Numbered from the stretch's first letter, positions 1 through 64,000 are shown. The stretch: DNA of 64,000 nt from Vitrella brassicaformis CCMP3155 (GCA_001179505.1 CDMY01000268.1:62001-126000); one strand, 5' to 3'. The notes: generated from the letters alone by a model not told the origin. Program-made: numbers and translations.

Positions 1-654
1 GAGAGCAGTACGTTGAATCGAATGCAGGGCATATTCATCAACAAGTGGGTCGGAGGCCACACCACATCTCTGCGGTCCCTCTACCGGTGAGCTAAACAAT
101 GTGCACTGAGGCAGCTTTATAGATTCATCTCTCTCTCTCTCTCTGTGTGTATGTGTGTGTGCTGATATCTCAGGTCGTCGCGCGACGGGCCGTCATATGG
201 CGATCTGCTGCGTTGTGTGGGCGACACGAGTGGCCTGGTGTTCGTCATCCGCAAGGACACGTACGTCTTCGGCGCCTTCATCCGTGCCGCCCTCGAGCTG
301 CCACATTACCCAAGAGGCATGAACGAGTACGAGTGCGATGTGTGGTATTTCTCGCTGGCCGGTCACTTCGACACACCGACCAAGATGGAAGGCAGCCGGA
401 TGGTGGGGGTGGCGGGGCGGGAGGGGACAGTGTATGGGGTGGCGAAGCTGGGGATCGGTAGGCGGTTCGATAGGTGGCTGTGGTTGGGCTATGAGGGCGG
501 CGCTGCTGATGATATGCGCCGCTGCCGTCATGGCGTCCCCAGCGATGATGTGCCTGGGGTCTATGTGGGTGTGAGGGATGAATATGACCGTGCTCTGTTT
601 GGGTGCAGCATTGACTTCATGGCCGACGAGGTGGAGGTGCTCACTGCGGTGTGA
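1..654 (+). CDS. 3' part of a TLDc-domain gene, probably RING-TLDc family (5' end outside window); exons <1-86 and 174-654
   Basis: Exon 1 reads ESSTLNRMQGIFINKWVGGHTTSLRSLYR. GT-AG intron 87-173. Exon 2 reads SRDGPSYGDLLRCVGD...FGAFI...FSLAGHF...FMADEVEVLTAV*, a TLDc signature. The first exon closely matches the corresponding exon of the RING-TLDc gene at 1347-2789. Confidence 0.85.
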
Positions 655-1346
655 GAGTGAGGCAGAGGTCAGATTGACTGAGTGGTGCATCTGGTTTCTG
701 GACGTCGCATGCTTTGATGGCTGTCTGCATATGTATGTACTCGGCTTTTCTTCAGCTTTATGACGCCTCGCTGTTTTTGGCCGTGGCGTGGCTGTCTGTC
801 TGTCTGTCCGTCTGTCTGTCTGTCTTCAGAGGGAGAGACCACATTGATGACAGCTGCACGGTGCTTTTCTCATCATGGCACGCTTTGATGGCAAGTGAGT
901 ATATGTATGTCGCCTTTATCCATCTGTGTGAGTCGTTTCTGGCCCCTCGTGTTTGTTTTGTTTGTCCGTGATGTCTATCTGTATGTGTATGCCATTTTTG
1001 GATGACTGTATGTTTGCGTGCATGTGCGTTCTATCATGGGAGGCGGGCGTCCGATCCCGTCCGATGCATATATATATATATATATCTCCTTTGAAGTATT
1101 GCGCGTGCGGTCGGTGTGCGTGTCAATGATCAATGTGCGATTGCGTGCTGTCGGCTTTTTATGATCAGACGACGAAGGATCATGTCTGTCTATCACGTGC
1201 GTGTCCGCATACCCCCGACAAAGCGACGATGGGCGGGTGCGGGATAACAGCTAGTCACTGCTTCCCCTGCCCCTGATTTATGAGTTCAATCTCGGAACCG
1301 ATTCCATCTTAGCTCGCAGGTTTCCCCCAAGAATTCTCCTTTTGCG

Positions 1347-2789
1347 ATGATGGCGCGTGGTGGTGGTGACGAGCAGCATCTGTCGTGTGAGATCTGCACG
1401 AATGCCTATACGAGCACCGGACTTCGGACTCCTCAAGTGCTCAGATGCGGTGAGGAGAGCAAGCAGTGGGACGGGAGAAGGGGCAAGCAGATGTGTGCTG
1501 TTGTCTGTCTGACTGTCTGACTGTCAGGTCACTCGTATTGCGCAGACGTAAGAAAGTTCGCTGCTGCTGTGACCTCATCTGAGCAGATCTGCCTTGTTTG
1601 TGTGTTTTGTGCAGTGCGTCAGAGATCTCCAAAGGCGTGCAGCCAACAACACCATCAGCTGCCCAAACAGATGCGGGTGAGGGGGGACCGACACGCTCGA
1701 TGCACGCACCGGTGAGCGCATGATGGGTTTGGGTGTTTTTCAATGTCCCTCAGGGTGATGACGCCCGCCGATGTGGATGTCCCAAAATGCTACCCCCTGG
1801 TGGCTGCAGTTGAGGCGAAAGAGCAGCAGGGTCCGCAAAGACCGCAAGTACACGCCCGCGTATGATGCAGGATGTGGCGTCTTCCGGTGTGTTCAGATCG
1901 TGATCGCATGGCTGTTTTGCTCAAGTGCTCCACTGCCGCCTATTCCCTGACTCGAGCGGAGACCCAGGTGGTCATCGAAACGTGTCAGCTGGCGAATGAG
2001 GTCGACATGGAGGCCCCCCTCTCGGCGATACGGTCACGACTCCACACACTCATGATGGTACGAGAGATGCAATTGAGAGACAACAAGTGGCGCTTTTCCT
2101 CTCTTGTGATTTCCTGGTGCTGCTTCCTCTGTGTGGCTGCAGACGTCGATTGAGGGCAGCATGATGAATCGCATGCAGGGTGTGTTTCTCACCAAGTGGG
2201 TCGGAGGCACCGGCAAGTCGCTGCGGTCCCTCTACCGGTGAGCAGATGGAATGCCAATCGACACGGCAGTGTACTCATTCTTGTCTTCTCTCTGTGCGTG
2301 TGTGCCATTCCCAGAGCGACCCGTGACGGGCCGTCGTATGGCGATCTGCTGCGGTGTGTGGGCGACACGAAGGACCTGGTGTTCGTTGTCAGCAAGGGCG
2401 AGTACGTCTTCGGCGCCTTCGTCAGTGGTGGCCTGCAGCTGCCCGATGACCCGACAGGCGTGAACGAGTACGACTGTGATGGGTGGCAATTCTCGCTGGC
2501 CGGCCACTTCACCAAGGGCCCGACCAAGTTGTAGGAAGGCAAATGGCCAGTGTGTGTGGCAGGGCGGGAGGGGACACTTTTTCGGGCGAAGCTGGTGATC
2601 GACGGGATCGGTGGGTGGCTGTGGTTGGGGTGTGGCGCTGCTGCTGATTTGCGCAGCTGCCGTCATGGCATGTGCTCGGTGGCGGTGCCTGATGGCTATG
2701 TGGGGGTGAGGGATGAGCATGGCAATGCTCAGTTTGGGGGCAGCCATATCTTTATGGCTGATGAGGTGGAGGTGCTCACTGTGGTGTGA
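1347..2789 (+). pseudogene. RING-HC (C3HC4) + TLDc gene with premature stop (TAG at 2532-2534 in place of Trp)
   Basis: Spliced exons 1347-1449, 1528-1547 and 1615-1676 give CEICTNAYTSTGLRTPQVLRC-GHSYCAD-CVRDLQRRAANNTISCPNRC (RING). Further exons lead into TLDc. PTKL*EGKW aligns to PTKLWEGKW in the paralog near 50.0 kb, and the frame continues to EVEVLTVV*. Confidence 0.8.
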
Positions 2790-3084
2790 GAGTGAGGGAG
2801 AGGTCAGAATGATTGAGACGTGCATGTGGTTCTTCAACATGGCACGCTCTGATGGCTGTCTGTCTATATGTGCACGCCGTTTATCCAGCTGTGTAATCCA
2901 TGTTTTCTCTCTGCGTACGCAGTGTGTCTCTTGCGTATGTGGTGTACATGCCTACGAAAAAGTGTGTTGTTGTCGTGTTCAACTTGTCGGCATTTTGTGA
3001 GTACACAACGATATGACTCACCTGGACACACACAACACGAACACCGAGCGCGAGACAGACACGTACACGCACCCCCACGACATA

Positions 3085-3319
3085 TACCTGGCACACCACC
3101 TCCCCCGGCCCAGGGGAGTATGCAAGCCGGGCAGCCCTGCCGCCATCAGGGTGAAAACGAACTGGCCTTTTTACGAAATCCAGGGGTAGCCAAGGGAAAC
3201 CTTGGTGTGCCGGACATCCGCCCTGGTCTCTGCCTCGTTTTTGCAGGGCTGCTAATCGTCTCCGTGGATGCATTTTCATGCGTTCATAGGAGACGCGAAT
3301 GAATGAATGAATGAAAAAG
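3085..3319 (+). ncRNA. Candidate structured non-coding element (ncRNA or SINE-like/retroposed element) with (GAAT)4 tail
   Basis: Nested inverted repeats: GCAGCCCTGC 3131-3140 / GCAGGGCTGC 3243-3252; AAAACGA 3154-3160 / TCGTTTT 3235-3241; CCAAGG-GAAA-CCTTGG 3190-3205; terminal hairpin 3257-3295 with G-U pairs; then (GAAT)4GAAAAAG. No known RNA family recognised. Confidence 0.4.
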
Positions 3320-3521
3320 AGTACTATGTCCCCACCTACCGCACCAATCAAACAAGCCCTCTCTCTCCCATTGCAGGCGAGCGTCCCTATCTACTGCGGA
3401 ACGCTCGCAACCAAAGAGAGGGAACAGCAAACAACAGAAATCCTGCCGCATGGATCACTCGCATGCAGACGGGGGCCGGGATAGTGGGGGCGTCTCAGTC
3501 TAGGATGCATGATGAGAAAAG

Positions 3522-3615
3522 ATGATCTGTCGGCGGCCATTTGTGTTCTTAAAAAAGCTGCTGCTCTCAGCAGCACTGGCACTTTTGCCGGCGGTGGTCA
3601 CTGCACAAGAACCCG
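3522..3615 (+). other. Exon 1 of giant gene: N-terminal signal peptide
   Basis: Basic n-region (RR, KK), hydrophobic LLLSAALALLPAVV, small-residue cleavage site VTA-Q; GT donor at 3616. Confidence 0.8.
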
Positions 3616-4474
3616 GTAAAACAGACAGACAGACAGAAAGACAGACAGGCGCGGCGCACCCATCTACTAATCTCTCTCTCTCTCTCTCTATCCGTGTGTG
3701 TGCAATTCAGCGGGTATAGCCCCTTCGTTCGATGCGTCAGCAGCCACGGATGGCTCCATCACGCTGGCACTGCCCACCCCGGTCCCCAACTGCTCAGGCG
3801 GCGGCGCATGCGAATGTGAAGTGCTGTGGGACACTGGTACGCAATGCATTGATGTGGATGGTGGATGGTGGATGAACGGGCACACAGATCTCTCTCTCTC
3901 TCTGTGTGTGGGTGTGTGGGTGTGGGCGTGTCGATAGGGAGTGGCGGCGCAGTGTCGACGCCGTTCTACGATGGCACGTGCTCGCCGAGCACCAACCCCA
4001 CATCAGGTACCCTCTGCCATGTCTGTCTGTGTCTTGATTGCAACACATGTGTGTTTGTGCGTTTGTGTGGATCGTGGTGTGCAGGTGCCATTGCGGGCGG
4101 GCAGCCGTACCGATTTCTGCTCAGGTTTCGAGTGAGTGCTTAGAAACCGCGCAAACACCATACCACACCACACATGTGTCTGTCTTTAATAGGATGGCGG
4201 ACCCGGGGGGCCGGTTGGGACTGACAGCCCTATTGTCACCTTCTATGCTGCAGGAGGTGCATTTGCTTTTGCACACACACACACACACATACACAGACAC
4301 ACACGCATATCGGCAGTCTTTCTTTCCTTTTTTGCGTGTGTGTCCGTTGGTTGAGTCGGGCAGCGCCCAACTGGGGCACCAAGACGCTGAGCATATCGAA
4401 AAGGGGGTCAAACGCGGTCAAACTCACATGGGGACCAGGTATTAAGAGTTGAAGGCAGACCCAGAGGACGAAGA

Positions 4475-4509
<35 letters not shown>

Positions 4510-5155
4510 GTGTGGGTGGGTTAAAGGTCCTGACTCGACCGGTGGCTCGCCCATCCTGGGCTATGTGTTGGAAGGGAGATCCGGCACCACACCCCCAGCC
4601 CTATCTGGCGCGTACACGGTACACACACACACACACAGAGAGGGAATGAGAGAGAGAGAAACGGCTCCCTCTGGATGTGTGTGTGTGTTTGTGTGTAGGT
4701 GGTGTATGACGGTTCGAGTGAGCCGACGGTCACCCAATACATTGCGAGTGGGCTCGTGAGCGGCGACACCTACGAGTACCGCCTCTACGCGATCAACATT
4801 ATCAACTACAATGACAGGCACGCCCACAGAGACAGAGAGAGGGGGAGAGAGAGAGAGAGGGTGGATGTGTGTGGATTGCAGAGAAAACGTCAACTACGTG
4901 ACGGCGAGAGTGGCTGCATCCATCACTCTCGAATGTCTGTGTGTCTGTCTACACACACACACACATATGGGTGGGTGTGTATGTGATGGTGTATGTGCGT
5001 GCATGCAGCTCTTCTAGCTGCGGACCAGTCCTATGTCACGCCAGTGCCGCCCACACCGATCCCTGCAATGGCGACAGACCCCACTAACCTCGCTGTGCAG
5101 GCATGTACAACATACACACAAAGACACCCCTTTGCACACACATGGGTCTTACGGG

Positions 5156-5191
<36 letters not shown>

Positions 5192-6045
5192 TGGCAACAG
5201 GCCGTCGACCCAGTGACTTCACGTACATTTGTGTCCATTTCGCCACCAACACACACACACACACACAGAGAGAGAGAGACATCAACATGTGTGTGTGTGG
5301 ATGGCAGTGGATGAGGGTTCCGGCGGGCGGATCTTTGTGTATTCTCTGAGGGACGTGTGTGCGATGGACACGACGAGTGTGCTGTGCATAAGGGTGGACA
5401 GCACGCACCCTGACTGGAATGCCGGTACTTACATACGCACATAGAGCGAGAGAGGGGACAGAGACACATTTCCATGGGCACAATTGATGAAGAATGCCAC
5501 AAGTGGCCACACAAGGAAGCACAAACCACACACACGTTCCCCTCTGTGTGTGTGTATGTGTGTGTGTATCGGTGTGTGTGTGCATGGTGTAGATCTGCTG
5601 GCCAAGCCGACCTACGGTCAGCTGTCGGACAACAACGACGGCACATACGACCTGAGCTTCACGCCTATGAAAGTCGGCAAATACTCGCTGCTCGTCTACG
5701 CTCTCGAACGTCGGCAAGCGCACTCACACAAGAGACACAGAGAGATGGATGGATGAATGGATGGATGGATGGAGGGAGGGAGGGAGGGAGGGAGGGAGAG
5801 GGACACCCACCTCGTGTGGCCCATGTGCTTGTAAATCGGTGTGCGCCTTCTCTCTCCCTGTATAGCTGGCGGGCTGTATGGCCAGTATTGGGACAACCAG
5901 TGGTTCTACGGGGCTCCATTCAGCCAGATTCAGGATGCGACGGTCTCGTTCGACTGGGGCAACCTGCCGCTGACCTCTTTTGCCAGCGACTTTGTATCGA
6001 TCAGATGGACAGGTGCGCGCTGGCTGCCCATGCACCAGACAATAT

Positions 6046-6081
<36 letters not shown>

Positions 6082-8658
6082 TGCGTGTCTGTGAATGCAG
6101 GATTTGTGCTGCCGGCTTTCACCGAAGAGTGAGTCGTTTTCCCAAAACCTGCGCACAGAAACCTTCCCACACACACATATATGTGTTTGTATATGTGCGT
6201 GTGTGGTGTGTGTGTAGGTATACGTTTTATCTCGATGTGGACGACAGCGCCCGGCTGTGGGTCGACGACACCATGATCATCGACAAGTGGACGGTATTCT
6301 AAGCACACACACGCAGAGAGAGAGAGGTGGGGGGGCCCACAGCAACAAAGTCTTCATGCGTGTGTGCGTTTGTGTGTGGGGTGTGGGGTGTCTGTCCATC
6401 CGTCAGGTGTGCTGCCAAGAGTTCTGGGGCAAGATAGCGCTCACACAGAATTTCTACACGCCCATACGCATCGACTACAGAGAAGAATCAGGTGCACCAT
6501 AGCACATGCAAGCACACATACAGACCTGCACCCACCCACCTCTTTCTCTCTCTCTCTGTGCAGGGCCGGCCAAGATCGACCTATTATGGTCGTCATTCAG
6601 CCAGCCGAAGCAGACAATCCCATCAGAGAGCCTCTTCAGGCATGCAATAGCCCCTCCCACCCCACCATGCCCACCCCCATGTGTGTGTGTGTGTCTTCAC
6701 CGCAGGGGCGCAATCATCCTCAATGTGCCGCACACCGTGCAAACGACTGTCGGCGCGGTGTCTGCCGCTCATTGTGAGGCCTCTGGTGCAGAGCTCAGTG
6801 CCACNNNNNNNNNNNNNNNNNNNNNNNNNNNNNNNNNNNNNNNNNNNNNNNNNNNNNNNNNNNNNNNNNNNNNNNNNNNNNNNNNNNNNNNNNNNNNNNN
6901 NNNNNNNNNNNNNNNNNNNNNNNNNNNNNNNNNNNNNNNNNNNNNNNNNNNNNNNNNNNNNNNNNNNNNNNNNNNNNNNNNNNNNNNNNNNNNNNNNNNN
7001 NNNNNNNNNNNNNNNNNNNNNNNNNNNNNNNNNNNNNNNNNNNNNNNNNNNNNNNNNNNNNNNNNNNNNNNNNNNNNNNNNNNNNNNNNNNNNNNNNNNN
7101 NNNNCCCCCCCCCCAACACGCACACACACAGAGATAGAGAGGGACATTGGAAGATTCCGTTTCTCTGTGGGTTGGCAGCCGAGCTCGTTTCTGGTGCAAG
7201 CCAAGGATGCCGGCGGGAACAACAGGGCCGACCATGTGGAGACCTTTGTTGCGGACTTCTCTGGTAAACACACACACACACATACATACATCGTCACATC
7301 GACAAATGTGCGATTTGTTCTCACTGACAGGTCCGAGCAGCAGCAGCGTCCTCTCCGTCCCCCACGTGTCTGGTGCCAACGACGGGCTCTACCGGGTGGA
7401 CTATGTGCTGACCACCATTGGGACATACACTGTGGACGTCACACTGGGCGGCGTGGCCATCAAAGACAGGCAAGCACCTCCCCCCCCCTCCCCGCACCCC
7501 GCACACACACACACACGCTCACATCAGAGAGATAGAGAGACTTACATGTCTCTCCTTCTCAATGCCGTCTCTCTTGTCGGTATCCTTCTCTCTCTCTTTC
7601 TCGCTCTCTGTGCAGTTCCTTCACTCTCACCGCCTCGCCCGGCAATGTCTCGCCCCCAAACTGCGAGGCCTCCGGGGCGGCACTGACGACCTTCGTTGCC
7701 GGTGCGACACAGACGTTCTCTTTGCAGCTGAAGGACGCCTATGACAACGATGTGCTGACGGACAGTGCTGGCACGGTGGGCGTGTGTGTGTGTTTGGGGT
7801 GTGTGGGTGTGTGTATGGGTGTGTGTATGGCTGTGTGGGGTTTCTCTCTCTGTGCATGTGTGCCGGTGAGGGAGGGGAGAATATGTGTGTGTGTGACCAA
7901 GAGATGGATCGCTCTCTCTCTCTTTGTATGTGTGTGTTTGTGGGTTTGTGGGTGTGTTTTTGTGTGTGTAGGTCACGTGTGAGCTGCGATGGACGGGCTA
8001 CACACGTTCCGCTAAGCTGGCGTGGCCCGACGACACGGCCGCACTCACAACCACATATGGGGAGTACTTCACCGGCACAGCCACATACACAGCCAACGGT
8101 GGGTCAGCTGCAGAAACACACACACACACACACACCTCTGTGTGTGTGTGTGTGTGCAGGCGAGTACACGGTGAGCTTCTCGGCGCTGCGGCAGGGCGGA
8201 TATCAGATGCACGTCAAAATCGACGGGTAAGTGTCTGTCTCTCTGTCTCTCTTTTTATGCGACTCTCTTTCTCTGTGTGTGTCTGCAGGACGCCGATCAA
8301 AAACTCGCCTTTCTCGCCCACATGCGACTCGGCGGCCGACGTGTACGCGCCCCTGGTACCTATACAGACAGATAAATGGCCATTTGTGTGTGTTTGTGTG
8401 GGTGTGGGTGGGTGTGGACACAGACAAAGTTGTGGGACACTGGGAGCGGCGCAGCAGTGCCGGCAAGCGGCACTGCCGGGGCGGCTTTGACCACACAGGC
8501 AAGCAGTGACAGAGACAGAGACGGAGAGGGAGAGACATGTGTGTGTGTCTTGGGGTGTGCGGGTGTGTGCAGATGGAGATCCGCGATGCGTATGGCAATC
8601 TGATAGAGACCAACGCAGCTCTGACGTGCACCGTCACCATTGGCACCGACACAGGCAT

Positions 8659-8690
<32 letters not shown>

Positions 8691-9858
8691 GGAGAGAGGG
8701 AATGGCGGAAACCCACCTCTGTGTGTGGGTCCAGGGACGTGTTTGTCGACAAGTGGCCCAGTAGTGCTCGGCGTATACGACATATCCATCACCCCCACAG
8801 TCAACACCGGCACACAGGACATCAACATACGCATAAAGTGAGCACCTTTGTGGCGGCATTTTCCCTCTCTCCCTCTCTCTGTCTCTCTCTGTCTCTCTCT
8901 GTAAAGTGGTGTAGATGTTGACGCGTCCCCATATTCGGTCGCCATCTCGCCGGGGGCCATTGGTACTGCACACACACAGAGAGGGGAGAGGTTCTGTATA
9001 CCTCTCTCTCTCTCTCCCTACCTGTGTGTGCCGTGTAGATCCCACCAAGTGCGAAGCAACAGGCGTGGCACTCAGGTAGATAAATGAGTGGCCAGAGACA
9101 GAAAAGTGCATCTGTGTCTGTGTGGGTATGGGTTTGTGTGGGCGATAGGACAAGTGGCAATGTGGCCGGCACCACATACAAGATACAAGTACACCGCAAC
9201 ACCCAACAGACAGACACACACCCACCAGACACACATCTCACTCCCCCTCTCTCTCTGTATTTGTGGGTGTGGGTGTGTGTCTCTAGGTGCAACTAAAGGA
9301 CACCTACAGCAACGACGTCCTGACCAACGCCGGGCCCATCACGGCATCCCTTGTCAGCAACCCCACTCTCATCGTCACCTACATAGCAAATGGTCTGCAC
9401 ACCCCACGCACACATAAGGGATTAATGGCATTTTGTATGTGGGTGTGGGGGCTTGTAGGGGTTTGGGAGGCTGATCTTGTTTCGACTGTTGCTGGGACGG
9501 AGACGCTCACAATACAGGCACACCCTACCCCACACACAGACAGAGGGAGACACACACCCACATACTTTGTCTCTCTCTCTCACTGTGTGTGTGTGGCACA
9601 CATGACATGCAGCAAGGAGGCACAGACATCAAGGACTTCCCCTTCACCAATATGGTCTTCACACCCGGACCGGCAGACGCACAGGCGTCCACTTGTAGAG
9701 ACCCCACACACCCATATACACACCCCATATGTATAAACCCCATGTGTGTGTGTGTTTATATGTGTGGGTGTCTGTGTGTGTGTGAAGGCACATTGCCGGC
9801 CAATTTCCCTGCAGGAGAGGTGAGAGTGGAAATGCAAATCCCCATGAACACACACACA

Positions 9859-9894
<36 letters not shown>

Positions 9895-10521
9895 TGTGCA
9901 GAGCACCTCCTTTTCGTGCACGCCAGCCGATGCAAATTCTAATGCAGTGAACGACGCGAATCTGTATGTATATTTCACACACACACACGTGCACTTTCCT
10001 CCAGATATTTCAGCTGAATGGCAGGTACTATTACGTGGAGCTCAAGTATCTCGCTGACGGGACGAAAGTAAGAAGAATAAGCTGCTCGGATGTGAGCGTG
10101 TGAATGTGTGTGTGTGTATGTGTTATAGGTGACGGCGTCAGCCACATATGACTCAGCGACATTCGACTACGACTTCGCCGCCACACTCACACAAGCGGGC
10201 ACATACAGGCACGCACAGACAGAGACACCTCACAACGCCCCCCCTCCTCACACACACACAGAGAGAGAGAGAGAGACAGGCAGAGAGGCTCCGCATGAAC
10301 TTCTCCGCACACCCATAGCCGAGAAAGAGTTCGTTTCTGCATGCTTGTGTCCATTGCCGATGTCTCTGTTTGCCTGCAGTGTGCTGCTACAGCTGCTGTC
10401 CCCCGGTGGCCTGATTGCGCAATACTACCGAACCACAGCGCTCACAGCCATCGTCACCCCAATCCTCACAGGCATGTATGTGATTGTCTGTCTGTGCGCC
10501 CTCATCTCCCCCTCTCCCTCC

Positions 10522-10560
<39 letters not shown>

Positions 10561-11008
10561 TGTGTGTGCAGATATCCGTCACACGGACGAGCCTGCAATG
10601 GAATACACACGAGTCGACGCCACTGTGGACTTCACTTGGGTATAATGGCCGCCACACACACGTGTGTTGGGGGGCAAAATTGGTGTGTGCGTGTGCAGAG
10701 TGCGGAGCCAATCGCCACTGCCCCGGCCGACTTTTTCTCTGTCCGGTAGGTCGTCGCCTGGAAGGAGAGAGAGAGGGAGAGAGAGAGAGACATGTGTGTA
10801 CATCTATATATGTGTGTGTGTGTGGATAAAGGTGGAGCGGCTACCTCCTGCCGACAGTGGCCGGGCTGCACTCAATCAGGGTTACGGCTGACAGCGGGGT
10901 GCGGCTGCACTTGGGGACGTCTGTGACTGACACACAGGCCAATGCCGGTCGGTATGCACCGTCTCTGTGTGTATGTGTACTTTATGCGACTTCCTCTCTC
11001 TCTCCCTG

Positions 11009-11043
<35 letters not shown>

Positions 11044-11156
11044 AGGTATATGGGACATTGATCAGTTCTCATCGAATGCGGCCGCCTCAGAGACTATCAC
11101 GCGGACACTGGTCGATGGGCTGCCGTACCCCCTCACAGTCGATTACCAAGTAGACG

Positions 11157-11187
<31 letters not shown>

Positions 11188-12060
11188 GGAAAGGACTCTG
11201 TGTGTGTGTGTGTATATGTGTTTGCAGCATCAGACAGGCACCTCATCAGTCTCGCTCTACTGGGCGTCCACCACCTTCGCTGAGCAGATTGTTCCCGCCA
11301 CCAGTCTGCTGTACGGCCTCAATGTCTTCGGTAACAAAGAAAAGAGAATTCCTCGGCAGCAAACATGTGTGTATGTGTTTCTGTGTGCGATGAGCGCAGC
11401 TGTGCCGACAACACGCGACTGCATCGGCGGCCGCACAACCGCTTTGTCGACGGTAACCAGCCACCCCACATCCACAGGGTGTGTTTTGACGCCTCTCGGT
11501 GTCCCTCTCTCTCTCTCTCTGTGTGTGTGTGTAGGCTGCGGGGACAGGTCTGACAAGCGCGACGGCAGGAGTGAGTGCGGCCTTTACCGTGCAGACGATC
11601 GACCAGGTAAAGGAAGCATCCACACACACACAGACACACACACAGAGTGCTGTCCAGGAAGAAATCGCTCCAATTGCCTGTGTGTGTGTGCGTGTGTGTG
11701 TGTGGTTAGTATGGGAATCTGCGGACGACGAGCGAAGGCACGTCTGTGCTGGCCGCGAGCATCGACACAAACCCTGGTAGAGACACGCACACATAGAGAG
11801 AGAGAGACACGTGTGTGTGTGGGTGGGTGCAGTGACGACAATCACGCTGACCGACGGCAATACCGACGGCGTCTATGACGGCTCTTACACCATCAACACC
11901 GTACGCACACACCCTCAGCCTCACCCAAACATGTGTCCTTCTCTCTCTCTCCCTGTGTGTGTTAGGCGGGCACATATTCCCTGACCATCACAGTCGACAG
12001 CGCCAGCATTGTCGGCTCCCCATTCTCTGTCACTGTGGACCCTGCCGCCACACACGTGTG

Positions 12061-12092
<32 letters not shown>

Positions 12093-12948
12093 ACAAACAC
12101 AGACGGAGAGAGACGCAGAAATGGCCATCTCTGTCTTTGTCTGTCTGTCTGTCTGTGTGTGTAGGTGCCGTCTTCCTTAGTGGCGGGGTCAGGCATCAGC
12201 ACAGCAGAGGCCGGCGTGCAGGCCTCGTTCACCGTCACACTCAGGTGCTGAAGCCTGTCTGGCGTCATACAGCTCTCTCTCTCTGTGTGTGTGTGTGTGT
12301 GCAGAGACCAGTACCTCAACAACCGCAACACGGCCGGCACCGACGCAGTGACGGCGACCAGCACGGGGGCGGCAGTCACCTGCACACACACGTACACACA
12401 CAACACACAAAACGAAAAGGGGCAAAATGGGCCATCTCCCTCTCTCTCTCTGTGTGTGTGTGTGTGTGTGCAGGGGGAGCGGCGTGTTTGAGTGCACCTA
12501 TACCGAAAACACCGCAGGCAGCGTTGACATCACTCCAGAGGTATGACACCCACCTACAGACACACACACACACACCCCTACAGACACACACACACACACA
12601 CCTACAGACACACCCACCTACAGACACACACACACACACCCCTACAGACACACACACACACACACAGACAGACAGACACACAGACAATTTTGCCATTTGT
12701 GTGTGTGTGGGTGGGTGGGTTTGGCGTGGTGTTTAGGTGAATGGGGGGGCAGTGGGTGGTGCGTCCACGGTGACGGTGACCAACAAGGCGATCGACCCCT
12801 CCTCGCCAACCACATACACTTTCCCCGTGTGTGACAATGACACACACAATGACAACCCAGACACACACACGAATCACCCAAACACTGCATCATTTTCGGC
12901 TTTGTTGTGTGACCTTTCCTTTGCTCTCTCCCTCCCCCGCCCCCCCCC

Positions 12949-12981
<33 letters not shown>

Positions 12982-13464
12982 TGTGTGTGCAATCGTGTGT
13001 GTGTAGTCCACACCCACTCTAACACCCCCCATCAATCTCGTCCTCGTCACAGCCCCCACGCAGTCCGTCAACTTCCAGGCCCAAGACGAGCTCGGCAACG
13101 CATTGACGGACCTCACACCCATACACCTCTACTGCCTACTTGAAGGGCCTGCACCGTTGTTAGAGCAGCCTCTGGCTGTCACTGATGCGGGCAGCGGGCT
13201 GTTCGCTGTGGCCGTGACGTCCACACAGGTGGGTACTTGTCCCCCTCACCCACCCACTGCCACAGTCCCTGTCTCTGTGTGTGTCTCCATGTGTGTGTAG
13301 AGTGGTGCACACGAGTTGGTTTGCAGTGTGGCCGCCAAAGGTGGCCTCAACGCGCAGTACTTCCAGAATATGGGTTGGGAGGGGGTCCCGGCACTGACGG
13401 CGATCGACACACAAGTCGACTTCAACTGGTTTGTTCTTTTTTTCTCCGCGGATCGCCCACACAT

Positions 13465-13502
<38 letters not shown>

Positions 13503-13607
13503 TGTAGGGGTACAGGCCTTGTGGGCGGTGGGTCTGCCGACTACGCTTCTGCGAGATGGGACGGCTATATAAAGTATGCACACACCCAACAGGCCATCGC
13601 CCACACA

Positions 13608-13643
<36 letters not shown>

Positions 13644-14384
13644 TGTGTTGACACAAAGGTTCCCCGAGGCGGCCAACTTCGTGTTCACCTGCACAGCCGA
13701 CGAAATGTGCCAAGTGAGATCTATCACTCGTACGAGCTGGATGAGCCCTCATGTGTGTATGTGTGTGTCTATGTGTGTGTGTCGCAGGTGTGGCTGGATG
13801 GATCACTTGTGGTGGATCTGGCTGCTGCGGGCACTTTGGCCTCTTCGCCGATCGCCGTGGTCGACACGCGGCTCTACCCCTTACAAGTGCGTGTGGCAAG
13901 GAGACACACACGCCGTGATGCATGTCTCTCTCTCTCTCTGTCCCTCTCTCTGCGTGTGTGTGTGCTGCAGGTGTCGTATTACGAGCAGGAGGGCACTGCC
14001 CACATCTCGCTGGAATGGCAGGGCGGCGCTTCAGTTGCCACGTACACACAAGACCTCCCCCACACACACGCACCTAGATATGTGTCCACACACACACACA
14101 CAGGAAGGTGGCCGTCCCGTCCACAAGTCTATACCACTCGTCAAGCGCACTGGGCGGAGAGTTCCCCATATCTGTCACCGTCACCGTACGGACACACACA
14201 CACACAGAGAGAGAGAGAGGGCCATTCTCTGTGATGAATTTGAATGGGTGTAGGGCACCCCCGGGCCAGTGGAGTCCATCACCCGCACAGCCCCCTTTGC
14301 TGCCGGCACGATCGACCTGCAGTGGGTGCCGCATGTTGACGATGGTAACCCACTCACCTACCCACCCAACCACACACATCCATG

Positions 14385-14415
<31 letters not shown>

Positions 14416-17400
14416 CTGTGTCTGTCTGTCAAGGAAACAGCGCAATAACGGGCTACAAAGTGGAGAGGGATGACGGAGCTGCCGGGGCCTTCACGGATGT
14501 GACCGGGTCGCCTTTTGGCCCGGGCGTGACCACCGTACGCAGACGGAGCGAAAGAGGGAGACACCGTTGGATGTGTGTGTGTGTGTGTGTTGGGCGGGTG
14601 GGCAGTTTTCAGACAGCGACGCGGCTTTGGCGGACTACACGAAGGCTTGGAGATACCGCATCACGCCCACTAATACGAACGGCGACGGTACACACACATT
14701 TGCTGCGTGTTTGTTTGTCGACCTGTTGATCTCTCCCTCTCTCTCTCTCTCCGTGTGTGTGTATGTCTGTAGGCACACAGACCACCATCACCCTCAACTC
14801 AGCGGAATTGCCCGGAGCGCCAGCAGCACCCACTGTCACTGCAGCCACCACCACTTCGCTGACCCTCAGTGTGGCCCACCCCGGCAGCACTGGCGGTGCC
14901 GTCCTGACGGACTACCATGTCTACTACGACAATGGGGACGGCGGATACCTTGTATGTGTGCAGAGATGTTTTCCTTTTCATTTTTCGGGTTTGTGTGTGT
15001 GTGTGTGTGTGGTTGTGTGGTTATGTGCAGGTTAACAAGAAGTCGGGCACCGTTGCAGGCGACCCCGAGACGGTCACACTCACTGGGCTGGACGACACGC
15101 TCATGTATACGATTGCGGTAGGTAACAAACGTGACGATTTCCACTGCACACGTCACGTCAATGAGCGTCTGTGGGTGGGTGGTGGAATGACAGGCCGCTT
15201 TTGAGTCTGCGGCGGGAGAAGGGCCGCAATCCGGCACCGTTACTGTGAGCACCCCCTTTCCCCACCGCCCCCCNNNNNNNNNNNNNNNNNNNNNNNNNNN
15301 NNNNNNNNNNNNNNNNNNNNNNNNNNNNNNNNNNNNNNNNNNNNNNNNNNNNNNNNNNNNNNNNNNNNNNNNNNNNNNNNNNNNNNNNNNNNNNNNNNNN
15401 NNNNNNNNNNNNNNNNNNNNNNNNNNNNNNNNNNNNNNNNNNNNNNNNNNNNNNNNNNNNNNNNNNNNNNNNNNNNNNNNNNNNNNNNNNNNNNNNNNNN
15501 NNNNNNNNNNNNNNNNNNNNNNNNNNNNNNNNNNNNNNNNNNNNNNNNNNNNNNNNNNNNNNNNNNNNNNNNNCCCCCCCCCCACCACACACACACACAC
15601 ACATTCTTTCCATCTGCGTGGCTGCATTTCTGCACACAGAACACACCAGACGGCGTGACGCTTACACACACGCTCACAGGGCTCCCCACCCCGGGATACA
15701 CCTACTGGATCGCTGTGGCCGCCGTCAACTCTGCCGGGCACGCACTGAGACAGAGGGAGAGAGACCTTTCCGTGTATGGGGCATTGTGCATGTGGCTTTG
15801 GTGCTCAGGGAAGGCCCCCTGAGCCCCGAGACGCCTTTAATCGCTTCTGCCGTGCCGACCGAAGTGCAGTCACCTGCAGTGTCTTCTCAGGTGCGTCTGT
15901 GGCTGCGTCAGTGTCTTCTTCGCGATTTGTCTGTGCGTGCGTACTCTCTCTTTCTCTCTCTGTGTGTGTGTGTGTGTGTCTATGGGTGTGTGGCAGAGCA
16001 CGACATCGATGACGATCTCGTGGTCGCCGCCAGTGTTCCCCGGGGCCTTCTCCGCGCCCGTCACGGGATACCTGGTGTACGTCGACGACGGCGCAGGTAT
16101 GCAAATACACAAGCCTGATCTGAGTGCATTGTCCAATGTGGTAGTGTTCTGTTGTCTGTAGGTGGTGCGATCGACACGCTTGTTTACGACGGCACCAATG
16201 TCCCAAGCGTCACACAGGCCACTTATGCCGACACGTCCATCGTCGCCGGGAACCCTTATCGCTTCTCTGTCAAGGCCATCAACGCCGTAAGAAAGGCCAT
16301 TTTGCTTTCTTTTCTGGAGTGTGTGTGTGTGTCTCGTCCGTCCACTCTCCCTCTCCCTCTCTGTGTGTGTTTAGGTGGGTGAAGGTCCGTTGCTGACGAC
16401 CCCGCTCACCGTTTATGCGGCTTCTGTGCCGGGGCCGCCGTCCACACCCACTGCCGTGAGCCAGACAGCACCCCAGACACATACGCTCTGAAACAGAGAG
16501 AGAGAGAGAGAGACAAAAGGCGTTTGTGCGTGTGTGTGTGTGTCTTTAGGTGGCTGCGGGGACCGGCCTGACACAAGTAAGCACGCAAAGCCATGCGGCA
16601 CACACACGTCTGTCTGTCTGTCTGTCTGTGTAGATAACGGTGCAATGGTCGGCTGTAACTGGTGCTGACACGGGGGGGTCCCCGATTCTCAACTACGAGC
16701 TGGCCAGAGACGACAGCCCGTTCGGCTCCTGGGATGATTCGCTTGCCCCGGTGACCTCCCCATACACAGATCTCGAACCAGGTCAGGCGTGTGTGTATAT
16801 GGTGGCGTGCAAGCCTCTCTCTCTCTCTCTCTGTGTGTGGGTGGGTGGGTGGGTGTTTCTTTGTGCAGGGGCGGGGTGGACAGACAACGACGCGCATCTA
16901 TATCGTGTCCGCGCAGTCAACATCGTGGGCAACGGTACCCCCCCCCCCCCCCCCCCANNNNNNNNNNNNNNNNNNNNNNNNNNNNNNNNNNNNNNNNNNN
17001 NNNNNNNNNNNNNNNNNNNNNNNNNNNNNNNNNNNNNNNNNNNNNNNNNNNNNNNNNNNNNNNNNNNNNNNNNNNNNNNNNNNNNNNNNNNNNNNNNNNN
17101 NNNNNNNNNNNNNNNNNNNNNNNNNNNNNNNNNNNNNNNNNNNNNNNNNNNNNNNNNNNNNNNNNNNNNNNNNNNNNNNNNNNNNNNNNNNNNNNNNNNN
17201 NNNNNNNNNNNNNNNNNNNNNNNNNNNNNNNNNNNNNNNNNNNNNNNNNNNNNNNNNGTTCCCCCCCCCCCCCCCACCCACACACACACACACAGAGAGA
17301 CGCCAGACGCCATCTTCACACACATCGCGCACACACACGGACCACCTGGTTGGATGGATCGATGGATGGATGGAAACAGGGGCGTGGTCGACCGAAGCAA

Positions 17401-18766
17401 CGCTGTACAACGCTGTGGTGCCGACGGCCCCCACCCTCTCATATGTGTCTTCGACGGACGGCTCGATGTCGCTCTCGTGGACGGCTGGCACCTCCGCCCT
17501 GCCAATTCTCGGCTACCAGGTACTTGTCTGAGCGTGGGGGTGTGTGGCTGTGGGGAGGTGGGTGGACTGGATGTGTGTGTGTGTAGTTGTTTGCGGACTC
17601 TGTGCTGGTCTATGACGGCTCTGTTGCCCCCTCTGTGCTGTCCTACACACACACGGGGCTCACTGCCGGGCACACACACACTTATGAGGTATGTCCGTCT
17701 GTATGTCTGTCTGTCTGTCTGCACACACACACGGACGAACAGCGAAATGTGTGTGTGTGTGTGTGTGTTTAGGTGACCGCTATCAGCGCGGCTGGGTCAT
17801 CGAGCATGTCTGCAGCAGTCAATCTGGTAACTGCACCCCCCATAACACACACACCACACACATGTGCCATGTGTGTGTGTGTGTGTGTGTATGCAATCGC
17901 AGGTGGTCGGCCGGCAGCCGTACGGCCCCTCAGCCCCCGTGCTGACCTCTGCGTCAACCGCGGCAATCTCTTTCACATGGATGGGCCCATCAACAGGCAC
18001 CGACACACACATACACAGAGAGAGAGAGAGAGAGAGGCGCGGATATCATCCCCCCCAAACAACGATTCTTCAACATTTTCCGTTCTCTGTCTCTCTCTTC
18101 CTCTTAGTCACCGGCGTGCCCATCACCGCCTACACAGCCGAGCGCGCAACGGACCCCACAAGCACCTACGCCGACGTCGCGGCCTGCACGAGCCTGGCGC
18201 CGAGTGTGCTGAGCTGCACGGACAACACTGTGTCTCCGGGAGTGGTCTATCAGTATAGGGTCTATGGGGTCAACGGGGTGGGCGACGGAAGCGTCAAAGG
18301 CGACAGATCCGGTGGGTGAATGTGTGTGAGCGTGGAGGAGTAATCTGGCCATCTCTCTCTCTCTCTCTCTCTCTGTGCGTGTGGATGGTTGGGTGGGTGT
18401 CTCAATGCAGCGTATACCATCATCCCAGCCAGCAACCCCCTGGCCGCCCCCGCCTCGCTAGCGAGAGACTCTCCTCCCTCGTCGAGCACGGCGATCACAG
18501 CCACGTGGAGCAGTGTCACTGGGGCAACTGGTACGTGTTTGCAATAATGCTCTGAGGGTGTCTGTGGATGTAGTGTCTCTCTCTCTGTCTGTGTGGGGGG
18601 GTGGTGCAGGGTACCGCCTCTACGCCGACACGGGGCTCAACGACGCTCTCACTCTCGTATATGACGGCACGAGCAAGCCCAGCGTGTTGACCTACACTCA
18701 CAGCGGGCTGATTACGGGAAGGACCTACCGATTTGCCGTGTCCACACTGGACAATGCCGGTCACAC

Positions 18767-18797
<31 letters not shown>

Positions 18798-19227
18798 GGA
18801 GAGAGAGGTTTTCCTTTTCTCCATCCCTGTGTGTGCAGGTGAGGGCGCACAATCGGGGATCCAATCCTTCCTGGCCGCTTCACTGCCATCGGCCCCCACC
18901 GCTGTGACGCTCGTCTCGTCGTCTGCGACCAACATCCAGCTCTCATGGAGCCCGCCTACAAGCACCGGTACATCTGTGTAGACTCAGAGACACAGAGGGA
19001 CTGCGCACACACACACACACAGAGGGAGAGACTCACTCTATGTGTGTGTGTGCAGGGGGTGCCTCGTCCATAGACTACACGGTCTATTGGGACTCTGGCG
19101 GCGGGCCAACCGATACTTTGAGCAACTCTGCCAGTGTCGGGACGGCCACCACCTATGACATCACTGGTGGCCTGTCGGCTGGGGACTTCTATCAGACACA
19201 AGTATAGCAAAGACACACACATGGACA

Positions 19228-19263
<36 letters not shown>

Positions 19264-19565
19264 AAAAGCGAAATGGGCCTCTCTGTCTCTGTCTCTGTCT
19301 CTCTCCCCCTGTGGGTATTTTTTAGATAGAAGCGTCCGTCACCGGGCTGGGCACATCCCCCCGCACGCCCATCTCCACGTTCGTTGCCGCGAGTTTGCCC
19401 ACCGGCGCGTCGCTGACGGCATCGACCTCCCCGACAGAGCGCACCAAGACCAGCATCGGGCTCACGTGGTCGACCCCTTCTACTGGGGGGTCGCCTATAA
19501 CCGGGTAATGCCCGAGTCTCTGTGTCTGTTGGACGTTCCAATCCCCCAGCACACACAAACCAGCC

Positions 19566-19600
<35 letters not shown>

Positions 19601-22600
19601 TGTACGTGTGTGTGTGCAGGTTTGTGTTGCATAGAAATGATGGTCAGGGTGGGGCGGGGTTCGTTGAGGTGGCGACGGTGAGTCCGAGTGCGACGGCGTA
19701 TACCGTTACGGGCCTCACCAACGGGTATCGGTACATTTTCAAAGTAAGACAACAGAGAGAGAGAAAAGAGGCTCACACACCCGCCCCCTTCCTCCCCATG
19801 TATGTGTGTCAGCTAACGACCGTCACCGCAGCAGGCTCAACCGACGGCGCAGCCACGGCGGAGATCCTCTGCGCCGGCCCACCTGCACAGCCCTCCCCGC
19901 CCACTCTCGTGTCGTCGGACAACGCGCCGACTGCGGCCATTACTGTCGCCTGGGTCTGGCCCGCTGACGACGGCGGATCGCCGATCACCGGGATGCAGGT
20001 GTGGCTCTTGTTTTGGTTTGTTCTTTCTCCCCTTATGGAATGGTTGGCTGGTTGGTTGGCCTTCTTGTGTGTGTGGATGTAGGTGCAATACGACAGTGCG
20101 GGGACCTGGACGGACATTGGAGCTGCTGTGACCTTCCCCACAGCCACCCTCACACACGACGATGGCGGCTCAGGTGCCCAGAACCCTTTAGCCTTTACAC
20201 ACACAAACACAGACCTCTGTCTGCACACACACACACACACATACACAGGTCTGACAGCCGGCACCCTCTACACCTACCGCATCATAGCCAAGAACGCCGT
20301 CCCACTCGACAGCGACCCCTCGACGTCTGCCACCTTCATCGCCGCCAACGTGCCGGACACACCGACCATCACTTTGGCCTCTGGGGGGCAGAGCAAGACG
20401 GCATTGCAGCTCGAGTGGGCCGCGCCTGCTGGGAATGGGGACGCGCCGTTTCGGTACGCAGAGAGAGGGAGAGAAAGAGGGAGATAGAAAGAGACAATTT
20501 CTTTCCTCTCCCCCTCCCTCTGTTGTGTGTGTGTGTGTGCGTGCAGGTACACTCTCACTCAGGATGACGGCAACGGCGGCGATTTCGCCACCGTCTACAC
20601 GGGCCCCGCGCTCTCCTACACAGCCTCCCCCCTGACAGCCGGACTCACATACAGGTTCCAGCTCGTCGCCACAAACAGAGCGGGCGACAGCGCGGCATCA
20701 AGCGTGTTTGCGCGGACGGCCGCGAGCCTCCCTGGCGCACCCACTGGGCTCGCCCGTACGGCATCGACCTGTGGTGGCACTATGGTTATCGGGCAACCGG
20801 TGTGTGAAGCCATATGTGTGTATGCGGGCATATCTCACTGCCTCCCTCCCTCCCTGTGTGTGTGTGTGTGTTTTTTTTAGGCGACGCTCGATTTGGCCTG
20901 GAATGCGCCGGCGGACAACGGTGGGTGTGGTCTGGTGGACTATGAGGTTTATCAGGACGGGGTCGCGATTGGGACCACTGGCAGCGGGGCCACAAGCACT
21001 TATAGGTACCTCCTTTTTGCCCCCCCTCCCTCACACACAGAGAGACAGAAAGCGTACCCACCCACAAGTCTCTGTCTCTCTCTCAGCGTCACAACGGGCA
21101 TTCTCTGCGGCACGGCCTATTCCTTCACAGTCAAAGCAGAGAACACCTGCCGGACAGGGGAGTTTGGCGCAGCATCGGCCCAGCTGCTCATCACCGGGGG
21201 CACACTGCCCATCGCTCCCACAGGCCTTGCCGGGGTGGCGGGGTCGCTGACGAGCGTGGCGTTTTCGTGGAACGCCGTTCCTGGTATGTGGGCATGTGTG
21301 TGTGTGTGGGTGGTGTCTCTATGTTTCTCTTCCTCTCTGTGCCTGTGTGTGTGTGTGACGATGCAGTGGGACTTAGTACGGGCGGCTCGGCGATCCTCGG
21401 CTATCGGCTGTACCTCAACGACGGCCAAGGCGGCTCCCTCTCCCTGGTCTTCGACGGCACATACCAGCCCACAGTCGTCAGCAAAACCGTCACAAACATG
21501 GTCACAGGCTACACCTATAAGGCGGCCGTGAGTGCGGTCAACGGCGTCGGGGAGGGCCCCCAGAGCACCGCTATCGACGTGGTGATGGCATGGAAGCCGA
21601 GTGCGCCGACGGGGGTGCAGGTGGCGAGCACTGGCGCGACCACCGTGGACGTGAGCTGGACTGCTTCCACAAGTGACGGCGGATCGCCGTTGGCTTCTTA
21701 CACGGTAAGTTTTTTTTGTCGACTCTTCTTGAGATTGTTCCGTGTTCTTGCCTCTTTCAGTTTTCCGGTCTTCTGTGTTTGTGATTTCTTAGGTGCATTA
21801 CGCCCCTGATCCCTATACAGGCTGGTCGACGTCCAGCACCACCGGCCTTGAAACCACCCGCTCCATCAGCTTACTCACGGCCGGCACCTCCTACCAATTC
21901 AAGCTCACCGCCACGAACGACGCAGCAGTCAGCAGCGACTTTTCCACGGTCGTGCAGGCCATCGCCGGCTCAGTGCCGCCCGCCCCGGACACCCTGACAC
22001 GGGTGTCGACGTCAGAGACCACCATGACCGTGCAGTGGACCTACACGAGTCCCTCGGATGCGCCGATAACGGGCTACCGGCTCTATGTCGACAGAGACGG
22101 CAGCGGGGACTTTGTTTTGGCGTATGACGGGTCGAGCAGCCCTTCGATGTTCCAGACGACCGTGACGAACCTGGTGTGTGGGACGGCGTACGACATGAGG
22201 GTGGTGGGGGTGAGTTCTATCGGTGAGGGGGCGGTGTTCGCCGCGACGCTCACTCTGGCGACCCTGCCGGGGCCGCCGCAGAATTTGCAGGTGACTTTGT
22301 CGAACACTGGGCAGATCGATTTGAGCTGGGATCCGCCCATTGACACTGGCTGTGCGGCGATCAGGTGCGCAAACCCTCCACACACACACACACACACAGA
22401 GGGAGAGAGAGAGGGAAGGACATTTCATACGCCGTCCAAAAGCCATGAGAATTGCCCCAAAGATGCTCCTGATTCGTCATTTTGTCTTTGTCTTTGTGTG
22501 TGTGTGTCTCTCTCTCTGTCTCTCTGTGCAGTCAGTACCGAATCTACAGAGACACCGGCAGCGGCTTCTCCACTTTGGCCACACAGGCGGGGGCCACCTA

Positions 22601-22761
22601 CTCCGACGCCGCCACCGTTGCTGGCAGCGGCACGCTGCACCTCTACCGTGTGGCGGCGAGGAACGCCGCTTTCACCACAGAGTTTGGCGCACAGACGGCG
22701 AGTCTCACCGCCTTTGACGGTACATTGCCAGGGAGAGAGGTTTCCCGATAACACACGGATG

Positions 22762-22795
<34 letters not shown>

Positions 22796-24324
22796 TCTGT
22801 GCGTGTGTGTGGATGGATGTCGCAGCCACCGTCCCCGACCAAGTGACCGGCCTCTCCATCACCGCCACCTCCCGCACCACAGCCACCCTCTCATGGTCAG
22901 CCCCAGCCGACGGCGGTGCCCCAATCACACAGTACTCCATCCAACACGACCAGGGCCTCCTCGGCGACTTCACAAGCACCACGCTCGCATCCACCGCTCT
23001 CATCGCCACCATCCTGGGGCTCTCAACGGGGCTTTCTCATCGCTTTCGTGTAGCGGCTGTGAATGCGGTTGGGACGGGGGCGTATTCTGCTGAGGCTGTG
23101 GGTGTGGTTGCAAGTGTACCGGGGGCGCCGGATGCGCCGACGTTGGCGAGCATTGCTGTCGACGATGACGTGCGCGTGACGTGGGCGGCGCCCAGCGACG
23201 ATGGGGGGAGCGTTATTACGGGCTATAAGGCAAGCTGAGACCATAGCACATCCCNNNNNNNNNNNNNNNNNNNNNNNNNNNNNNNNNNNNNNNNNNNNNN
23301 NNNNNNNNNNNNNNNNNNNNNNNNNNNNNNNNNNNNNNNNNNNNNNNNNNNNNNNNNNNNNNNNNNNNNNNNNNNNNNNNNNNNNNNNNNNNNNNNNNNN
23401 NNNNNNNNNNNNNNNNNNNNNNNNNNNNNNNNNNNNNNNNNNNNNNNNNNNNNNNNNNNNNNNNNNNNNNNNNNNNNNNNNNNNNNNNNNNNNNNNNNNN
23501 NNNNNNNNNNNNNNNNNNNNNNNNNNNNNNNNNNNNNNNNNNNNNNNNNNNNNNCCCCACACACACACACACAGAAACAGAGAGAGAGAGAGAGAGGCCT
23601 TTTCCCACACCCCGAGACACAGAGAAATCTCTCCCTCTTCGTCCTCTTTTCACGGTCGCAATCAGATGTATGAGAATACCGTTCTGGACTATGACGGCAC
23701 CGGCGCCCCCGCCACTCTCACCCAGGACCTCAAATGCCCCTCTGCGGGCGCGACAGTCAGCTACACGGTGTCGGCCATGAATGCGGCCGGGGAGGGGCCG
23801 CAGTCGGCCGCGAGCACACGGACGTGTGCACTGGAGCCTGGCGCGCCGATCAATTTCGCTCTGAAGGTCAATGCTGCCCCTGGTGAGAGAGAGAGAGACA
23901 GAGAGAGAGACGCGCACAGTAACAAACGCGTGAATCTCTCTCTCTCTCTCTCTGCAGGGACTCTTGAGCCCACCGACCTCCGCACACCCACCTCCCTCTT
24001 TCTCGAGTGGGACCCCCCCGCTGCCGCCCCCACCGACCCCATAACAGAATACGTCCTCTACAGGGACAACGGGCTGGCATCCGGCACTTACGCGGAGACA
24101 TACAGGGGGAGTGTCGCCGAGTACGAGGATGTGGGGCTGGTGATGGGGCGGACGTATCGGTATAGAGTGAGTGCGGTGAACACTGTGGGGGAGGGGGCGG
24201 CGACTGCTGTGACGGCCTTCCAGGTATAATGTGTGTGTGTCTCGGGTGTTGGGTGTGTGTGAAAAGGGGTTGGGTATGAGGAGGACGCTTGTGTATTGCG
24301 AGCAAGTCTCTCTCTCTCTCCCTT

Positions 24325-24360
<36 letters not shown>

Positions 24361-24685
24361 TGTGTGCAGGTTTTGTGTGTCCCCCGTTCTCCCCCCTACG
24401 CCCCCACCGCCACCAGCCGGGCGCCCACGGCCATCACTCTCACTTGGAGCGCACCCACAGTCGACGTCGGCCTGCCTGTCACCGACTACCGTGTTTACCG
24501 AGACGGTCCGTTTGCACACACAAAGTCTTTTTTCTTTTGCAAGCTAGCTCCACGTGTGTGTGTGTGTGTGCCGCGGAAATAGGCACTTTCCTGGCCGCCG
24601 TTGGGTCGAGTGCGACGACCTATACGGACAGCACGACAGCTGGCGGCACCTCCTATGTCTACCGCGTAACGACACACATAACACA

Positions 24686-24717
<32 letters not shown>

Positions 24718-24977
24718 TGTATGTGCGTGTGCGGGGGTGGCTGTGTGCAGGTGATAGCGGAGAACAGCGAAGGTCTCGGGTTTACGTCGGCAGAGAGCGC
24801 CTCGATCATCGCGGCCGCAGTGCCGAGCGCCACGACTTTCAGCGGGGCGACCGCCACGGCCACGACTGTCTCGCTCACATGGTCAGATACCCATGCACAC
24901 CCAGACCCTCCCTCTGTGTCTGAGAGACACCCACCCTCCCTCCCTCTCCCCCCCCCACACACACATTTGGTTTGCCA

Positions 24978-25013
<36 letters not shown>

Positions 25014-28000
25014 TGTGGGCGTGTTAACGAGTGTTCAGGAATGCGGCTACGGCGAATGGTTCGCCGGTCACCGCGTATCGTCTGTATATCAACGACGGCC
25101 GCGGGGGGGACCCTTTGACGCGCATTTACTCAGGTAGCCCTCCCTCACCGCAAAAACAGCAAAAGCATTCCTTTCCCCAGCTCTCTCTGTCTCGCTGTGT
25201 GTGTGGGCCATACATAGGTCTGGCCACCACCTACACAGCGACCGGGCTCGTGTCGTCCCGGACTTATGGATTCGCTGTGAGCGCCGTCAATGGTGTGGGG
25301 GAGGGGGCCAAGTCGGCCGTGCAGAACGCGCAGCTCTGCAACACTCCCTCCGTAAGACAACACACACACACACACACACACACACAGGGAGAGACACCAG
25401 AGAGAGAGAGAGAAACAGACATACAGACAAAACTTCTCGCGAGAAACATCGGAAAAAGCGGTTCTTTCTGCATATGTGTGTGCGTGTGTGTGTGCAGGTG
25501 CCCCGCAACCTTCGTGTGGCCTACAGGGATGACGACGAGATCTGGGTGCAGTGGGACGCACCCACAGACACGGGCGGCTGCGGCATCGACTCATACACCG
25601 TCAACGTCGACACTGTCGGTGGGTGCGCTGCCAAAAGATGCGAGACAAGAAGGCGCGAGAAGCCGTCTGTGTGTGTGTGTAGATGTGAGCACACAAACGG
25701 ACCTTCTGTATAAGGATACGGGAAAGGCAACAGACACGGAGTTCGACTACAACGTGCGGGCGAACGGGCCCTCCCTCTCTTCTGCTGCCACATGTATGTC
25801 TATGTCTGCATAAACCTCTCTCTCCCTCTGTGTGTATGGGGGTCTGTCTGTCTGTTTGTTTGTGTGCATCTCAGCCGATCTGACTGTGCGTTCCGCAACA
25901 GCACCCCAAGCAGTGACGGGCGTCTCTGTGACGTCGGCAACCAGCACGGCTATAACGCTCTCGTGGACAGACATCACTGCAAGCCCAGGCAACCCCACCC
26001 CCCACCCCCTCAGCACACACACACACACACACACCAAACCCTCCATGTGTGTGTACAGCCAATGGCGGCTCGGCCGTGACGTCCTACCGGATTGTGATCA
26101 ACGACGGTCTGGGCGGCAGCACCTTCGCACAGGCGGTCTCGCCGGACGACGCGGGGACGCCCGCGACCACCACTGTCACGCTTGTGCCTGGTGGGTGAGT
26201 TCGTTGTGTGTGTCTCTCTCTCTCTCTCTCTATGTGTGTGTGTGTGTGTGTGGGTGTCTTTAGGGCGGTATTATCTGCTGAAAGTCGCGGCGCAGAACCT
26301 GGTCACCACGGGCAACGCTCTCAACGACCAAACCCTTCAGGTACACACACACACATATACACACATACACAGCCATCTCTCTCTCTTTGTATGTGTGAGT
26401 GTGTCTGTGCAGTTCAGCAGTGAAGTGGCCACCTACGCCGCAGAGACGCCCTTGCCGCCCGCAGACGCCTCTCTCTCCGCCACGCGCACACAACCTGGGA
26501 AGATTCTGTTTGAGTGGGGCGTCTCGACTGACACGCGCGGCTCGCCGATAACACGATATGAGCTCTACGAGAACTCCCCAAGTGCGCACCCAGACAGACC
26601 AACAGACAGAGAGAGAGAGAGAGAGACATGGGTGTGTGTTTGTGTGGGTGCAGGTACCGCCGTGATGGCCATCACCGATGCGGCCACGAGGTCGCACCTT
26701 CTCGAGGGATGCACCCCCACAACCGTTTACGACATCAAGGTCAGACATTTTCTTTACTTTTCACTCACTCAGCATGTGTGTTGGTGTGTGTGTTGGAGCA
26801 CTGCAGGTGCGCGCAGAGAACGCCGTTGGATGGGGCGCCTACACGAGTGACACCACATTCACTTGTGCAATCGCCCCTGACGCTCCTGCAGGTCGTTCTC
26901 CCCTAACCCCCCTCACACAGAGAGAGGAGAGAGAGTCCTCAGTCGTGTGTCGTGTGTGTTGATGCAGCACCGACACGCGACGCGTCGACGAGCACGAGCA
27001 TCACTGTCGACTGGGTGGCCCCTGCAACCAACGGCTGTGCCATCACCACATACACCCTTTACAGGGCGACCGAATTCGGTGCGCACACACACACAGCGAG
27101 AGGCGCCCTTTGGACACACACAAACACACGCACTTTCTCTCTCTCTGGGTGTGTGTGTGTGGGCGGGGGGGGGTGCAGGGACTTTTGCGAGTGTCTCCAC
27201 GGCCAACGTGCTGACCTTCGCCGACACAGGGCTCACCACTGGGGTCTACTATCGGTACCCTTTGCAGTCCGACTAAGGAAGAACCACCACACACAGTGGC
27301 TTCTCCTCATCTCCTTCTCTCCCTCTCTGTCTCTGTGGGTCTCTTTTTGTCTGTGTGTAGGTATAAGGTCACAGCCACCAACTGTGTCGGCGAGTCGGCC
27401 GATTCCCCAACGGTGCTTATCCCAGCAGCCGGCATCCCTTCTGCGGCAACAGCCCTGGCCATGACCACACTGACACGGTCGACGGCTACTGCACAGTGGA
27501 CCGCTCCAGGTGTGTATGTGTGTTGACACACGCAAGGCGCCCACACACTCTCCATGTGTATCCCTTCGTTGTGTGTCTTACTGTTTGGGTGCAGCTGACA
27601 CAGGCGGCTCGCCAATTGTGCTCTACAAGTACTGACATCCGCAAACACACACGCAGAGAGAGAGAGAGAGCCGTGTCTCTCTACGTGTGTGTGTGTTTGT
27701 GTGTATAGGTTGTGGTCGGACAATGGCGGCGGCGGAGGGTCGCCCTTCAGCACGCTCGTGTGGAGCGGAAGCACCGCCTACACGACCACATTGACCTTTA
27801 CCACTGGTGGGTGCGGCGTGCGGCGGGGCTACCACGGGGAAAATGCTCCCTCTTCTGTGTGTCTGTGTCTGTGTCTGTGTGTTTGAAGGCACCGCCTACC
27901 AGCTCGAAGTCGAGACCCACAACGTCGTCAACCAGCTCTACTCCGTCGGCGGGGCGCGCAGCGCCATCCTCTCGTGGAGCGCCGCGGTGCCGCCTGACGC

Positions 28001-29234
28001 ACCGACTGCACTCGCGGTCAAGACGGCCGACCGCGGGACGGCGAGCATCACAATGTACTGGGAGGACCCTGCTGACCTCGGCGGCATGGGGGCGATCACC
28101 AACTTCGATCTGCAGGCACGCACACACAGACATAAGCCACTCCGCTAGACAAATCGCACAAAGGAGCGCGTTTCTGCGAATGGAATCCATCAGATGGATG
28201 ACGGGCTGGGCGGGTCCTTTTCGTCTGTCTACACGGGTGCGGGGGTGGTCGACGGCTCAGGCTACTCCCATCAAGAAACGGGACTCACTCTCGGCCTCAG
28301 CTACCGATTCCACATACGGTGCGTCAGTGGCAAGAAAAAGACTTTTCTCTCAATGTCTCTCCCCCTTTCTTCTCTGTGTGTATGTGTGGGGGCGCAAAAG
28401 GGCTGAGACGGCAGCGGGTTACGGATCGTTCTCGTCGATTGTGTCAGGACAGGTGTGCAGCGCCCCCAGTGCGCCGCAGAGCCTGGCGGTGGTGTCGCAG
28501 TCGACCGCACTCATGACTGTCTCATGGTTGGTACACACACGAAAGGGCATATGGGTGCGCGAGGGTTTGTTGTGTGTGTAGGTCTGCCCCGTCCGACAAT
28601 GGCGGCTGCACAGTCACCGGCTACCTGGTTCTTGCGGGAACCACCGACCCACCCACAGGTCAGTGTCTGTCTCTCCCTCTCTCCGGTCCGATGAACGTGT
28701 TGGCGTTGACGTGCTCTGTGCGTGTATCTGCAGTGCAAGTAGCCGACGTGGACAGCAGCACGCTGCAGCTGTCCTATGTGCCGGGCGCCGGTAATACGGA
28801 CTATTTCTTTCTCGTGCGGGTGCGAATTCAAAACGTTCTTGCACATCGCGTCGCCGTGTAGAAACAACGGCCTTCTCCCACACACCCACATCTCTCTCTC
28901 TCTCTGTGCGTTTGTGTGTGTGTGTAGGCTAAGAACTGGCTGACAGAGACGGTTGCAGCCATCTCAGGCACCGACTCTGCGGTGCTGCAAGTGGTCTCTG
29001 CAAGCATCCCCGACGCCCCAGTCGCGCCAACACGGTGTGGAAAGAGAACGCACCTTTGTGTGTATGCTCTGTTTGGGCGTGTGTGTGGCGGGTCGGCAGG
29101 TCTGCGTCGACAGCCACAGAGATCACTCTGGCAGTGACAGATCCCTCTACTGGGGGGTCGCCGCTGATCACCCCGGGGTTTATCGTGCTGAAGAATGACG
29201 GCCTGGGAGGTACATGCGGCCTAGGCATCCACAC

Positions 29235-29271
<37 letters not shown>

Positions 29272-30278
29272 TGTGCGTGCGAAGGCACCACCTACACGGA
29301 CCACTTTTCTGGTACAAACACCCAAATATACAGAAGGACAGACAGACAGACAGACGGACGGACAAGTGGTGGAGAGAAGGAGACGTATGTGTGTGTGTGT
29401 ATGTGTGTAGGGACCGAACAGGCCGGCCCGACGATCGCCGTCAGCGGGCTGACAACGGGGAGGCAATACTGCTTCAAGTATGCGGCCAAGAACCGTCTGT
29501 TTGCCGACCAAGTAAGCCACCCCATCCACACCGAGGGAGAAGGAGAGAGGACAACACACGCGTCTCTCTCTCTCTGTTTCTGCGGTGTATGTGTCTGCCG
29601 TTGTCTTAGTCGATAGCGGACTCAGCTGCCAACTACTCACCAGCTGCCGTAGAAGAGCGCCAGCTGCCTCCTCCTCCGCTCACCCTCTCTGTGTGTGTCT
29701 CTGTGTGTTGTCAGTGCTTCTACGCGGCAGACGAGCCGGATCCGCCAACATGGGCGACCCCACAGGTCCCATTGGACACACACACACACACTGAGAAATG
29801 GGTGTGCCTGGGGGATATGTGTGTGCGTGTGTGTGTGTGTGTGTGTGTAGGTTGTTGCCGGCAGCCAGACACAGACGGGCTTGACACTGGATTGGGAGGC
29901 CCCCGGATCTTCTGGTATGCCTTTCTCTCCCCGCACCCCCATCTCTGCGTCTCTCTGTCTCTGTGAATGTGTGTGTAGGGGGTATGCCCATCGCCGGCTA
30001 CCGCGTCTATGTCGACGGTGCGACGTGTGCGAGCGGATCGGCCCCCGACTACCTTCTCTACGACGGCTCCTCCAACCCCTCAGCCACACAAGTGGACACA
30101 CCCAAACATACACACACAGCAGTGTTTTCCTTCCTTGTGGATCTCTGTGTGTGCAGGCGGCCGTGTCGTCACTTCCTACCGACACGGAGTGCACCTTTGC
30201 CGTGACGGCCATCAACACGGCCACATACGAGAGCGCTCTCAGGTGCTCAGCCAGCCGCTCGCACACCCATATTGCCCA

Positions 30279-30315
<37 letters not shown>

Positions 30316-30642
30316 ATGTGTTTTTAACAGCGCCACTTATCAGGTGCGCATCGCGGCTGCCCCAAGCACGCCCACCAACTTTGCCGTCGACACGTCAGCT
30401 GGCGGACACAACAACCAAGGTCACACAGACCCCCCACACACACACAGCACAGAGAGAGAGAGAGAGAGACGTGTGTATGTATGTATTCAGTTGACCTCAC
30501 TTGGACTGCAAGTGCCAGCACTGGGGGTGCGGCCCCGGTCGAGTACACAATCCGCTGGGACAACGGCAACTTCGGCGCACTCAGCAACAGCGTCACTGGT
30601 GCGCTCTGGAAACAAGACTCCTGTGCGCCCCCCATCTGTGTG

Positions 30643-30675
<33 letters not shown>

Positions 30676-31266
30676 AGGTATCTCTGGCACCAGCCACTCG
30701 GTCACCCCGCTGACTCTCGCCAATTTCTACCGGTCTGGGCTGTCGTACACCTGTGTGCGTGTGTGTGTGTTGTCCACACATCTGTGTGTGTCTCTCTCTG
30801 TATTTCTGTGCAGTTTCACGATAGAGGCCGTCAACAATGTGCCTCTGTCCAGCGCGGCGTCGAGCATCCTCATCACCCAAGTCTGCGAGAAACCCGATGC
30901 TCCCACGCCGACATTCACCGGCCATACCGACACTTCGGTGAGCGCCCCCCGGCACCCAACACACACCCAACACAAACGCCCACACACCCATTCTACGTGC
31001 TATATAGGTGGTCATCAACTGGACGCCCCCAGCCAATACGGGCGGCACAGGTAAGTGTGTGTGTGTGTGCAGAGAAATCTCTCTATTGCGCGAGTCTGTG
31101 TGTTTGTATGTTTGTATATGTGTGTGTGTAGGGGTGGACATTGTGGGCTATCGTGTGTATAAGGACGACTGTGCTGGCGGGGCGTTTCTCGCCACGCCCA
31201 TACACGACGGTCGGCACACACAAAGAATACACAGGCCGGAGCCAGCCGCATATGCCAATCTCTTTG

Positions 31267-31298
<32 letters not shown>

Positions 31299-34007
31299 TG
31301 TAGGGGGTTCCGGGGTGCTCACTTACACAGCAACGGGACTCACGTGAGCACACACAGAGACAGACAGACAGAGCATGTCTGTATATATGTGTGTGTGTGT
31401 GTGTGTGTGTCCACAGCGCCGGAGCCACATGCAAATTCGGGCTAACCTCTCTCAACTCGGTCTATGAGAGCGTTCAATCAGGTGATGACATTGGCTGCAC
31501 AATCAATCCTCCACACCGGCGGCAAAATCCTTCCGATCTGTGTTTGTGTTTGGTTGGGCAGGTCCTCATTCTGTGGACATATCTGCCGTCCCCACGGCTC
31601 CCGGCACGCCCACACTCACAAGCGTCACCAACGCGTAGGCGGGCATGATGCTCATACACACACACATGCAAGAGGGCGTCTGTCTGTGTGTGTGGGTGTT
31701 GCAGGGGCTCGGACATTGACATGGTCATCGGATGGACCACTGCCACCTCTGGTGGGTTGGGGCGCCACGCACACACACACACACACACACCCCAATCTCT
31801 TTCTCTCTGTCTCTGTCCTCCCCCTGTGTGTCTGTGTGTGTGTGTCTGTGTGTGTGTGTGTCTCCGTCAGCCGACGCCATAACTCAGGACGAAGTCTTCA
31901 GCGACAACTGTGCAGGCGGCCCCATTACCAACAGCGAATTCTCGGGCGCCCCCGCTGTCGCACACACAAAGACGGGCATCGCTTACGGCGCCGTTTGCCG
32001 CTTCCAGGTGCCCTCTTTTCTCTGTCTTTCTCACACACACACAGAGGGAGGGAGGGAGGGAGTGTGTTGTGTGTGTGTGTGCGTATAAACAGATCCAAGC
32101 GTCCAACTCGAACGGTGCCGGGCCGCTCAGCGGCATCGCAACCTTTGTGGCGTCCGTAACACCAGGAGCCCCGCAGAGCTTCGCGTACGTGTTTGCGCCT
32201 TTTTTTTTTGGCGGTTGGCCATTATGGAAGCCATCTAAGAGTGTCGCTCTCCCTCTCCCTCTGTGTAGGTATGCGTCATCGACAGCTACGAGCATCACGG
32301 TCACATGGGCGGCACCAAACCCCGTCGGCCACGCAAATGAGGCCACGCTGGACCGGTCAGTGGCACTGGACAGAGAGGGGCCGTTTGGTTAACAGCGTCC
32401 CTCTCTCTCTCTCTCTCTCTGTGCGTGTGTGTGTGTGTCTCGTTTGTGAAGGTATGAAGTCCTGTACACCAATCTGGACACGGCTGTCGGGCCGACAACA
32501 GGTACACCTACACCTACACACACACACACACACGCCGAAGTGTGTGGATCAAGATGTCTGTGGGTGTGTGTGCTTTGGCAGTGACCATCTCCCCCACGAC
32601 ATTAACCGCGACACTCACCGGGCTGACGACCACACACCAATACCAGGTCAGGGTGGACACACAGAGACACTTTAGGGGATCTGTGTGTGTGTGTGTGTGT
32701 GTGCGAATGCAGATAAGCGTTCGTGCGTGCACCATCAACGAGTGCAGCAGCAACGCCGGGCCGATCAACCAGGCACGGAAATACCCACAGACATACACAT
32801 ATCGTCCTGCATCTCCCTCTCTCCCCGTGTGTCTGCGTGTGTGTGTGTGTGTGTCAGTATTGCGGGTCTCTCCCAGACGCGCCGGACCCCCTCTCTGTGT
32901 CGGCGAGCACTTCTAACGATATCACGCTCGGATGGACTTTCACAGGTAGGCCTGTTCGTGTGTGTGCACACCGTTTTCTATGTAGGCTGCTTGCTATGTG
33001 TGGGTGTAGGGAGCAATGGCGGCATGAGCGTCACGAGCTACTCCGTCCTATGGAGCAACAACAAGTGAGAACCACTCTCTCTCCCCCTCTCTCTCTCTGT
33101 TTGTGTGTGCTAAGTGTATGTTTGTATGTCTGTGCGTGTTTCAGCTTCGCCACGTCCACAGCCGATACGGCCGTCGGCACGTCGTATGTCTTCACCTGCG
33201 CATCCGGTGGCGGACAGGGGTACGTCAATGCATTCAACACGCACACGACACACACACACACAGAGAGAGAGAGGGAGACGTGTGTGTGTGTGTGTGTGTG
33301 GCCTTATGGGTGCAGGCTCTATTCTTTCAAAGCCGCTGCAACGACCTCTGTGGGCACCGGTTAGCACACACACTGATTCTCTGTGTGTGTAGAGACATAT
33401 TGACCTGTCTGTGTGTGTGAAATGAAGGTGCGTATACGAGTGCGATCAGCTGGTTCTGCGCAAACCCCCCCACCGCCCCGTTAGCAGCACCAGCGGTGGT
33501 ACAGCCACACACAGGCATAAACACATGCCGAAAGGTCGTCTTCTGACATAATCTTCATATATATGTGTGTGTTACAGGCATCTCAGAGCACGACGGCGAT
33601 CACCGTGACCTTGGCGACACCGACAGCACTGCAATTGAACAACGTATGTGCAGACACAGAGAGACATATGCACGGACACACACACGTGTGTGCATCTCCC
33701 TCTCTCTCTCTCTCTCTCTCTCCATGTATCTGTGTGTGTGTAGGCGCCCCACACAGGCTATGTGCTGTACTGGAACGACGGCCTCGGCGGCACTGACTAC
33801 GACGTACCTTGTGTCACACCCACACCCACACGCAAACGTTTGTTTGTGTCTGTCTGTGTGTGAAGTCGAGAACGATCACGGAGCCGTCGGCCATCACCCA
33901 GACCATCACAGACTGGAAGGGGACGCCTCTGAGTGCGGGAGACACCTACCGCATCAAATACATCTTTGTCTCCTCAGCCGGTATATAATCACACACACAC
34001 AGACTGA

Positions 34008-34042
<35 letters not shown>

Positions 34043-35219
34043 GAGGGAAAGATGCGCCTGTGTCTCTGTCTGTCTGTCTGTCTGTCTGTGTAGGGGACGG
34101 CGCGGAGTCAGCCGAATTGGCGGCCATTGCTGCAACTGGTGTGTTGTCACACGCACACAGACCCCCCTGCTCTCACCACGCACACACACGTGAGTGTGTG
34201 TGGTGGTCTTTTCTCAGTGCCCGACACCCCCGCAATGCCCACAAGAGTTGTCACGACCACAAGCACGTCGGACACTGCAATCGAGGTACGCGTGAATGAA
34301 AGCTCGTCTGTGTGTGGACCTCTCCTTCTGTCAAAAAGGTGTCTTGGATAGCGCCGAGCGACGGCGGCAGCCCCCTCACGGCATACCGACTCTCTTGGAA
34401 GGTACGTCTCTCTTTTTACCTGTCTCTGTCTCTCTCCCCGTGTCTGTAGGTCATGTGTGTGTGTGTTGATGTGCGCAGTTGTCGACGGGCCCGACATTCA
34501 CCGACATCGACGTGACCCAGGCGGTCACCTCCGACTCTGTGACGGGCATGCACACAGACACAAACATGGAGTTTTTTTGCGAATGCATTGATTGAGGATT
34601 CTCCGTGTCTATGCGTGTGTGTGCAGTGCCCACACCGGGCAGCTCGTATCACTTTAAGGTCTACGCGACCAACGCAGTCGGCGACTCGGCTTACAGCGAC
34701 GTGCTCGTTGCTAAGGTCGCCACCGGCCCAGCCCCTTTTACACACAAATCTCTCTCTGTCTCTCTCTCTCTGTGTGCGTGTGGATAAAGGCTGCTGGCGT
34801 GCCCGACCAGCCAGGATCTCCTCCCTCTAGGGACCTGGCTTCAAGCAGGTGAGCATGTCTCTCTCTCCATGTCCCTTTGTCTCTCCTTATACCCACACCC
34901 TTCTGTGCGCAGTGTGAGTGGCGCGACGTGCAACCTCGCCCTGACGTGGACGGCTCCGACCGTTGTGGAGTTGAACGAGGGCACACTCACTGGGTAAGGG
35001 GGAGAACTGGTGTGTGGGTGTGTGGGTGCATTCCTGCGTCTGGGTGTGCAGGTATTATCTGTACCGCAATAACGGAGGCGCGACGGCCATCTCTGCCACA
35101 CCGACGGTTGACCTGTCCACAACACCATCGGCCTCATCAACGACCATCACCTCTCTCACGTATACCCACACACGCAGAGAGAGAGATACACACACACACA
35201 CACCCCTCACAGCCGCGAA

Positions 35220-35257
<38 letters not shown>

Positions 35258-37057
35258 TGTGTGCAGGACCGGCACCACCTACAAAGTCACTCTTTCAGTG
35301 GTCAACGAGATCGGCGAGTCGCAGCAGAGCTCAGAGGCCTCACTACTGTGCGCAGTGGTGCCGGACACACCGACAACGCCCGCAGTCACCGGTGCACACA
35401 CACGGACATAATCAAATATGCGAGCAGAGCACTTGTGTGTCGGGCTGTGCTGTAGGTGTTGTGAGGGGGGATGGCGGCTACCCTACGGGCAACGGGGAGA
35501 TATCTTTGAGCTGGGTGGCACCCGACAACAAGTCGAGACATACACACGCACACACACACACACAGAGGGAGAGAGACGCTGCTGTATGTGCAGAGGTGAT
35601 GCGATCACCAATTACCGCATCGAAGTCACCGAGACCGTCGGTTCCGGCGCCTCGGAGGTCGTCACTCTAGGTACGCCGACAATTGGCACGGGAAGCGCGA
35701 CGCTTTGCTCCTTTCTTGCATGTCTGTGTGCAGGCAGCGCATCCACAAGCACCACTTTGACCGCTGCAAACTTTGGTGCCACTATAATGTTTGACTCGGC
35801 TATTCCCGAAGGGTACACACACGCACAGACAGAGAGAGAGAGAGAGAGACGTATGGTTATGGGGTCAATACCAAAAACACAGATATACCCTTACCGTGGC
35901 CGCCTACAACTCTCTCGGCTGGGGCCTTTACTCGGTAAGGAGTCTTCCACACAAAAAGGGACAACGATGTGAGTGTCTCGTTTGTGTGTATTCCGCAGGC
36001 GGCCACATCAACAGTGTACCTGCTAGAGACTCCCAACGCCCCTGCGAACCTCCGCAGAGCGGCGACAGCGGCCGTCAACACGCAGATCGACCTTGAGTGG
36101 GATGTGCCCACAGACACCGGTGAGTCTGTTCTGTCTTGGTGTCTTGTGGGTGACATTTTCTCATTCCCTCTCTCTCTCTCTCTCTGTGCCTCTGTGTGTC
36201 TGTGTGCAGGTGGTGCGGCCAACACTGACCTGACATATGAGATATACGGAGGCAACGACTGCATCACCATGGTCAGTGTTGGCGCATTCATCCGCTGCGC
36301 CTCTGATATGTGTGTGCGTGTGCAGGCCTCGTTGAGTACCACAGAAACCGGCGGCCCTGTCACCGTCACCTACACAGAGTCATCTCTCGCACCAGGGTAA
36401 CAGCACACACACACGCACAGAGAAACAAAGAGAGAGGGAAGGAGAGAAGGGGGTGTGCCCACCCAATCAACACGTGCAGCACCAGTCGGTGCTACAAGGT
36501 CCGCGCCAAGAACCTCGAGAACACCTGGAGCCCCTTCTCCCTCACCGTCACGCTGAGAGCAGCACAGCTGCCAGGTACACACATGTGCCTCCCCCCCCTA
36601 CACACCCGTTATCCATCTGTGTGTGTGTGTGTGTAGATCCCCCGACGGGCCTTGTGTGCAATTCCCCCGCGGGTGGTCAATTAGACATCTCGTGGACGCC
36701 GCCCGCGTCAGATGGCGGCAGCCCTCTTACTCGGTAATTAATGAGGCCAGCAACTTGATATGACCGATCACAGAATGAATGCACTATATGTGTGTGTGCA
36801 GGTATGTGGTGAGCTATACTGGCCCGGAGACCCCCGGACCCTACCTACTCAACTCTGCCACGTCAGACAGCTTCACTACCCTGATCTCCGGCGGCCCCTA
36901 CACTGTGGTGAGCAGAGCCAGCCGCTGACAGAGGCACATGTCCGTCAGCCATCTCTCTCTCTCTGTGTCTGTCTGTGTGTGTGTGCAGAACTTGTATGCG
37001 GAGAATGAAGTCGGGCAAGAGCCGACAGGAGACTCATGTTCCGTCACTATCTCGTAA
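3522..37057 (+). CDS. Giant secreted FN3 / PA14 / filamin(Ig-like)-repeat protein, well over 100 exons, estimated >5000 aa
   Basis: ATG 3522 starts a signal-peptide-like MICRRPFVFLKKLLLSAALALLPAVVTAQEP. GC-rich exons alternate with microsatellite introns and encode PA14, filamin-like and FN3 motifs (P..P...W..P...GG..IT.Y......Y.F.V.A.N..G). The last exon reads NLYAENEVGQEPTGDSCSVTIS* (TAA 37055-37057). Many, but not all, junctions were checked, and four gaps hide exons. Confidence 0.88.
5868..6639 (+). other. PA14-like domain 1 of giant protein
   Basis: Spliced GGLYGQYWDNQWFYG...DATVSFDWG...DFVSIRWTG...YTFYLDVDDSARLWVDD...IRIDYREESG...LLWSS...KQTIPSESLF fits the PA14 pattern (GL.G.Y, F.W, RW.G, DD..RLW.D, L.W). 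Confidence 0.85.
6705..10208 (+). other. Filamin/Ig-like repeat array of giant protein
   Basis: Repeated motifs such as FLVQAKDAGGNN, ANDGLYRVDYVLTTIGTYTVDVTLGG, FSLQLKDAYDN, GEYTVSFSALRQGGYQMHVKIDG, QLKDTYSN. Similar repeats occur at ~5570-5710 and ~11400-13290. Confidence 0.75.
6805..7104. other. Assembly gap (300 N)
   Basis: Run of exactly 300 N followed by a poly-C tract. Confidence 0.99.
10381..11330 (+). other. PA14-like domain 2 of giant protein
   Basis: PGGLIAQYY...RVDATVDFTW...ADFFSVRW...DSGVRLHLG...LTVDYQ-HQTGTSSVSLYWAS...IVPATSLLY. Confidence 0.8.
13302..14160 (+). other. PA14-like domain 3 of giant protein
   Basis: GGLNAQYFQN...IDTQVDFNW...ASARWDGYIK...TADE...VWLDG...VSYYEQEGTAHISLEWQ...VPSTSLY. 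Confidence 0.8.
15274..15573. other. Assembly gap (300 N)
   Basis: Run of exactly 300 N flanked by C tracts. Confidence 0.99.
16958..17257. other. Assembly gap (300 N)
   Basis: Run of exactly 300 N flanked by long poly-C tracts. Confidence 0.99.
23255..23554. other. Assembly gap (300 N)
   Basis: Run of exactly 300 N flanked by short C tracts. Confidence 0.99.
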
Positions 37058-37651
37058 CTGACAGACAGCCAGACACTTGGCTGACGGCTCTCGTCATAAT
37101 AATAGCTATACACACCATCCGGCTTATTTGTCAATCATGGTATTTGTCAATCTATTTATCTGTTGGACGGCGGGGGGGTGGGGGGCTGTGTGTGTGTGTG
37201 TGTGTCTGTTCTTTTCACTGGACTCAATGGACGTGGCTTGCGCGTGGTTGGCTGCTTGGTTTCTGCACTTCACTCGTCCCGGAGTGAGTGGGCGGATGCA
37301 TGAGACAAGCTTTATGATATGATCTCACAGCGTGAACACAGAGATATCTCCGCGGACACACTGCTATGTCTGTGGTGACCGTCCAATTGTCATGCGCATA
37401 AACCCCACACAAAAAACGCTATTTGGCTCTCATTTGATGGTCGTCTTACACACCATCTGTCTGTCTGCTGTGTCTGCGGACATACCAAAAGACACCAATC
37501 ACACACGCAAAAGAGACACGGAGGGCCAAAAAAGGAGAGGCCTCACACAGCACACTGGATGAAGACACCATACATGCATGCATGTCACGTTGAGAAGCGG
37601 CATGCAGCCCTAAATGAATCTGACCTTTCGGGCCTCACTCTCACACCACAG

Positions 37652-40600
37652 TTAGAACACGACTCTCAGCACCTCCACTTCATCGGCCATGAAGTACGCA
37701 CTGCCCCCAAAGAAAGCACTGCCACGCCCATTCCTCACTCCCACATAGCCCTCAGGCACATCCCACCAGGGGATGCCCTGACAGCAGCTGCGAATGTCAT
37801 CAGCAGCAGCGCCACCCTCATAGCCCAACTCCAGCCACCCACCGCCCACCATCAGCAGTTTCGCCCCACGCACTGTCCCCTCCCGCCCGGCCACATACAC
37901 TGGCCAGTTGCCGCCTTCCATCTTGGTCGGCCCCTTGGCGAAGTGGCCGGCCAGCGAGAAATGCCACATATCACAGCGGTACTTCTTCTTGCCTTTTCGG
38001 TCGTCGGGCAGCCGGATACCGGCACTGATGAAGGCGCCGAAGACGTACTTGTCCTTGCGGATGATGAACACCAGACCGCTTGCATCGCCCACACACCGCA
38101 GCAGATCGCCATACGACGACCCGTCACTTGAGGCCCTGAATGAAGAAGACAGACACGCACACAGACACAGACACACACAGAGCACACACACAAAGTCAAA
38201 CGATGGACGATGTCAATGACAAGAGCAGGGTACCTGTAGATGAGTTTCAGTCTGCTCGCAGTTGTCGGTCTGAGGAACCGATAGAGTGCCGCCGACTGGA
38301 GGGCATCGAAGGTCGCACCCTCGATCACCTGCAGCGACAAACAACAGGACGTCGATGCGGCTCTCCCTCGCCATTGTGTGTATGACCTTGAGTGGGAGAA
38401 GTGACCGACCGTCGACACGAATTGCTTCCACTTCATCGGCCACGAAGTGCTCACTGCCCCCAAACAGAGCATCGCCATCCTCATCCCTCACCCCCACATA
38501 GCCCTCAGGCACACGATCGCTGTCGATGAGCTGACGGCAGCTGCGCATATCATCAGCAGCGCCACCCTTGTAGCCCAACATCAGGCGTCCCTCAATCCAC
38601 CGACCGATCCACAGCTTCGCCCCGCCCACTGCCCCCTCCCGCCCAGCCACCCACACTGACTTCCTGCCATCCAGCATCTTGGTCGGCTTCTCGAAGTGGC
38701 CGGCCAGCGAGAAATGCCACCCATCACAGAAGTGGACGTTCTCGCCTTTTGGGTCGTCGGGCACTTGAATGCCATCACTCATATAGACGCCGAAGACGTA
38801 CTTGTCCTCGCGGATGACCAAGACCAGGCCCTCCGTGTCGCCCACACACCGCAGCAGATCGCCATACTCTGCGCCGTCACGCGAAGCCCTGAGAACATCA
38901 GAGACGACAGAGAATGACACACAATTGATTGCAGTGTCTGTGATGTGGTTTGTGCGTCGCACCTGTACAGCAGAGTGAATTCACATTCGTCCAACATGGC
39001 GAGCGCCAAGACGGATCGGAGGGCCGCACACTCTGTCGAGCTCAGACTGCTGCCAACGATCACCTGCACACACAGAGAGGGAGGTCAGGGCAATTGTGAC
39101 GATGCTGCAATCACCCCATGGGCATTCTCACTTGTGGGTCGGGCGATTGGTCGTCCTCGTCTGTCGTGCTGCGACTCGAGAGAGCCGTGATGCCATCCGG
39201 CACACCGTCAGACACACTGACGATGCCATCACCATCCTGATGAAAGTAGACAGCGGAGATATACAAAAGGCGAATCGCCGCCCTGCTGTCTGTGTCTGTC
39301 TGACCTCTGGTATGTCACTCAGGCGATCGTCGGCAGTCATTGTGAACACAGACTTGACCGACGAACGGGACAGCACCTGCACACACAAACTCACAATGCC
39401 TCCCCGTCTGTGTGGGTGCCCATTTCATTGCTTTTCACTGACCACAGACGGCGGGCCCTCTCGGTGGCTGCGTGTGTTGCTCCTGTGGATCTTCGTTGGC
39501 GGCCTCTCATTGGTCAGTCGGCCCTCTAACGGAACAATCTGAACGACGTCACAGACAGCCGAAATAGGCTGCTTTGTTGAACACATGAGTGAGCTCTTTT
39601 AATTTGCTTACGTTCATGGTGTTTGATGGCTCTGATGTCTGCGACTGTGTGTCGAGCGGCCGACCGCTGGCAGCACCGTCGTCATCTGGTGGACAGGTGG
39701 TGGTCTGAAGCCAGCCAAGTCAAGAAACAAAGGCCTCAGTTGTCGCCGTGGTGTCAGGACTAGTGTGTTACCTGTCGACTGAGGTCGGTCGTCGGTCCGA
39801 TGAACCCGTCCGCCTCCCGACTTGCAGCAGCAGCGGCAGCTGGAGCTGCTGCCGACAGGTGGGTGAGGGGAATGGGTAGGGGATGTGGGTGGGGCGGATG
39901 CATTGGGAAAGGGGGATCGACAGCAGCTGCAGCGGCCGACACAGATGCCCCTTCTGCGGCCTGAAAGCAGCACCTGGTGGAGACTGCCTTGAGTGTGTAG
40001 TTCGCTTCTCCTCTCACCTGAATGTCATCCGATGTGTCAGGTCCGGGCATTCTGTTGACCCACTCCTGGACAGCCACGTGTAGCTCCTCCTCGCGCATCA
40101 GCTGCACACAAGGAGAATCACGATGCTCATGGGGCTTGCTGATCCGATGCACACGCACTATTCCATTTCCCTACCGCCATTCCATCGGTGTCGTCAGTGC
40201 CTGGTGCAGCAGCGGCAGGTGGCACAACAGAGGACGGCAAAGGACCCTGAGAAGGCAGACATGCATCGCCGAAAGGCGAATCTCTCACTGCGGGCACTCT
40301 GTTTGTCTACCTGCATATCGTTGATAACGTGAGCAAGCGATGGTGCCGGTGAGGCAGATGGCCCAGGAGGGTTCTGAAGAGATAGGGGCACGCAGACAAT
40401 GAGGGGTCGATGACTCGTCGATCTGTGTGACTGATTTGCTGTATCCTACCTGCTGACATCGCTTCCTGAAGTTTTTGATCCACGTGTCGCTCGCAGAGAA
40501 ATCACTGATGCCCAGCCGATTGGCAATCTCCATCGCCTTGGCTCGGATAGCCTTTGGGGGGACCTTCGTTAGGTCGTCATGGTTGGCCATCCACTGCCGC

Positions 40601-41444
40601 ATCTCGTCCTCAATCTGCTGGTACTTGGGCTGTCTGTTGCGCTTCTTAGTCGGGTCGACGATTCGCATGCCGGCCTCTCTCTGCTTCTTGAGCTTGGCCC
40701 GCCACTGCTTGAAGCGCTTGGGTGGGATGCCTTTCTCCTTGGCGAATTGGGGCATACTGATGGCCTCTTCGCTGTCCTTTCGCCTCTCAAACTCGTCCAC
40801 CAGCTGCAGCCGCTTGCCGATCGTCACCTCGCCCGTCCCACTGGCGGCTTCCTGGAAGCACACAAACAAGCCCATGATGGATGGCGGCAGACAAGGATAC
40901 GGCCTCTGATCGTTCTTGCCTGAGTAGCTGCGTCATCTGCCGTATCGTCGCCGTGACAGTCAGGCTGACAGGACACGAGTCTATGGCGATGTAATAGATT
41001 CGTCAATCAACGCTACCTGCGTTGAGTTGCCGACGTGATGCGATTGTCCGAGCGGATTCGCTGCACCGGTCTGAACAGTTGCAAAGACAAAGGGTCAACA
41101 CATTGGGTGCAGAAGTGATTGTGCTGTCGTATCCGCACCTGATGATGTGGGTCGTCATGATTCACTGCGGCGGTACCAGCACCACCACCGTGAGCAGCCT
41201 GTTAGAGAACGAGCAGAGCCTCACCGGCATTGATTGTGGATGCAGAAGCTCTGCTGCTGCACGCACCTGTGCCTGGTTGTCGTCATGATTGTGATGGTCC
41301 TCGGCCGATGTGATGGCCCACATCCCTAGCCACATCCAATCGGCCTACACACACGAAGCACAGACACAGACAAATGAATGAATCAAAGCGGTGACGTGCG
41401 GCGACACAGCACACTACCTGTGCGAAACTGTCCCATTCACTCAT
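37652..41444 (-). CDS. CENP-B/pogo-type double HTH + low-complexity linker + 2x TLDc protein (copy 1)
   Basis: HTH exon 40450-40851 reads VTIGKRLQLVDEF...QFAKEKGIPPKRFKQW...KKRNRQPKYQQIEDEMRQW...IRAKAMEIANRLGISDFSASDTWIKNFRKR. It is joined by in-frame phase-0 GT-AG introns through linker exons to two TLDc domains ending VLRVVF* at 37652. The start ATG 41444 (MSEWDSFAQ) is tentative. Confidence 0.8.
40450..40851 (-). other. CENP-B_N/BrkDBD-like HTH + HTH_Tnp_Tc5-like DNA-binding exon (copy 1)
   Basis: Motifs RQPKY..IE..M..W, I..KA..IA..LG...F.AS..W...F.KR are typical of Tc5/pogo/CENP-B DNA-binding domains. No DDE domain follows. Confidence 0.85.
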
Positions 41445-41759
41445 CAGAATGCCTCCCTTTTGCCGAAACGATGAATCACAGTCAGATCGCCGCAGCTCGC
41501 AAGAAGTCGAAGGGTAGAGGGCTGTTTGGTTGCTCAATGAACTCCCTAGCTGTGTGCTGTTGTGTTGGTTGCAGGTCTGTCCTCGCGCCTAGGGCAAGAC
41601 AAGATCTCCGCAGCGCCGAAGCAGCAGGGTCGTGGGAAGCGGTCGCACACACTGTCTACTGCTCAGGAAGAGACAACCGAGGCAAGCAACACAGAGCTTT
41701 CAATTCTGTGACTGGCTGCTGGCTGAGAGTAAATTGACAGGCCCGGCTTACTAACGGAG

Positions 41760-43088
41760 ATGGGTCTCTTACCACAGCGGTGCCGCTTAACGAGCGTCCT
41801 TCTCTCTGCGGCCGTTGCAGTGCTCGTCACTGTCATGTGGTCGTCCTTCGCCCGAGCACTGCCGCGGCTCAGTGCATCGTTTCCTCGCCACTCATGTGCC
41901 ATCGGCCCAGCAGTGCTTGCCGGCCACATCAGCAGCACCAACCAGCACCAGCCCAAACTATCTGCCGCATTCACTGAAGAGGACCGTCACGCCGATGGCG
42001 CCCAGAGGCCGGCCAGTGAGGTGAGAGCCATCGACCAGGTCGGCCGTGTGTGCGACGCCTACCTGCACGACAAGGGAGAGACCCCGCTGAGCCTCACGGT
42101 GGTTGCGGCCGCATACACCGTCCTGATGCCGTTGCTGTTGTCGGCGGCTGAGGGCACTGAGGGGTGTGAGGTGACTGTGGACGCCCACCCCATCGGCTTC
42201 TACAGAGTGGACGTCAGGGGCACTGAGAAACACAACCACAAGAACCGCATACACGTGGCCGTCACAGGTCAGTCAGTCGACGCCACTCGTGTGTGTGTGT
42301 GTGAGCCTCGTTGATTTGTCTGATGGGTGCAGGTCATTTGAAGGATGAGTTTGTGCACGAGCATCGCGAGAACTCGGCCTCGTTCAACGTGGGCGGCGGC
42401 TACACCAACTGATTCTACACGGCCAAGCTGCCAGGCGCCACAATGGGCGGCGCCTTCTTCCCGACTGCACACGCGGCCAATGGCGGCGCCAAGAGGTTCC
42501 TGCGCTGATTCCGTCGCGGCTTCACTGAGGACGGCAGCCACGAGAACATCGACCTGGGCATCGCTGAGCTGTCTGCCGTGATGGGGTTCTCATACGGCGG
42601 GGCGGCGGGTATGACTTCTACTACATGGAAAAGGACAAACTGCACCGCCTCGACAACTACGGTGAGTGAGCCAGCAACTGTGATGACCATTGATTGAGAC
42701 ATCTCGATGTCTCATTGCCGTCAGATGCGCTTCACACGGTGTCCAACCACACGAGAGGCTTCTCTGACAAAGGCCGCAGCACGGTGCAGTTCCCCATCGA
42801 CGACATGGCCCCCGACCTGGTCAGCCAACACACGGCCACACACACGAAAGTGACACACAGCAGTGTGTGGATGTCCCTCTCTGTATGTGTGTGTGGTGTC
42901 AGGATGGCCATCGTGTGCCGAGTGCCGAGGAGACTGCTTTGGTCAAGGAGCGGCTGCGTCAGGTGGCGCCCAGGAGCGCCGATATCTTCGAGAGCTTTGG
43001 GGGCGACTACGCCGCCATGACCAAGATGCCCATCGATGAGGGCTGCAGACACATCATAGCGGTGGTCGAGGAACGCCTCACCAAGTGA
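41760..43088 (+). pseudogene. Degenerate gene for an uncharacterised protein with N-terminal signal/anchor
   Basis: Four exons with GT-AG introns. Exon 2 has in-frame TGA at 42410-42412 and 42506-42508 and an apparent 1-nt frameshift near 42600 (GGGG..YDFYYMEKDKL resumes in another frame). It ends EERLTK* at 43088. Family not recognised. Confidence 0.6.
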
Positions 43089-43954
43089 GAAGGAAACACC
43101 GACCAATGACTCTCTGACACGCACACAGAATGAATGTGTGTGTGCAGGGTGCCAATGGAGTGGCTGACGCCCGACGGCAGCGTCCAGGCCGGCCGCCTGC
43201 CGACGACAGTGTCCATGTTCTAGCGGCCGCTACTCACACACATAGACACTGTTTTTTGTGAGACTCTCTTGACTCGTTTTTTCGATCTCGTCCGGTGGAT
43301 ACAGAAAAGCCCACTGCCTTCGGCCGTGGGCTTTTCATTCTGCGCGTATATGAGCTGCTGAGCTCGAGCGACACAGCAAGCTGAGAACGGCTGTCCGGCG
43401 GCCATGTTATGTACATATTTGCGAATTTTTCCAAGGGGATTTGAGGGCTTATAGAGGCCAGCAAAACATGCACGCAGAGTGACAAAATGACCTCCCGCAT
43501 GTCATTGAATGCAGCTGTCATTGAGTGCATGTGTATGGATGTCGATCACACATGTCCGTACAAAATAAAGCAATGGTGGGATACACAATCAGTCATTGAG
43601 TGTCTGATTCTGTGTCTCTCTCTTCACTGAGACATTCGCATGACTTTGTTCGACCAAAACAGACGAGAAACAGACAAAAAACTGTTGGCACAAAAGTTTG
43701 ATAGGCGACAACACACACAGACATTAATACATAGACACACACAGACCGACACACAGTCGACTGCCGCATGGATGAGTGAATGCACGTTCTGCCGGAAGTC
43801 GACGAATCAGTTGTATGGCGAACACGGCCGCTGCATACAACAAAGCAGGAATGTCCATCACACTCAACCTGCACAAACGCACACACACGCACACATGCAC
43901 ACACATGTTTGGAGACACCAACATCGACAAACGGGCGTGGTGATTCTCTTGGTC

Positions 43955-44426
43955 TTATTCACTGAGAACTGAGATGAGCCTCTGAGTTGACCAAGTCCGT
44001 AAAGCTCTTGACATTCTCGTGTGGGTGGGAAGCCGCACTCGGTGCTTGAGGCGGGTGGGGCAGCGCTGCGCGACACGCCAAAGCAGATGCTCCAGCAGAC
44101 GCATGCAGGCGTGCAGGGCACAGATGCCTCGTCCATGACGAAAGCTGCCCGCCCGCCGCCGCTGGAGGGCCGGTGGGCACACGGCAAGTGAGGTCGCCGA
44201 CCTTGATCATGGGCACTGCGTCCTCAGTCGCCGGGGCGCTTGCGACAGCTCGTTGGTCGAGGAAGTCGACAAAGCAGTCGTAGGCAAGAGGAGGCTGATG
44301 TCTGCAGCTGTTGCCGCACGAGCACCCTCGCGTCGTGTGCGGGGCAGGACGCCGTGTGGCTTGAGCTGCAGCAGCTTGACCAGGTCCGACACGACAGCAG
44401 ACGACTGCCCGTCACAGCCAACCTGC

Positions 44427-44460
<34 letters not shown>

Positions 44461-45239
44461 CACAATTCCATCCATCCATCCACCCATCTGTCCATCCATC
44501 ACTGCTTGCAGTGTGTGCCATAATGTCTCCTTCACTCACGGCTTTTGTGTCGGGGCGGGGCTGATTGCCATAGACCTTGGTATGAGCGATGCGAGCACGT
44601 AGGTCGAGCTCTCGCTCCTGCTTTTGCAGTGCGATGGCTCGCCCGGTGGGGTGGGCGGCTTCGGCGGCACCTCTTCCTCCTCTTCTATCTCGTCGACGGG
44701 CCCGTCGTGCATATCCTCGTCCACCTCATCGTCCCATCCCCTGCCCTCTCCCCCCAGACTGCCTCGTCCCCGCTTCTTGGCCGTGCCGACCTCAGCATCG
44801 CCGTCCTCTCCCCCCTCCATCTCGTCCAGGTCGGCGTGGCGGTTGGCCTCCTGCCCGTCGTCCAGCTGGTCCATCAGGGCGTCGTCCTCCGCCCCTTCGC
44901 CAGCATGCTGATGGACGTCAGGCTCCGAATGACGGTCGGACTCGTCATCTGAACGGTGAAAGAGGTGCAGTGAGTGATTGAGTGAATGAAGTCGCAGTGC
45001 AAGAGTGAAATGACTGACAATCATTGCTTACCGTGCGACTCCGCCTTCAGGCGCTTGTTCGCGCCTGAGTGAGAGGCAGACACATGGACAAGTGAATGAA
45101 TGGTGTCGTTGAACAGTGCTGCTTCTCTCTCTTGGTTTCTCTGCTCACCGGTTGTCAATGAGCGGCTGCGCTTTTTGGGTGGCTGATAGGCAGATGTGAA
45201 AGGCTTTCCTCTGAGGCCTTTCCTCTTCTTTGGACCCAT
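43955..45239 (-). pseudogene. Degenerate multi-frameshifted gene, basic N-terminus and acidic region; possible DNA-transposon remnant
   Basis: MGPKKRKGLRGKPF NLS-like start, GT-AG intron, D/E-rich exon. Protein-like sequence then switches frame repeatedly (RAIALQKQERELDLRARIAHTK; AYDCFVDFLDQR; GICALHACMRLLEHLL). Confidence 0.35.
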
Positions 45240-45414
45240 GGTGGCTTAGAATACACAGAGAACGCCTTAGAAGGATACCAACGCTCTTTATTGCTCCTGT
45301 CCTGCAGCTGCTTGCTGTAAATGCATGCGTCAGGGTGGGGGTGGGGGGCGCCTCTGCAAGCTCCGTCTCAAGTGGATGCTTTTCCGCCATCGCCTCTGAT
45401 GGATCTCTTCCATA

Positions 45415-46040
45415 CATACACGTATACATGACATGGCCGTCGAAAAATGCTAACAACTCAACGGCCTGTGGGTCCCAGGCCACGATTCTCGGTGAGCAGA
45501 CGCTTCACTCACTTCCCCACATATATAGCGTGGGGATTCCCGAGAAATGCCTTCTGTGTGGACTTCTCCTTAGGTCGACGTGACGATCTATGTGTCCATC
45601 GACACAAAAGCGCTGTGTCCTCGGCTGCTTCTTGGCCAATCGGCCTGAAACTCGGCATAGGAAGGCCCCTGAGGGTGCCTGACAACCGACAGAACTCGGA
45701 TTTTGGCGATGGGTGTTGTGTGTGGAGAAGCTGGTGGGTCGATATATACGTACACATGACATGGCCGTCGAAAAATGCTAACAACTCGATGGTTTGTGGG
45801 TCCCAGGCCACCATTCTCGGTGAGCAGACGCTTCACTCACTTCCCCACATATATAGCGTGGGGATTTCCGAGAAATGCCCTCTGTGTGGACTTTCCCTTA
45901 GGTCGACGTGACGTTCCGTGTGTCCATCGGCACCAAATCGCTAACAACTCATCGGCTTCTTGGCCAATCGGCCTGAAACTCGGCATGTGAGGTCCTCTCA
46001 CCAAGACGGAAATTTATAGCGTGGGGATTTCCGAGATATG
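45415..46040. repeat. Direct repeat of a ~245-bp unit with 328-bp period plus partial third copy
   Basis: CATGACATGGCCGTCGAAAAATGCTAACAACTC at 45427 and 45755; shared end AAACTCGGCAT at 45658 and 45986. The core TATAGCGTGGGGATT(T/C)CCGAGA occurs three times, the third near 46015. Confidence 0.9.
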
Positions 46041-46560
46041 GTCTGTGTGTGGCTGGAGGGCCTCACGCCATACAAATATGTAACCGACGTGTACAAGGTG
46101 GCCGTTGAACAGAGCCTCTCAGTTTGAAGTCGAGTGAGACAGTGAGGCTGTCGTTTCCTTCTGCCTGTCGATGGTGTTTTGTAGTACTTCCGAGCTGTTT
46201 GCAGTGTTTTTTCATCATAGCTGAAGACACACAGCGATGCGACAGAATGAGATGTTACAGATGCCCGGCAGAGACGGCCAATCGCTTTATTGTCGAGTGA
46301 GGTGTTCGCTGTGTGTGTGGCGATGTGATGGTGACGCGCAGATATGGAGAATGGTGACGTTGCTTTGCTGTGAATGTCCTGACTGATGCCGGTGTGTGAT
46401 AGTGCTGGCTGCATTCACTGCAGGTTGCATTTGAGGATCAGATACTGCAGTGTCACGTCTGTGTTGTCCATCCAATCGTGTGCGCGGGGAACCCTGACTG
46501 ACCCACACATCCATCGATCCCACTGTCTGACTCTCTATCTCTCTGTCTGTGTGTGTGTAG

Positions 46561-47618
46561 GTTGTTCCGTCAGCGTGACGGCTGTGAGCTGATGGGAAGG
46601 GTCATCATTACGGGTGACGATGAGGACCCCGGCGTGGCCGGTATGCGCCTGGGCACACACACACAACACCCACGGCACACGATTGAATGTGTTGTGTGTG
46701 CGCCGTGTGTGTCTGTGTGTCAGTGTTCGGCTTCAGCGAGCTGCACTCGACCAAGCCCCCATTCCTCTCATTCAAGGCACCACCACCACCAGCAGCCCCA
46801 CCACAGCCGGCAACGGTCAATGTCGATGTCAATGTGACCATGACGCCATCTCCCGCTCCCTCCCCTGCTGCTGTGGCTGGTGCTGCGACAGTGGCTGGCC
46901 CGGCCCCCATCCAGCAGCAGCAGCAGCAGCACACGAGTGGAGAGGACAAGAGCTCGGTGGGGGACTCCCTTCTGATGACACCTGCTGCTGCCAAGACCGA
47001 TGAACATTCGCCCCCTGGGCCGCTCCGCCTCCCCGACAACGGGCGAGAGAGAGACCGGCCAGTGTCGACTATGATGCAGCCAACTGTACCTTTATCGTCA
47101 TCCCCTGTGCGCCAACAACGGCCGCTGCAGCTGTCAGCCAGCGATCTCTCTGTGCCGCTGTTCGGTCGACGTGGCCTCTTCTTGGAGACAGGGAGGGAGA
47201 GCTCATCGGGGGAGGTTGAGGGCTCCATATGGTATGAGGCGCGCTTCCGTGCTCGGGCCGACAGGATGCCCGGCCGTCGTCGGGCTATGTCGCTGCTCAC
47301 CTACCAAACCAAGACATCCAGAAGTTCCCGAAGTGAGCACTCACCCTCTACACACAAACACACACACACGGATGGTTACATTGTAGCATCTCTCCCCCTC
47401 TCTCTCTCTGTGTGTGCGATGTGTGTGCAGCGGTCCGGAGTGGGAGCCGCGTGACGGTGCTGCCGACGATCTTCGAGCGGGAGACTTCCGGCCGGGCGGA
47501 TGGCACTAGTGAGCCCGCGGCAGCACCACCAAGTGACGACACATGCGGCAATGGGGACGATACGCAGCAACAGCACAAAGCCGAAGACAGCACTGAGGTT
47601 TTCTTTGATGTCACATGA
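46561..47618 (+). CDS. Uncharacterised low-complexity (P/A/Q/S-rich) protein, paralog 1; 5' end undefined
   Basis: Exons RLFRQRDGCELMGR..., TKPPFLSFK...WYEARFRARADRMPGRRRAMSLLTYQTKTSRSSR and ...EDSTEVFFDVT*. The reading frame is conserved with the paralog at 53.4-54.7 kb. Confidence 0.6.
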
Positions 47619-48988
47619 TGGTGGATGGATGAGACGAGGGCTCTTTCTTGCGTGCATGGGTGGCGGATGAGCGTGTGTGGGTGTGGGTGAGTGGGTCAGG
47701 TGGTGCGGCTTATCCACGTCATTCACCCATGGTATGACGTGTCTGACGAGTCTTTTTGGATGCGGCCAGCCATTCATTCACCGGTCCAATGGATTGCTTC
47801 GATGAGTCACTTACTTGTGTGTCCTCAAACGTCCCCAGGTCACATCGGATGACTACGCATACACGGACACGGACACGCACACACACACACACACACACAC
47901 GTGTGCATAAAAAGCCATTTGGATGTCATCTGATGGACGTCTCTCTCACACCGTCTGTCTATCTGCCTGTCTGCCTGCACCTATGTGGCGTGGTGTGTCC
48001 GCATATCGGATGAGAGCCAAACGGCGGCTTGTATGGTTCATGCGCACGGCACATGGCCGGCCAGCAGACATAGACATCTCTAAAGCGTGTCGACTATCGC
48101 ACAGGGGATAAGGTAACAAAAGCAAAGCGACGCCGCTGTCATGATGAGTCAATCACGGAAATCGACACCATTCTAGCTTTGTGTGCTCACACCGCACACA
48201 GAACGAAAACGCTCCACGACAAAAAACCAATTGCTTCTCTCTGCCGGGCAGCTACATGCTCATCCAGGTCATCCATGGCATCTATGGAAAAATGCTGCCG
48301 TTGTTGTCTGCGCGTACGCGTCGCCATCACTTGTCACACACAAACACGCCCACACGACAAGAAAGTCACCAATCGTCTCTGCCGGCAGCTACAACCTGCC
48401 AACAGCACTGAAGCACTATACAACACCACACACAGACAGAGGGACAGGAAAGCCCACACTCAGCAATGATTTCGTGCAGAATAAAGGAAGGAAGAAAGAG
48501 GGCATTTGAGCCTCATACGAACGTGGAAGACACAATCAGACGAGACACGCTCGGGCAGGCTGTCAACTGACATTCACTCTACCGCACAAAGCAACCAGCT
48601 ACGGATCTCTGACACGGGCACACACACGACACATGGACACCGAAGCCGACCAGAGGTATGCCTCATGTTTCCCTCAGTCACGATATTGAAAAAGAGAAGC
48701 AAGATTCATGAAGACAATGGCGTGAATTGATCCGCTGCGATTGGCCCACTCGTCGTCAATCATTGTCAGTGGGTTCAGAAATTGAGGCACTCGCAAGTGC
48801 GTCGCATCAGTGAGAGAAAGTGTGGCCCCTACCGGCAGGAAGAGGCGGATGGCTCAAGCAGACCCACACCATGTGGCTGTCATATGATGGACGGCTGCTC
48901 TGCGGACACACCACACCACGAAGGGGAAAAAAGCATAAAGCTGGATAATAATAATAATAATAATAGTAAAAGCACCACACATTCATGC

Positions 48989-51900
48989 TCACACCAATGT
49001 CAGCACCTCCACTTCATCAGCCATAAACTCCTCACTGCCCCCAAAGAGAGCATAGCCATAGTCATTCCTCACCCCCACATAGCCATCAGGCACAACCCAG
49101 TTGAGGATGAGCTGACGGCAGCTGCGCACATCACCAGCAGCGCCACCCTCATAGCCCAAACACAGCCACACACCGATCCACAGCTTCGCCCCATCCACTG
49201 TCCCCTCCCGCCCGGCCACACACACTCTCCATTTGCCCTCCCACACCTTGGTCGGTCCCTTGGCGAAGTGGCCGGCCAGCGAGAAATACCAAACATCACA
49301 CTCGTAGCCGTTCTCGCCTCTCGGGTCGTCGGGCAGCCTGATGCCGGCACTGATGAAGGCACTGAAGACGTACTTGTCCCTTCGGATGACGAACACCAGG
49401 CCGGTCGCATCGCCCACACACCGAAAAAGGTCATCAAATGACGGCCCATCACGCGAAGCCCTGAGGAAGAGAGAAAGAGAAAGAACAGACACACACACGC
49501 GCGCGCAGACAGACAGATTAAAGTGATGGACGAAATCGATGGTACGGCAACCGCACCTGTAGATGAGCTTCAGTCTCCTCGCAGTTGTCGGTCCAACGAA
49601 GCGACAAAGTGCTGCCGACTGAAGGGCATCGAAAGTCGCACCCTCGATCACCTGCAGCGACAAACAACAGGACGTCGATGCCGCTCTCTCTCGCCAATGT
49701 GTGTATGACCTTGAGTGAGAGCAGTGACCGGCCGTGGACACGAATGACCTCCACCTCATCGGCCATGAAGTGCTCACTGCCCCCAAACAGAGCACCGCCA
49801 TCCTCATCCCTCACCCCCACATAGCCATCAGGCACATCATCGATGGGATCATCGCTGGAGATGAACTGACGGCAGCTGCGCATATCATCAGCAACGCCCC
49901 CCTCATCGCCCAACCAGAGCCCCACACCAAGCACACCGATCCACAGCTTCGCCCCACCCACTAATCCCCCCCGCTCGGCCACGAACACTGGCCATTTGCC
50001 TTCCCACAACTTGGTCGGTCCCTTGGCAAAGTGACCGCTCAGAGAAAAAAACCACACGTCACAGCCGTACGTGTTGTAGCCTCTTGCGTCGTCGGGCAGC
50101 TGCAGGCCACCGCTGATGAAGGCGCCGAAGACGTACTTGTCCCTGCGGATGACGAACACCAGGCCACTCGTGTCGCCCACACACCGCAGCAGATCGCCAT
50201 ACTCTGCGCCGTCACGCGAAGCTCTGAGAACATCAGAGGCGACAGAGAACGACACATGATTGATTGCAGTGTCTGTGATGTGGTTTGTGCGTCGCACCTG
50301 TACAGCAGAGTGAATTCACATTCGTCGAACATGGCGAGCGCCAAGACGGAGTGGAGGGCCGCACACTCAGCCTCACTCAGACTGCTGCCAGCGACCACCT
50401 GCACACACAGAGAGGGAGGTGAGGGCAATTGTGATGCTGCAATCACCCCATGGGCATTCTCTCTCTCACCTGAGGGTCGGGCGATTGGTTGTCCCCGTCT
50501 GTCGTGCTGCGACTTGAGAGAGCCGTAATGTCATCTGGCACACCGTCAGACACACTAATCGCATCACCATCGTCCTGACAGCAAGAATGACAACAAGTGA
50601 ATTGCGGCCCTGTTTGTCTGCGTCGCGTCAGTCTGACCTCTGCTATGTCACTGAGGCGATCGTCGGCGGTCATTGTGAATACAGACTTGACCGATGAACG
50701 GGACAGCACCTGCACACACAAACTCACAATGCCTCCCCGTCTGTGTGGGTGCCCATTTCACTGCTTTTCACTGACCACCGACGGCGGGCCTTCTCGGTGG
50801 CTGCGTGTATCAGTCCTGTGGATCTTGTTTGGCGGCCTCTCATTGGTCAGTCGACTCTCTGACGGCGCCATCTGAATGGCAAAATAGACGGGCAGAAGAA
50901 GCTGTCACGTACACAGATGGATGACCGGTCTTGTCTTACTTACGCTTATGGTGTTTCGGTCTGACGTCTGCGATTGCTCGTCGAGGGGCCGATTGCTGGC
51001 AGCAGCATCGTCGTCTGGTGGGCAGGTGGTGGTCTGCAGCCAGCCAAGTCCAGACAGACAAAAGGCCTCAGTTGCTGCTGTGGTGTCAGCGCGCTGAGTG
51101 CATTACCTGTCGGCTGACGCCAGGGATCGGTCCGATGAATCGATCCGCCTCCCGACTTGCAGCAGCAGCAGGAGCTGAGTGTGCTGCCGACTGGTGAGTG
51201 AGGGGCCTGGGTGGGGGATGGGGGTGGGGTGGCTGCATAGCCGACACAGGCGCCTCCTCTGGGGTCTGAAACGAAAAGCAGTCGGGAGAGTGCCTTAAGA
51301 GTGTCTAGTTGCGCCTCACCTCCTGGACAGCCGCGTCGAGCTCGTGCTCGCCCGGCGACTGCACACAAAGACAATCATGATGCTTCGGGACTCGGTCATC
51401 TGATGTACACGCACTCTTTCCCTTCTTACTGTCCTGGCATTGGTGCCGTCAGTGCCTCCTCCTGCTGCTGCTGCAGCGACAGGTGGCTCAGAAGACGGCA
51501 AAGGAATCTGAGGAGGCAGACATGAATCGTCAGAGGGCGAATCTCTCACTGCGGGCACTCTGTCTGTCTACCTGCATATCGTTCGTATCCTCAGCGAGAA
51601 ATGGTGCCGGTGACTCAGACGGCCCGGGAGGATCCTGAAGAGATAGGGGGCACGCAGACAATGAGAAATCGATGAACCCTGGATCTGTGAGAGTGATTTG
51701 CTGTCTGTCCCACCTGCTGGCACCGCTTCCTGAAGGCCTTAATCCACGAGTCGCTCGCCGAGAAGCCAGTGATGCCCAGCCGGATGGCAGTCGCGACCGC
51801 CTTGGTCCTGATGGCCTTCGGGGGGACCTTCGAGGGGTCCTCATGGCCGGCCATCCACTGCCGCATCTCGTCCTCGATCGGCTGGTACTTGGGCTGTCTG

Positions 51901-52910
51901 TTGCGCTTCTTGTTTGAGTCGATGACTTCTACGCCTGCCTCTCTCTGCTTCTTGATGTCAATGCACCACTGCTTAAATCTGGCAGGCGGGATGCCATTCT
52001 CCTTGGCGAACTGAGGCATCGAGATGGCCTCTCCGTCTCGCTGGCGCCTCTCAAACTCACTCACAAGCTGCAGCCGCTCGCCGATTGTCACCTCATCTGC
52101 ATTCTTTCTGCACGCCTGAATGTGAACACACAGACATGGCGGCGACGAGGAGTTGCACGTGTCGGAGAGTGGGTGGATCCTTCTACCTGGGAGTCTGATC
52201 GGTGGCCTGTTCGTCGTGATGTGTCCACAGACGTGGCACGACGACGTGATGATCTGCGCTGCAAAGTGCGGGGTGTGGGGTGATGCTAACAATACACATA
52301 CGAACACTGACAGATAGAGTTGCTGACAAAAGGAGAGTGCATACCTCAGCAGCGGAATGAGTGTGCCGGGTACGCGGCAATGGGTAGAGTGGTGGCCGGC
52401 CCGTCGTCGCCGCGTAGGTGACAACTGAAGACAACACAACCGACCAACGATGAGCTGCAACAGACTGATGATTATGTAGCTTACCGTCGAGCGAGTCCGT
52501 CGGGACTCCCAAACATACCCCCGCAGCCACATCGGCAGCGATCTGCTCGAGAAAAAATTGAGGCCACCCCGGTGGCGGCTGCAGATACACACACACGAGG
52601 ACCGACAGATGTGAGGCAGACAGAGAGCACCATAATGTGCACCTGGAGAGCAGCAGCCGTGTCACCACTCAGCCCAGCACCGAGGGCAGCCTGAGAAACA
52701 ATCGTCACACGCCAATCAAAGTGGTGCCATAAGAATCATTGCACCTTACCTGCGGCTCATCGCCGTCGTGATGCCCTTCCTCGACAGCCCTTGGCCCATC
52801 ACACTGGACAACCAAACGACAAGCAACACACAGAGAGATGATTAGGTGAAAGAGTGATGAGTGGCAAGACAACACGTCACCTGTGTGTGAAGGTTGCCAG
52901 GGTCGCTCAT
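48989..52910 (-). CDS. CENP-B/pogo-type double HTH + linker + 2x TLDc protein (copy 2)
   Basis: HTH exon 51714-52115 (VTIGERLQLVSEF...FSASDSWIKAFRKRCQQ). Phase-0 linker exons are homologous to copy 1, and two TLDc domains end EVLTLV* at 48989. The start 52910 (MSDPGNLHTQ) is tentative. Confidence 0.8.
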
Positions 52911-53310
52911 CGTTTGCGCTCTTTTCCTCGAAGCAATGGGATGCGATCGGCGGGAAGGTGGGAGGCTCAGCTCGCTGACGCCCGATGAAGCTGTGGGCGA
53001 TAGCGTGACTGTCTGTGGCTGTTGTCTTGCCTGCAGGCCTTCTCGTGCGAGCAGACGGCAAGATCTCCCCAATCTGTGTGGACTGGAAGCTTCTACGCGC
53101 TGCTTTGGCTGCGTGGCTGGCGGTGGTTGTTTGTGGGCCGAATGAAGGCGACAGAGAGGTAAGAGGAGGCGGCTGCTTCTCACCTGGTGTTCACTGTCGG
53201 TTAGGCTCGTGGCAGAGTTATGGGACGGTCGCACTGCCATTGGTTTGCCGTGAAGAATGCACCATGACGGTCTCACACACACAGATGACAGAGAGAGAGA
53301 AAGGGATGGG

Positions 53311-53341
<31 letters not shown>

Positions 53342-53354
53342 GGATGTATTGTAG

Positions 53355-54689
53355 ATGTGCGTGATCTGCCCAAGGCGACCGGCGCGCAAAGTCCCATCTC
53401 GCGACCGATCAGGTAAGTGAGTCCATCCATCCTTCCCTCCCTCTCTCTGTCTGTGTATGCAGGTTGTTCCGTCAGCGTGACGGCTGCGAATTGATGGGAC
53501 GAGTCAGCACCCCATTGCCGGCGTGGCCGGTAAGGACCCACTCCCCCTCCCACTAAGCCCCCATTTCTCTCCTTCAAGAGCCTCATCGCCCCGTCGCAGC
53601 CGCCAGCACAGTCATCACAGCAGCACACCGACAACGACAGCGGCAACACAACAACAGCAGAATCAGCACCAGCCCCACCACAGCCGCCACAGCCGGAAAC
53701 GGTCAATGTCGATGTCAATGTCACCATAACGCCCTCCCCGTCCCCTGCTGTCCCTGCTGCTGGTGGTGGTGGTGGTGACGGTGCAGATCCTTATCTCTGT
53801 GAAGACGTCCCAGCGGCAGCACCACCGCCACAGCACCCACAACACGCCCCTGCTGCAAGTGTGACAGCCACAGCAGCAGAGATTGGTGGGCTCGGTGACG
53901 ACGACACGGCATCGCTGACCGACAAGGCCGCCCCTGAGCCTGCCGTCGCTGTGGCTGCTGCAGCTGCTGCTGCGACAGTGGCTGGCCCGGCCCCTATCCA
54001 TCAGCAGCAGCAACAGACGAGTGGAGAGGACAAGAGCTCAGCGGGGGACTCCTTTCTGATGCCGCCTGCTGCTGCAAAGACCGATGACCATTCAGACGAT
54101 GACCATTCGTCCCCTGGGCCCCTCCACATCCCTGACAACGGGCGAGAAAGAGACCGGCCAGTGTCGACTATGATGCAGCCGACTGTACCGTTATCGTCAT
54201 CCCCAGTGCGCCAACAACGGCCACGGCAGCTGTCGGCCAGCGATCTCTCTGTGCCGTTGTTTGGTCGACGTGGCCCCTTGCTGGACGGAGGGAGAGAGAG
54301 CTCATCGGGGGAGGTGGAGGGCTCTTTATGGTATGAGGCACGATTCCGTGCTCGGGCCGACAGGATGCCCGGCCGCCGTCGGGCTATGTCGCTGTTTACC
54401 TACCAAACCAAGACATCAAGGAGCTCCCGAAGTGAGCCCTCACCCCCTACACACACATGGATGGTGATATCATCCCTCTATCTCTCCCTGTGTGTGTGCA
54501 GCGGTCCGGAGTGGCAGCCGCGTGACGGTGCTGCCGACGATCTTCGAGCGGGAGACTTCCGGCCGGGCGGATGGCACTAGTGAGCCCGCGGCAGCACCAC
54601 CCAGTGACGACACATGCGGCAATGGGGACGATACGCAGCAACAGCACAAAGCCGAAGACAGCAATGAGGTTTTCTTTGATGTCACATGA
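53355..54689 (+). CDS. Uncharacterised low-complexity protein, paralog 2; 5' end uncertain
   Basis: Homologous exons to 46561-47618, including WYEARFRARADRMPGRRRAMSLFTYQTK and terminal EDSNEVFFDVT*. A 49-nt intron at 53530-53578 is required to keep the frame. Confidence 0.6.
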
Positions 54690-55432
54690 TGCTTTGCTGG
54701 GTGGACTGCGTGTATGCATGGCAGAGCAGAGAGTCAGTCAGGTGGTGCGCTGTATCCATCCGTCCGTCCGTCTGTGCCGTCATTCACTCGTGGCATGACT
54801 GACATGTCTGGCGAGTGAGTATTTTTTGATGCAGCCAGCCAGCCATTCATTCAGTGGAAGGATTGTTTCCATGAGTGACTTACTTGTGTGTCCTTAAACG
54901 TCCCCGATGAACACATACACAGACGCACACACACACACACGCGTGTGTGCACAAAATGCCATTTGGCTCATCCAATGGACGCCTCTCTCACACCATCTGT
55001 CTGTCTGTCTGTCTGTCTGCCGTATGCGGACACACCACATCGCACCAAATCAATCAATAATGAATCTCTCTGTGTCGTCATTATTCATTCATCAGTGGCT
55101 TTGCCCTGCAGCGGCAGAAATATTTTTTGATGAAGCCCATGGACTCACAATGGACCACACCTGCGTGTCCTTGAAGTGTGGGCGTCCTTAAGTGGCCACA
55201 TGGGACGACTACACACACACACCAGCCATCTGTCTCTCATCTGATGGACGTCTCACCCACACACTGTCTGTCTGTCTGTCTGCTTTATCTGCGGACAGAC
55301 CACATCGCACCAATGACGTGGACACACCGAACACAGAGGGCCGAGAACAGAGAGGCCTCACAGCTGAATAAAGGCAATACGCAGACAGCCATCCGAGACC
55401 CCTCAAGTAATCTGACCTTTCGGGCCTCACAC

Positions 55433-58400
55433 TCACACCACAGTCAGCACCTCTATCTCGTCAGCCATGAAGTGCTCACTGCCCCCAAACACAGCATTGC
55501 CACGGTCATCCCTCACCCCCACATAGCCCTCAGGCACATACTGCCTGGGAATCGACTGACGGCAGCTGCGCATATCATCAGCAGTGCCATATCCCAAACA
55601 TAGGCACCCACCGATCCCATCTATCCTCAGCTTCCCCACTGTCCCCTCCCGCCCGGCCACATATACTAACCTCCTGTCATCCAGCATCTTGGTCGGCTTC
55701 TCGAAGTGGCCGCTCAGAGAGAAATCGTACACATAACAGGAGTAGTCGTTGTAGCCTTTTGGGTCGTGGGGCAGCTGGATGCCGGCACTCATATAGACGC
55801 CGAAGACGTACTTGTCCTTGCGGATGACGAACACCAGGCCCTTCGTGTCACCCACACACCTTAGGAAATCATCGAACGATGGCCCATCACGTGTGGCCCT
55901 GCACATAGAAAGGCGGGAGAGAGAGAGAGAGAGAGAGCGATGGACGATATCAATGGTCCAGGACAACCGCACCTGTAAATGAGTTTCAGTCTGTCCACAG
56001 CTGTCCGTCCGACGAAGCGATAGAGTGCCGCCGACTGGAGCGGATCAAAATCTGCACCCTCCATCACCTGCAACGACAAACAACAGGACGTCGATGCCGC
56101 TCTCTCTTGCTAATGTGTGTGTGACCTTGAGTGAGAGCAGTGAACGGCCGTCGACACAAATCACCTCCACTTCATCGGCCATGAAGTACTCACTGCCCCC
56201 AAACACAGCATCGCCATACTCGTCCCTCACCCCCACATAGCCATCAGGCACAAGACATCCGGCGATGGACTGACGGCAGCTGCGCATATCAATAACAGCG
56301 CCACCCTCACATCCCAACCTCAGCCCATCGATCTCCAGCTTTCCCCCCCAATTCACTGTCCCGTCTCGCCCCGCCACCCACACAAAGATGCCACCCCCCA
56401 TCTTTGTCGGTTCATTGAAGTGGCCGGCCAGTGAGAAATTCCTCACATGACAGCAGTATCCCTTCTCGCCTTTTGGGTCGTCGGGCAGCCGGATCCCGCC
56501 ACTGATGAAGGCGCCGAAGACGTACTTGTCCTTGCGGATGATGAACACCAGGCGGTTCGCATCGTCGACACACCGCAGCAAATCACCATACAGTGGCCCG
56601 TCACGCGAGGCCCTGTGAGTACGCGAAAAATGGAAGGGACCAAATGCTGCTAATTGGAGTCCTTGTGTGTGCTGTGTGTCGCACCTGTACAGCAGAGAGA
56701 ATTCACATTCGTCGAACACGGATGGGACGAAGAGGGAGCGGAGGGCTGCACACTCAGACTCACTCAGACTGCTGCCAACGACCATCTGCAAGCAACGAGA
56801 GAGGTGAAGAACTGGGCTGATTCATGCCAATGGAGATTCTCACTTGGGGATCATGCGACTGGTCATCCTCGTCTGTCGTGCTGCCAGTTGAGAGGGCCGT
56901 GGTGTCAGCCGCCGCACCGTCAGATATGCTTATGACGTCACCATCGTCCTGATACAAGTGAATGAGGATATACGAATGAATTGCGGCCCTCTTTGTCTTA
57001 GCTGCCTGTTGTCTGTCTGACCTCTGGTATGTCACTGAGGCGATCGTCGGCAGTCACTGTGAACACAGACTTGACCGACGACCGAGACCACACCTGCACA
57101 CACAAACTCACAATGCCTCCCCGTCTGTGTGGGTGTCCATTTGATTGCAGTCCACTCACCACAGACGGCGGCCCCTCTCGGTGGCTGCGATTCTCATCCT
57201 TGTGGATCTTGGCTGGCGGCCTCTCGTTGGTCAGTCGACTCTCTGACGGTACCATCTGCACGGCAACAGGGACAGATCAAACAAGGCGCTTGTTCGCCAG
57301 CACATGAGTGTGCCCTGTGGTTTGCCTACGCTCATGGTGTTTCTCCCTGATGTTTGCGATTGCTGGTCGAGCGGGATATCAGTGGATTGCTGGTGCTGCT
57401 CGCAGTTGCTGTTGTGGTCGAAGGTGACAATGGCGCACGGGAACCATCGGGCGTGTCCGGCGTGGGCGCCCTTGATGCAAGTGCCGTACATCCAGCCCTT
57501 GCTGCCGCGGCTGTCCGTGTGCGTCACAGACACTCGGTCACCGCAGCTCAGCAGCAGCAAGGCAGACTGACAGCCCTCCGGGTGAGAAGGGGGGTAAAAA
57601 TCTGAGCACACAACCAAACACACAACAACGTGTCGTGTGTGACATCCATCTTTGTGTGCAGCCAGCCGCACCTTCTGTGACGGTGCCGATGGCGGGTCTG
57701 GTCAGCTCGCACGGTGTCGGTGGCGCACTGTCGTCATGCTGTCCTGCGGGCTTGTGGCGGCTCGCAGGAAACGGGCTACGAAGACACACACACACACGCA
57801 CACACGTGTTGCTCAGGTGATGTCCGTACCTCTCGTTGGTCAATCGGCTCTCTGAGGGTGTCATCTGAACAACGTAAGGGACAATCAAATCAGCTACCGG
57901 TCCGCCAGATAGATGAGCACTGTTGGTTTGCTTACGCTCATAGTGTTTCGCCCCGAGTGCAGCGACTGCTGGTCCAGCGGTCGATCGCTGACAGCAGCAG
58001 CATCGTCGTCTGGTGGGTAGATGGCGGTCTGCAATCAACACAGCAGACACAAAGGCCATTTCTGCCGCAGCGTCAGCTCGGCGTCACTGACCGGTCCAAT
58101 GAAGCCATCCGCCAGCCGAAGTGCATCAGCAGCCGACTGGTGAGTGAGGGGCCTGGGTGGGGGATGGGGGTGGGGCGGAGGTATTGGGGAAGGGGGATGG
58201 GCACTGGCGGCAGCAGCTGCGGCAGGCACATGAGCCTCTTGTGTCGAGTACTGCGATTGCCGGTGCAGCGATCGATCACCGTCAGCGGCCGGTGGGATCT
58301 GCAGCCTATCGTTAGGACGACGGCCGATGAACCCATCTGCCACTCGCACCGCAGCGGACTCGTCAACCACTTGGCCCTGCAGGACAGCACAGGAGAAACA

Positions 58401-60952
58401 CACGTGCCGACAGAGCGCATCGTCTGACGTCCTACCTGCTGATCGCTGAGTCTTTCGCGGCTTGCTAGCGGTGCTGGGTCAGACTCAGTGCTCTGCGAGA
58501 AGAGAAACACACTACACTGGTTCAGCATGTGGGTGTGTTGGGCGCACCTGTCTGCTCAGTTTGTTCACGTTGGAAAGCTCCCCCTGTGTTGGCTGGTTGA
58601 TGAGGGGAACGGGCAGAGGGTGGGGGTGGGGCGGATGCACTGGGGAAGGGGAAGGGGCTGCTGGCGCAGTTGCTGCCGCAGCAGGCGCCTCTTCTGCGGC
58701 CTGAAAGAAGCACCAGATGGAGAGTGCCTTTAGTTCTGTTTTGTCTCTCACCGATGTGTGAGGTCCAGGTATGGCGTTGCTCCCAAAACGGACCCTTTCA
58801 CTGATGTCATTGGCAAGAAGACGCACCTGCGGGAGGCAGACAGGTGTGATCAGATACACATCAACCACACGTCAGACACACTTACGGTATCGCTCTGTGA
58901 CGCATCAGCATGAAGGGCATCCAGCTGGGGGGCCAGCAGCACAGCATCCTGATTGCCACAGACCATTCACATCCTCGCCCCTGCCTCTGCGTGCGTGTGG
59001 TTGTGTCAACGGCCAACCTCTTCTGGGATGACAGATCCCTCGTTGAGGCCTGCACGAACCGCGAGCAGGACGTCTTCAAGCGTCTGCTGGATGGACAGAC
59101 ACAAGCCATACACAAACAGGCGAGCTGCTCTCTTATCACAATACCTCTGGTGGATGCACGGCCGCCAGTGTGTCAGCTCCGCGCACTGCATGTATCCCTT
59201 CCTGGGCAGCCGGCTGGCCCACCGACTAAACGCAAAAGCATAGCACGCTCATGCCAGCGGCTTAGCGTCCGATGCACGCAGTGTTTGCCTACCGCCATCC
59301 CGTCGGTGCCATTGGTGCCTGCTGCAGCTGCAGCGGCAGCAGACTGGTGGGTGAGAGGAATGGGCATGTGCAGGTCCGGTTGGTGGGTAAGATGAAGGGG
59401 ATGCATCGGGGGATAGAAAGACGCTGCTGCCGCAGCCGACACAGATTGCCCGTCTTCGCGGCTCTGACAACCGCACAAAATATGTGTTCAGAACACAAGA
59501 AGACGAGTATGATGTGTCGATTTCTTGTCACCTGATCGGTTTGCTTCAACGCGCCTTGCGTGTCATCCGATGCGTCGGCTCCGCGCAGTGTGTGGATCCC
59601 TTCTTGCGGGAGAGCGTTGAAGTGTTGCTCGCCTATCATGCCGTCGGTGTCAATCGGGGGAGCGGGGAGGGCACTTGCGGCAGCGGCAGCAGCAGCGAGA
59701 GGCTGATCGGTCAAAGTAACACTCTGGACAACAGGCCAAGGCGACAGAGTGGCACTCGACCGTCAACTCATCCCCCGTCTGTGTGCTGTCTTTCCCACCT
59801 GGTTATATCTCTTCTTGACGCCACTGATCCACGTGTCGCTCGCCTTGAAGCCACTGATGCCCAGACGCCCGGCGATCTCCAGCGCCTCACGGCGAATGTG
59901 CTCCACGGGGATCCTGGTCGGGTCCTCATGGCCGGCCATCCACTGGCGCAGCTCGGCCTCGATCGGCTGATAGGGCGATTGTCTGATGCGCTTCTTTGCC
60001 TTGTCGATGGCGTCTTGTGCCTCGCTGCCGGCTGTCGAGCGAGAGCGCCAGTGCTTGAACTGGCTGAGAGTGATGCCCTTCTCGAGAGCGAAGGCCAGCT
60101 GGGTCAGCTTCTCTCCCTGTGCCCTCCGGCTGTCGAACTCGGCCAGCAGCGCCTCCCTCTCGCCGATCGCCACTTCCTTTGTCGATCTCTGTCGCCGCGG
60201 GGGCGGAAGGGATGACGCCCGCTGCCTCAGCGATCCCTCTGTTGGAAGAATGGGCGGAGGCGCACCAGCCATGAGTGGGTCGACGAAGGGGAGCTGGCCG
60301 TATGAGCAAGAAGGCTGCATTGAGAGGGGGACATTGGCCAGCGAGGGAAATGGGTAGCCGGCAGGAGGGAATGCTGCGAGGTGGTCCGGTGGGGGGAATG
60401 AAGGGGGAGCGGCGGGATGACCAAACGGCCATTGGGCTGCTGGTGGGTGAGTGTCCGGTAGTGGAAGTGAAAAATGATGGCTCGACGGCTGAAGGAAGCA
60501 GACAGAGACGTGACAAAAGGTGGAATGCAGTGAGGCACTCGCCCTCTGTCTCCTGCTCACCTGTGGCATTTCACGTCCATCGGTTTGCCCATCTGGCTGC
60601 AGCGATTCACTGACTGCCTCTCCTCTGCTGACGGCCGGAACACCTCGCTGGAGCAGATTGCCCTCACTCAGACCAGCTGCAAAGACAGCACACAAGGTGG
60701 TGGGTGGGTGTTCATTCTTTGTCTGCCCACCTGAGTCAGAATCATCGTGTGCAGGTGCGCCCTGCTGGTGCATCGGCGCTTGCTGCAGCGAAGAGAAAAG
60801 ACACTCAATGAAGCAGTCTGCTCACTGCTTGTCAGTGTGATGTGATTCACCACCTGGGCAGCGCTGCCATGAGTCACACGGTCAGCACCACCCAGTGCTT
60901 CACTCGGCCCACTCGGCTGCTGCTCGTCCGATGAGTAATGCTGATCTGCCAT
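55433..60952 (-). CDS. CENP-B/pogo-type double HTH + expanded linker + 2x TLDc protein (copy 3)
   Basis: ATG 60952 (MADQHYSSDEQQ). HTH lies within exon 59799-60488 (VAIGEREALLAEF...FKASDTWISGVKKRYNQ). The linker has internally duplicated exons, and two TLDc domains end EIEVLTVV* at 55433. Confidence 0.78.
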
Positions 60953-61210
60953 GAGTGACTGTCACGGTGGCAGACGCTCTGAAATGCAGAGCCGCCTATA
61001 GCGCCTTTTCGTAAAGGGCCTCTCGACCAGGTCGATCAGTTCGTATTTTCCTTCGCAGCTGAGCTGAATGGGCGATGTCTGGGCGGTCCCTGCAACACAC
61101 AAGGCAGAGAGAGGCTCACAGAAGGGATCATGCCGAGATCGGGTGTTGTAAGCTCGCAGATCTGGCAAGGGTGCTCCCTCACCGGTCTCTCTGCCACAAG
61201 GCTCGGCGTG

Positions 61211-62631
61211 ATGGCTGCGGCTGGCGGCGCTGATCATGATCATCTGCACTGCGGGATCTGCACCAGTCACTTGACAAGAAGTGGAAAGCACGAACCTCGG
61301 CAGCTCAGATGCGGTGAGTGAGTCAAGCATTGGGCGGGGAGAGGGCACGGAGCGCTGAGTGGCTCATGTGGTCTGCTTGCTCTGTGTGTTTTCCCGCAGG
61401 CCATTCTTTCTGCGCAGATGTAAGAAGCAGAGAGGCAGCTGCTGTTGCAGCCTCAGATCTGATGTCTGTATGATGTGTGTGTGTGTCAGTGTATCGGTGA
61501 CCTCTGCCGTCATGCCGCCAACAACACCATCGCATGCCCAAACCGATGCGGGTGAGGGAGACCGACACGCCTGATGCCCAAACCAGTCATCACATGTGTT
61601 CTGGGTTTTTGTTGATCACTCTCAGGGTGACCACTTCTGCCACCACCGAGGAGGTGCCCAAGAACTACCCCCTGGCGGCCGCAGTCGAGGCGAAAGAACA
61701 CCAAAGTACACACAGACATCCGCACGCGCACATACACGTGACACACGTACGACAGACTGCATGTGTGTGTGTGTAGGCCGTCAGCAGTTGGCTCTTCTCC
61801 ACAAGTGCGCCACCGCTGCCCACTCATTGACACCGCCGGAGGTGGCGCAGGTGATGCTGATGTGCGGCCTCTCACACGCGATGGACACTCTGCCGAACAT
61901 GCGCAGTCGTCTGCACGGCCACCTGACGGTAAGTGAGACCGACACACTCACACACGCCATCGATCAGCTGTATCTCCCCGTCTGTGTGTGGTCTGCAGTC
62001 GTTGGTTGAGGGCAGTACGGTCACCAGGCTGCACGAAATGTTTATCACCAAGTGGGCCAATGCGGGCAGCAAGTCACTCCGGCTGATCTACCGGTACAGC
62101 TGATGTCAACAACGTGGCCGACGGATGAAGCCATTGCATCTCTCTGCATGTGTGTGTGCCATTAGATCAACGCGTGATGGGCCGTCGTTCGATGATTTCC
62201 TGAGGTGTGTGGGTGACACGAAGGGCCTGGTGTTTCTCATCCGCAAGGACAAGTGCGTCTTCGGCGCCTTCATCAGTGCCGGCCTGCAGCTGCCCGACAA
62301 CCCAAGAGGCGAGAACAGATGCGACTGCAATGTGTGTCATTTCTCTCTGGCGGGCCACTTTAATGAACCGACCAAGTGGCGGGAATGCAGGCAGTCAGTG
62401 TGGGTGGCCGGGCGGGAGGGGACAGCGATTGGGGCGAATCTGTGGATCGGTGGGTGGCTGTGGTTGGGCTACGAGGATGGCGCTGCTGCTGATATGCGCA
62501 GCTGCTGTTATCTCACCCCCAGCCGTTATGTGCCTGATGGCTATGTGGGGGCGAGAGAGCATGGCGATGCTGTGCTTGGGGGCAGTCAGTTCTTCATGGC
62601 CGATGAGGTGGAGGTGCTGACTGTGGTGTGA
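61211..62631 (+). CDS. RING-HC (C3HC4) + TLDc protein, apparently intact
   Basis: MAAAGGADHDHLHCGICTSHLTRSGKHEPRQLRC, micro-exon 61400-61419 GHSFCAD, CIGDLCRHAANNTIACPNRC, VPKNYPL, then a helical linker and TLDc ending EVEVLTVV*. Exon structure is identical to the 1347-2789 gene. Confidence 0.85.
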
Positions 62632-63643
62632 CAGTGAGCTGCAGGTCAGATTGATTGATTGATTGAGTGACGCATGTCGTTTCTTGAGGTGTGTGCGGCT
62701 TTTATGAGGCCTCTTTTTCTCCCTCCGTGTCTGTCTGCGTCATCTATGTGTTGTGGTGCAGCCAAACAGTGGATGACACTGTGTGTCAGTGAGACACCTA
62801 TCAGACGAGAGCCACATGGTGTGGGTCTGTTTGTACTTCGATCATGGCCTATATAGCCCCAATGTCCCGGAGGTGTCGTTCTCTGTGTGTTGTTTGCAGA
62901 TCAGCCTCTGCTCGTATCTGTGTCTGTGCGTTGGTGTGTCTGATGCGGTGTCGCCTTTAGCAGTGGCCAGCCAGGATGCGACTCAGGCATGACTGTCTAT
63001 GTGAAGTAGTGCAAGTATGTGTGTCTGCTCCTGTGCACTCAAAGACCTGACGACCGACTCGTGTGTCTGTCATGAATTATCGATCGTTCCATCCACACCG
63101 ACTGAACAACACACCCTACACAGTCGGGTTTCCTTTTCTCAGGCAGTCTGCATCTGGATCGTGTCTCGCCGTCGTCAGGAGTATTCAACAGCCTCTTTCC
63201 CTCCGCAAGAGGCCGCACTCTCTCTCCTTCGATGTAGACTGGCGTGTCTCTCTGCATTTTGTCTGGTGAAGGTATCAAGCAGGAGACAGAGAGACAGACG
63301 GACAGACGGACAGACGGACAGACGGACGGCGAGGAAGGGAGGGAGGGAGAGAGAGAGAGAAGTACACAGACAGCATATTCAAGGCAAGGTATGACGACCA
63401 ATGGTCTGCCGCGCCAAGTCAGTGAGTCACACAGAGATTTACAGATCGATAGACATACATACATGTCGATTGACGACCGATTGTATACGTACATCAGATT
63501 GACTGACAGCCGTATGTCTCTCAGAAACACACAGGACCGACAAACGATCAAAGAACAAAGAGGCAGCATAGCCCCAACACCCTATGGGCCACAACACCAG
63601 CCACAACTTGTCACTCCCCTACGCGAATGGGGCGATCAGGTAG

Positions 63644-64000
63644 TCAAGTCGATTGCCCTCCCCCCGTGCCAACACTGCTGCCATCTTCTGCTGCTTGGGC
63701 TGTGAGCGCCGTCGTCGCGCTCGCAGCGGCAGCAGCTGCACTAGCGCTCCTCACAGCCTTCCGCCAATAGAGGAAATACCAGGTGGCCAGAGCACCCAGC
63801 AAAGTGACGGCAATCCCCCCGCCCAACAAGGCCCATCGGCGCCATTCCGGCGTACCCTCATCGGAACTCCCACTCCCAGCCTGTGCTGTGGGAGCCGCTG
63901 AAATGAAAGACAGACAGCACACACACGTGTCTCTGAATCAGTCCATAGATAAGTGGGTGTGTGTTTGTGTGCTCGACGGACTTACAGGCTCGTGCCTCGT
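63644..64000 (-). CDS. 3' end of a single-pass membrane protein gene (continues beyond window)
   Basis: Last exon 63644-63897 reads ...WRRWALLGGGIAVTLLGALATWYFLYWRK... (TM helix with basic stop-transfer) to GGGQST*. Upstream exon from 63986 with GTAAG donor. Confidence 0.65.

What the first reader, a model, noticed from the sequence alone, without database searches (positions are those of the whole stretch)
37652..60952. Triplicated gene family fusing a transposase-derived (CENP-B/pogo) DNA-binding module to tandem TLDc domains
Seen: three minus-strand genes (37652-41444, 48989-52910, 55433-60952). In each, a CENP-B_N/Brk-like HTH plus a Tc5-type HTH is spliced in frame, through phase-0 exons, to two TLDc domains. 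No DDE catalytic domain and no terminal inverted repeats were found. Established: this HTH pair is the DNA-binding arm of pogo/Tigger transposases and of domesticated CENP-B/JRK. TLDc proteins (OXR1, NCOA7, TBC1D24, MEAK7, yeast Oxr1/Rtc5) bind and regulate V-ATPase and are linked to oxidative-stress resistance. Inference: a domesticated transposon DNA-binding module has captured a TLDc sensor, giving a candidate transcription or chromatin regulator. I do not know of a described HTH_Tnp_Tc5-TLDc architecture. The HTH frames are intact in all three diverged copies, which suggests selection.
Basis: partly seen in the sequence, partly recalled or inferred. Interest (0 to 1): 0.82.

Follow-up and report, generated by a model that had tools for sequence, protein, structure and literature searches.

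The report
Transposase DNA-binding domain fused to TLDc
The alga Vitrella brassicaformis carries a family of at least 19 intact genes, three of them here, that join a DNA-binding domain borrowed from a pogo/CENP-B-type transposon to two TLDc domains; the fusion is real and seen in RNA, is already in public protein databases without ever being described, and its function is untested.

Summary
Three minus-strand genes lie at the stated coordinates.

- **Public models:** genes 1 and 2 are Vitrella brassicaformis CCMP3155 proteins CEL98344.1/A0A0G4EME9 and CEL98349.1/A0A0G4EMF3. Gene 3 is my own model only.
- **Structure:** each gene runs through about 17-25 short exons. Nearly all introns are phase 0. 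The order is a two-HTH module, a low-complexity linker, then two TLDc domains.
- **Domains:** the HTH module is homologous to the CENP-B DNA-binding domain (1HLV, E 5e-8; top Foldseek hit). The TLDc fold is confirmed (pLDDT 93; the top 15 listed PDB hits are all TLDc).
- **Transposon features:** there is no DDE domain and no terminal inverted repeat.
- **RNA evidence:** a complete MMETSP transcript ORF covers HTH to TLDc2 in a paralogue. There is none for the window copies.
- **Selection:** HTH dN/dS is 0.18-0.61, with every CI below 1.

- It is not a triplication. At least 19 of 30 HTH modules genome-wide have TLDc downstream, inside a TLDc expansion of more than 146 exon matches.
- CENP-B_N and Brk Pfam models do not match the first HTH.
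- The architecture is already in UniProt under automatic names, though I found no paper on it.

This scan noted the same family on other DNA of this genome. The function, a DNA-tethered TLDc regulator, is inferred.

The parts
37652..41444 (-). Gene 1, HTH-linker-TLDc-TLDc (public model CEL98344.1 / A0A0G4EME9, 892 aa, 17 exons)
   Evidence: Exact mapping of P0035. Independent exon chain and ATG/TAA found by reading and by the gene finder. Pfam: TLD 69.9 bits in 2 stretches, HTH_Tnp_Tc5 32.8 bits.
40450..40851 (-). Gene 1 HTH exon: bipartite two-HTH DNA-binding module (134 aa, phase 0 at both ends)
   Evidence: PF03221 E 5.7e-9. Family profile against CENP-B 1HLV, E 4.9e-8. AF2 model with six helices, Foldseek top hit 1HLV.
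39132..40373 (-). Gene 1 linker: 7-8 short phase-0 exons, Pro/Ala/His-rich, with conserved short motifs
   Evidence: Linker dN/dS 0.29-0.53.
38387..39063 (-). Gene 1 TLDc domain 1 (exon a 38963-39063, exon b 38387-38888, phase-2 intron between them)
   Evidence: Pfam TLD. AF2 pLDDT 93; the top 15 listed Foldseek PDB hits (ranks 1-16) are all TLDc domains.
37652..38328 (-). Gene 1 TLDc domain 2 (exon a 38234-38328, exon b 37655-38135, stop 37652-37654)
   Evidence: Pfam TLD 29.6 bits; mapping.
48989..52910 (-). Gene 2, HTH-linker-TLDc-TLDc (public model CEL98349.1 / A0A0G4EMF3, 896 aa, 19 exons)
   Evidence: Exact mapping of P0034. Pfam: TLD 60.4 bits; HTH_Tnp_Tc5 16.7 bits, below the cut-off, but 75% identical to gene 1.
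51714..52115 (-). Gene 2 HTH exon
48989..50398 (-). Gene 2 tandem TLDc domains (exons 50298-50398, 49710-50223, 49557-49651, 48992-49460, then the stop)
55433..60952 (-). Gene 3, a longer and more diverged copy (my model only, about 1320 aa). The linker is expanded with duplicated exons. The start at 60952 is plausible but not verified.
   Evidence: The gene finder gives an open chain. Homology of exons to P0034, P0018 and P0033. No public protein was retrieved for it.
59799..60200 (-). Gene 3 HTH core (inside exon 59799-60488)
   Evidence: PF03221 23.3 bits; alignments A1 and A2.
55433..56785 (-). Gene 3 tandem TLDc domains (exons 56685-56785, 56126-56612, 55973-56067, 55436-55898, then the stop)
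   Evidence: Pfam TLD 28.3 and 22.5 bits.

Best explanation
These are three members of a Vitrella-specific multigene family of host-transposase fusion genes.

Shown:
- Each gene encodes one polypeptide. A bipartite HTH DNA-binding domain of the pogo/Tigger/CENP-B type has lost its DDE transposase core and its transposon ends. A long, exon-modular, low-complexity linker joins it to two diverged TLDc domains.
- The architecture probably arose once. TLDc-1 domains cluster with TLDc-1, and TLDc-2 mostly with TLDc-2.
- It then spread to at least 19 loci by DNA-level duplication, because the introns are retained.
- Later exchange between copies was patchy.
- The HTH is the most constrained part.

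Inferred:
- The HTH pair binds a specific DNA sequence. Its recognition helices are similar between copies, which suggests a shared motif.
- That binding tethers the two TLDc modules to chromatin, where they act as protein-interaction or effector modules. The model is the co-regulator type, as proposed for the nuclear roles of NCOA7 and OXR1.

My odds: real fused genes about 0.9; DNA binding by the HTH about 0.6; a transcription or chromatin regulator role about 0.35.
For: - Public models with PF03221 + PF07534 map exactly onto genes 1 and 2 with canonical splice sites.
- MMETSP Transcript_34816 (P0018, 711 aa, complete ORF) maps 100% over 12 GT-AG exons, from HTH to TLDc2, onto the paralogue at C260.
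- 19 of 30 HTH modules have TLDc exons within 6 kb downstream on the same strand. Only 3 have them upstream and 2 on the opposite strand.
- All nine modelled copies are open over 665-1323 codons.
- HTH dN/dS is 0.18-0.61, with all bootstrap CIs below 1.
- The HTH profile hits the CENP-B DNA-binding domain (1HLV, E 4.9e-8) and Abp1 (1IUF). Foldseek's top hit is 1HLV. Atlas neighbours are BrkDBD/CENP-B_N/ABP1_N + Tc5 clusters.
- The TLDc fold is confirmed.
- There is no DDE and no TIR.
- In the tree, TLDc-1 of HTH genes forms one group with 90/94 support.
Against: - There is no transcript evidence for the three window copies themselves. Both metagenome/transcript scans were blank, and the genome's own records are withheld there.
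- Gene 3 rests on my model only.
- No DNA-binding, localisation or partner data exist.
- Known TLDc proteins act on V-ATPase in the cytoplasm (PMC8608904, PMC11094088). A nuclear role is therefore not the default.
- The C-terminal halves of the TLDc domains evolve almost neutrally (omega about 0.74-0.82, CIs span 1). That fits relaxed or diversifying evolution better than a conserved regulator.
- The paralogue pairs used for dN/dS are not independent, and gene conversion is evident.
Confidence: 0.55

Rival explanations
1. A fast-evolving conflict or defence-type family. The HTH-linker cassette is an address label that brings interchangeable effector or recognition modules to DNA, perhaps foreign or transposon DNA. 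The modules are tandem TLDc here and a PARP-type domain elsewhere. The variable half of TLDc is the recognition surface, as B30.2 is in TRIM proteins.
For: - The TLDc expansion is very large: at least 146 exon matches and 427 candidates.
- Many RING-TLDc genes lie alongside. B-box-TLDc and BTB-TLDc clusters exist in other eukaryotes.
- The same HTH-linker cassette occurs in a PARP-catalytic protein and in MMETSP transcript P0041.
- Copies sit in tandem arrays with patchy conversion, and the middle of the TLDc exon is 30-35% diverged between near-identical flanks.
- TLDc C-terminal-half omega is about 0.8.
Against: - No window shows omega significantly above 1.
- The HTH recognition helices are conserved rather than diversified.
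- No link to infection or transposon control is known for any chromerid.
- Patchy divergence can come from gene conversion alone.
Confidence: 0.25
2. Ordinary cytoplasmic TLDc regulators of V-ATPase. The transposase-derived HTH no longer binds DNA and serves as a protein-interaction or dimerisation module.
For: All solved TLDc complexes are with V-ATPase (7UZG, 7U4T, 7FDE, 9NN1; PMC8608904, PMC9263379). The conserved SRDG and FG motifs are kept. Their match to the NCOA7 residues G815 and G845 is my reading, not an alignment.
Against: - The family TLDc profile matches no solved TLDc by sequence, and identity in the structural match is only 14-18%.
- More than 100 paralogues are hard to reconcile with one conserved partner.
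- The HTH keeps the basic inter-HTH linker and CENP-B-like helices under purifying selection.
Confidence: 0.08
3. Annotation artefact: separate HTH and TLDc genes, or decaying transposon remnants and pseudogenes, wrongly joined.
For: Some paralogues are annotated as HTH-only proteins (P0001 347 aa, P0002 265 aa). There is no RNA for the window copies.
Against: - A complete de novo transcript spans both parts in a paralogue.
- About 17 consecutive in-phase exons carry no stop in any of nine copies.
- The order and strand are conserved at 19 loci.
- dN/dS is below 1.
- There are no TIRs or DDE.
Confidence: 0.04

Closest known systems
CENP-B and other domesticated pogo/Tigger transposases (human CENP-B, JRK, TIGD1-7, POGK, POGZ; S. 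pombe Abp1/Cbh1/Cbh2)
   Same: The same bipartite N-terminal DNA-binding module, with two three-helix HTHs of which the second is HTH_Tnp_Tc5. Sequence and fold matches go to CENP-B 1-129 and Abp1. Repeated domestication of pogo-like transposases is documented (PMC4231638).
   Different: Those proteins keep the DDE-derived core and usually a dimerisation domain. Here only the HTH pair survives, on one exon, and it is fused to TLDc. PF04218 and PF09607 do not match the first HTH.
Host-transposase fusion genes formed by exon capture (bioRxiv 10.1101/2020.05.07.082677), and the Caenorhabditis F-box genes that captured a Tc1/mariner HTH (PMC12062965)
   Same: A transposase DNA-binding domain is spliced to host exons. 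In the F-box case a multicopy, fast-evolving host family captured the HTH. Phase-0 symmetric exons here fit exon shuffling.
   Different: The partner domain (tandem TLDc), the lineage (a chromerid alga) and the copy number (at least 19 loci) differ. Neither paper mentions TLD or Vitrella.
TLDc proteins OXR1, NCOA7, TBC1D24/Skywalker, mEAK7/TLDC1, TLDC2, yeast Oxr1p/Rtc5p
   Same: The same fold: the top 15 listed PDB matches are all TLDc, probability 1.0, TM 0.44-0.57 by the model and up to 0.66 by the target. Pfam TLD scores are above the cut-off.
   Different: Identity is 14-18%. No solved TLDc is found by the family's sequence profile. The domain is in tandem, follows a DNA-binding module, and belongs to an expansion of more than 100 copies.
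RING-TLDc, B-box-TLDc and BTB-TLDc proteins (Vitrella paralogues P0014-P0016 and others; Atlas clusters from Cnidaria, rotifers and diatoms)
   Same: TLDc is the C-terminal module of a multi-architecture family. The Vitrella RING-TLDc genes lie head to head with the HTH-TLDc genes in this window.
   Different: The N-terminal module is an E3-ligase or BTB type, there is one TLDc domain, and the domains fall in different TLDc clades.

Membership tests
pogo/CENP-B-type bipartite DNA-binding domain | Second HTH matches HTH_Tnp_Tc5 (PF03221) | tested here: met
   12 of 14 family modules match, best E 5.7e-10. Gene 1 scores 36.3 bits and gene 3 23.3 bits. Gene 2 scores 19.3 or 16.7 bits, below the cut-off of 22.2.
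pogo/CENP-B-type bipartite DNA-binding domain | First HTH matches CENP-B_N (PF04218), BrkDBD (PF09607) or HTH_psq (PF05225) | tested here: not met
   There is no PF04218 match anywhere in the genome. At E up to 10 only generic HTH_Tnp_1, HTH_28 and HTH_23 hits appear, all below cut-off. Weaker support for a first HTH of this kind exists: the 1HLV alignment starts at CENP-B residue 27, the model has three helices at 11-59, and Atlas neighbours carry BrkDBD/CENP-B_N/ABP1_N.
pogo/CENP-B-type bipartite DNA-binding domain | Homology and fold of the whole module to a solved CENP-B-type DNA-binding domain | tested here: met
   Profile A2 against 1HLV_A, E 4.9e-8, and 1IUF_A, E 4.6e-4. Foldseek's top hit is 1HLV_A, E 5.2e-4, probability 1.0; TM is only 0.41 because the two lobes are flexible.
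Autonomous or non-autonomous pogo/Tigger transposon | DDE_1 transposase core and terminal inverted repeats | tested here: not met
   There is no DDE_1 in the proteins. The genome has one DDE_1 match, at C458. No TIRs flank the genes. The genes carry 16 to about 25 spliceosomal introns.
TLDc domain family (PF07534) | Pfam TLD match above the gathering score | tested here: met
   P0035 scores 69.9 bits and P0034 60.4 bits, with two stretches each. Gene 3 exons score 28.3 and 22.5 bits.
TLDc domain family (PF07534) | TLDc fold | tested here: met
   AF2 model: pLDDT 93.1, pTM 0.89. Foldseek ranks 1-16 (15 entries listed) are all TLDc structures: NCOA7, OXR2 4ACJ, Skywalker, mEAK7, Oxr1p and Rtc5p.
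TLDc domain family (PF07534) | Binding to V-ATPase, the function shown for all five mammalian and both yeast members | not testable with these tools
   The property is known from PMC8608904 and PMC11094088. Here the SRDG and FG motifs are conserved, but the family profile finds no solved TLDc by sequence.
Host-transposase fusion gene | One mRNA and one reading frame from the transposase-derived domain to the host domain | tested here: met
   Met for a paralogue by a complete MMETSP transcript. For genes 1 and 2 it is met only at the level of public gene models and intact exon chains. For gene 3 it rests on my model only.

The most novel reading that the evidence does not exclude
Vitrella has built a DNA-addressed effector system. 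One conserved HTH-linker cassette serves as an address label that is exon-shuffled onto exchangeable C-terminal modules: tandem TLDc, a PARP-type ADP-ribosyltransferase, and possibly others. This would imply that TLDc has a nuclear, V-ATPase-independent activity on chromatin or nucleic acids, possibly in genome defence.
Probability: 0.15. Interest if true: 0.75.

Novelty: new variant of a known kind. Interest (0 to 1): 0.45.

Why it matters
The molecular activity of TLDc domains is still unclear beyond V-ATPase binding. A large family that couples TLDc to a sequence-specific DNA-binding module would offer a natural test of whether TLDc also works in the nucleus.

It is also a clear protist example of transposase-domain capture by exon shuffling into a multicopy gene family. 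That process has been documented mainly in vertebrates and nematodes.

The limits are plain. It concerns one little-studied alga, the proteins are already deposited under automatic names, and no function has been shown.

Tried and rejected
Relatives outside Vitrella were therefore sought only by word search and the Atlas, and absence elsewhere is not shown.
- The look-up of encoding contigs found nothing, because the genome's own records are left out.
- Two scans of metagenome contigs were blank: the HTH alignment, and a degenerate HTH|next-exon junction pattern for genes 1 and 2. This says nothing about expression.
- The TLDc family profile against PDB sequences gave no true hit, even at E 10. 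The fold search was needed instead.
- An SH3-like look of one gene 3 exon (57330-57601) was not supported by Pfam.
- ORFs between the genes gave no Pfam hits. My gene finder over-chains there and was not used.
- A first impression that introns are more conserved than exons was rejected with proper alignments. Over all pairs introns are more diverged, and the g1-g2 pattern is patchy conversion.
- Positive selection in TLDc was not established.
- The lone DDE_1 locus shows only a weak Tc5-like remnant upstream (hhalign probability 22%), so it is not a demonstrable source element.
- My own joined exon model of gene 3 was not sent to any search tool. Exons were searched apart by reference, and exons were joined only inside scripts for frame checks and dN/dS.
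Full report
**Source and setting**

The window is contig C268:62001-126000 of a 72.7 Mb assembly in 1064 contigs. Word searches return only Vitrella brassicaformis CCMP3155 proteins as near-identical hits. GC is about 57% and introns are short, with a median of 68 nt.

**The observation**

Pfam scans of stop-to-stop frames on the minus strand found HTH_Tnp_Tc5 once and TLD twice in each of the three stated intervals.

Reading gene 1 base by base gave 17-18 exons from an ATG at 41444 to a TAA at 37652. The acceptors are YAG and the donors GTRAG, with one GC donor. The chain has no in-frame stop.

Two public proteins returned by the word search map residue for residue onto the same exons:
- P0035 = CEL98344.1 / A0A0G4EME9, 892 aa, on gene 1.
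- P0034 = CEL98349.1 / A0A0G4EMF3, 896 aa, on gene 2.

Intron phases follow a clear pattern. Every intron from the HTH exon to the first TLDc is phase 0. Each TLDc is built from exon a (phase 0 to 2) and exon b (phase 2 to 0), so the whole domain is a symmetric 0-0 unit.

For gene 3 I retrieved no public model. A small gene finder, trained on 127 family introns and on family codon usage, reproduced gene 1. For gene 3 it gave one open chain from 60940 to 55437, about 1320 aa, with an expanded linker made of duplicated exons. Parts of that linker are homologous to the 1191-aa paralogue P0033. I did not send my joined gene 3 model to any search tool. Its exons were searched apart by reference.

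**The DNA-binding module**

The conserved core is about 127-134 aa on a single exon.
- Twelve of 14 family modules match PF03221.
- A profile of the family hits the crystal structure sequence of human CENP-B(1-129) at E 4.9e-8, aligned to residues 27-129. It hits S. pombe Abp1 at E 4.6e-4.
- The AF2 model (pLDDT 74) has two three-helix bundles. Its best PDB match is the same CENP-B/DNA complex, E 5.2e-4, probability 1.0.
- Atlas neighbours are short proteins carrying BrkDBD, CENP-B_N or HTH_ABP1_N together with HTH_Tnp_Tc5.
- The Pfam models CENP-B_N and BrkDBD themselves do not match the first HTH.

**Transposon features are absent**

No DDE_1 is found in the proteins. The genome has a single DDE_1 match, on contig C458, with at most a faint Tc5-like remnant upstream. 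No terminal inverted repeats flank the genes.

**The TLDc domains**

Whole-protein Pfam scores are 60-70 bits over two stretches. The family is nevertheless very diverged, and its profile finds no solved TLDc by sequence.

The AF2 model of gene 1 TLDc-1 is confident (pLDDT 93, pTM 0.89). Its top 15 listed PDB matches (ranks 1-16) are all TLDc structures: NCOA7, OXR2, Skywalker/TBC1D24, mEAK7, Oxr1p and Rtc5p. Sequence identity in these matches is 14-18%.

**One transcript?**

P0018 is a TransDecoder 'complete' ORF from MMETSP Transcript_34816, 711 aa. It maps at 100% identity over all residues as 12 GT-AG exons onto the paralogue at C260:59000-64500, and it runs from the HTH exon to the second TLDc. 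This is RNA-level proof of the fusion for a family member that is about 50% identical to the window copies in the HTH.

I found no transcript for the three window genes. The collections that might hold them leave out this genome, and two scans were blank.

**Size and origin of the family**

The HTH module occurs about 30 times in the genome. The window's TLDc exon finds at least 146 matches among 427 candidates, on 50 contigs.

Of the 30 HTH modules:
- 19 have one to four TLDc exons within 6 kb downstream on the same strand;
- 3 have them upstream;
- 2 have them on the opposite strand.

Six of these loci are on this contig alone. Public models with both Pfam domains exist for at least eight loci.

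In a maximum-likelihood tree of 52 TLDc domains, the first domains of the HTH genes form one group (90/94 support). The second domains mostly group together, apart from RING-TLDc and TLDc-only proteins. This fits a single origin of the HTH-TLDc-TLDc arrangement, followed by duplication of whole genes.

The HTH-linker cassette is also shared with a PARP-catalytic-domain protein (CEM01961.1) and with a 909-aa MMETSP transcript. The cassette is therefore promiscuous, and the direction of 'capture' is open.

**Selection**

All nine modelled copies are open throughout.

| Region | Pairwise NG86 dN/dS | Note |
|---|---|---|
| HTH | 0.18-0.61 | every bootstrap CI below 1 |
| Linker | 0.29-0.53 | |
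| TLDc (whole domains) | 0.34-0.80 | |
| TLDc N-terminal halves | median about 0.5-0.57 | |
| TLDc C-terminal halves | median about 0.74-0.82 | CIs span 1 |

The C-terminal halves are thus relaxed or partly diversifying, but positive selection is not shown.

Divergence between genes 1 and 2 is patchy. Four introns differ by 1-5% and two by 39-42%. TLDc exon b has near-identical ends around a middle that is 30-35% diverged. I read this as short-tract gene conversion among paralogues. It also means that the pairwise estimates are not independent.

**Mechanism**

Shown: these are intact fused genes with a CENP-B-type DNA-binding domain under constraint and two TLDc folds.

Inferred: the HTH pair binds DNA sequence-specifically. 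Its recognition helices are similar across copies, which suggests a common motif. The binding would tether the TLDc modules to chromatin as interaction or effector modules.

The main rival is a conflict-type family, in which the HTH-linker addresses exchangeable effectors and the variable half of TLDc recognises targets. The established TLDc function, V-ATPase regulation (PMC8608904, PMC11094088, PMC9263379), cannot be excluded. It fits poorly with more than 100 paralogues and with the constrained HTH.

**Novelty**

I found no paper that combines TLDc with Vitrella or with CENP-B/transposase, and none in a screen of TE-domain fusions. No Atlas cluster has this architecture.

The proteins are, however, public, under automatic names such as 'Oxidation resistance protein 1' and 'HTH CENPB-type domain-containing protein'. 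Transposase-HTH capture into host genes, including multicopy families, is a known process (10.1101/2020.05.07.082677; PMC12062965; PMC4231638).

I therefore class it as a new variant of a known kind, of moderate interest. Earlier notes of this scan reported the same family on other pieces of this genome. I treated them as leads and checked what I used.

Noticed in passing
window 39377-39442 (gene 1 intron between linker exons L5 and L6); homologous introns in genes 2 and 3 and in L006, L007, L016: This 66-nt intron is conserved in 7 of 9 paralogues. Its mean pairwise difference is 0.28, against 0.36-0.44 for the other introns. It is open in frame in three copies and carries a TGA in three others. 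It may be a structural or regulatory intron element, or a facultative exon. It remains unexplained.
   Followed up: partly
window 1-651, about 1439-2890, and 61211-62661 (+ strand): RING-TLDc genes. The first is the C-terminus of public protein P0015 (301 aa, RING + TLDc). The last lies head to head with gene 3. Vitrella has many such RING-TLDc proteins (P0014-P0016, P0019, P0021, P0022, P0028, P0030, P0031).
   Followed up: partly
P0040 (CEM01961.1), P0041 (MMETSP Transcript_23096), P0036; locus L024 (C22:206000-208437): The same HTH-linker cassette, sometimes with two HTH modules in tandem, is joined to a protein annotated as PARP catalytic domain-containing. Linker exons L4-L6 of the window genes match its N-terminus at 45-50% identity.
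   Followed up: partly
window 46867-47988 and 53954-55029: An 80% identical duplicated segment lies upstream of genes 2 and 3. Its ORFs have no Pfam match. The duplication unit is therefore larger than the gene.
   Followed up: partly
window 21793-25813 (+ strand): Long ORFs with fibronectin type III repeats (fn3 113.8 bits), probably one large multi-exon gene.
   Followed up: no
G000:C458:4113-4667 (-), locus L025: This is the only DDE_1 (pogo-type transposase core) match in the whole genome: a 185-aa ORF with a faint Tc5-like stretch in the ORF upstream. It is probably a decayed pogo-like element.
   Followed up: partly
window 6805-7104, 15274-15573, 16958-17257, 23255-23554: Four runs of exactly 300 N (assembly gaps or withheld stretches).
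   Followed up: no
window 57330-57601 (-), inside gene 3: The gene finder places an extra exon here with a GW..P motif that looks SH3-like by eye. Pfam gives no match.
   Followed up: partly
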